Part shown: one piece after another, positions 1 to 61,522 of the stretch
Layout of the letters: each line of letters starts with the position of its first letter
How positions within the stretch are numbered: the first letter of the stretch is position 1
The notes under the pieces: model-generated
Databases searched by the model: none
What the model was told of the DNA's origin: nothing
The model's input: the letters and a program-made list of their open reading frames with translations, nothing else
Made by a program: the position numbers and the translations under genes
Origin: Seison nebaliae
Taxonomy: Eukaryota
Reading direction: 5' to 3'
NCBI GenBank assembly: GCA_023231475.1
Contig: JALJEE010001766.1
Span: 62,001-123,522, forward strand
Length of the DNA: 61,522 nt

Positions 1-1238
1 TGAAATTTCCCAACATAAAAATCTTGAATATCTTTATGATATTTTCTTGCATTTCTCAACGTGACACAAATCCCTCTGTCAGTAATTTCTTGTGTGAACA
101 TCTGATGGAAATGTGATCGTGAGTTTAGAAAAGAAAAATCGAACGTTCCCATTACACAAATAATCATCGACTCGACAATACATTATGAAATCTTCTTCTT
201 TGGAAATACTTCGACTAACATCGATCAAATTGGTTGGTTCTGTTGAGATATAATTTAATGATTCACAAATTTCTTATTAGACGACAAAGAAGACCTTTCA
301 CCATTATTTGAGATAAATCATCCAATTCATAGAATGAATTGATATAGGAGAAGACTAACTGATTCTCATCGGAAGAATCATAAGCATTCGAGGAAAAGAT
401 GTTGATCTGATTTAAAGATGATGATAAATGTTCGTACTTCTCTTCCAAAGGAACCAATCGACATAAATGAGTCCAGAGAACATTCTCGTCGATCTGTTCC
501 ATTTTTTTCAATATCGAATGTCGTTGAAATAATAAATGATTCTTCTTCTCCTCTAAAACATTAAACACTTTTTCTTGTAATTCTAAAATTTGTTCCGTTT
601 TCTTTTCCTCTTGACACATTAGTTCAAATTCGTCTAATTTCCAATATATTTGTCCTTTTTCCATAATCAATAATTCGAATAAATAAAGTTCGTAGAAATT
701 GAGTTGAAATTTCTTCATGAACGATTTGATTATATCTTTCATTTTTCTATTAAATATTCGCCCATGATCATCATCTTTCATATATTTCTTTAGTTTTTCA
801 TTTGTCAATTCGTCATAATCGTTTTCTGGACAGAACGAAGATATACCCATTTCTCCTTCCGTCATCATTAACGGATTCTCACAATTTTTCGACGCTTCAT
901 ATAACCGAGACCAGAATTGAAGGTAATTGAAATGTTTCTCTTCTAAATCCAAACGATTATTTCTACTCAATTTTATTCAAACAAATTAATTATGCAGAAA
1001 ATGTTAACATTAAATTATTACAAATTGTGAAGGCGGGAAATGGTGGAATATCATAAATCAATGTCATATCTGATTGTTTTGGATGACTGACATACAAATC
1101 CAAATTGGTCCAAACGTTATACACTAGGAAACATGTACTTCCACAAATGATCAGTAACCATAACGCTTTCTTGATCTTCGATGATTTGATCATCCAGGGA
1201 ATTCCATGAATCGTTGTTCGATCGATAAATTCACTCAT
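1..1238 (-). CDS. DEG/ENaC (ASIC-like) sodium channel subunit, 5' part; gene continues beyond the left window edge
   Basis: N-terminal TTIHG motif, TM1 (ALWLLIICGSTCFLVY) and FPAFTICN. Splicing three mini-introns joins ORF 263..970 and then the FIMYC and RGICVTL segments expected in the ectodomain. Confidence 0.85.
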
Positions 1239-1591
1239 TATGTTTATGTTAAACTTTTTTTTTTAAAATTAAATAAATATCTGTATTATAAATTTCTATT
1301 AAACTTTCTGATGATTTTGATTAAGTTAAAGAATTTTTCACTTTTTCAGCAATTGTTTATCGTCGAAACGATTTGGAATGAAGAAGAAAATCAAAAAGTT
1401 TTATAATATCATAAAAATAAACAAAATTTTCATATAAAAATTGACAAAACGAATTTCTTCCACTGAACATCGATTAAGAAAATAAGGAGAAATTAAAATA
1501 TGAAAAGGAAATTGATGAAAATGCAAAAAAATTTTTGTGAGAAAATATTTCTATTTGTTTGTCTGACATTTGATTCATTAAGTTTTTCGAT

Positions 1592-2659
1592 TTAGAAATC
1601 TCCTTCTTCGAATTCTTCTTCGATCATTTTTCTGCTCGACAACTTTCTTTCAGTTGACTTGCCGACCCGTTCGCCGATATATTTGAATGGTGCTGATTTC
1701 GAGTCTTTTCCAAATTGGTTGAAAGCTGTACAAATATATGTTCCTTCGTCATGTTCGTTTCCTCCGATGATTTGTAACCATCCAGTTGCTTCATAATGAT
1801 TGGGTCCTCCTCGAACTAAAGCTGAGACATGATCGTCGTCACCTAGAATGATGGAATGAAAAATGAAATTTGATGGAATATTGAAAATTTACCTGGAAGA
1901 ATAATTGCATTTGGGACTTCATTAATAGAGATGGATTGATCATGAATATCGTTAGTGTAGAACCATTCGATAACTGGAATTGGATTTCCTGTGACTTCAC
2001 ATTGGAAGAAAGTTTCTTCAGTTCCATTCGAAACGATTTCAGTTGGTCCTTTCACGATACTAGCACCGGCTTTACATGGACCTTTGTAATGTGGTTGGAT
2101 TTGGGAGAGTCCCATTCGACGACGATAGATCATACTCTCCATCATCTGACAAATGTTCTCATATGTTTGTCCATCAGTTCCACATGATGCTTTCTCGTCG
2201 ACACATCGACACCATGCAGCTTCCTCTTCTCCAATTGTTCTATTTTCAAAAGAATGAACGATAAAATATTTTAAATTTAGTTTACACTTTTAATATGAAC
2301 TAACGTACACTTCAATCTGGCACCACAACTACCATAATAACGGTCTACTCTGGTAATGTGTTCCAGATCGCAGAGTTCATATTCAGCACGAGCACAAACA
2401 TCACAACATCCGCATTGATCTTTTGTGGAACCGGCATCGCAACTTAAGATATCGAACTTGAATGAATTGACAAAAATTTTAGTTTAAATAAAGAAACTGG
2501 AGGACAATTTTTTGGATCACATTCTTCACAATCTTTCCGTTCTTCTCCTAAACTATTAATGTCGGCTAAACGGTTTTTTCTCGCTTCGATTCGTGAAGTA
2601 ATATCAGTAGTGAGGCATTGTCCCACTATGAGGAAAAATATAGGAAAAAAAATTTTCAT
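1592..2659 (-). CDS. IGFBP7: IGFBP7/KAZALD1-like secreted protein (IB + Kazal + Ig domains), 4 exons
   Basis: Signal peptide MKIFFPIFFLIVGQCLT; IB motif CGCCDVCA; Kazal CGTDGQTYENICQM..YKGPC; Ig FQCEVTGNPIPVIEW..LPGDDDHVSALVRGGPNHYEATGWLQI..DEGTYIC. Confidence 0.85.
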
Positions 2660-3156
2660 AATTCTCTCCACAGACGTGTTAGATGTATCTCTGATCGAAG
2701 AATAAGAACGTAAAACTTTAACAATTTTCCGATTATGCTGTTGGCAGAAGAGAACAAAATGGAAAAATAGAAACGTTCGATGGAAAATGTTTAGAAGAAA
2801 GATCAACTTACAACATCTTCACACATTAAGGGAGAAAAGAAAATGGAGGGAGAGTGAAAGATGAATCAAATGAAACTTATGTTCAATTATTTCTGGAGCA
2901 TCTCCATAAATTTAGTTGAGTTTATATCTGTAAGAGTTTAACCGAGCAGTAAGTGCTTCTGAATGTGGATAGGGAAAAGGTCGATTTCTTTTCCCATTTA
3001 ATTATGAAGAAACGAATAAGATCGAAAACGATTTTTTCTTTTATTAATTAACAAAAAAAACGAATAATTCCACAGTGAATTCCACCCATCAACAACGATC
3101 ATCAGCATAAAAAACGTGAAATGTGAAAGTGAATTGATGAACTCTTGAAATTTCTA

Positions 3157-6100
3157 TCAAATGTAGAGGCTGTTAGCAAAGATGAGATCTCTCTTCAATT
3201 TAGCGATAGCTTCTTCGAATTTCACTATCAATTCTTCATTACCAATCGTCTTAGCTGCACAGATTACTTGGCGGAGTACTTCTTCCAACCGTCTCAAACA
3301 TCGAATAATACTCCCTTCGAATATATTACAGCTTTTTAGTATCTCAGCAAACGATTTCCCTTCGATCCAGTCAGAAGTTACCACCATTAAATTGTCCTTG
3401 AACTTATCCAGATATGAATGTTCATTAATCGTTATTTTTGACTCGGTAAATACTTGGGCAACATGTCGTGCTGTATCTCGCAAACACTTCGTTCCCTCCT
3501 TCAACTTTTCCCCCAGTTTTATTTGGTCGTTCGACTTTTCGTCACAAACAAAACAAGATAAAAGTGCACAAGATTCGGACGCTGTCAAATTATTAAAGAC
3601 GCCATCTAATAACATTTCTGTGAGGACTAATTCGTCGCCTGTATCGATTTCACAAGCCACACGTCCCTTCATCGAAATAACGTCACCCTCCGCACAATAA
3701 TCTAATCGACGCAACACTCTCTTCATTTTCTTCAAGAGATCTTGATGGAGAATTGAATGTGCGTTCTTTAATGCATTCTTCATGTCTTGTAGTTCGTTCT
3801 CTATTCGAAGTTTCGCTTCATATTTATTCAATAACTCGTCCAGATTATTAGCTTGGTAGAGAGAATGTCCGTACAATTTCGTCTCATATCGTTTAATATC
3901 ATAAATGAGTTTCTTGAATTCTTCGTCTTCGATATGCATATCTTCGATTGGATCCATCAATGGTAGCCCGTCGGGATATTTGATAGAACATAATTCATTT
4001 AAAACACTTCCGAGACTTTGACGCGAATCTTTCGATTGTAATTCTTCAGGTAAATATAAACGAATTGAACTGATTTGATAAACGATAGAAAGATGAACGG
4101 GAACAACTTTCATTTCACCAGTTCGATAATTTGGAGCTGGTCTCAAATGCACTATATCTCGTTCATTATTACTAATTGGTTTTACATTTAATAACATGTC
4201 GAGAAGATAACAATCTTTCTCACCCAATTCTGTATTCTTTTTCTGACGAACATTTAAGAGAATTCCCCAATTGAAATCATGTGTCATTGTCTTAATATGG
4301 ATCACTCGACCAGGATGAAGGAAAGGCGTGATGATTTTCGGATCACAAATATATGTCAATAATTGAGAATTTAATTCATGTAAACGTTTCCTCAAATTGT
4401 AATAACTACTCACTTCTTCCATTTGTTGGACTTTTACTGAATACAATTTTTTCACTAAAGTTTTCATGGAATCCCTCAATTTGGGAATGGTAGCGAAATT
4501 TTGAAATTGATAAAATGATCGTTCTAACATAAATTCCGGATTAATTCCTTCCACTCTTAATAAATTTAAAACCATATTATAAGTGAGACGGAAGGCGGAA
4601 TTTAACGGTTTCGCTTCACCTTTAACAATATCTTTACAAGTAGCGGGTGTGATCTTTTTATCGATCGCTAATATTACTAGACCTTTATCGTCTAATCCAC
4701 GTCTCCCAGCACGTCCACTCATTTGAATATATTCTCCAGAATTGAGATATCTCGTTTCTTTTCCATCGAATTTTGTTGGTGAAGTAAAAATAACAGTTCT
4801 CGCTGGCATGTTCATTCCAAGAGCGAATGTTTCGGTTGCATGAAGAACTTTAATTAATCCTTCAGCGAATAATATTTCTGTCACTTCTTTCATTATCGGC
4901 AATAATCCACCATGATGAACACCGATTCCCCGTCGTAAAGTTGGAAGTAAATTTATTATTCTCGATAATTTTTGATCTTCTTCAGACAACGATGAAATAG
5001 CAGAATTGAATACTCTTTCCACCGATTTACTTTCATCCGACGAATTATAATTACAAGGACTCAATTCTAACATATATGATTCACATTCTTTTTTACTAAA
5101 ACTGAAAACGATGGTAGGAAGGAGATTATGATTCTCTGCCAATTTCACCAAATCGAAAGCGACGGTATGATGTTTTTTAACTGGTGTTGATGTCGTTAAT
5201 GAATCCATCGCTTGATCGAATGTTTCTTGTTTGAAAGTTCCTTCTTTATCAACCACTTGATAAACGTTGTTATTACTTACCGGATAAATGAAATGTTCCA
5301 ATGGTACTGGTCGATATTCCGTCGAAACGATATGACATGGTTGATGATGGAGAAATGTGATCCATTGAACGAATTGATCACCATTTGGTATGGTAGCAGA
5401 TAAGAAGACGAAATGAACATTATCTGGTAATAGAATAATACTCTCCTCCCAAACCACACCACGTTCACTATCTCTCATATAATGGATTTCATCAAACACA
5501 ATCCATGCCACTTCTCGAATAATTTCACTTCCTCGATATAACATAGATCTTAAAATTTCCGTCGTCATTACCAAACAAGAAGCATCCGGATTTATTGTGA
5601 TATCTCCTGTCATCAATCCCACATCATTGAATTCCGTCAATAAATCCTGATATTTTTGATTTGACAACGCTTTTACCGGCGACGTATAAATCACTTTCTG
5701 TTTCGACTTCAATGCCAGAGCGACGGCATATAATGCCACTACCGTCTTCCCAGCACTTGTATGAGCGGCTACTAATACCGATTGAATGTTGTGCACACAT
5801 TTCACCGCTTCCATCTGAAACGTATCTAATTTAAATGGAAATTTTATGATCATTTTGTCGATCTCTTCCAAATCTTCATATTCAATTTCCGGTAACAAAG
5901 ATACAGAATGTGTACACTCCGTCGATCGATGAATTTCTTTCATATACAATTGAGGGAGACTCTCGTACATTCTCCTCATAGCATCACTTGTCATTTGATT
6001 GAACATCTCTGTTAATGAAATGGATTGCTCGAAAATCTTTTTCGGATCTATTGCCACTTCATCTGTTTCTGTCACCTTTCCACCCTCTTCTTCTCCCTCT

Positions 6101-6201
6101 TTCGTCAATCCATTCGTCAAAGTAGTTGTAGTGAATTCTTCCAAATCTAAATCACATTTTGGCTCCGCTTCCAAATGACCAAACAAGTCTATATCATTCA
6201 T
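3157..6201 (-). CDS. MTREX: Nuclear exosome RNA helicase MTR4 (SKIV2L2), intronless
   Basis: AHTSAGKT, DEIH, SAT and QMSGRAGRRG helicase motifs, KOW/arch region, DSHCT C-terminus ending RDLIFANSLYI. Confidence 0.97.
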   Translation of the reverse strand: MNDIDLFGHLEAEPKCDLDLEEFTTTTLTNGLTKEGEEEGGKVTETDEVAIDPKKIFEQSISLTEMFNQMTSDAMRRMYESLPQLYMKEIHRSTECTHSVSLLPEIEYEDLEEIDKMIIKFPFKLDTFQMEAVKCVHNIQSVLVAAHTSAGKTVVALYAVALALKSKQKVIYTSPVKALSNQKYQDLLTEFNDVGLMTGDITINPDASCLVMTTEILRSMLYRGSEIIREVAWIVFDEIHYMRDSERGVVWEESIILLPDNVHFVFLSATIPNGDQFVQWITFLHHQPCHIVSTEYRPVPLEHFIYPVSNNNVYQVVDKEGTFKQETFDQAMDSLTTSTPVKKHHTVAFDLVKLAENHNLLPTIVFSFSKKECESYMLELSPCNYNSSDESKSVERVFNSAISSLSEEDQKLSRIINLLPTLRRGIGVHHGGLLPIMKEVTEILFAEGLIKVLHATETFALGMNMPARTVIFTSPTKFDGKETRYLNSGEYIQMSGRAGRRGLDDKGLVILAIDKKITPATCKDIVKGEAKPLNSAFRLTYNMVLNLLRVEGINPEFMLERSFYQFQNFATIPKLRDSMKTLVKKLYSVKVQQMEEVSSYYNLRKRLHELNSQLLTYICDPKIITPFLHPGRVIHIKTMTHDFNWGILLNVRQKKNTELGEKDCYLLDMLLNVKPISNNERDIVHLRPAPNYRTGEMKVVPVHLSIVYQISSIRLYLPEELQSKDSRQSLGSVLNELCSIKYPDGLPLMDPIEDMHIEDEEFKKLIYDIKRYETKLYGHSLYQANNLDELLNKYEAKLRIENELQDMKNALKNAHSILHQDLLKKMKRVLRRLDYCAEGDVISMKGRVACEIDTGDELVLTEMLLDGVFNNLTASESCALLSCFVCDEKSNDQIKLGEKLKEGTKCLRDTARHVAQVFTESKITINEHSYLDKFKDNLMVVTSDWIEGKSFAEILKSCNIFEGSIIRCLRRLEEVLRQVICAAKTIGNEELIVKFEEAIAKLKRDLIFANSLYI

Positions 6202-6509
6202 CTAAACAACAAATCAACGGATTTTGGGGTGGGTGTATCTCCTAAAATTCTTTTGGAAGCTTAATTTTTGAATTATCTAAATTGTATTAAATCAATATTC
6301 AATTCAAAAGAAAAATAGAGGAACAAAATCCACATTTCTTTCTCAATTAAATAAGTTTATAATTTTTATTCTTTATAATTATTTATAGTAGTTTTTCTTA
6401 TCAAACTCTTTCAAATATAATTTCAAAAAAATGGTTGTTTAACAACATTTTAATTTTTTTAATTCCAAGCTTCTCAAATTGTACGAGAAACAAATCGAAT
6501 AAATTTAGT

Positions 6510-6734
6510 ATGGATAAGAAGAAGAGTATCGGACAAATGGTAAAACAAACAAAATATAACGAAGACTTTCCTGAGTTAATGATGAATAAATGGGATAAGG
6601 ATCGTGCTAATAAAAACGATCTAGTTGTAGACGAGTTCGACATTTGGGAGAAGGATTGGGATAACAAAGAAATTAACGATGAATTCTTGAATGAAATTCG
6701 TGAGAAATTGAAAGCATACACGGTAGCTAAATGA
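6510..6734 (+). CDS. SEM1: SEM1/DSS1-like small acidic protein (divergent)
   Basis: 74 aa from ATG 6510 containing WEKDWDNKEINDEFLNEIREKL, which matches the DSS1 WEDNWDD..DDF...LR.EL signature. Confidence 0.7.
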   Translation: MDKKKSIGQMVKQTKYNEDFPELMMNKWDKDRANKNDLVVDEFDIWEKDWDNKEINDEFLNEIREKLKAYTVAK

Positions 6735-6868
6735 ATAAGAGACTTTCTTCCCATTTAGAGTAAACAAGAAAAAATTTTGATGTTTTTATTCAACGGCAGA
6801 TTTTAAAAAAAATTAAAACTCATTTTTTTCCTTTCTATTTCAAATTAAATTTTTCCACTTCAACGTCA

Positions 6869-8640
<1,772 letters not shown>

Positions 8641-8646
8641 TAATTT

Positions 8647-10644
8647 TTATTCGATATTTTCATGAACGAAGATATCGACCGATTTCAATAATTGATCGAA
8701 TGAAGTCGAAGTATTATCGTTGTGATTATGAGAGATCTTCTTCTGATTTTCCATTCTCTTCTTCATCTTTTGTCTTTGTTCGTTTTTTAATAAATTTATT
8801 GATTTTGAATGATTCGAATTACGTAAATTACTTTTTGAATTTCTTAATTGTTTCTTGTGGTGAAGTGGTTGAGATAATTGTAGGGAATTTTTCTCTCTCC
8901 TGAATAAACATGGACAATAGAGTAACTGATTGATGTGAGTGCGAATGATGTGACTGAAAATTAGCATGAAAATGATGAGAAGGAACGAAAGAAATTGTAA
9001 ATATAATTCTCTGGTCAAATCGATTAAATGAATTATGATATCATCATTGATACCGAGATAATCATGAAATAAATCGTATTTTGTAGTAGAATAATAAATT
9101 CGAGTGAATTGTAAAACATTCTCCTGTTTCTTCAAATTGATATCGTTAAATGTAGAACAATTCTTTCTCAATTTCCAATCAACATCATTCATCAATGGAT
9201 AATGACGAATGATCATCTCGTAAATGACGAAGAACCAGTGCATAAGCAAACCGAACCAAATGAAGAAACCGGCAAATGTCAAAAATTGTTTAATATCCAA
9301 ATTAACTTTCGTTAAATTCAAATAATCATTTCTCGATAATTTCTCATCCGATTCATTAGATAAAATATATTTGTATCGATTGAAACGATCAAATAATCGA
9401 TTCTTTCTTAACATTCCTGCAAAGTTGGATGTTGATGCATTCTTCCTTCGAATATCGATTGTCGATTCATTCTCATAATTCCAATGATTTAATACATCTA
9501 CTGATCGACTAAAATATTCCAATGCAGAATCTTTGGAGATTGTTCCTTCAGTTGTCTCCATCCATCGATCCGTTACATCGCGATCAGTCGATTTTCCTGA
9601 TGATCCTCTCGGTAGAGTGGAAGAAGGATTCTTCACATTATCATAATATGGTGAGAATAATGGTTTAGTTGAATCATTTAAATGATATGTCGTTTCAATC
9701 AAATTATCTTTCGATCGATATTTGAAGATAAAATAGAAAGTGATTGCCAATTGAATGAGAAAGAAGAAGATGATGTTGATGATACGAAAGATGAATAAAG
9801 ATGAATAAGACCAATTCGATACGCAAATTGAATTAATTGGAGAATTCTTTTTCGTTTTATTCTCCCAAAACTTATCATTTATCGCTTGGAATGATAACGT
9901 ATATGGAAGATACCAACTGATGACAGTACACCAGGAAATAAGGGAGAACAAGATAATCTCTCGATATCGTTTCTTATTCTCTTTTCCATCACATAACCAT
10001 CGTTCATTCTTTCGATTAATTGGATTTTTTGTTAATTTCACTAAAATATTATAGAATCCATAATTCATGAAAATTGGTAATAACTTTAAAAAAGAGGAAA
10101 TTGAACCAAAATTTAAAAGAGAAAATTTAACTGAAATAAAAACATTTGTAAATAATGGAGATATCCAACATTGTTTGAATAGATAAAGAACTTTCCATAC
10201 AACTTCTTCATCCAAATATTTGTCCATTACATATTCTTGAAAACTGACGATGAGATTGAATAAGAGGAAAATCGAATGTGAAAATTTGAATAGAATTAAA
10301 ATGAGGAAATTGATGCAAATGATGATGGAGGAGATGCGGAAGATATGATGATTATGCGTAAAAGTAATGACCGATGATCCATTGAGAGTGAGAGTCTTTT
10401 CGTAAATGAAATAAGAATATTTCCTTTGGAATATTCCCACCATCATCAACAGAGTTGCGATGATACCGAAAACGATGAAGAAAGTTGACAAGGCGACGAA
10501 AGTAAATGTAAATTTTTGATTGATGTCCAATTGTTGTTGGTAAAGTTTGATGAAGGTTTGTGCATCGTACGACTCGTTCCAATTGATTTCGAGCGTTTCA
10601 TTCGAACAGATGAATCGGAGCCACCGATCACTCAAAATGTTCAT
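8647..10644 (-). CDS. Divergent orphan 7TM, probably rhodopsin-like GPCR, intronless
   Basis: Seven hydrophobic segments, N-terminal NET/NES glycosylation sequons, Cys at the top of TM3 and in ECL2 (ICVSNW), TM4 W..P, long ICL3. DRY and NPxxY are absent. Confidence 0.55.
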   Translation of the reverse strand: MNILSDRWLRFICSNETLEINWNESYDAQTFIKLYQQQLDINQKFTFTFVALSTFFIVFGIIATLLMMVGIFQRKYSYFIYEKTLTLNGSSVITFTHNHHIFRISSIIICINFLILILFKFSHSIFLLFNLIVSFQEYVMDKYLDEEVVWKVLYLFKQCWISPLFTNVFISVKFSLLNFGSISSFLKLLPIFMNYGFYNILVKLTKNPINRKNERWLCDGKENKKRYREIILFSLISWCTVISWYLPYTLSFQAINDKFWENKTKKNSPINSICVSNWSYSSLFIFRIINIIFFFLIQLAITFYFIFKYRSKDNLIETTYHLNDSTKPLFSPYYDNVKNPSSTLPRGSSGKSTDRDVTDRWMETTEGTISKDSALEYFSRSVDVLNHWNYENESTIDIRRKNASTSNFAGMLRKNRLFDRFNRYKYILSNESDEKLSRNDYLNLTKVNLDIKQFLTFAGFFIWFGLLMHWFFVIYEMIIRHYPLMNDVDWKLRKNCSTFNDINLKKQENVLQFTRIYYSTTKYDLFHDYLGINDDIIIHLIDLTRELYLQFLSFLLIIFMLIFSHIIRTHINQLLYCPCLFRREKNSLQLSQPLHHKKQLRNSKSNLRNSNHSKSINLLKNEQRQKMKKRMENQKKISHNHNDNTSTSFDQLLKSVDIFVHENIE

Positions 10645-13009
10645 TGTGTCAAGGAGATACTCAAAATGTGTATCACTCTTAATCTTTTCTGAACTAAAAT
10701 GAAGATATATTTCTATGTGAGAAGGAGAATCAAATCACGTGAGAATATTCCCAAAAGACTTATCTGATATCGCTTTTCTATTTCCTTCAATTGAAAGGAA
10801 ATGATTATCGTCAAATTGCAAATAAAGTGGATTGATAACAGATCGAAAATATTTAAATGAATTCCCCACAAATTATTAACGACATTCTCTCACTTGTTGC
10901 CAATGATTGACAAGCAATCATTTTTCTATGGTATTAGATGGTGGTTATGATGAAAGAAAAGATAAACATTATTTTCATCATCAAATGTTCTAGTTATGAC
11001 ATTATCGTGATACATATATTTACTTACGATAAATGGAAACGCATCAATAAAATTTTGAAGAAAATAAATGTCAGTGAAGCGCGCTCAGATGATAAAGGAA
11101 AAGAAAATGCGAACACGATAATCGAACTCAAACGACCCAGAATCAGTCATTGTTCATAGAAAAGAAGAATTTAAAAGTGAACGTGGAAAAGAAGAAGTTG
11201 AACTGATGTTTAGCGGAATGTTCTCGGTCAAAGTCGATATGTGCTAAAAGGAGAATGTTTCTTTTTGAGAATTAGATGTAAATGAGAAGAAGAAAACGAA
11301 GAAGGAAGATGGGAGGAAGTTGAAGTTTGAGGTAAAATGCAAAATGTTTAATTACTATCACGTGGAAGTTAATGTTAATAAGTTGTTTGTAATTAAAACG
11401 TAAGAATAAAAACGTCTCGTGATTACTACCTTACCCATTGAGTAATACTCATCATCATCTAACCAGACTTGCCAAATGTTCGAAGACATATTGAACATCA
11501 ACACAATTTTTGATAAAAAAAACGGAAATTAGTCAGTTACTTTTAACAATTAGTTCATAACTTTCCTTTTAGTTGAGAGATGAAATAAATTGAATTGATT
11601 GAACAAATTTCATATTCTCCTTACGGGCCAAATGAATAATGAGTTTTCTTTCGAAGATAATGAAAGAAAATTTTGGGTAAATATTCATCCGAACTTGGTG
11701 AATAATTCATTGAAAAAGATGACAAATGATATCGACTTCTTCTTTTAATACGCAACATTAATCGATTTCGATATTAATCATATGAAACTTCCTTATGCTT
11801 CATGATTCTCCTACAGACACGTAGCAATAGAGCAGAAAGAAATAAAACTTTTCTTCTATCACGTTGAAATAATCAAATCATCTTATTTCCGATATTAGAT
11901 ACAATCCCTTCTCTCACAAGAACAACTTCATTTCCAATATCGATATAAATATTAAAACTTCTCTTCTTCACAAATTGTCTGGGAGAGTGTCTGAATGAGT
12001 TAAACGAACGAACGAACGAATGAACGAAAATTTAGTCGATCTTTGATATAAATATACGTTTGTATCGAAATGTATCGAAATGTAGTATTGTTTAGGAGTG
12101 AATTGTAAGAAAATTTTTCTTCTTCGATGATATAATGCTTCTTCTAATTAATATGTATTTTTCTTTTAGTGGCAACAATAAATACTCATTTACAAATCAT
12201 TTATTCACCCGATTTTTATTTCTCCCAATAATTTTCCTATTCCATATATTCCATATTGTGGTTAAGCACATATTCTCCCTAATACTACTTACCAACTTCC
12301 TATTATCGAGGTGGGTGAGTTCATATTCTCTACTCTTGTATATACCTCGTTAGGTCTTGTTAAGACTACTTATATCACAAACTAACAACAATGAATAGTC
12401 AACGAGTATTATTCAATTCGATCGAGAGTGTCGTAGTCGTTACATTTCAAATTGAATAACCTAATGGCTGATAATAATGGAATAATAATAATAATAATTT
12501 GTTGAAGTGAAAATGCTCTTATTAACTCCGTTCTCTTTCATGTGAACGAATTCCTTTAACTAGATAATTTGAGTAATTTATATGTCCGAAAATATTCTCC
12601 TCACTTTTATACAATTAGTGTCGTGGTAGCAATTTTAGTGGCGATGATGTTCATAGTCACCGATCATCATAATAATTGGAGAGTGTCAATTACTCTTTTA
12701 TCTTCAACACAAATATTTCGACGTTCATAACCTAATTTCTCTCACGAAACAGAAATAATTTTAAGAAACGTTACTTATTGAGTCACCGCTGGTTATTGAA
12801 TATTGATTTTTTTAAGTTGAGATAAAAAAATTTTTTATGTTCAACAAACTGAAGTGATTAATCATAATGATCGTAAAAATTTGGATTTCCGGGAAGGAAG
12901 AATTTTAATGAGAATATTTTCACATGAAACATTTTGGCACTTATCCTCATTATTTCACTAACTAAAATCATTAGCTTCACAATTACTTTCAAATTCCCAT
13001 CGTACAAAA

Positions 13010-13403
13010 ATGGCAAGTAATCCGAAAAAACCGAATATCAACCGAAATAAGAGTAGAGGAAATCAGGGGCAGAAACGTCAGGATAACAGTATCGATCTCT
13101 CCAAATATATGGATAAGAAGATACGAGTAAAATTTACGGCTGGTGGTGAAGCAATCGGCATTTTGAAAGGTTTCTACCAAAACCATTTCTCAGAAATTAA
13201 TCCCATTTACTTTAATAGGTTATGATCAATTACTGAATATTGTTCTTGATGGAACGATGGAAGAACGGAAATTAACAACAGATGGAGGAAATGTATCTTC
13301 AGACGAAAAAAGAAAACTCGGATTAGTCGTTTGTCGTGGACCAAATATCACATCGATTTGTCCGGATGACGGATTTGAAACGACAGTAAATCCATTTTCT
13401 TAA
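13010..13403 (+). CDS. LSM7: U6 snRNA-associated Sm-like protein LSm7, 2 exons
   Basis: IDLSKYMDKKIRVKFTAGGEAIGILKG|YDQLLNIVLD..RKLGLVVCRGPNITSICPDDGFETTVNPF; intron 13170-13218. Confidence 0.93.
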
Positions 13404-13521
13404 CAAACATCTTCCAGAATATTTTTATACCGAACAAATAAAGATCCATTAAATTTTAATTTGAATGAAATTTGAAAAAAGAAATAATTTTTGTTTTTGA
13501 AGAATTTATTGAAATAAAATA

Positions 13522-14173
13522 TTATTGACATGTACATGTTTCTTTTGGAATGTTAGATGAGAATGAGTTGGACGTTGGTTGATAAGAGTTCGACTGAAAA
13601 TCGAAGAATTAGAAATAAAAATTTGAAAATGAATTAACATTATTTGAATATTCCGATTCCTGCAATTGTCTCGCCAATTCTTCGTCGCTTATTAATTGTC
13701 TATTGGTCGTATTATTGGAGTGATTCGTTCCACATTTGTGATCCATCGGATGGCGATGCTCGATGCAAAACTTTTTATGACAAACTTCACATTCAACTCG
13801 AATTTTCTATTTAAAGAAGTTTTAATGGAAATTGAAAGGAAGAAAATTTCTAAACATTCTCATTTCGACATCTTTTCACTGAGCATGGTTGGATGTTAGA
13901 CATCTTTTTGTCAGATTTCTTACAACCTTGTTCGATATGTCGATTAACAGCCAAATCAGCTGTCTCATTATCTTTGACATTGACTGCTTCATTACAAATT
14001 GGACAAAATGGGACTGTTCGATCGATTTGATATTGTTCGGGACATTGATGCTTCTCATACGATAAATGTTCCATGCAGAAAGTCTTCTTACATGCTTTAC
14101 AAATGGCAGGTGTAAAATCGAGTTGTCTACAATATTTGTATGAACAATATTTACCTATATGTGGCAATTCCAT
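13522..14173 (-). CDS. ZFAND2B: AN1-type zinc finger protein AIRAPL/ZFAND2B-like, 3 exons
   Basis: MELPHIGKYC..CRQLDF AN1 finger, CPIC segment, second AN1 finger (FCIEHRHPMDHKC), UIM-like SDEELARQLQESE, C-terminal CaaX-like CTCQ-stop. Confidence 0.9.
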
Positions 14174-14642
14174 CAGTCATCGATTTGTAAAGTAGTTGAA
14201 AATTTTCCTTTTTATAATCGAAATCGAAATTTTTCTTAAATTTGCTGAATCATTTTCTTTCGAAATTCTTCTCGAAATGTTCTAGAAGAGACTAGAATAA
14301 ATTGATAATGATTCATTTATATACACTTCAATTTGGACTCGTCTTTTCCTTTTCCAACAATTTTTATGAAACATGTCTTTTATAATATCAGATCATTAAA
14401 TTAACATTTGGGTCGAATCTATTTATTAATTTATTGTTGTTGAAATTGTTTGTTTATTCTTAAAAATCTCTTGAAAATTTATTCTTCAAATTTTTTCATA
14501 ATAAAAATTTCTTCACTATTTTTCTTGTTCAATTCAAAGGCACAAATGTAAAGAATGAGTGAGAGGATGGAGAAATGGACTATGTTATTTTACATAAAAT
14601 TTACGGAAGATATTTAAATGAATAAGTATTTGGCTGTTGAGA

Positions 14643-15890
14643 ATGAATCAAAAGGATATTCGTCGAGTCAATCGAATAACATTCAATGAATTAGGTGACT
14701 GTTTCACCACCGCCTCTAATTCAGCTGTTAATATTTATGAAGTGAATCCTTTACAATTATTGACATGTATCGATTATAATTTGATTGGATCGGTCGAGTT
14801 CGCTCAAGTCCTCAATCATTCCAATATAATCATCTTTTGTTCAGGAGCACAAACGCATAGTCGATTCAATCCACATACATTAATCGTTTGGAATGATCAG
14901 AGTCAATCCGTCGTCTTCAGTTATGTGGTGAAGGAGATGGTGATGAATGGAAGAATATTGAAGAATCAACTCATTATTATAACATTGAATACGATATACA
15001 TTTTCCGATTTCCACCAATTTTCACAGATGATGGAAATAATGAAAATTTTTTAAAAGAAACAAATTCAAATGTAAATTTATTATCGAAATTATCGACAGG
15101 TGAAAATCGATTAGGTCTGTTCGATGTCCACGAATTGTACGAAATTCATCAATTACTCGTTTTTCCTGATAAGAAGAAAGGATCCGTTCATATTATCGAT
15201 CTATTCCGATTGAATGAGACTCAAGATGAAACTTATGTAAGCCATATCAATTATTCATTACAAGCTCATGAACATGAATTATCATCAATTAAATTATCGA
15301 TCGATCAAAAACTTTTGGCAACTGCTTCCTCAACTGGAACATTAATCCGATTATTCAATCCGTTAAAACGGGAATGTCTTTTAGAATTACGTCGGGGATT
15401 GGAATTTTCTCGAATTTATTCAATCGACATCTCCCCACAAAACCGTTATCTGGCGATCAGCAGCGATCGTTCCACGATACACATTTGGTGGATTGGGGAA
15501 GTGAATCATCCGACTCAAAAGTATGTGGGAAAATCAATGAAGAATTATCTGATAGCTCCAACACTCAATTACGCAAAGAAAATGTATAAAGATATCGCTA
15601 AAACGATGAATGATCCAACAGATCCATCGAACTTAATCGAAGAAGTTAAATTGATGGCACCGGTTTGTTCCAAAGTTCAATTAGAATCTATTGCCAAATA
15701 TACCGTCAGAACAGAACATCCTTCATTGGTGAAATTCTTGAAGAATCCTAATCAATTCGATGTTTTAAGAGTCGCTACCGTTTGCTACAATGGCGATGTT
15801 TATTATCATCAGGTCGATCTGCAAAATTATCATTCATATCGTTATGATTTCTGCAATTTCTCCGACGTGCCTGACAATGACTCTTTCTAA
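14643..15890 (+). CDS. WDR45: PROPPIN WD40 protein WIPI3/WIPI4 (WDR45 family)
   Basis: LQAH..LLATASSTGTLIRLF..ELRRG..SSDRSTIHIW; the LRRG phosphoinositide motif is typical of WIPI3/4. A possible short upstream exon lies near 14555. Confidence 0.88.
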   Translation: MNQKDIRRVNRITFNELGDCFTTASNSAVNIYEVNPLQLLTCIDYNLIGSVEFAQVLNHSNIIIFCSGAQTHSRFNPHTLIVWNDQSQSVVFSYVVKEMVMNGRILKNQLIIITLNTIYIFRFPPIFTDDGNNENFLKETNSNVNLLSKLSTGENRLGLFDVHELYEIHQLLVFPDKKKGSVHIIDLFRLNETQDETYVSHINYSLQAHEHELSSIKLSIDQKLLATASSTGTLIRLFNPLKRECLLELRRGLEFSRIYSIDISPQNRYLAISSDRSTIHIWWIGEVNHPTQKYVGKSMKNYLIAPTLNYAKKMYKDIAKTMNDPTDPSNLIEEVKLMAPVCSKVQLESIAKYTVRTEHPSLVKFLKNPNQFDVLRVATVCYNGDVYYHQVDLQNYHSYRYDFCNFSDVPDNDSF

Positions 15891-16482
15891 CTTAAATTTG
15901 TTTCTTCTTTTTTCTAAATTTCATTCAATAATCATTTATTATTCTTAATTGTCTTGATGAGAAATTTTGTGCTCAAACTAAAATTTTTACTTGCCGAGTA
16001 AAATTTCGAAATGTTTTTACACATAGTATTATTCTTAGAATTTTTAAGTAACTCTTTAGTTAGATACATTGAGTTAAGAGAGTGCAATGTGTTATAAAGT
16101 TATTAGTTAGATAATTAGAATGGGGAGTTAACTGTCCATTGAAATGATCAGATAGGATAATCGTTTATTGAGAACATTTTGAGTGAGTAACTTTTTTTAC
16201 AGTTTCTCTCTGTATGAGTTTGGGAGGGAAGTGAGGAGAGAGGAATGTATTTTATCAATAAAATTAATTTTAACATTGCTGGACAACAACAGACTATTCT
16301 TTCGAAGTACATATGCTGCATATCATTCACTTAATTTCTGAATGTACTATATGGATGGAAGAGTAGAGGGTGAAATAAAATTTCTATCACCGAATGCTTG
16401 TATACTAACAAAGTAGAGTGTATTGGAAGAGGAAACCACTTCCTTCTACAGCCATATTTCAGTATGAATGCATGTGTGTGCT

Positions 16483-16484
<2 letters not shown>

Positions 16485-16514
<30 letters not shown>
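16485..16514. repeat. (TG)15 microsatellite
   Basis: Perfect TG dinucleotide run. Confidence 0.95.
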
Positions 16515-16515
<1 letters not shown>

Positions 16516-17533
16516 TAGCAGTCGGTGTGAATAAGTGAATAAAGGGATATCAAATTGTGTAAATAATAAATTGTGTATCCTACATATAATGATGTACGAG
16601 TAAGTTAGCATCAGTGTATGTGTATGTCGATTTGATATTAGAAGATTCTTCTCGTACATGTCTACGAATCGTAGTGTTGTAGTTCGTTTCCCAGTCGATA
16701 TACAGATGCATGTTTCACGTTTATCATGTACTCAATTCTATACACTTCATCATCATATACCTCATATCTTCCTGATGCCTCACCCGAATAGATATTGTGC
16801 ATATTCTTTCATTGTTAAAGAATGAATTTGAATCTTCTTCTCTCGAAGTGATTAGGAAAATAAATATCATCAATAAACATTCAGAAATTCCTCTAAATTG
16901 ACGTTGTCCATTTCTCGATGCTCTTGAAAAAAAAAATGATTAAACTTTTTAATTATTATCTCGTTCGTCTTAATTAAATTATTTATTCCATCCAACTTTA
17001 CTTATTTATTCAATGACTTCTGTTCCTTATTATTGGAAGGAGGTCAATATTTCGTGGAAGTACTTCTACTACATCTTTTCCGTCTTTTATGTTCATTAAT
17101 TATATTTTATTAGAAGTTGAAGAGAGAAGTAGAGGAAACTTATCACTTAAACAATTTTTCATAATTTTGCCTTTTTCATTCATTTCGTTTAATAAAAAGA
17201 GGTCGGTTTAATCGATTAACCAAAATTAACTTTCTCATTTTCAATCTTACTTATTTCGCTTAGTTTCTCTCGAAGGTACTTCTCACATATACACACCTAA
17301 TCGTGCTAGTAATACGTCATACAACTCACTTGTATTATATGTCCTTATCATATTAATCAAGTCGTGTATCTTGTCGTTTGCTATTGTATCGATTTCTTAT
17401 TACTCAATTATAATTCATACTCATCTATTTACTAAAGGAAATTATATAAATTCTACATAATTTATTTATTTCATTTAATTACCTATCGATTACGAAAGTT
17501 TGTACATTTGCGTCTTTCCATCGTCTGTGCCTA

Positions 17534-17575
17534 TGTGTATGTGTGTGTGTGTGTGTGTGTGTATGTGCGTGTGCG
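17534..17575. repeat. Imperfect (TG)n microsatellite
   Basis: TG run with TA/CG interruptions. Confidence 0.9.
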
Positions 17576-18495
17576 TTAAAGTTTCAAAGTAACTAACTAG
17601 TAGAATTCTTGCTGCCTACTTTCATTTTTTTTTTTGAAAAATGTGAAAAAATGGAAAAATTATTTTCGTAAATATTAGAAGTTAGCGGTTGGTGTTTGGA
17701 AAGGGAAAGAAATTGAAACAGTTTTTAAATGGAAACACGAACGGAAACAGAAATTAAGATTAAAAATTTTCATTTTCATTCATCCTTACATCACCTTATC
17801 CCAATATTTTTTGTTTGCTGGGCATCTCACCCAAGTTTCCCTTTATTCACACCACTATCATAGGAGAAAGAGAATCTAATGAATTTTCTTTTTTTCTAGC
17901 ACTTTATCTTCTATCCCTACAACAACCATATTCGTTCGATTCTACTCCTGTTCGATATTGGTTCTTCATATTTAGTTGATTCAGAAGATTTCGTCCAACA
18001 CTTATTCTAATACTTTAGTTTATTCGCTTTTACTCGATAACACACTATGAGTTATCTCAACGATTCTCAAGTTCTTTCACTTCCTCCATAATTTTCTTTC
18101 GAATACCATCTTTTTTTTCTTTCATTTATCTTTTTAATTTTCAGAATATATCGAATTTTTGTTGTTGTAAAATGAGTTTTATTGAAATTTTATTTGGATA
18201 TAGATTCTTTCTCTCATTCTTTCCTTTCCTTTCTTGCTTTTCTCCTATTTTTGTTTCTTTTTTCCGCCTCTCAAATTCATTTCTGTGAATTGGTCCAACT
18301 ATTGTTCCTACAGTTTCTATGAAAATTTGAAGAGATTGAACAAAAAAATAACAATAATCGGATAAAGAGAACTATTCTAGTTTGTGGTGAGAACATATTG
18401 AGAATCATCGACTTATTCATCTATCTCTCATCTATTATTATTGTGAAATATCAAAAATCTTTTTTATCAAATCCAAATTAATTCAATCAATTTAG

Positions 18496-20498
18496 ACGAA
18501 CTTAACCAATCTCAAAACCAGTCTCTATTCCAACGTTCCAATAATCGAGGTGGAGGAGAGACTGATGAAAACAGAAGCAGCAGCTGGTGACCAAGGGAAA
18601 GGTGATGCTACACAAGCATGCACAAGTACTCCGGTAACACATCCAGATGGTACTCCATCACGTGTGATTCATATAAGGAATCTCCCTCCAGATACGACGG
18701 ATGTAGATCTGTTGCAATTCGGCTCGAAGTTTGGCGAAGTTGTTAATCTGTTATATTTGAAGGGGAAGAATCAGGCCTTCCTCGAAATGAATTCGTTGGA
18801 CAACGCACAACGTCTCGTCAAACATTATACGACCACTCAGGGTTTAATCCGATCGCGACCAGTTTTCGTACAATTCTCCAACCATCAGAAACTCAAAACG
18901 AACTCCTCAACTACTGATCGTATTGGTCGGAATGATGATGGAGAAATAGAAGCCGTTTTACCAAGTCCAGTACTTCGAGCTATCATTCATCATTTACTTT
19001 ATCCGGTGACTTTGGAAGTCTTCCAAACAATCTTTTCTAAATATGGACCAGTTCTTCGAATTATCACATTCAATCGGAATGACCGATTTCAAGCATTGAT
19101 CGAAATGAAAGACGCTAAATGTGCAGCTGATGCTAAGAAAGTTTCATTTCTCATCATTATTCCTCTACATAATTTCCTCTTTCCAGGCGTTACATGGCCA
19201 AAACATTTACACGGCCTGTTGTACTCTACAATTGGAATATTCGAAATTACAATCGTTGACAGTCAAATATAATAACGATAAATCTTGTGATTTTACCAAC
19301 ATGGAAGGTTAGTTAATTTGTTGTTTATTTGAAGATGTTTAAATGTAATTTATAATTTAGCGAATCATAAAACTGCTCAAGATGTTTGGACGAACTCTTA
19401 TCCATCACAAAATCCGATGCAGACGAATACTCAATTGAGCGCTTTACAATTAGTTGCCGCCTTACATCCATTAGTTTAATAATTATTTTGTTGAATAAAT
19501 TTTTTTCAACTCAAATCATCTATAGCAATATGTCAATCCACCTAATCAAGGTGCATCCTCCTCCAATTCCAATGCTCTCTCACCAATGCATTTAATTAAT
19601 TTAAATTCTCAGTTAGCTCCACACATCAATACGATTGTTAGCACTTGTACGTATGTCTCCCATAATCACTTTCCAGCAGTTACTCAGCACAGGCAAAGTG
19701 TTATTAGTCACAAATCTCAATGACGATCTAGTTACGTTGGATGGACTTTTCACTTTGTTTGGTGTTTATGGTGATGTTTATCGAGTGAAGATCCTTTATC
19801 AAAATAAGACACAAGCATTGGTCGAATTTAGTACGACTCAAGGAATGGTAACTGGTTAGATATTAATTCTCTTTCACCTTCTCTTTCAACCTAATTCTTC
19901 AGCTAAAAGTAATCTGGATGATGTGAGATTGTGGGGGAAGAATATCAAAATTTTCCATTCGAAATATACGGTCGTCCAAATGCCTAAGGACAATCAAGTT
20001 TCTTTTGAAATAAATTTATTCTTCTCAATTTCCTTCTAACATTTCTGAACCTGAAGGATGCCGGTCTAACCAAGGATTACACGTCATCCAATCTTCATCG
20101 TTTCAAGAAACCGAGAAGCAAAAATTTCAATAACATCTTCCCACCATCTCAATATTTACATCTATCGAATATACCGTTACATTTAATATAATTTATTCAT
20201 TTCATATCAGTTCATTGTTAATTATAGTCCAAAAGTGAATGAAGGTCAAATAATTGAAGCGTTCGGTCGTTATGGAACAGTCAAAACATTCAGATTCTTC
20301 CCTACCGATCAGAAGATGGGTGTGATTCAAATGTCATCGATCGAAGAAGCATTACATGCACTCATTGTTAGAAATTTCTTATATATCAATAATTTTTTAT
20401 TTTCAAATTATCATCTCTCAATTAATGCACAGGGAATGCACAATTGTCAATTAGTCAATGGAATTCATCTGAGAGTGACATTCTCGAAAGCTCATTAA
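18496..20498 (+). CDS. PTBP1: Polypyrimidine tract-binding protein (4 RRMs), at least 9 exons; 5' end uncertain (acceptor at 18495, first ATG 18565)
   Basis: [21 protein letters not shown] (RRM1), [19 protein letters not shown] (RRM2), [17 protein letters not shown] (RRM3), [27 protein letters not shown] (RRM4). Confidence 0.93.
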
Positions 20499-20838
20499 AA
20501 TTATTTATTAGAACGTCAAAAAAAGTAAAGGAAAAAAAAAGAAAAATTAATTAAATTATCCCTTAATTATGAATCAATTATTTCATCAATTAAATTAAGT
20601 ATTGAATTTTTCTCTCGTCGTCATGGTCACACGACAAGTATTTCTGTGAAATAATATTTTAACTCAAATCTCGAACGTCAGCGCGATCAATTCATTTTCC
20701 TTTTTCCCGTTTCATTATATAATTTTTTTTTTGTAATAATTTTTTTTTCGATACGATCGATATTCGACACAAAACAAAATTATTTTATATAATAAATTTC
20801 ATTTTAAAAATTCTTTTAATTCCTTTTAATTCAATTAA

Positions 20839-22884
20839 TCAAATGATGTTAAGTAATGATTGAATTTCGCTATCTAATGACACCACATCGCATTTTGGCC
20901 ATCTGAAAAAATTGATTAGAAACGAAAGAAGGAAACAAATTTCTCACTTCGTCCAAATAAGCCGAACGATATTTGGAATTTTTATATCTTGCTCTACGAA
21001 TTGCATATAGTATGGTAGTTTCTGCATAGCAGTATCTCCATAATTGTTGACAGTATCAATAAATAATCGAACAAATGAATTTAGTCCATCAAGACCATTA
21101 TAATAATTCAATTGAAATCGATGTTCCAATCGCCAATTTCTTAACAATTCACCGTTCGTACTAAAGAGTATTCCGAAATTATAATTATCGATCAACGTCA
21201 CCCAAATCGGATACATCGGCGTTTTTAACATTGATCCCACCTAAATAATTTTATCGAATAAAATTTGTTGATTTATATATTATATATTAATAATGAGAAA
21301 TAACTTCATCGGGATTTTTCTTCTTCAAATGAATTTTTTGAAGGAAAACATCTTTAACTTGATGTTTCTTCTCTTTCTCATCATCTTCTTCCACTTCTTC
21401 CGTCTCTTCCAAAAGTTGATTTTGAATTAAATTTTCTTGAGTCACATGTCTCAAGAAACCGATATCTGATCTCGAATGAACACCGAGCGATGGTCTCTCC
21501 TTTAAAAGGAACAATGGAAATTTATAGATGTCAATCTAACCATCGGTTCTCCATCGTCATCAAATTCAATGTTTCCGTTATGAACATTAGCAACGGCATA
21601 GCCGGTTAATGCCAATAAGATCAAATCCACCCGACATTCTTCATATACTCCCAAAATTCGAATGTTATTGTCAATGATACAGGAATGTTGTATCGAAATT
21701 TTCGAACTACTATCTGATTTTGTATAATCAGAATAATTCTGATCCTCTATCAATCTAAAACAACTTTCTTAAAATACGACAAGAGAATAAAGATAAACCC
21801 CTCGATAGTTCTAGTTAGGAGAAGCGAATATAAAAATAAAAGAACACCACCAGGTCGAGTGAACCATTCGAGATGGTCCGTCAAGAATTGGAATGCTTCC
21901 TCTCTTGAATGAAATTTATAGATGAGCAACTACGAAAAATGGATTAAGTGTTAGAAAATAATTCTAATACTAATTCGGTAAAACCGTCAGAACGGTAAGA
22001 TTGAGTTGTTTTTACTGATGGATGTCGTCCTGTAAGGACGATATTAACGAAACGATTCTCAGTTGTATTGGCACATTTCCATAAGCAATCTGTCAAAGCG
22101 TGAGCTAATGCCATTTTTCTTTGAGGTTCAGTTGGTTGGAAACTGGAAAAATGTTGACGGTTTTTCATTAGACAAATTAAAGGAAACCCAGGTAAAAAGT
22201 CTGTTTGATCAATTCCCGTAAAGAATAATCTTTTTGTTATATGTGCTTGAATTGCCAAAATTAAACCACGGGCGGTCGTCTTTAAAATTTGAAAAATTTC
22301 AAAAACTTCATATAAAAATTAAATTTCAAAACTCGACCAGAATATTTCAAAGACCAGGGACATTCCGAATACATTGATCGGAATTCGAAAGCAGCATTCC
22401 TCCAATCTGTAGCTATCGGATGAATGATACTTCCTACGGTAACTAATCTCAATAAAGTGGCTGATTCCGTATCGATCGGAATACCGTTAGCAGGTGCAGT
22501 CATGTCAACTCGTCGAACTGTTTGTCCTAATTTAAATTTCTTTATTCGATCTATAACGAAATGGTAGAGAGAGTAGAAGAAAATGATCGAACTAAAGTCG
22601 TATAAATTCTCATCGGAATCTACTGATTGTTCTTTTGGCATGAATAATTCAAGTTGTGCAATTCTCTAATTTAATCGAATTAGACGGTATTGTTAAAAAT
22701 GTGACATGCAAACCTGGTTCAAGGCTTCCGACGAACGAAAGAAGGAATTGCATTCTTGCAGAATCTTTTCATCGAATTCTTTTGGTGTTGTTTCTTCCTC
22801 TATAATTGGCGGACCGATGGATGACATTTCGTCGACAGATACGTCGCCAATTGTGTCGAACGTCACTTCATCCATTTCGGACAT
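20839..22884 (-). CDS. MINDY4B: MINDY4B-like (DUF4205) probable inactive deubiquitinase, multi-exon
   Basis: GGVLFIYSLLLTR, LILLALTGYAVANVHNG, RSDIGFL, VGSMLKTPMYPIWV, IWTKWP. The catalytic GPCG loop reads TTARG. Confidence 0.78.
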
Positions 22885-22972
22885 GTTTTAAAGAGAATTA
22901 AGAAGAAATTGAAAATATTCCAAAAAAATTTTATTTCGATTAAAAAATTTGTATAGAAATCTTTTTGACTTT

Positions 22973-22986
22973 GTTGATATGACAAC
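22973..22986. promoter_or_regulatory. RFX X-box-like palindrome between the divergent MINDY4B and GUCD1 genes
   Basis: GTTGATATGACAAC, one mismatch to the X-box consensus, about 90-100 bp upstream of the MINDY4B ATG. Confidence 0.45.
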
Positions 22987-23168
22987 AATGTGGAATTGGG
23001 GGGCGATTCATTATACGTAGTAGTTGAAGGAGAATAATAATTGAAAGAAATTTCAACAAATTAAATGAGAGTGACAAATCTTCATTTTAATAAAATAAGC
23101 TTAATTCGATTTGTGAAAGTTGATAAGTTGCATAATATAATAAACAATTGGCTAGTTTTCTATTTGGA

Positions 23169-24100
23169 ATGATGAAGGATCCTATTCTACCACATTCCAA
23201 ACAGAAATACGATTGGGATTGTGGAATTGCCTGTTCTCAAATGATTCTCAGGTTCGACTTTCTTCTCCATAATATTTTCCCTAAAATAAAGGAAAAAGTT
23301 TTTTTTACTTCTTTCTAATGTTTTTTCTTCCACATGAAAATGTTCTGATGTTAATTTCATTTTTATGGTATAGTTTTATGGAATTATATGACGCGAACAA
23401 ACTGAAACGAACAATGAGAGACACATTAAATTTATCGACGAACATTTGGACAATCGATTTAGCTGTGATATTATACTTGATGGGAATGGACCGTCAATCG
23501 ATGAAATTCTTTTCCATTTATGCTGGTGCCAATCCCAAACATAAAGAAATGTCATTCTACAGGAACACTAGTCATGAGGACGATGAAATTCGAATTAATT
23601 TGTTATTCCATGTTAATTCCATTTTTCTCATTCATAAATTCATTATCTCCATTCTTCAGTCTTTAATTCATGAAAAGAATTCATTATTGATCGAAGTGAA
23701 ACATTTAACAATTCAAGACATCATTCAGGAAATGAAATCTTCATATCGATGTGTCTGCATCGCTCTAATCGATGCGACTAAAATGCATTGTGAATGGTGC
23801 ACAAAAGGATGCACTGGATTAGATTCGTGCATACAATTGTGCAACAAATCGATGGGACCATGTCTCCACGGTCTTTTAGGATATTGTGGTCATTTTATTT
23901 TGATAGAAGAATTTGATGAAGAAAAAGAATTTATTTATTATCACAATCCTGCTACTAAACAAGAATTATGTTGTACCACATTCAAACAATTTGAAAAGGG
24001 TAGAACAGCAATAGGCACTGACGAAGATTTATTATTCGTTCCACTTAAAACTCCAACAATTACACAACCCAAACATTTGTACGAAAGAGAATCAATTTAA
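23169..24100 (+). CDS. GUCD1: Protein GUCD1 (C39 peptidase-like fold)
   Basis: QKYDWDCGIACSQMIL, NIWTIDLA, YCGHFILI, YYHNP, RTAIGTDEDLLF. Intron 23252-23373 plus a probable in-frame 48-nt intron near 23612. Confidence 0.9.
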
Positions 24101-25117
24101 ATTCGCTAATTTCTTATTTATCGTCGTATGAAGTTGTTTTGTGATGGATTGATTGAAATTTTCTATATTCGTCATCGCAACATTCGATTGATTGAACGAA
24201 GAGAATAACTGACAATAATAACAACAACAACAATTACAATGATAATGAATCGAAAGTTTCTAAACTTTAAATCGATATGGATTCATCTCATCGTAACTCA
24301 TATCGTAAATCAATTCGAGATCTTCATATTTTGTCGGTTCGGGTCGATGATATTGTTGAATAAATAATTCATTCACATTCAACTCATTGTCCAATAAGAA
24401 ATCTTCGTTTAAATTTCGAACAATATTCAAAAGAAATGTTCGAATATTCTCATCCATTCCACCCACTACTATATACCCAACGAAATTCTTTCAAAATCAT
24501 TTCACAAAAAATTCACTCACTTTCTTTCTTTCCACTCATTAAATTGATGTGTATATACCAAGTTTCCCAACTGATCTCCTGATTGATGAAAAGTGAACGA
24601 TCATTCAGGTAGAAATCTAATCTGATCTATTCTCATTACATTCTTAGGAAGATATTATTTAAATTAAAATAAACGTAATTTTTATCATTGGATTGATTGA
24701 ATAAATCTCTCTTGAAATTGTCGACGAAACTATTTACTTCTTTTATTAATTTCGGAGATTTGATACATAACTAAAATAATTTGATGATATTTTATCGGAG
24801 TTAATTAATTAATATTATTTCAATTAACATAAGAGATGTTGGTTGAAGAAAATGAATAATTCTCATATTCAATTTGATGCGTCTTCTCATTTTCATGAAA
24901 TTTCATTCGACATCGATTGAACAATATTGTATGTATAGCAGCTATTTCATCAATTACCAATCATACCACAAATGGAAAACGAGAAACCTTTACATAAATC
25001 TTCCACATTTCTTCCATCAGTTTTCTATTTAAATTGATTGTCAGATCAAATTCAACAAACATTACTAACCACTTCCAATTTGATAACTCTTGTTTTCTTC
25101 AGTTTATGATCAAGCAT
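24092..25117 (-). CDS. ATG101: Autophagy-related protein 101 (HORMA domain), 7 exons, mostly invisible in the ORF track
   Basis: The spliced protein LEVKTDGRNVEDLCKAAIHTILFNR..ISYLCIKSPKL..RLDFY..ISWETWYIHI..LNIVRNLN..MNPYRFK parallels ATG101 LEVSVEGRQVEE..VLHTVLLHR..LEFY..IPWEVW..QPYLYK. Confidence 0.85.
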
Positions 25118-25592
25118 CTTCACGATGATAATATTTTATTATCATCAGCCAAACATTCTAAAAACCGATCAACTTTGACGGTCGTTCAAGATACCGTTAT
25201 TTAATTTTTTAGTTTCCCTGGTTACAAATTTAAATTTTGTATTAATCGAACACCAAATAAAAAAATTACATTCAAATTAGTCGTATTCGATAATCTGGAG
25301 ATTATTTAACGATTTTATTCAAGTAAAATCATCGATCAATGAAATTTTACGTCTGTTCTTTAATGGTTGTAAGAAAATTGAATTGAAACAATTTGAGAAA
25401 CATTTTTTTATTTGACGCATGAAAATATTGAAGATAAAAATATCCCAGTTATTTTAAAAACAAAATTTTTTTCATCTGATATTTATTAACATCACATATT
25501 TTGAACAATATTCTTAAAATGACTTACAATTTATACCATTTATATGCAAAAACCGGATGATAACAGGATTGGTACGAAACGAAGATAGAAAG

Positions 25593-25982
25593 TTAAAGTT
25601 CTGATGATGGGAAATTTTCCCGTAGTAAAATATTTCTTGTTCCTTGAATTCGACGTGTTTGAACGTGTTTGCTAATCGATTCAATTTTTCTGGGTACATC
25701 ATTGAGAAGTCTTTCTTTAAGTATTTGGAAACTTGACGCGTTCACCACGTAGGTTAACCGGCCGAATGTTTTTATTTCACTGATAGATTCATCGAGAATG
25801 AAGTTATCGGCAGGAGAATTTGAGGTGATATTTTGGCGAGTGAAGTTTTTGAAATTGACATGAATCGGCACGTTATCAGATATGATTTGAAGTCGTTTGG
25901 TTGAGTATATCGAGATACAGTTAGCAGTATTAAAAAAGAATAAGTAGAAAATGGAGAAGTACGTGACGAATTTGAGAGCCAT
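25593..25982 (-). CDS. Small secreted orphan protein
   Basis: Signal-peptide-like MALKFVTYFSIFYLFFFNTANC and several N-glycosylation sequons (NFT, NIT, NAS). No recognisable domain. Confidence 0.5.
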   Translation of the reverse strand: MALKFVTYFSIFYLFFFNTANCISIYSTKRLQIISDNVPIHVNFKNFTRQNITSNSPADNFILDESISEIKTFGRLTYVVNASSFQILKERLLNDVPRKIESISKHVQTRRIQGTRNILLRENFPSSEL

Positions 25983-26136
25983 ATGAGAATGAGAGGAGAG
26001 AAAGAGAAAGAATAGAAAAGGAAAAAGAAAAAGGTAAAATGGATTTTCTTTCAACTTATTCAATTTATATATTTCCCTTAACTGATGTGAGTTTATTGAA
26101 CAAAACAATAAAAAAAATGAAATTTAAATTCAACAA

Positions 26137-26640
26137 TTAATCTCTCATTGTTCTAACTAAATTTTTTGGTTGGACAAATGAATGATCCATCGCTCTCAAT
26201 CTTTCTGCTCGTTCCTTCAACCGTTTTTTTATATCTCGTTCTGGTAGTGCATAATAGAGAGCCAGTTTCTTCCTATGTTTCCTTTTAACAATTTTCGTGC
26301 TATTACTATAATCAATATGGTTTCTTCGTTTAATTTTCCTTCGTTTTTTTTCTTCTTCTTCATCTTCTTCTTCATCATCGTTCTCCTCATCATTAACCGG
26401 TTTATGAATAGGTTTCGAAAGTTGAGGAGGGTTTGGCGCGACATTTGTACGAACAAAATCGGATTCAGCACGTACGAAATTATCGAGTTTAGCACCCTCG
26501 TCATTTAACTGGTTTGATGGTTGTTTATTATTTATAGGTTCTGAATTCAAATCAGACTTTGCGCTCGATATTGCCACAGATTCCATCATTTGCACAAACA
26601 TTAGTAAGAAAATGAGAGAGAGGAATAATAGACGTTGCAT
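26137..26640 (-). CDS. Secreted orphan protein with acidic tract and polybasic sites (possible prohormone)
   Basis: Signal peptide MQRLLFLSLIFLLMFVQMMES, a D/E run, and KKRRK/KRR/KR sites. Confidence 0.6.
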   Translation of the reverse strand: MQRLLFLSLIFLLMFVQMMESVAISSAKSDLNSEPINNKQPSNQLNDEGAKLDNFVRAESDFVRTNVAPNPPQLSKPIHKPVNDEENDDEEEDEEEEKKRRKIKRRNHIDYSNSTKIVKRKHRKKLALYYALPERDIKKRLKERAERLRAMDHSFVQPKNLVRTMRD

Positions 26641-27076
26641 AGATGAGAGTAAAAAAAAGAAAGAATTGGAAAGTCATCTTGTTTTCAGTTTCTTTTAATT
26701 TTTTATTATTCCATAACTTTTCCCAGAGAAAATTCAAATTTGGTCAGAAAATACTCACTTTTTAAGATCAGAATTGAAATAAAAATTTTAATATTTAGAT
26801 AAATTTATCAAAATCGAGAAATGCTCAACGAAATTTAGAAGTAGAAAATATTAATTGGAAAATTAATTATTAATTTGATGTTGAATTACGATGGTCTCCA
26901 TAATATAATGTTCCCTTGATTTTTGGTTCGTTACCACGAATTATTTACAATTATTTTACTGACATTTCCATTTAAGATTAGATCCATATAATTTGTCGTT
27001 TAATGAAAAGAAGTAATCGATAAGAATCGGAAGATGTGAAGATTTTTTCTATTGTCATTTGTCATTTGAATGTAAT

Positions 27077-30000
27077 TTATCTTGATAAAGAGATTGAGGC
27101 AAACACTTTCTCCGCATCGTACAATTTAGCCAAATGGAGAGCGTCCATTATCGTTTTTCGAATGTCAACTGATTCGGACGTGGTATTCAGCCAAATAATG
27201 ACAGATCTTATCAGACAATTCTTTATAATATTTTTCGTTCGATGACAATCTCTTGTTGAAGCGATCGTTGATGGATAGGAGTGTAAGCAGTTGAAGGATC
27301 GGACTAAATTTAATCGGATAGATTTCCGTTTCCATTTCTTCCGACTCTTTAATCGGAAACTGATAGTCTTTGACTTCTTTTTCTCACCGATCGATTTATT
27401 GTCGATCGATAATGAAGATGGAAATTTCACGTCAAGAATATTATTTTGAAATAAATATTCCGATCTGTATATTTGCTGCACATACAATGCATCAAAAAGG
27501 AAGATGTTTATACAAAGAAATTGCCATTCACTTAAGGAGATTAATGGTGCAATTGCTTCCAAACCATTCATGATACTTTGATGACTATAATCTTTTTTCT
27601 TCATTTGACACTGACCTTGAAGACACCAGTATGTGTCGAAACATGTCACCATCATCGACGACATGAGTTGTCGTTGTGTCGCAGTTTTGTCTTGGGGATC
27701 GAAAATTGCAGCCAATTTCAAATGGTTTGTCAATGAATCATGTACCGTTCTCAAATCATTCATATTCATTCCACTGATCATTGAATAATGGAAATTTGAA
27801 TATGTTTCTTTTTTATTCTCATGAAGTTGATTGATGATGGAAGAGTTCCTTCCTGATAGTACATCATTCAATGTATTGATTTCAATGGCAATATTATCAT
27901 CATCTGTGTCATCAACATCGTCGTTAATTTTAGTTGGTAAAATACTTCCATTAATTTTCGATGAAGATTTTTCGAAAAATTTATAGAAATTTTTCTTCTT
28001 TCCTTTGCCCCTTGGAACGGTTTCGGATATAGAAAAGAACTGTTTCAATCCATTCGCGTCTTCGAACAGATCTTGAGATGAATTCTTCTTGATCACTTTC
28101 CCGATATTGGGAAACGATTTTATATCGATATCATTTTGAACGATTAATTCATTGAAACGGAATGAAAATTTATCAAGAATTGTAAAAATTGTATTTAGAC
28201 GATTATTATACAGTAGATAAATGTAGAGATCGATTGTTAGGAAATTTTGATGATGTGCTCTCTCTAAGAAACTCAATCGATGCAGAAATGTAAATAATTG
28301 TTTGTTCTTCCAACCGGAAATGACGGTGTTTGCATATCTCCATTTTTCGCGAATTGAAGAAATTTCTCGACGTTTTTTTGTCGCCATTCGTTGACGAATA
28401 TCTTGAATGACATGAGGTATAATTGGAGTGGTATCATCAGAATTCGTTTCAGTAAATTCCTGGTGATTGGTAGTGGAAGGAAAACTTATTTCGTTCACGA
28501 TTTTTTGTAGAATTAAATTGATAATTTGAATGTTGTTAAATTTGACAGCTGTACAGAAAATATTATCGTCATCCTTATTTTTGATTTCGAATAAATTGAA
28601 CGGAGTATACAATTGGTCATCTTCACGAAATGATAAATATGAGTAGATATTTGACATTTGTTTAATGACGGAATTATAATTGGAAATTATGGAATTTTTC
28701 AAAATTAATTCCTTTCGATTTAAAACCATACTATTCTCCGTCGTTTGGGACATGTCAGTAGAGGAGAACATATGAAAAATTTTCTGAATTGCTTCTTTCT
28801 TCAAATGTGGATTGTTCTTATCTTTACACAATAAATGTAACGGCGTGTTACCAGTCAGATCTTGTAATCGACAATTTCCATAAAAGTTTAATAATTTTTC
28901 AATAATTTCTTCATTCCGTTTTGACGAGAAGATGGCGTAATGTAACGATGTCCGTCTGGTTAGAGAATGTTGTTTATTAATAATTTGTTGGAAGAACATT
29001 CTTCTAAAAATATTTTTCGTTTTCTCATTCTTCGACAGATACAACGAACTAGTTTCCGTCGTTTTCTTCGAAACATTTAAATTTGATCGAATTATATTTC
29101 GATTTGAACTTATTGAATTGTTACGACTCAATACTAATCGATTATCGTTATGTGGAATGTCTAAACGATTATTTGACATTTCATTCTCATTCGTTATGAA
29201 CTCATAAATTAAATCATACAACGTTTCCATCACTTTCTCCATCTCATTGAGGAGAACTGAAACTATTTCGAATGATCCAGATTGACAAGCAACTTGAAGA
29301 AATGACAATCCTTCATCATTCATCGTATCGAATGGAATGAAATTTTCACTATTCTTATCCAGAAAATTCACGTAATTTTGAAGTAATAAACGGAAATCTT
29401 CAATGGAATTATTTACGCAACATTTAAACATTTGTTCCTTGATCTCTCCTACATTCTTCCATGATGGCATTCGGATCTGGTACGAACAATTTCCGTCTTC
29501 CATTTCACATTCAGTTTGTTTCGATGCATAAGATCGGAAAATCGGAATATCATTTATTGCCGATGTACTCGTCTCCAATCGGATGATATTGGCATGACAT
29601 TTATTAGATTGAATACACTTCACGTTGTCGTTAGTTGATGGTGTTGATGAATGATTCGATGTTTTTTCCGGTTTGTCATTCAACGTCAAAATAGAATATT
29701 CTGATTGCTTATCAACATTCTTATCATTCGACGAACTTTCCGATGATTTCTCTAAATTTTTAAACGTTAATTCTGACCATGAACTATTTTGTTTGGTGTA
29801 AATAACTTCAGGTCGTTCTCTCAACAAATCATCGTCAATATCAGTATTGGATGATTGTTGAATTCTGATATTCTTCCTCTTATCAATATCTTCATTCTCT
29901 TCGATGTTAACGAAATGTTCATCAGTCGCATGATATTTGTCGATGAAAACAGAATCGTCATTCTCTTTCCCTTGTCCTAGAGATGTAGTGGTCATTTGAT

Positions 30001-30268
30001 CTATGGAATGATGGGAATTGAATTCTTCATTCGTTTTTTTCTCTTGTTTCGTCGAATGTTTATGGAGTTTCTGCTTATTAACACGCTTGCGTCGTTGTTC
30101 TGTTTCTCCTGAAAATCGTCCGCTATCGCGTGAAGTTGACGTAACACTTTTAACATAACCGTCACTATTCTCTTCAGAATTACTCCATTTATGTCGACGC
30201 CATTCCTGTAGCGACATTAGATATTTGTGAATTTTGTAAGCATGAATGAGTTTGTCTTCATCAATCAT
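27077..30268 (-). CDS. Large ankyrin-repeat protein with possible C-terminal death domain, intronless
   Basis: Ankyrin motifs GLSFLQVACQSGSFEIVSVLL, RRTSLHYAI, GNTPLHLLC. The C-terminal EWQFL..SVIIWLN..TIMDAL..LYD segment resembles a death fold. Confidence 0.7.
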   Translation of the reverse strand: MIDEDKLIHAYKIHKYLMSLQEWRRHKWSNSEENSDGYVKSVTSTSRDSGRFSGETEQRRKRVNKQKLHKHSTKQEKKTNEEFNSHHSIDQMTTTSLGQGKENDDSVFIDKYHATDEHFVNIEENEDIDKRKNIRIQQSSNTDIDDDLLRERPEVIYTKQNSSWSELTFKNLEKSSESSSNDKNVDKQSEYSILTLNDKPEKTSNHSSTPSTNDNVKCIQSNKCHANIIRLETSTSAINDIPIFRSYASKQTECEMEDGNCSYQIRMPSWKNVGEIKEQMFKCCVNNSIEDFRLLLQNYVNFLDKNSENFIPFDTMNDEGLSFLQVACQSGSFEIVSVLLNEMEKVMETLYDLIYEFITNENEMSNNRLDIPHNDNRLVLSRNNSISSNRNIIRSNLNVSKKTTETSSLYLSKNEKTKNIFRRMFFQQIINKQHSLTRRTSLHYAIFSSKRNEEIIEKLLNFYGNCRLQDLTGNTPLHLLCKDKNNPHLKKEAIQKIFHMFSSTDMSQTTENSMVLNRKELILKNSIISNYNSVIKQMSNIYSYLSFREDDQLYTPFNLFEIKNKDDDNIFCTAVKFNNIQIINLILQKIVNEISFPSTTNHQEFTETNSDDTTPIIPHVIQDIRQRMATKKRREISSIREKWRYANTVISGWKNKQLFTFLHRLSFLERAHHQNFLTIDLYIYLLYNNRLNTIFTILDKFSFRFNELIVQNDIDIKSFPNIGKVIKKNSSQDLFEDANGLKQFFSISETVPRGKGKKKNFYKFFEKSSSKINGSILPTKINDDVDDTDDDNIAIEINTLNDVLSGRNSSIINQLHENKKETYSNFHYSMISGMNMNDLRTVHDSLTNHLKLAAIFDPQDKTATQRQLMSSMMVTCFDTYWCLQGQCQMKKKDYSHQSIMNGLEAIAPLISLSEWQFLCINIFLFDALYVQQIYRSEYLFQNNILDVKFPSSLSIDNKSIGEKKKSKTISFRLKSRKKWKRKSIRLNLVRSFNCLHSYPSTIASTRDCHRTKNIIKNCLIRSVIIWLNTTSESVDIRKTIMDALHLAKLYDAEKVFASISLSR

Positions 30269-31583
30269 TCTTTCTTTCTTCTGCTCAATTTCTTTTATTC
30301 ACCAATTAAATTAGATAGAGTTGAAAGATCAATAAAATCTTGTCAAAATACGACGATTTCCCTCGTTAGAAATAAAACTTAATTTGACTGTTACGTAACG
30401 GAAGAGTTTTATTTTCAACTACATAAATTACATTGCTTCCCAATAAACGCTTTAAAAAAAGAAAGAAAGACAGAAGATTATCTTATTTTGATAATAAAAA
30501 TTAGTCGACACATTATGATGTGAATCAGAGTGGGGAAGATAATAAGTGTCGGTGATGTATTATATCAACCAAGGACAATTCCTAAAAAGAAATTAGTCAT
30601 TTCTTAATGTTTCCTATTTATTTGCAAGATTTATTTCAGAGAATTTCTATTAGACGAAAACTGATTTGGTAAACAAAAAATTCGTCAGAAATTTTAATGA
30701 AATTGGAGTTTTTCACTCCTCCTCTCTCTCTTTCTTTGGGGAGTGAATAATGTGGACAAAATACATAAATAATCGAAAGTAATTCACAGAATGGCGAGGG
30801 AATGGCTCATTACTTCAACGAACTTAAATCTTCTACGCCTCCAGATTTTCAGCTGTTTTAATTTAATAATTCTTTCAATTACAACAATCGGATCAATGTT
30901 CATTAAATTCTAATTTGTTCCCGACGTTAAATCATCAACGACATTTGACCATAAATATCTATGAAGGTTATGGGAAATTTTCATTGAGTTACTCCTTTCT
31001 GTCGTAATTTCGTATCATTATTATTATGTAGAATTAAATTATCTTCAACTTCATCAATAAATTTTAATTCTCTTCTACTGTTTTGCCATTTATTTTTACG
31101 AAACACTTTACATAATTATACTCGACATAAAAACAACCTTCAACATGTATAATTTGTTTTGCTATGGGCGACGGAGTTTGGATTGAAACTAATTTGTTTA
31201 ACAAAAAGTCTTCTATAACACGCCAAAACCGTTATGGTGAAATTCTTTGCCATCTAATTACAAATTTACAAGGGCAATTTTCATTTTACAATAGAACTTG
31301 AAGTTTAGTCTAGAAATTCGATTTCGTTTTAATCAAATTTTCAAAAAATTATATTTTTGGAAGTAGAAATAAATAAAATAGAATAATAATCTCTTTTTCG
31401 ACACGATTTCAATAAAACAACATAAAAAAGAAAAAATGGATTAACTGAAATAATTAATGAAGGATCACCCCCTAAAATTTTCTTGAATTAAATATTTCTC
31501 ACCTCTTTTTTCTAGAAAATTGTGAACTTTTCTCTTATGCTATTTTAAATATTTGAATTAACCGTTACATACCCAATACATGT

Positions 31584-32610
31584 TTGTCGATTCAAAAGAT
31601 AGAACTTGTTTCGGTTAAACGAAAATGGAATTTGATTCTGTCTAAAAATGTAGAATTGAAAAAACAATTCTCAATTGTCTCAATGTTGGAGTTATCCGAA
31701 GCAGTGTGCAATATCAATCACAAGATTATCGATAACATGTCAGAACAAAATCGTTTGACCAAAATGGTTAAATCGTAGTTGTATAATCGATCCAGAATAG
31801 GCATCTTTTCCCATTAGAAAGTTATCAAAAAAGAAATTTAAGAATGCTTTAACGGATATCCCCCATTAGGAAAGCTGAACAGTAAAAGTATCTCCAGAAA
31901 TAATTCGAAGAAATTCAGGTTTCTTATGAAGAAAAGTTGTGTTATTTCATCTAATATCGATATCGGAGAGTTTAGACGTTTCTTTGAATCTACTATGTTC
32001 GATTCTAAATTGATTCATTCTCTTATTGATATTACCAAATCGTTTCTTCCTCTTTTATTTCTGACCGGTTACTGAAATACATATCGCAATATCAGGTATG
32101 AATCAGGTATAAGGCACATTGAGATGATGATGTATTTTTGTCTATGTAGAATCTCTAATCTAAGAAAATGTTCAGTGACTTGTGAGTCTTTTAGTTGATT
32201 ATATCAATGAAATTCTTTTCGGCAAAGTGAATTTTACTTATTTGAGAATCTTTTCAATAACTCCTATCTACTAGGGCCATGGAAAATCCATTTCTGGGGT
32301 ATCTTTTTTAGACATATTTCCTTTGCAAAAGGACTAATTAAGATTATTAAGGACAAATTTATTAAGAATTGTTACATAATAGTTTTCTCCTATTGCAGAG
32401 AGAGACCATCTTATTAAATTCTTCATTTCGACATGTCGAGTCTCAGATAGGAAGTTTCTCTTCTCTTTTTTGGACACTTCCAAAGACTTTGACCAGATTT
32501 CGATGGATCATGGTGTAATAATATTACGTAAATCTGGAATGCATGAGCATTCTCTACGTTTCATATGTGAAATTTTTACCAATACTTATGGTGTTATTCA
32601 GCATTAAGGG
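31584..32610 (+). mobile_element. Decayed non-LTR retrotransposon (LINE) reverse-transcriptase fragment
   Basis: Interrupted frames give NSKKFRFLMK, ITPIY*GHGK and FLDTSKDFDQISMDHGVIILRKSGM..LRFICEIFTNT (LINE RT FLD.SKAFD motif), with many stops. Confidence 0.7.
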
Positions 32611-35600
32611 GATTTGATTTAAAAAAAAAAATAAATTAAAAACCAACTTTTCTATACGATTTCAAAAGACAGTATAAAAAAATAAGAAATTTATTAAATA
32701 TCGAATTAAGGAATTATTTCACCGCTTAAAAATTTTCTTCTCCTCTTGTTTGAAAATTATAAGAACGCAGTTTTTTCTTTTACTGTTTTAAATATTTGAA
32801 TTAACTGGTTCATTTAAAAAGCAATCTTTCAGGATTCCCAATCAATTTATTTATACCCAATACAAACGATGCTTAGAATTTCGGAAATTTTCTTTAATCA
32901 AAGATAAGATAATAATATTATATAAAATTTAACATTGGATGATAATATATTATTATTATTATTATTTATCATCAATACACCATGTTAGAGTTGTGAAATA
33001 ATTCTGATAACCTAAATATTCGGATAATTAAATTTTAGGACAATTGTGTGAATGAATTTTCATTTTTAATTCTCCCATTAATAGATGAAGCACTTAAGAT
33101 AGTTATATGGAATCGATCCATCAATGTCATAAATTGTGATTTATCGTTACCTTAATCGGTATGGATCATTTATGTTGATAACTGACAAAATTACAAAACA
33201 AATAAGTCGAATTGTCTAATAAAATTGTATTTGAATTTATCATGAAAATTAAATTTTTCTTTCCAAATTTTGTTGATAATTTGCCTTATGGATTTTCATA
33301 CAAAAATTAGAAGTGCACAAGGAGGAATAGTTGGATAATTAATAGTTTGAAATGGGTTTTAAATGGGTATGTCAATTCCAATGAACTTTAAAAGATTGAA
33401 TGTAGGTATATAGTGGATGGTTCGTAAAGAAGCTATCTGTTTAAGGAGGCTAAATATAGATAAAATATTGTGTTCCTACTGAAAGAAAAAAAAGAGTGTT
33501 GTCTAAACAATTGGAAGGAGGAGAATTGGTGAAAATTACTTGCCACCGACTCCACATTCATTAATGAGGAGACTAAGGAGAGCAACCAAGGATCATCGAT
33601 AATGCACAATTCGATTTTTGTTGAAAGCGCATGAATAACTTGTAAAATTGGACGGAATGGACGAAATATCTTCAACTTGCTAATGAGAAGGAGAATTGTG
33701 ATTGTTAAATATAACTTGCTTCTCTGTCATCTATAGACGCGAACACCCGAACGATATTATGACAATGATATTTGTTAACGGAAATTTCGGAAGTTGTAAT
33801 AATCGGAAAGGAATAAGTGCCTACATATCGATGTATTTTGTGTTTATGGTGGAGAGGTTGGTGAAACAAAAGAAGAGAAGGGAGCAGATTGTTGAATTTA
33901 TGATTCTTAATGGGAGGAATATGCAAATAGAACAACCTTTCAAAACTTGTTACTAGATCAACAATTTTCACTGTCTGCGCTGGAATATGAATGATTATTT
34001 AATAGATTAACGAATATAACAAATGTTACTCATAGTTTCTTCTGATTGCTACTTGAACTAGTGTTAATGAACATTTGCTTTCCTCTTTTCTCCCCCTACT
34101 AACAGTTACAGATAATAATAATATAAGATAATGTTAAAGTTCAGTTGAATGAAATTGTCGATCACTTCCGTTTCCATCATACCAAAACGGACGTCATCAA
34201 TTTTGCATTTTCTTTTCTCTTACGAAAAATCAATACATGCCATTCTCTACGTATCTATTCGCCGTTTCATTACGTTATGGCAGAAGACAAAAGTTTAAGA
34301 GAATATCTTTATATGTGTGCATGTGTGTGTGTGTGTATACATGTGTTCGTGGGGATTTTTTTAGTGTAAAAATTGAGGGTTAGGAAGACTTACATCGTGG
34401 GTTAACATGTAGACCGAATATGAATTGGGGTGGAAACTAAATCGACCAGTATATTCTCTATCAATCTCAAAAAACTTATGGAAAATCATTATGATGATGA
34501 TTAATAATTGGTTTGATTCATGTATATTATTCTTATAATTCTTATCATTGTTGTTGTTGTTATTGTTGGACGATGTTGATGATAGTACAGTTGTTAATGT
34601 GTATATGAAAATAAATTATACAGTTTTTCCGATCTGATTCCAGATGTTATATGCTCACGAATCTGCATGATTATTTGAATGAGTCGTAAAGAACTAGATC
34701 AGGAACGTTCCTGAATATGTACGTATATATGTTTTGGGATATATCAATGAGATGGTCGTCTAAATTAAATGGGAAAATAATCTATCATAAATATTAGGCA
34801 ATGATGCTGATGAGCGCATGTAATTGAATTACTTAAAATGATTTCCTAATAACGACCATATGGCCAAATTTCTTATGGGAATGATGATTCTTTTATCTTA
34901 CTTTTCTGATTTAAAATTTATAACCATCGATATTATCATGTCTTCCACTCATCATATCAATTCAATCTAATTTAATTCAATTGAGAAATTTAATTATATT
35001 GATATCATTTTTGAAAATTCCAAAAATGTTTTGTATTTTAAAATAAAATAATTTTTTTATGTTTTTCAATGGAATCTTCCACATTTTAATTTGATTGGAA
35101 TGTCTTCATCGTTCTTTCTTCCATTAAATTTTTTTTCTCATCAAAACATCATCCCATCCATGAAACAATATCAATAATTACTGATATGTATGTAACGTTC
35201 CCGAATTGTCAAATGTGATATTTGGAGGAGAAACTATTTTTAAAGGAATTCATATTGGTGAGGTGGAATCAGTTTCTTGGAAAATTGACAATTGAGAATT
35301 GAGGATAATTAATTTGGAAGAAGAAATTGAATGGACAGAAGGAAATAGATGTGTCAATTCGTAAAATTGGGTATTTTTGGGGGTCTGTAAATTTGGCAGA
35401 TACGAATAAAGATTAAGATTAGTGAGATAAATAAAGATGTTAGAACAATAGAAATGAATTAGAAAATTGCACTATCGTTTTGAAGATGAATTTTTGGTAG
35501 GAATCGAAGTCGGATGACGGAGAATCATGAATTGAATTGGGAAAAATACACGTTTTGGATAATTCTTCTTTTATTCTTTTCCTTTTTCATTCAATATTCT

Positions 35601-36158
35601 GATTGCGTAATGAGATCAATTATGTTTTATTATGCTTCCGTGTTATACTTCGCACTTCATTTTTTCCTTTCTTGCTTACTGATGAGCATGCTTGCAATCT
35701 TCCAAGTCGCTTTGCTATTTGCTTCACTCATATTGTCTTCGGCAAAATTCTATTCGGTTATTCCTCATCATGTTGACACGATGAAAATGTGAATTCTAAT
35801 CAAATATATTATCATCCACAATCATTTTATCCATTGATTGTTTCGATTAAATCTCTCTCAAACTTTAGGAGAGACATTTCGATTATAATCAGACGAGGAA
35901 TTATTCTTACAAATAATATAATTAAATGGAAGTAATAGAATTTGGTCTTTGAGGACAGAAGATGATTTTCCAATTGCGTCCTACACGTATCAGATATATA
36001 TACATATCGTTCAATTTAAAGGGGAAAATAGTCGATTGAACAGAAAGGACTAATGAAAGAATTAGAAGATGTCCTCTATCTCCCCAGTACTTCCGCGAAT
36101 TCTCCTCTCATATATTCCATTTGTGCTTGAATATAAAACTACTTTTCATATATTTCCA

Positions 36159-36203
36159 CTTACTACCATCACCACCACTACCACCACTACCACTACTACT
36201 ATT
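36159..36203. repeat. (ACC/ACT)n trinucleotide microsatellite
   Basis: cactaccaccactaccactactact-type tandem run. Confidence 0.8.
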
Positions 36204-38355
36204 ACCCATTACTGATATTTTCCCCCTATGTTACGATCGGTCCGTCTAATCACTACGTGTATGATTTTTTGTATGTGCATCTTTTTTACGTGTGCTGAAG
36301 TATTATCATTTAATAATTTTGATAATATTATTAATCTTTATGGACAGCACACTACTGTTCTCAACTACAAATTGCAATATCTATTATTTGAGTTCCATAA
36401 CGATTTTTCTATTAAAATAATGAATTTCGTTATACCTCCGCATATGTTATCACCTACTTCCAATATTAAATTTTTATTTGAATTTCAACAATTTCTTCAA
36501 TTCCTTACATCTATCATCAAGACAACAGTTATCGCTGTCATCCGTAATAACAGATTAGTTATCCATCTCGTCCATACACTTCTCCTTCAAACTTCCTCCA
36601 ATAATTAATTGGCTGAAAATGGAAAAAAGGAATTCTCCTCGAATATATGATAAATCGATTTAAATGAACATTTTCCTCACCGAATTGTTCATGATGACGA
36701 CTAATCTAGCAGATGATGGGAAACCAACTAACGAATAAATAACTGTAAGTTTAAAAAAAATTGAATCTACTTATTTAATTGTTTGTCGAGACGATATATT
36801 TTGAAGTTTTTTTTTATATCGCTCCAACTCAAGTAGGCAACAGAAGAAGATTAGAATTAATGTGAGAATTTTATATTCTTTCTTTTATTATTCACAAATG
36901 GATTACATTGCCAAAGGTTATTTAAATAACAAAGTAGAAATTTATCTACTTATTTCCTCTACTATTTTTTGCATAACTAAATTGTATTCAATGTAATTCA
37001 TTACATCATCATCACCATCATCATCATCAACATCATCAGTTTCGTCTTCAATTTATTTGATGTGCATTTCTTTTCCATATACATCAAATTTTATTCATTA
37101 TTATATCGTTTGATTTTCAAGTGGAAGCAGTTGGTAAAAACGAAAAGAAAAGCAATCGAACTAATCGGTTGACCTTTTCATTTGAGAGAGGATGTGCAAT
37201 TCTCATTCATTCCATTATCTTATTTCGGTTCTGCGAAGAATTCTCTCCTTAATTCAATATGTCATATTTTCATTATTCATTCCCTAATAAATTGAATGTT
37301 GACGATATTCAATGAATCATTCGAGATAGATAAAAGAGATAAACTTCTATTGGATATTCGAATAATTGTCGAATAAAATGATGATAATTATCGATAGTTC
37401 AGATTCCCGATAATTCCACTTACCATCATTGTTAGTGAATGATGGTAAGTTTCGTGCTGAGTAATTTCCAATCAATATTTAGACAATTGTGAAATTGATG
37501 AATTTCCTTATTTCCAAACGAATTGTCCTAACCTGATAGTAGAGTTATTGATTAGAATTGGTAATATGCAAGTAACAACGTCGTTCATTATGGAATCGAT
37601 GGAAAAAGAGGAGTAATTCTTGCTTAATTGCATGAATGATCGACTAACAAGTAAATCGGATAACTTGATTAGTGAAGAGTTACCACATTTTTCTATCTCT
37701 TGAAAACCATTAAGACTTGGGAATAATGGAAAGTGCAAGTAGTGTTATATATAGTTTTCTCATATTCTGATTCATTTCCAAGCATATGAGCACAATTCTT
37801 AATGGTTCTAATCGTGTATGGTATGCGTTTTATAGTAAGTCTAATAATTGCCAACTTATTTATTATTTTCTCATCGTGTCTACATTCCCGCATAAACAAC
37901 GACATATCACTTGTATGACTTGCATAATATTAATGTAATAAATTAATAATAATTTTTTCTTCATAAATCTTTCCTTTTGTCGATTATTCGATAGTAAGTA
38001 CAATTCTGGCACAACAACAGAAAAATATGACAAACAATTCATGAATGTTCTATGTACTGTTAAAATGAATTTTCTTCTTCGTGCACATTTGTTCGTGGGA
38101 AGATTTCGACTAAAAAGAAGATTCTTTCTCAATATCTTTCTTTTAAGAGAGAAAACAGAAGAATAGTTTTTTAAGTATCCTTCTTAACGGATGTCGATAT
38201 GGAATTAATCTATTTCATTGTTTTGTCATTTTTGAGAAAGTTGATGAAACTATTCCTCTTTTTCTCGTCTCTCCCCTCAGACTTCATGAGAATATTATCC
38301 ATGATTTCCGCTTCGAGCAAATTGGAGAAATATTAATCGTATTCGATGAGATAAT

Positions 38356-42752
<4,397 letters not shown>

Positions 42753-43087
42753 ATTTTTTATTTTTTCGATAAAATTTTTTAATTTTATGTAAATTTTTTA
42801 TAAAATTCTCTACAACTTTTCCTTCCTCCTTTCCTTCAAATTTGTTGATATAAAATTTTCTTATTCACACAATAATTAACATGTAGCTACTAGAAGACGA
42901 ATGGTTCTGATATGTAGAAATATTTCACAGTTTCCATCATCTTCTGCTGACATCGACATAAAACATCACTCCAGTCTTTGTAGAAAATTGAATAGAACAA
43001 TTGTTATTAATTTTAAATAAATTTTTTCTTCTAGAAAAAATCTAAATTGAAGCTCCACCAAACACTTATCGTTACACGTCGAACAAA

Positions 43088-44256
43088 ATGAAATTTATAG
43101 TTCTATTGTTGTTAATTGGTCTTTGTGGCAGCATTCTTTGCGATTGTCCATGTGGCAAGAAAGACAAAGATTGTTCTTGCAAAGATAAGAAACCATCGGA
43201 TGAATGTAAGGACAAGAAAGATTGTGCCAATATAAAAAAAGACGAAAATTTTCCTTGTGACAAAGACTGTCCGTGCAAAGATAAGAAATGTTCGTGTAAA
43301 GATAAAGAATGTCCATGCAAAGACAATGAATGTCCCTGCAAAGATAAGAAATGTCCATGCAAAGATAAGAAATGTCCATGCAAAGATAAAGAATGTCCAT
43401 GCAAAGATAAAGAATGTCCATGCAAAGATAAAGAATGTCCATTTAAGCAGCAATTAACTTGCTCTAATTGTCAAAAAGCTTTCGGTTATTATAAATTTTT
43501 CCTATTTTCTAATTAATTGATTTCTAATTAGTTCAGAAATCGGCACCGGATTTTAAGGCGACCGCTGTAATCGGTAATGAATTCAAAGATATTCAATTAT
43601 CAGATTATTTCGGAAAATATATTGTCCTATTCTTCTATCCATTAGACTTGTTCGACATTTTCTTCCTATTAATTAATTTTATCATCTAATTTTTTAGCAC
43701 ATTCGTTTGTCCAACAGAAATCATTGCATTTAATGATCATGTGGAAGAATTCGAAAAGATTAATACTCAACTATTGGCTGTATCAGTAGATTCTCATTTT
43801 TCACATCTCACATGGTTTCGAATTTATTTGATGGAAGTTAATGAAAAGAATTCCTTTTAGGACGTCTGTTCCCAGATCGAAGGGAGGTTTGGGTCCAATG
43901 AAAATCCCATTGATCAGTGACCTCACTCATCAAATTTCCAAGAATTATGGTGTTTATTTAGAAGAGGCTGGTCATTCTCTAAGGTTTCATTTTTTTATTT
44001 GAAATCATTTTCATCATTTTTTAGAGGATTATTTATCATCGATCCAAAAGGAATTATTCGTCAAATCACCATCAATGATTTACCAGTTGGACGGTCGGTC
44101 GATGAAACTAAACGACTAGTACAAGCATTCCAGTTTACTGATGAGAATGGTGAAGTTTGTCCAATCGATTGGAATCCAGGAAAGGATACAATTATTCCAT
44201 CACCGGAATTAAAACTAAAATATTTTGAGAAGCATGGACAAAAGAAGGAATTATAA
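43088..44256 (+). CDS. PRDX4: ER/secretory typical 2-Cys peroxiredoxin (PRDX4-type) with an N-terminal Cys-rich repeat extension, 5 exons
   Basis: Exons 43088-43484, 43532-43649, 43698-43814, 43861-43983 and 44025-44256 give signal peptide + Cys-rich region + FYPLDFTFVCPTE, GGLG, EVCP and C-terminal KKEL. Confidence 0.92.
43268..43441 (+). repeat. Coding 21-bp minisatellite, 8 full units encoding C[PS]CKD[KN][EK]
   Basis: Consensus tgtccatgcaaagataa(a/g)(g/a)aa repeated in tandem. Confidence 0.95.
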
Positions 44257-45166
44257 TCTGATTAGCTTATTTAGATTTGTGTTCTTTTTATTTAAAAATT
44301 CATTTACGACATTTCTATCCTGATTTTAATTATAATAGTGGAATAAATTTATGAAAAACAAACTAAAGGAAAATAACATATTCTTATTCGAAAATAAAAT
44401 ATATACATTCTAAAGTAATCTAACTCTATATTATAGAAGGAAAAAAAAATTTCATTTATTACACACCAAAGAGACTTTTACCAAATTTTTAAATTCTTAT
44501 TGAGAATGAAATTTGTTATTACAAAAACAGCACGTGATTTAAATTATTAATAAATGTATTAGACATAAATCATATTGGAAAAATAATGATTTTGCAGCAA
44601 TTGTAACTAAATTTTACGAAATGTCATATTCATCAATTAGTTTATTTAAAATTCCAGAAAAATTAGTATAATAATAAGTAATTCTGCTAATATTTACCTG
44701 TTCAATTACATTAATATATTCCCATTAATAAACGACCATCCATTAATCATGAAGTTGACTGTAAATAAAACTCTACACTAAAATAAAAGAGTCGAAATAA
44801 TTTTCCATAATAATTATGCACTTTCCCACAATTCAAATAATGTAGTATGATAACTGTTCTAATTAACTAACGATGCTCAGTTTTTTCAACGATAACTCCA
44901 AAAGTCCAATAATTATTTAGAATAAACGTGGTTAATAATTAAAGAAAAATTATGTGATATATATAATTATTTAACGTAATATATTCTAGAAATGCACAAA
45001 ATTCAGTAGTGAATTGGTAAGATGAAATTCGTAAATACAAGGAGTAAGTTTAGAAGTGGGAAAATGTTGAAAGCTTCCCAAAAGAAATAAAGAAGTAGAT
45101 TAATGGGATATCAATATTAAAATTGTAGCTTCCAAAATCTTTTACGAGGGAGTTTAATGAAAGAAA

Positions 45167-46517
<1,351 letters not shown>

Positions 46518-46653
46518 ATAATATTTTGGGAGAATTCTATTTTTACTATTTTTCTCGTAACTCCTTCGGGATTCTCATGTGATTTGTATAAATTTCGAAA
46601 AAATTTCTTATCGAATAAAAGTTTCTTTCGAATTTGAAAAACGAAGAAAAAAA

Positions 46654-49255
46654 ATGCTAAATAAAATTATCGTACTTATTTGTCTCCTATTTCCATTATC
46701 TGACTCTCATGAGATGGTTGAATTGTATGATAAATTATCTCAATATTCATTAGTTAACTTTCCGTCAGGATGATTCAAATTAAACTGTCTTCTGTCTAGT
46801 ATTCCACGAGAGATGATTATTGTGATAATTGTACGTCTCATTGTCTGAAGGAGAACGATGAGAATAATTTATGTTATTGTCATCATGATCTAATTGTGAA
46901 CGAATGTCCAATTCAAAAGGATTACCATCAAAACGGTTTTCTTTTTTTGGAAAACTATTTTATAAATATTTTTCTAGACATCTTCTACAACCAATGGAGT
47001 GATTGGTCTCAATGTTCTCATGATTGTGGTGGTGGAGTGACCACACGTTATCGTTCTGTTTGTTTATCTCAAAAAGAAGACAAATGTCTCCAACCGAAAA
47101 TCGAAATTTGTCAAACAATAAATTATCAGAATTTCAATGGAATCCAATTATCCGATTTACTTCAAAGTAAGAAATGTAATACTATTCAATGTACAAGTTG
47201 AAAATTTTATTAAATTTTTAAAGAACTTCATCTCTTTCAGCTTATAGCGAATGGAGTGAATGGAGTGATTGTTCTACGAAGAATGTTTGTGGAGAAGGAG
47301 AAAAAAGAAGAACAATCGAATGTTTCGGTTCTAAATGTCACAAGTCGATTTGGAGAGAAAAACGATCTTGTTCCACAATTTCTTGTGATTTCAGTTTCGA
47401 TAAATTTCATCGAATCTTCAAAATCACTTTCTTTAGCTCATCTTTTCTTAGAATCCACAAATAAGTCACATGGAGGACGAGTCGTAGCTGAGAATTTAGT
47501 GGAGTCCCCAAAAGAATCATTTAACGGGAAACGATATATTTGTCGTACAACTGAAGAGATTGATAACGAAATTTCGAAATTTCTTTGTAGGAAATATTTT
47601 AATTCGGAAAAATTTTTAAGTTTCACTTTTCATCATTTGATTATTTCATCTTTTATAGTTGGTAATGGTGAGAAGAAGAAAAATGAAAAAATTATAAAAT
47701 TTACACAATTCTCCTCACTCAATTTTTATCCGTTGACGAATCTACATTCCGATTGGAATGACGATGAATTTCAATGTGAATCAATATTAGAAGTCGCTTG
47801 TTCTATTGATGGGGAGTGGTCTAGTTGGGAAGAATGGTCTTCATGTAGTGTCAGTTGTGGAGAAGGTACAAAGAAACGCAGTCGAAAATGTGAAAATAAA
47901 ATAAACGAAGGAAATGATTGTCCAGGTGACGATATCGAAGTACTGCCATGTTCAGCTAAGAGATGTGGATGTTAATATTCTTTTTTCAATTTATCGATCA
48001 AATTTTTTAAAATAATTCTAACTATTGAAGATGAACGTAGTTGTAGTCATATTTATGATATGAAAAATGGTGAAATGAAATCGGGAGAATATTATATCGA
48101 TCCGAATAAAACGAATGAAAAGTTCCTAGTTTATTGTCAAACGGAAGACGATGATGCCAAAACGATAATTAGTTAATATACTCAAACTATTTGATTTTAG
48201 GAAAATATCCCTGGAAAAATTTAGAAATTTTTTTCAACTACGCTAATTAGATGGATTTCAGTCGTTATTTTTCGGGTAAAAATTGATGAATTTTGCTCGT
48301 TTTTTTTTTAATATATATCTTTTCATCGAGCTGAATCCAATGGTTTAAAAAAAAACATCATTTTTGATGTATTATTATGAGAGCAAGAACTGTGAACAAA
48401 TTGAAAATAAAGAGAAAAAATAAAATTTTTTGAACCATATTTCCATCAATTATTAACACTAATCTATATCTAATTTTCTATGTTAAGATATTTTTTGAAA
48501 CTTCAGAAAAAATTCTATCTAACTTTGTCAAAACTATCTTCCTACGTATTTTATATCCATCTTATTTACGTTGTTGAAAAAAATTTCTAAATTTTTCAGA
48601 GATACTTTCTTACAATCAAACTATTTTTTTTAAAATTGATTTTTTTATTCATCTCTAGAACATAATAATGAGGAGAATGTTTTCATTAACGATTTCCAAA
48701 CGACGACAATCAATTATCTCACTTACAATATTAGTCAGGAACAAATTCTCCAAATAATTGAAGTTCGATATTAGAGTAATTATCGATTGAATTATTTATA
48801 TTAAAGTTATCGTCCCAATGTCGACAACATCTCCAATGGAAATGTATGAATTCAATGATTCATTCACCAGAATTTTATGCAGCTAACGCGTTTTCATTTA
48901 AGTACTTCTTTTTTAACTCTAATTTCTGGTGTGTAGAAAACGTTTAACTTTCGACGAGAAATATTATGTTTCGTGGAGCAATCGTGTTAGAGAGAAGAAA
49001 GGATATTTCGGTCGAGTTCCATCCAATGCGGAAAGTTGCGAATGTGGATTATTAGGAACTTGTTATAATCGGACGACATTGTGTAATTGCGACAATAAAT
49101 TGGATGGTTGGCAGATGGATGAAGGATATATTGTTAATAAGAATGATCTACCGATAACTTCCTTCAATATTATTGGGAGGAGAATGAGTAAGGAGCAACA
49201 AGAAGGTTATTGGACCATCGGTCATTTGGAATGTAACGGAATTGAAGAATTTTAA
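46654..49255 (+). CDS. Secreted multidomain protein: TSP1 repeats, SRCR-like segment and CASPR/neurexin-IV-type fibrinogen-like domain
   Basis: Signal peptide MLNKIIVLICLLFPLSDS; three WSxWSxCS..CG.G TSP1 motifs; RSCSHIY..SGEYYIDP..FLVYC and CECGLLGTC..CNCD..WQMDEG..KNDLPIT..IGHLEC. No TM segment seen. Confidence 0.75.
48193..48617. mobile_element. Non-autonomous Mutator-like DNA transposon (MITE), 425 bp, inside an intron
   Basis: About 64-bp imperfect TIRs (GATTTTAGGAAAATATCCCTGGAAAAATTTAGAAATTTTTTTCAAC versus reverse complement GATTGTAAGAAAGTATCTCTGAAAAATTTAGAAATTTTTTTCAAC), G..C termini, exact 9-bp TSD aaactattt at 48184-48192 and 48618-48626. Confidence 0.88.
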
Positions 49256-49347
49256 TTTTAATCAGCTAAATAAAAAATGTTGTGATCAAAAGAAGAATTA
49301 TCTTCTTTCTTCTTCTTTCTATTGTGTATTCACATTGAAATGTTCGT

Positions 49348-49767
49348 TTAGAGTTTTGGTCGATCCTCATCTAAAACGTATGTTTTGTAATCAGTATTAG
49401 GAACATACCACTAAACGAATTATGAATGATAGAAAGAAAGAGAAGAGAAATTGACGAACTTTGTATTGTTTGAATGAACCATCGGAATTCTCCATTCCTC
49501 GCCATGGATCCATTTCCTTTCGACGGTTCACTCTAATTGAAAAGAATTGAAGAATGCGAGAGAAAGATCTTCGTTTTAACTTGACATCAGGAGATGATTT
49601 CAATTCATGAAATGAATTAATGAACGCAATAGTCGAACTGAATACAACACAAGAAAATAATGGTATCAACTTGTTTAATGAAGAGGAAAATTATTCAAAT
49701 GAATGATGGGAAAAGTAACGAAGTAATTGCTCATCAAAGAGCGTGGAGTCAATCCTCGCATAACCAT
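49348..49767 (-). CDS. NDUFA4: NDUFA4/COXFA4 (MLRQ) cytochrome c oxidase subunit, 4 exons
   Basis: Spliced MVMRGLTPRSLMSNYFLIPLFSCV..SPDVKVNRRKEMDPW..QYKWYVPNTDYK..RPKL matches the family LIPLF..PDV.W.R..EPW..QYKFY..DY pattern. Confidence 0.85.
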
Positions 49768-50682
49768 TTTTATTTTTGAAACAGAAATCTCTCACAAATA
49801 TGAGTTGATAACAGAATTTTCAGCTTAAAATTTCAACAACTCATGTCTTACTCAATTCTTCGATTAACATCGATGAACAATTCTACCTCAATTCATTGAG
49901 CTGCCCTACAACTCTCATTTTCTTAATTCATTAACAACTAAATTATTTTTAATTCAATTTGTTAATTCCATTTATTGAACTTAAATACGTAACATAAAAT
50001 TTATTTAACCTCTTCTTTCTGTAACTAGCGAGTAGAACATATTTATACACAACTGAAACTCTATTTTGTGATGATTTTTTGAAATTTGATTGTGAATTTA
50101 ATATATTTGTATTATGGTCGATATTAATGAGTCATGATTCAAATTATAGATTATTAATATCAGTATGCATATAACCTATATTTATTAAACAGTTTTGTCT
50201 ACCAAAAGATATGAAAGAATTAGACGTTTCCGATGGTGAAAACAGTCAAAAAAAACTTGTTGTGTTATATGTTGTCTGGTAAAATGGATTCTAACAAGTT
50301 TCTAACAATGCACAAAATATGAATAAAAAAATAAATATCGATGACATGAAAGGCTGTAGATCAATTATTTAAATACTTCCAACTTCCTTCCCTTAAAGTG
50401 GTCTTTGTCTAATCTGTATCTCATCTAATTTATTTGACATATTATTATTTATTATATATGAGAGTTAATTGTAATGATGGGATTCGTTGAAAAAATAATT
50501 TATTTAAGGATTCGAGTAGCCGTACAAATGTTCAAAAATTGTCATATCGAAATGATGAGTCATAACCAGAATTATTGTTTCGAAATAAAAAGGAATAATG
50601 AAGAAGGAGAAAATGTAATTAGTTTAAAGAATATGTTGTGAATTTTGTTCCATCTTCGAAATGAATTCGTATCTTGTTCTGC

Positions 50683-51228
50683 TCAAAACTGTCCAATTTT
50701 ATATCCTGCGCCAGAGATGCCTTTCTTAAATTCATTCTTTTGTATCAATCCGTCATCTGAAAGGAAATTTTGAAAATGAAGTTGTCATATCGATTAATTA
50801 GAAAGGAAACTGTTGAGATCGAAGTATGAGAAAAGAGACGACACAATTTCATTGTCAACATATTTGGACAAGGCACTCTTATAAGCCATGTCGTGAGATA
50901 ATTGTTTAATTAGAGTTTGTGGTGTAATGAGCATTTCTGCAGGAACAACTGGCACTTTTTCTCCGTTCGTCACGAGTGGATTCCTTTTGCCAAATCTGAA
51001 ATTAAGAAACAAAATTTTTAAGAATTAAAATAATTTTCCCAACCTAGGACGTCCGACAACTGAATAATAATCATGAAGTTTTCTTAAATAATCGCGCAAT
51101 TCAGATTTGGATTGAAAGCGGTCAGGTTTGTTGGGTGGAGCAGGTAAATCGGAGAATTGAGCATAACAAACTGATCCGACGGTTAATATCAATAAAATTT
51201 TGGAGAGATGATTTGATACACTTTGCAT
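50683..51228 (-). CDS. NPF: Neuropeptide F/Y precursor, 3 exons
   Basis: Signal peptide, 40-aa QFSDLPAPPNKPDRF..LRDYLRKLHDYYSVVGRPRF followed by GKR. The family-typical intron falls inside the last Arg codon of RPRF (50996-51043); second intron 50757-50810. Confidence 0.93.
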
Positions 51229-53567
51229 TTTGGTAATGGAAATCGGGGGGATATCTATTGGCAGAATGGAATGAGCGTATTAAATGGGAATGGGAATTAA
51301 AAGATATTAAATAATCTGAAATGAAGAAAGAAATGTAGATTATAAGACGATTATACTAATCAGACGAATAGACCAACAATAATAATAAGGAAATGATGGA
51401 AAAGTTTTATGTTGTTCATCTAATTAATTTTATAGAATTAGAAAAAAATATTGTTTTCATATATCTCTCGAGGTACATCATATTCATAATCAATTTATTG
51501 ACATGGAGAAAACACGTCGTGCAAAACAAAGAACATTATTATTGTATGGTAATTCTTGGAAAGATTATCATTTTGATTCCCACGTTTTCTTCGAAAAGAA
51601 GAAAAACTATTAAAGTAACTTCATCATCATTGTGTGCTGATGATGATAGAACAAGAAAAATATTTGTCATTGAATGAAAAGGAGCGAGGGAGGAATGAAA
51701 CGGAAGTCTCGCGCACCAGTTATAGGAAATGACTTTTCATTAGACATCTATATTCCCGAATAGGAGAATGAATGAATTGGAGAAGTGAAAATGCGATGTA
51801 TCGGTGAATCAACGAGATATATGAATGCGTAGGAAACTCTCTGATGTTGAACGAATGGTACGGGAATATTAATTTATTCGTTATTCGTGCAGCTCATTCA
51901 ATGAAAATGAAGAAGAAGAAGAATAAGATGATGAAAAGGAGAAGATGGTGAAAAGAAATATGAATAGGAAGTAAATAATTTTTTTTCAGTTTTTCTTCCC
52001 AACTAAAAGAAAAGAAAATATTGGAAGGAAACATATTATTTTCCTCCTTTTAGTTCACTGTCGATTTGTTCGATGTCCTGTCATCAACGGATATACCTTA
52101 ATCAATCGTTGTTGCCTGTTGTCGATTGAATGGTCATTGGGAAAGCCAAAGGAAATTTTCTTTTCTGGAAGATATCTAACAATATGTTTTAAATTGGGAA
52201 TTAAATAATCCTCCTCGTCATCGACCTTGTGGAGGACGACTTACCGCTGATAAATTTAGCTATTTGAAAAAAGAAGGAAATTTCAATTGGAGTTTGAAAA
52301 GAATAAGAATATAATTGACTTAATTTGTTGCATTCTGTGAATAAAGAAGGAGAATTCAATGAAGGAAGAAGATGAAAATGAAACATTTTTTTTAGTTGAC
52401 TTGACAGTTCGATTATGAACATGCAGATTTTTGAGTTGGTTGAAAAAAATTTTGGGAAATTTCGATTGCAATCCCATCGTCATTTGAATATCCGAATAAT
52501 AATTGAAGTAATTTAAGCTAATTCAGTTTGATAAGCGAGATGTATGTCACGAAGATTTGTTGTTGTTGATTGAACATTAGCAGATGAATTATATGAATAA
52601 CAGAAATTTAATATGATTGTTTCGACATTCTGCTCACTGCATTCTCAAAGCACCAGTTAATTGTCATTAGATGTTGAGGGTGGGAGAGTAATCGGGGGAA
52701 GGTAGGCACATATACTAGAACAACAAACAAAATTCATATTTCAGCATTAATTTTTAAGCATTATTCAGTTATCATTACGGAGAGTTCAGTTTTGTGATTT
52801 GAGAAGGAAGGAGTACATGTTCGTTCTTTAGACGATTTTGTTGTTGAATTTGAGTTTTAATGAAACAGAGAATGTAAATTTTTATTCGAAATGACGAAAA
52901 AAGAAGAGAAGGGAAAGATGCTGTGCCTTAAAGATAAGCTATGAGCGGAACAAATCCTTTGAAATCAATATTGGGGATGAATTAATCGCTCGGATAAATC
53001 GATGGATGGAAAATGATGTACAGTGAAGTAATGTGGAAGATCATCGAATTAAAGGGAGAAATTAGTTAGTTTAAATGAGTAAAAAATGTAGTAGTAAATC
53101 GATAAGTATCGTAATACAATGGAACAATTCTCAGGAAAGAAAGGAGGATGAACGAAAAGGGAAACTCAAAAGTCACAAGAAACTTCACTGAATACTCATG
53201 CAAATTGTTTAGGAGGCGAACGATTAACAAGGAGAAGAGAATCAGATTTCAAGGAGCACAAATAACGATAGATAAAAAGTGAGCAAACATAGTCAATATG
53301 ACAGAATTACAAATGACCGATTCTCCTTCCGAGTTAATGGAAGCTTTTTTAATGGAAGAATCAATTGATCACATCATCATTCCATTTGAAGTGAACGAAA
53401 AGAAAAAAAAAGGGGAAAAGTTATTTGGAAGTAGACAAATGGTATAACGATGAATAGACGAATAAGTTTATGTTGGGAGAAAGAAAGGAAGGAGGAGAGA
53501 AAATGATGAACTGGAAAAATATTACAGCAAACGTTCAAATTTATATTCAATTCTTTCATCTTCTGAT

Positions 53568-54296
53568 TTATCTGAATGATGATGTTCCATTATCCATCAT
53601 TGACGGTCCAGGTAAGGCGGGAACAGATGTTTGTTGTTGTTGTTGTTGTTGGCGTCGAACACGTCCTCCGTTGTACGAACCGTAAGGATTTCTTACTTTT
53701 GGTTGGAAGAATTGAGCTTGTGCTGATTGACGAGGAACTGTGTATGTTCCATACGATGCTTGTTGTTGTTGCTGTTGTTGCGGTTGTTGTGCTGGTGTTG
53801 CAGTACTAAATGAGATTTGAGGAGCATAGACACCAGAAGTCTGTGGATATTGGTATGATGATGGTTGTTGTGTTGACGAGTAACTGTTGTTACCAGCAGT
53901 GTTATAATTGAAAGTGGGTGACATCGATCCAAACGGAGACATACCACTAATACCGCCGAGACTACCGAAGTTTGAATAGCCAGAATTTAGAGAATTCATT
54001 CCACCGAACGAACCCATTCCTCCCATCGTATCCAAACCATTGTTGAAACCGGATAAACCGGAGAATGATAGAGGCACAACACCACCACTCATATTGCCCA
54101 TTTGACCAGACATCGCTTGAGCAACAGCTGACGGTTGCATTTGACTACCTTTGACGTCACCTACTCCAAGTTGAGTTGGTGGAAGCATATTAATCTTTTG
54201 TCCAGGGAATTGTTGTTGCAATTGCTCCATGAATGGATCAGTGGCATAGTTGTAGAGACCATTGTTTGCGGCTTGTTTCTCGTTATTGGCACCCAT
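53568..54296 (-). CDS. Low-complexity Q/N/G/M/S/Y-rich (prion-like) orphan protein
   Basis: 242-aa ORF, more GC-rich than its flanks, with GGM/SF repeats, polyQ tracts and almost no charged residues. Confidence 0.7.
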   Translation of the reverse strand: MGANNEKQAANNGLYNYATDPFMEQLQQQFPGQKINMLPPTQLGVGDVKGSQMQPSAVAQAMSGQMGNMSGGVVPLSFSGLSGFNNGLDTMGGMGSFGGMNSLNSGYSNFGSLGGISGMSPFGSMSPTFNYNTAGNNSYSSTQQPSSYQYPQTSGVYAPQISFSTATPAQQPQQQQQQQASYGTYTVPRQSAQAQFFQPKVRNPYGSYNGGRVRRQQQQQQQTSVPALPGPSMMDNGTSSFR

Positions 54297-55466
54297 TTTT
54301 TTTGGTTCTTTGAGGAATTTAAGTAGAGTCGAGCTGAGATGGCGTTTAACTAGAAGATGTATTCTAAAGAGAAATGGAAAGGTGAAATTGTATTAAATTT
54401 GAATGAAGAGAATTGGTTGATAAATGAATAGAAGATGAAATTGATGTTATGGTCAAATTGGTTTACTCGACACGCATCAATACAGCGGATAATGGTCAAG
54501 ATATATGATCGTGCATGATCTTGAATGAACGAATGTTCTTCTTCATTGAGGATAATAAAGAAGAAAAATAATATGAATTTATCAGATAGGTTGATGCGTG
54601 TAAATTTAGGAGAATGATGAGAATTGACGAGAATGTCATCACGACAATAATCGATCTCATAAAGGATAGACTCGTCACTTAGCATATATCAATGTGAATC
54701 GCGTTAATTGTAGCGTCGAGAGACAATTGTGGATACTTAATAGAATTGGTATTTGAATGCAAACCATCCGATTCAACGGGAGAATGATAAGAGAATATAT
54801 AAATCTAAAGTGGTTACTCATTCGTCTTATATAGTAGCAAATGAAGAAAACGGATCTCATCTAATTAGGTTTTAATAATGCGTAAGTAGTTCAGCTACTA
54901 CTACTACTGGTACGCAATATCGTCATATTGGCCTATTGCCGTGTCTTTTCAGGCGAGTCATCATTCACGCGTGACAATAACATTATATGTTTATTCAAAG
55001 TAATGATAGATTAGCAATCAACAGAGGAGAATGACATGTACTATTCGCATTTTGTTCTATAAACGTCAAAAAACTGTTAGAAGAAATATTGGTGGTAATT
55101 GCGTTTCGTATTTTGTAATCTTTGACGGTTTATAACCCAGAAATGGTGCTTGGATATGGGTTGACTGAATTGTTAAGGACCCAATTGTGGCAATTACTAG
55201 TAATCTTCCGCATTATTTCCATTCGAAATGAGGTCAACGTTTTACTATTTCTTTCTCACAATTAATTTCCCTCATCCATTGTGTCTCCTCTCTCCCCCCA
55301 CACATATTCAACCCGCATACCCATCATCTGATGGTGTTAAAGATAATATCAATCATTTTCTATCAACATGCATGACTCCTATCAATTAATCCATTTCTTT
55401 CTTTCACTTTTAATTATTCTCCAAAGCACTGTTTTTTATTTGAAAACAAAAGAAACATTTTTTCGT

Positions 55467-58400
55467 TTATTTAGTTGCTGAATGGCAGAAAGGACAAGCT
55501 CGACGACCGTGAATCTCCTTCTTCAACGCATAATGTAGACAACGTCTACATTTCCAACTTTCTTGATCATCAGCCATAATTTGACCGGAAGCGACTGAAT
55601 ACCGAAATTTTCTTGAACAATTCGCACAAGTATCTGCCCTATAATTATATTGGAAAAATATGATTGAAAATATTTTAATTTAACCAATCTTTCATTGTCT
55701 TTTGACAATAGGGACAAGTAATAATCGGTTCTTTCGGATCTTTCGGTGGATGATCACTAAATATGTGGAATGCTAATTGTTCGAATTGATGTCGATCATC
55801 CTCTCCAATACTTTCATCCGTTTCCAATCGAATGAAAGCATTACTAGCTATTCGGAAATGATGTGCAGATATGGCACATAAAGTGATGAGACTGTAAATC
55901 ATTTTGACATCAAAAATATTCTCGTAATTAGATAAGATTAAAGAGGTGAGCATTGCAATTTTAGTATTTCCTTCTTTCAACTGTTTCTGAGCTAACAGAT
56001 AATAATGCCAAGCTTCGGCACCTTTCCATCCAAATTCCACAACTGCCACCGTATTCTGTTCATTTTCATTAACGATGTTATTAAAGGCATTCGCTCTCTA
56101 AACGAGTCAAACGATCTCAAAAATCCAAAAAAATAAGATAAATGAAAACTTTATTCGAATGATTTTCTCGTCGATGTGTTCGGTTTTGTTCGAGTAGAAT
56201 ACCGATCAAAATATACATCTTTTTCAGGAGAATTGGAGGATTATGTCGTTTTTTCGATTCGTCATTCGCTCTCTAAAACATAATTCATATAATTAGAATT
56301 AATGAGAATTAAAGAAAACATCTAATAATAATTTCGCTGCTTTGACGTATTGCTTTGACTTCCTGTACAATTCCACTGCTTGAAATATATTATTTTGTTC
56401 CAACAACTTATTACCAGTCCGATCTAGAATCACATCTATTGATGCTGACATCTCATACTTTTGAGCAAGAGTGACACCTAAATCGAATTGGGACAATCGG
56501 ATACAACATTCAATCGCTTCTTTATGTTTCGAGCACTACAGCAGAACATCATTCATTAAAAATTTCTCTAAATTCTAACTCTCAATAATGCTTCAACTGC
56601 TCGTTGACACATTCCCACACTCTCATACATTTCCGCCAATTTCTTATTCAATTTTAGAGAATCGTGAAAAAATCATAAAGCTAAACTTGTAGCAAATCAT
56701 AATCATCAGTGACTGAATTTAACATCAATTCTAATCCATGATAATCTTCCATATTGTAATAACAATCAGCAATTTTTGATTGATTATGTGCCTTCAAATA
56801 ATACTTCTCAGCAGCTTTCCTGAAATTTGATTAATTCTTATCAAATAAATCAATCGGGAACCATTGACCTTGTTCGAAATAATGATCACCTAATCTATTT
56901 GATGCTTCCTCCATCATTCCATCATCAACGATTTGTTCTTTCGATTTCTTCAGACTATCATACAATTTTTGCCAATCGCCAATCTTCCGAGAGAAAGCCC
57001 ATGCTAAGTCTCTGTGTGGAAGAAAATTAAAAATTTTAACTTTTAAACCAAATAGATTAACTGTCTATCAATATCTTTATATAATTGATAAGAGATATCA
57101 TATCGACCCATATAAGCGGCTCGTTCAGCACCTCGAATAGTTTCATTCTAGAATTTTTATATTATCGAGAATGTTCAGAGAAAAAGAAAACGAAACTGGA
57201 TAGGCAGATACTTTTTTTACGATTTGTAAACTAAAATTATCTTTCGCTTTAATGAATGCCGTTTCAGCTAAAGGAAAATTTTCTTTGATAAATGCTTCTC
57301 TCCCCAATACTTTCCTTTAAAGACATTGGCAAATAATGAAAATGGACTTAAATAAAACCATAAAATTGGATGTTTCGCATCTTTCACAAATTCATACATT
57401 TCATTCAAATCATTTGCTTTAGCAAAACATTCATCTAATATCTAAACAATTCAATTGACATATAACAACTTTAGAATGAAAATTTAACAGCAGCTCGAAA
57501 TCGCACTACGTAATCAGGTAACGGTTCTTCAGGTTTCTTCAGCAGTTCGTCCATATAAATTGTGGTGACTTCCAAATCTTTAAAACTTTGTAAATAACCA
57601 GAACATCTGATCGGTTCTTCTGCTTCTCCACGATTGATGATAATCAAATTCTCCTTTTCCATAATGGCCAATTCATTGGGATCATCTTCTGACCAAATAC
57701 AATCCGAACTTAATCGATGTTCAATCGCCGTCATCTTATCATGAGCATGAGCTCGATCTATTGATTTGACGCGTAGCAAACCGTCGGAATCGATAACAGC
57801 TAATCGACTATCGTCACAGTTCATTCGGAAAATTTTTGGTCTTTCACATTCGATATTTCTCTTTTCGATCAAAAGGAATTGTGGAACGGAATACATTTGG
57901 ATGAAACCAGATTGACGACCAATTATTATATATTTCTCCGATGCTGTTAAGGCTGTTATCGGATCTTCGATCTGATTTCAAAAAAGTTCTTTCTACGAAA
58001 TTTTAAATAAAATTAACATCCTTTTTATTTCCAGGTTGATGATCATCAATATGGAGTTCACTTTAAATAAAATTTATTTTAAATTTCATCTCGAAAATCC
58101 AACAATGGTTTTGACGACTTCCTCAATTGAGCTCGATCGAATATCGATAAATTCTTCATCGATTTTCGGGTCCAAATCGTAATTTTTGAATTGTCACAAA
58201 TGATGCAATGTCGTTTAGTTAAGTTCATGAAAATTGCTTCCTGATTGGTATGGAAGAACTCCATTGGAATACCTTGAAAGGATGACATTGGAGAAATTGA
58301 AGATTAGTAGAAAGAACCTAAAGAATTGCAAATTCTTATAATGTATTTCGAATCGACTTCATCTTTCGATTCGGATGATTCCGATTCTGAGAAGATAGCA

Positions 58401-60154
58401 CAAGCATCGGTAGTGAATGCTAGAAATTTTATATGTTTGTACATTTTTAGATGTTGTAAGCCAGTATCCAAATCATAGAACATTACATAATTGATTGCAC
58501 TGTTTTGTTGGAGGAAGACATAGACTAAAGTATCATCAAACATTCCGCACTATCATTAGAAGACGATTGAGAAATTTGAAAATGGAAAAATTTAGAATTG
58601 ATAACTTTCTGTTCAGTTCGAACATTAGCAAAAAATATCAGATTGTCAATTGCAATGGCAATTCGAGTATCATCATAATCCCAAGCCAGCGATGTCAATA
58701 ATTTCCCGTCGAATTTAAAAATTGAAACATTCTAAATGAAAAGAATTCTTAACAAATTTTTACCATGAAACAAAGTTAACTTGTCCGAATGGTGAGAAGA
58801 ATTGGACGATATTTCGAGCACCATCTGTATATTCATCTGAAGTAGATAACACGCCACCAATGGCGAGAATACTGCCAGTATTATTCCATTCCATAGATTG
58901 AATAGAGGAATGTGCGTCAATCATTACCGGTTTCTCGTCGTATGCATGTCTCATCAATTGCAAACGTCCATTTGGAAAAGCGATGGCTAACGTCGGTGCT
59001 TCAGCTGATACGAATCCTCTCCTTCCATCATACCATTTCAAAGCGACCACATCTAACTTTGTCATTTTATCATCCAAACAATTAATAGGTAGTTGTTGCT
59101 ATTAAATGTTCAATTTCGATGTTCATTATTCTCGATCAATGTAAACTAACCATAAATACACCATCACTTTTATAAGCATAAACATTTCCTTCACCAGTGC
59201 CAAATAGAAGGATTTCACTTGATGGTGACCACTGATGATTAGAAGAATGATTTTTTAAAAACAAAAGAAAATTTCAATTGTCAACTTCTACTGCAGTTAA
59301 TTTCTCTTCGACTATTGTCCTTCCCCATAATCGATCGCCATCGGCTGTTCCAATAATGACAGCACCATCTTCGTAGATGATTGCCATATATTGTCCATCG
59401 GAACTCCATTTGATTCCAGTGACGGTACTCTTTCCTCGATTATTTGTCATCGACTGATACCAAGCACCTAAGAATAAATTTATTTGAATAAAGGAATCGA
59501 GAAAATATTGAAATCATCTTCAAATCATTAAACAGAATCACCTTTTTTATCTAGCTCAAATTGCTTTATAATTTTGGAATCGAAAGTCAATAAAGCTTTT
59601 TCCGGATGCCATTCAATTATATATACCGGATTCCCTATTACCCAAACAAATAGAACGAAAATTAAATTAAAATTAAATTAAATTTATCAAGAATCGAAAA
59701 AAAATTAAATGAAATTATTTTTAATTGGAAAATTTTTTAATAAATTTTTAAGTTACCGTTTTCTAACGACCATACAACAATCTCACCAGATGGATCTACC
59801 GAACTTAAATTAACTAACATTTCGTTCCATGACAAATCTATAATTCTCCCTAAATTCATCTTTTATAAAAGATTTGAAATTGATTTATCTAACCCTTATG
59901 TCCTTCCAAAGTTTCATTCATCGAAATTTTTAGATTAGCAGCGACACCACGTTCACGAATATCATCGGAAACAAGTTGGTGAATTAATTTTATTATTTTA
60001 ACAACTCCATTATCAGTTCCAGCTGCTACATATCCATGCATATGATTCCAAGATATTTTTGTAACCACTTGGTTGCTTGGCATCGCCACCTGTAATATGG
60101 TGTGAAAAGCAAAGTAGTAAATTAAATAACTTGTTTGCTTAAATAGATGAACAT
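55467..60154 (-). CDS. WDR35: Intraflagellar transport A subunit WDR35/IFT121, about 20 exons
   Basis: MFIYLSKQ|VAMP start, NLKISMNETLEGH, IIYEDGAVIIGTADGDRLWG, VQFFSPFG, GWKGAEAWHYYLLAQKQL, C-terminal CPFCH. Confidence 0.95.
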
Positions 60155-60248
60155 AATTGACCACCAAATTTAGAGATACCAAATTATTTTAAAAGTATTG
60201 GACTATATCGATAATAAGTAATGGATCATATAAATGGTTAGAATGTCC

Positions 60249-60262
60249 GTTATCATGACAAC
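60249..60262. promoter_or_regulatory. RFX X-box upstream of the ciliary gene WDR35
   Basis: GTTATCATGACAAC is a perfect match to GTHNYYATRRNAAC and lies 95-108 bp upstream of the ATG. Confidence 0.8.
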
Positions 60263-60563
60263 CAAAATAGAATGCAAAGTTTAATATTTTTATTATGAAA
60301 ACATTTGCTTATTGAAATATAAAATTTGAAATTAAATCCAAAAAATTAAGCTTAATCTGAATTTTTTTCGAATTAGACTTACAACAATCTTTAGCACAAC
60401 ATAAAGATACTGATCAAATGATGATAAATATTCCTCTTGTCTACGAAAATATTTGTAACTCGAAATTCGTAACTATTGATTAAACATTTAAATATTGATC
60501 TCTAAACTATTGTCTTGTAGTCTTATTATTTCTTACGATATTATGCTCGACATACTTGATATA

Positions 60564-61522
60564 TTTTTTTTTTTTATTTTAAGACGCGGAATCCCCATAG
60601 GATAAAGCGTAAAGAAAATCAATAAGTGAAGAAAAATTGTTACCGGAAATAAACTCACGACCACGAGACAACCCATCCCTCAGATGAATAGGAATAAATG
60701 ATTCGAGATTAAAATTGCTTACGAGTACTTCCAACTCTTCCATGGAGATGGGATATTGTAAGACATAGTATTGGCAGAAAAATTTTGCAGGACTGTTGAA
60801 TTGTTCACAGAGGAAAAGAAGATATGTTAATATCGGAAACGAGTGACAAATACCTCTTAACGATTAACAATGGGAAAAAGGAGATGCCCATTAGACAGAA
60901 CATAAATGCTCGATTGAAGGGACGTTTACATCCGAGTAAGATGCGGTAACACCGATTGTATGCTCTATTCATAGAGGTCATGGACTGTATGGAAAATGAG
61001 ATAGATGCCTGAATTCCATAAAAATCCGTGCAGAATGTACGAAATAGCTGGATTTTCAGTTCGATGGAAAATAGTTTTACACCGATGGTGAAAGGAATAA
61101 AACGCTGAAATAAATTTCGATCTAATTTTATCGATGGACGATGAAGATTTCAAACGATTATCGATTCTACATCCGAGGAAAATGAGATCATTATAAACTA
61201 TTTCTCGAAGTTCAGAATAGCGAGGTAAAATCGTTCGATTAGTTATGATCTTGGACTTCCTGTTGTTACATTCAATTCCGCACTGGCTCATTCTTCTCAC
61301 CACTACATCATAAACGGTTTTCAGGTTTTTTGATGAGGTTGCGAGGATGACTATATCATCAGCATATGCAAGAACTGCGGGATAATTATAGTTTTCCAAT
61401 GAAAACGAGAATCGGTTCTTACATGGAATTATTACATCATCAAGTATTTTCCCAAATATCCAAGGGGCGAGGATGGAACCTTGACGTACGCCTTTATTAA
61501 TTGCATATTCGTTTCCAATGTG
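60564..61522 (-). mobile_element. 3' end of a non-LTR retrotransposon (LINE), frameshifted; continues beyond the right window edge
   Basis: KGVRQGSILAPWIF, LAYADDIVIL, NNRKSKII, FLG. After a frameshift the sequence continues FYGIQ..YNRCYRILLG. AATAAA plus an A-tail lies at 60564-60579. Confidence 0.88.

Follow-up and report, generated by a model that had tools for sequence, protein, structure and literature searches.

The window, i.e. the whole 61,522-nt stretch of DNA from the rotifer relative Seison nebaliae that was analysed, contains 17 genes from which 89 introns were curated, and about nine out of ten of these introns begin with GTT, in place of the GTA or GTG of other animals. The genes and their introns are as follows.

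1008-963, minus strand: ENaC-type gene, one GTT intron
2497-2457 (GTT) and 1892-1843 (GTA, 50 nt), minus strand: two introns of a Kazal-Ig gene
6878..8490, plus strand: glutathione reductase (GSR), five GTT introns starting at 7162, 7392, 7833, 8012 and 8445, placed via a bacterial homologue
6878-7038, plus strand: possible first intron of GSR, GTAAGT, 161 nt, placed by hand and not fixed by homology
13170-13218, plus strand: LSM7, one GTT intron
13855-13807 and 13638-13594, minus strand: ZFAND2, two GTT introns
14584-14626, plus strand: PROPPIN/WIPI, one GTT intron
19141..20432, plus strand: PTBP-like RRM protein, eight GTT introns from the neutral gene finder; Pfam RRM matches
20903..22332, minus strand: MINDY3/4-type gene (Pfam PF13898), seven introns counted (five GTT, one GTA, one GTG), with one ambiguous first intron not counted
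23252..23373, plus strand: 122-nt GTT intron of a GUCD1-type gene (Pfam PF09778)
24209..24987, minus strand: ATG101-like gene, five introns counted, four GTT and one GTGAGT
38917..41731, plus strand: TRPC channel gene, 12 introns, nine GTT, two GTC (38917, 39286) and one GTA (40357, 44 nt)
43485..44024, plus strand: peroxiredoxin (PRDX4-like), four GTT introns, two via a bacterial homologue and two via the neutral gene finder
45188..46377, plus strand: WDR5 (Pfam PF25175), seven GTT introns including one of 108 nt at 45682-45789; two of the seven placed by hand
46753..48936, plus strand: thrombospondin-repeat gene (Pfam TSP_1), eight GTT introns counted, including one of 487 nt at 48172-48658, with one ambiguous intron not counted
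49411..49719, minus strand: B12D/NDUFA4-type gene, two GTT introns
50757..51043, minus strand: NPF/NPY gene (Pfam PF00159), two GTT introns, the first within the RPRF motif at what is presumably an ancient intron position of the NPY family
55639..60130, minus strand: WDR35, 20 introns, 19 GTT (41-56 nt) and one GTA (59756-59468, 289 nt)

All junctions were called from protein evidence. Products of the window are 100% identical to two public S. nebaliae proteins, P0121 (WDR35) and P0273 (TRPC), and all 32 of their junctions allow a GT-AG solution when any intron ends are permitted. For WDR35, which has 20 introns in 3.5 kb of coding sequence, mapping of P0121 gives 20 junctions with one GT-AG solution each, and all 20 introns are also recovered from the non-Seison homologue P0122. 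The 12 TRPC introns were obtained by mapping P0273, and nine of them again by a rotifer profile without Seison. Tier A comprises introns called by a spliced aligner that is neutral at position +3 and was given non-Seison homologues only; 20 of 20 introns were recovered exactly in WDR35 and 9 of 12 in TRPC, together with five in GSR and two in PRDX4, and three aligner calls (two in TRPC, one in PRDX4) were discarded as wrong. GTT is found in 32 of these 36 introns, and the full curated set holds 80 GTT, five GTA, two GTG and two GTC, with a median length of 47 nt and 82/89 introns between 40 and 60 nt. A gene finder neutral at +3 gives, unfiltered, GTT in 87 of the 108 GT introns of real genes versus 28 of 79 in spurious antisense genes; its introns in the MINDY, thrombospondin, Kazal-Ig, ENaC, ATG101-like, GPCR-like and 53568-55305 genes that were ambiguous were excluded from the curated count, as were false calls within coding exons. 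The spliced frame of WDR5 is open through 324 codons; for this gene, a search of protein representatives brought up nothing but long WD40-repeat proteins and was left unused. A quick MTR4 tree places the window sequence in a rotifer-acanthocephalan clade with an SH-aLRT of 99; its branch there is very long and carries a long-branch warning, and no rows of the tree were labelled flatworm or gnathostomulid.

An earlier note on this DNA had reported GTT in about 51 of 59 introns spliced by hand, and this is borne out by both the curated and the tier A counts, as is the trend it saw in WDR35 (19/20) and MINDY (5/7). The introns that it named in GSR (7162-7202, 7392-7439) and LSM7 (13170-13218), the four of PRDX4 and the two of NPF were recovered at the same coordinates with GTT, and the introns of 122 and 487 nt begin with GTT too. 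The one given as 109 nt also starts with GTT, but it measures 108 nt in the present reading.

Intron interiors contain 46% T, and of 89 unused GTs inside the introns, 49 (55%) have T as the next base. The excess of T at +3 over this background, a comparison set beforehand as one refuting test of the earlier claim, is clear (binomial p = 9e-13 for the 89 introns, 1e-5 for tier A), and A is found at +3 in 6% of the introns against 33% in their interiors, indicating that the position is selected and not relaxed. With A or G at +3 in only 7/89 introns, the donors depart from the purine of the U2-type GURAGU consensus, and the acceptors, with 57% T, 25% C and 18% A at -3 (YAG) and 65% T at -5, have the pyrimidine-rich 3' end of U2-type introns. 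The branch point motif CTRAY occurs in 18/89 introns versus 10.1 +/- 2.9 in shuffles, with no enrichment of YTRAY and no fixed distance. U12-type donors have the motif RTATCCT, and a GTATCC start was found in 0/89 introns. Among the 80 GTT donors, +5G is enriched 3.2-fold (p = 2e-6) and -2A, -1G and +4A 1.4-1.5-fold (p = 0.005-0.02), which is the U1 pattern in its normal register. Positions +4 to +6, described in the earlier note as poorly conserved, are indeed weak but not random, with +5G in 25/89 donors versus 8% in the background and +4A in 44/89. Unused GTA or GTG lies 41-66 nt from the acceptor in 21 of 77 short GTT introns, nine of these at 43-59 nt, and an unused GTT 51-64 nt from the acceptor in two non-GTT introns (MINDY, TRPC).

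Comparator introns came from 80 metagenome loci, 35 of which were aligned (seven bdelloid-like, 28 other), with no acanthocephalan and no clearly monogonont locus among them. From 71 bdelloid-like and 155 other introns called, 70 and 78 with well-aligned flanks, 59 and 71 respectively were left after removal of duplicates and GC donors. GTT is found in 5/59 of the bdelloid-like and 4/71 of the other animal TRPC introns, the former against 80/89 in Seison (Fisher p = 7e-25). The bdelloid-like introns are similarly short and AT-rich, with 40% T, yet have A at +3 in 48/59. Four TRPC introns of Seison (40541, 41032, 41470, 41686) coincide in position and in phase with bdelloid-like introns, and since all four are GTT in Seison and GTA in 19 of 19 bdelloid-like copies, old introns have been rewritten. 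The comparison supports a +3 shift that is real and specific to the Seison lineage. The non-GTT donors of Seison, only nine in this test, have more canonical matches at -2, -1, +4, +5 and +6 than the GTT donors (3.0 vs 1.9, p = 0.003; p = 0.02 in tiers A and B alone), the mirror image of the comparators, where GTY donors have the extra matches (3.6 vs 2.7, p = 0.001). Such compensation fits any reader that prefers U at +3, and not an RNA only.

Length alone as the definition of introns is not supported, given that bdelloid-like introns of 70 nt or less keep GTA in 41/46 cases. The earlier note's suggestion of two donor classes by length holds weakly, with GTA or GTG in 2/5 long versus 5/84 short introns (Fisher p = 0.048), and of the two long introns with GTA, that at GSR 6878-7038 has no homology fix. 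A clean length split was rejected, as 3/5 long introns have GTT and 5/7 of the GTA/GTG introns are short (41-55 nt).

A U1 snRNA whose position 6 is A is the likely, if by no means secure, cause of the roughly 90% T at +3 in the GT-AG introns of Seison. Its pairing region would read ACUAAC in place of ACUUAC, with A6 pairing to U+3 in the normal register, and old introns would have gone from A+3 to U+3 jointly with the change in U1. Very short introns, if defined across the intron, might tolerate a weakened rest of the donor, and the GTA and GTG donors may persist by better pairing elsewhere or by a second, standard U1 gene. With the standard U1 end the mean duplex energy is -2.1 kcal/mol for Seison donors versus -5.5 kcal/mol for bdelloid-like donors, and with the A6 end -3.2 versus -3.9 kcal/mol; an Entamoeba-type A5A6 end gives -2.25 kcal/mol. 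Since the A6 pairing is still weak, +6T is not enriched among GTT donors (33/80) and 21/80 of them have none of -1G, +4A and +5G, something beyond U1 pairing must help. An Rfam scan of the window gave no spliceosomal snRNA and two weak sub-threshold matches, and a short motif scan for U1-like ends gave 0 matches for the standard end and 2 and 2 for two variants, two of the variant matches lying on the opposite strand of the TRPC and PTBP gene regions. The earlier note had pointed to an altered U1 5' end, U1C or U6; a change in donor reading, at the U1 5' end or in factors associated with it, stands as the best explanation.

Possible, though distinctly less probable than a changed U1, is that the U1 sequence is unchanged and that a protein or a later step prefers U at +3, with short length doing most of the intron definition. 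The candidates would be an altered U1C or LUC7, a U1 lacking the pseudouridine of its position 6, a G-U wobble of the U6 ACAGA box at +3, or a changed SNRNP27K, METTL16 or PRP8. The donors of Seison hold less information than the bdelloid-like ones (5.9 vs 7.0 bits), 51/89 have at most one match to AGU over +4 to +6 versus 27.2% in C. elegans, and a SNRP-27 mutation in C. elegans relaxes +4 and +5, all of which would suit such a reader, whereas the enrichment of exonic -2A and -1G together with +4A matches the U1 pattern. The known effects of proteins and of m6A are at +4, not at +3. As far as the accessible parts of the sources go, lineages with changed donors mostly keep a standard U1, as in yeasts, where +4 switches follow METTL16 and SNRNP27K with U1 and U6 invariant, and in Giardia, Trichomonas, Micromonas and Thecamonas (10.1101/2022.06.08.495308, PMC10581693), and likewise the tunicate Fritillaria borealis, whose intron ends have changed but not its U1 5' end (PMC13326754); those lineages changed at +4 or in the end dinucleotides, Seison at +3. 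That GUU might pair better with U6 ACAGA is raised in the Entamoeba preprint (10.1101/2022.06.08.495308), but the +4T and +6T that such pairing predicts are not enriched (29/80, 33/80).

A further reading, which we consider improbable, leaves U1 unchanged and has its A7 read U+3, either through pairing that is moved one base downstream (+1 shifted register) or through a bulge of U+3. Roca and Krainer reportedly described such a register in 2009 at GUUAAGU-type sites. Under this reading U+3 needs no altered U1, and -1A is common (33/80) and GTTAA is the commonest five-base start (15/89). Shifted-register sites also begin with GUU, but need +5A/+6G and -2C/-1A, and in Seison -2C (12/80), +5A (26/80) and +6G (9/80) are not enriched (p = 0.7, 0.56 and 0.22), nor is -1A (p = 0.12); GTTAAG and GTTRAG both occur 0 times, and G is enriched at +5 rather than +6. 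The sole enrichment is of +9T, for which a T-rich intron body would account equally well, and a donor class with +5A, +6G, +7U, -1A and -2C was rejected as none of these is significantly enriched. That a single mobile intron family (introners) recently inserted the GTT introns, or that hand-splicing or self-trained annotation produced them artificially, is very improbable: their length is uniform and the public gene models may have learnt their own bias in training, but four positions are common to bdelloid-like genes and non-Seison homologues yield the same junctions. An introner origin was rejected on these old positions, on pairwise similarity barely above shuffles (84 short introns, mean local score 15.4 vs 14.4-14.6, maximum 39 vs 29-37) and on the lack of terminal inverted repeats (9.2 vs 9.4). 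Least probable of all is that +3 is no longer read and takes its T from T-rich introns or mutation bias, since the 55% T after unused GTs falls short of the 90% at +3, A is depleted five-fold there, and the bdelloid-like introns, with their 40% T, retain A+3, so that within the window this is refuted.

For a U1 with A6 there would be a precedent in Entamoeba, where, in the accessible portion of the report, GUUUGU donors go with a co-evolved U1 (ACAAAC) (10.1101/2022.06.08.495308). Both have U as the dominant donor base at +3 in the normal register (80/89 in Seison). The Entamoeba donors are strict (88-90% GUUUGU) and belong to an intron-poor protist, whereas Seison is an intron-rich animal with GTTTGT in 0/89 donors, in which only +3 has switched, +4 still preferring A and +5/+6 being loose; the U1 change of Entamoeba matches its donors, while A6 in Seison is deduced from donor sequences. 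The Saccharomycotina, to judge from the part of the study at hand, resemble Seison in a lineage-wide change of one donor position, an A/U switch tied to METTL16 and SNRNP27K (PMC10581693), but they are fungi, the position is +4, and U1 and U6 are invariant. Among animals, large-scale unusual 5' splice sites are described, in what is accessible of the two papers, for F. borealis with non-canonical introns (PMC13326754) and for the copepod Eurytemora affinis with GA and GG donors (PMC5714493); there the end dinucleotides change, whereas Seison keeps GT-AG and changes +3. No report of a donor change like this one was found for any animal in the literature searched, and none of six spliceosome terms is present in the two supplementary files of PMC8351084.

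Few features of animal genes are, to our knowledge, as constant as a purine at +3 and the 5' end of U1. We regard as evenly poised the full picture in which Seison is an animal with a rewritten core 5' splice-site code, where the main U1 would have A6, the old introns of an intron-rich genome would have exchanged A+3 for U+3 along with it, and the few GTA and GTG donors would be read via extra pairing or a standard U1 that was kept. A gene finder whose training set is other animals would probably put Seison exons in the wrong places. How splicing machinery and introns in their many thousands change code jointly is an open question, with most work so far done on intron-poor protists and yeasts, and the switch in Seison is found in an intron-rich animal, at positions common to close relatives in which GTA is retained. 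An unchanged U1, if true, would indicate an unknown reader of +3, and either outcome would be informative.

The introns cited as examples in an earlier note, which had claimed that introns of the window mostly begin with GTT, are present in the sequence. The public Seison WDR35 and TRPC proteins were mapped on the window, the former with any intron ends permitted; the 20 WDR35 junctions have one GT-AG solution each, 19 being GTT (41–56 nt) and one GTA (289 nt), and the 12 TRPC introns begin with GTT (9), GTC (2) and GTA (1). Since public gene models might carry a bias of their own, a spliced aligner was written that requires GT or GC and AG, ignores +3 (intron positions are given as +, exon positions as -), and takes only non-Seison homologues as input. 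It reproduced 20/20 WDR35 and 9/12 TRPC introns and, with bacterial proteins, placed five introns in the glutathione reductase gene (GSR) and two in PRDX4; three additional calls were wrong and were discarded. GTT begins 32 of the 36 introns fixed by non-Seison homologues. Trained on six window genes including WDR35 and TRPC, a small gene finder without preference at +3 gave GTT in 87/108 GT introns of real genes vs 28/79 of spurious antisense introns. The curated set holds 89 introns (36 homologue-based, 3 from annotation only, 47 from the gene finder with reading, and 3 hand-placed) with a median length of 47 nt, comprising 80 GTT, 5 GTA, 2 GTG and 2 GTC. Intron interiors are 46% T, and T follows 49 of 89 unused interior GTs. 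Against the 55% expected, T is found at +3 in 80/89 (p = 9e-13), well above the background T content, and the claimed GTT excess thus holds.

The exons of WDR35 and TRPC show a 100% match to the Seison nebaliae proteins SNEBB_009265 and SNEBB_009258, respectively. The single-exon MTR4 gene (3157–6201, - strand) groups in a rotifer-acanthocephalan clade with an SH-aLRT of 99 in a quick tree, where its long branch calls for caution. The GC content of the window is 29–36%, and the published S. nebaliae assemblies have 31.9 and 34.0% GC, with the haploid genome at about 46 Mb, according to the accessible text of PMC8351084. Long intron-free coding regions, namely MTR4 (1014 aa), PROPPIN (14643–15890) and an ankyrin-repeat protein (27077–30268, 1064 aa), sit amid genes with one intron per 150–300 nt. 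The region is otherwise very compact, except for gene-poor stretches with simple CA-type repeats at 15900–18400 and 30300–38300, the latter upstream of TRPC. MTR4 and a small DSS1/SEM1-like gene (+ strand), with a Pfam match below cut-off, lie head to head with about 300 nt between them (6201–6734). At 43088–43484 (+ strand), the peroxiredoxin gene encodes Cys/Lys-rich repeats of the CPCKDK type, spanning about 110 residues after a signal peptide; the gene-finder model places them in one reading frame with the peroxiredoxin domain. The repeats have no Pfam match and resemble a metallothionein. At the window end (about 61200–61420, - strand), the gene-finder output contains a YADD motif, which suggests a fragment of a non-LTR retroelement reverse transcriptase.

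Two intron classes by length had also been hinted at, and here the counts are too small to sustain the idea, GTA or GTG starting 2/5 long vs 5/84 short introns (p = 0.048). The 161-nt intron in GSR may be an alternative first one, and two N-termini are possible for this gene (6869–7071, + strand):

Option 1, + strand: short MAK exon joined via the 161-nt GTA intron.
Option 2, + strand: in-frame start at 7003, with an acid-free leader resembling a mitochondrial presequence.

Lengths divisible by three are rarer than expected (18/89 introns, p = 0.005; 6/39 in the two best tiers), which is consistent with selection favouring the decay of unspliced mRNA; stop-free introns of such lengths are also easier to miss, and one candidate lies near 23612–23659.

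For comparison, a rotifer TRPC alignment was scanned against metagenome contigs, giving 80 loci, of which seven (25–32% GC) match Rotaria or Adineta proteins best and are termed bdelloid-like. With the same aligner, their 59 TRPC introns comprise 48 GTA, 6 GTG and 5 GTT, with a median of 56 nt and 40% T, and in 28 other animal TRPC loci GTT begins 4/71 introns. The short AT-rich introns of the bdelloid-like loci are mostly GTA, and shortness and AT richness alone are therefore insufficient for GTT. In C. elegans, A is found at +3 in 58% of introns (PMC6140464, available part). Four TRPC introns are common to Seison and bdelloid-like loci by codon and phase; all are GTT in Seison vs GTA in 19/19 copies from six bdelloid-like loci, and judged from these sequences old introns appear to have been converted to GTT in Seison. 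One TRPC intron is GTT with G at +5 in 4/4 bdelloid-like loci covering the position:

Conserved minority GTT donor, bdelloid-like metagenome TRPC loci: L003 10696, L004 2058, L005 2360, L007 2339.

Seison donors carry T in 90% and A in 6% at +3, A in 49% at +4 and G in 28% at +5 (background 8%), +6 being uninformative, and on the exonic side G in 31% at -1 and A in 51% at -2. Donor information is 5.9 bits, lower than the 7.0 bits of the bdelloid-like donors; -1G, +4A and +5G are all absent from 21/80 GTT donors, and an unused GTA or GTG lies 41–66 nt from the acceptor in 21/77 short GTT introns. Among GTT donors, bases of the normal U1 register are enriched, -3C, -2A, -1G and +4A 1.4–1.5-fold and +5G 3.2-fold. 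The nine non-GTT donors have 3.0 canonical matches elsewhere vs 1.9 in GTT donors (p = 0.003; p = 0.009 without the hand-placed tier and p = 0.02 in the homologue and annotation tiers alone), whereas the comparators show the opposite direction, with 3.6 matches in GTY donors (T or C at +3) vs 2.7 (p = 0.001); U+3 therefore acts as the matched state in Seison.

A U1 snRNA with A at position 6 (A6; ACUAAC instead of ACUUAC) would be the simplest reader of U+3 in the normal register, and we infer it as a moderately probable one. For unmodified bases, the computed mean duplex energy goes from -2.1 (standard U1) to -3.2 kcal/mol (A6) for Seison donors and from -5.5 to -3.9 kcal/mol for bdelloid-like donors, and an Entamoeba-type double-change U1 end gives -2.25 kcal/mol. 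An Rfam scan found no spliceosomal snRNA in the window. The main, less probable alternative is an unchanged U1, U+3 being preferred by a protein, a modification or a U6 step with short length helping; the weak remainder of the Seison donor favours this, as does the standard U1 kept in most changed-donor lineages in the available text of bioRxiv 10.1101/2022.06.08.495308, PMC10581693 and PMC13326754, but the U6-pairing bases +4T and +6T are not enriched among GTT donors, which argues against the U6 step. A U1 register shifted by +1 is disfavoured, as -2C, +5A and +6G are not enriched among GTT donors and GTTAAG is found in 0/80, and a relaxed +3 is disfavoured by the T excess over background. 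Origin as introners, a mobile intron family, or as artefacts is disfavoured by inter-intron similarity barely exceeding shuffles, a lack of terminal repeats, and junctions reproduced by non-Seison homologues.

The Seison introns are U2-type GT-AG introns without the purine-at-+3 feature. U+3 is common to Seison and Entamoeba, whose +3 and +4 change is termed unprecedented, and is reported along with a matching U1, in the accessible part of bioRxiv 10.1101/2022.06.08.495308, but Entamoeba donors are of a strict GUUUGU type, found in 0/89 Seison introns, and Seison is an intron-rich animal. The animal precedents Fritillaria (PMC13326754) and Eurytemora (PMC5714493) affect, in the parts available, the end dinucleotides. 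In the literature searched, with subscription journals largely outside it, a dominance of GTT among donors is reported neither for Seison nor for any other animal, and the accessible text of papers with both 'Seison' and 'splice site' has nothing on donor sequence. The change of the 5' splice-site code seen here in an animal is real, strong and lineage-specific.
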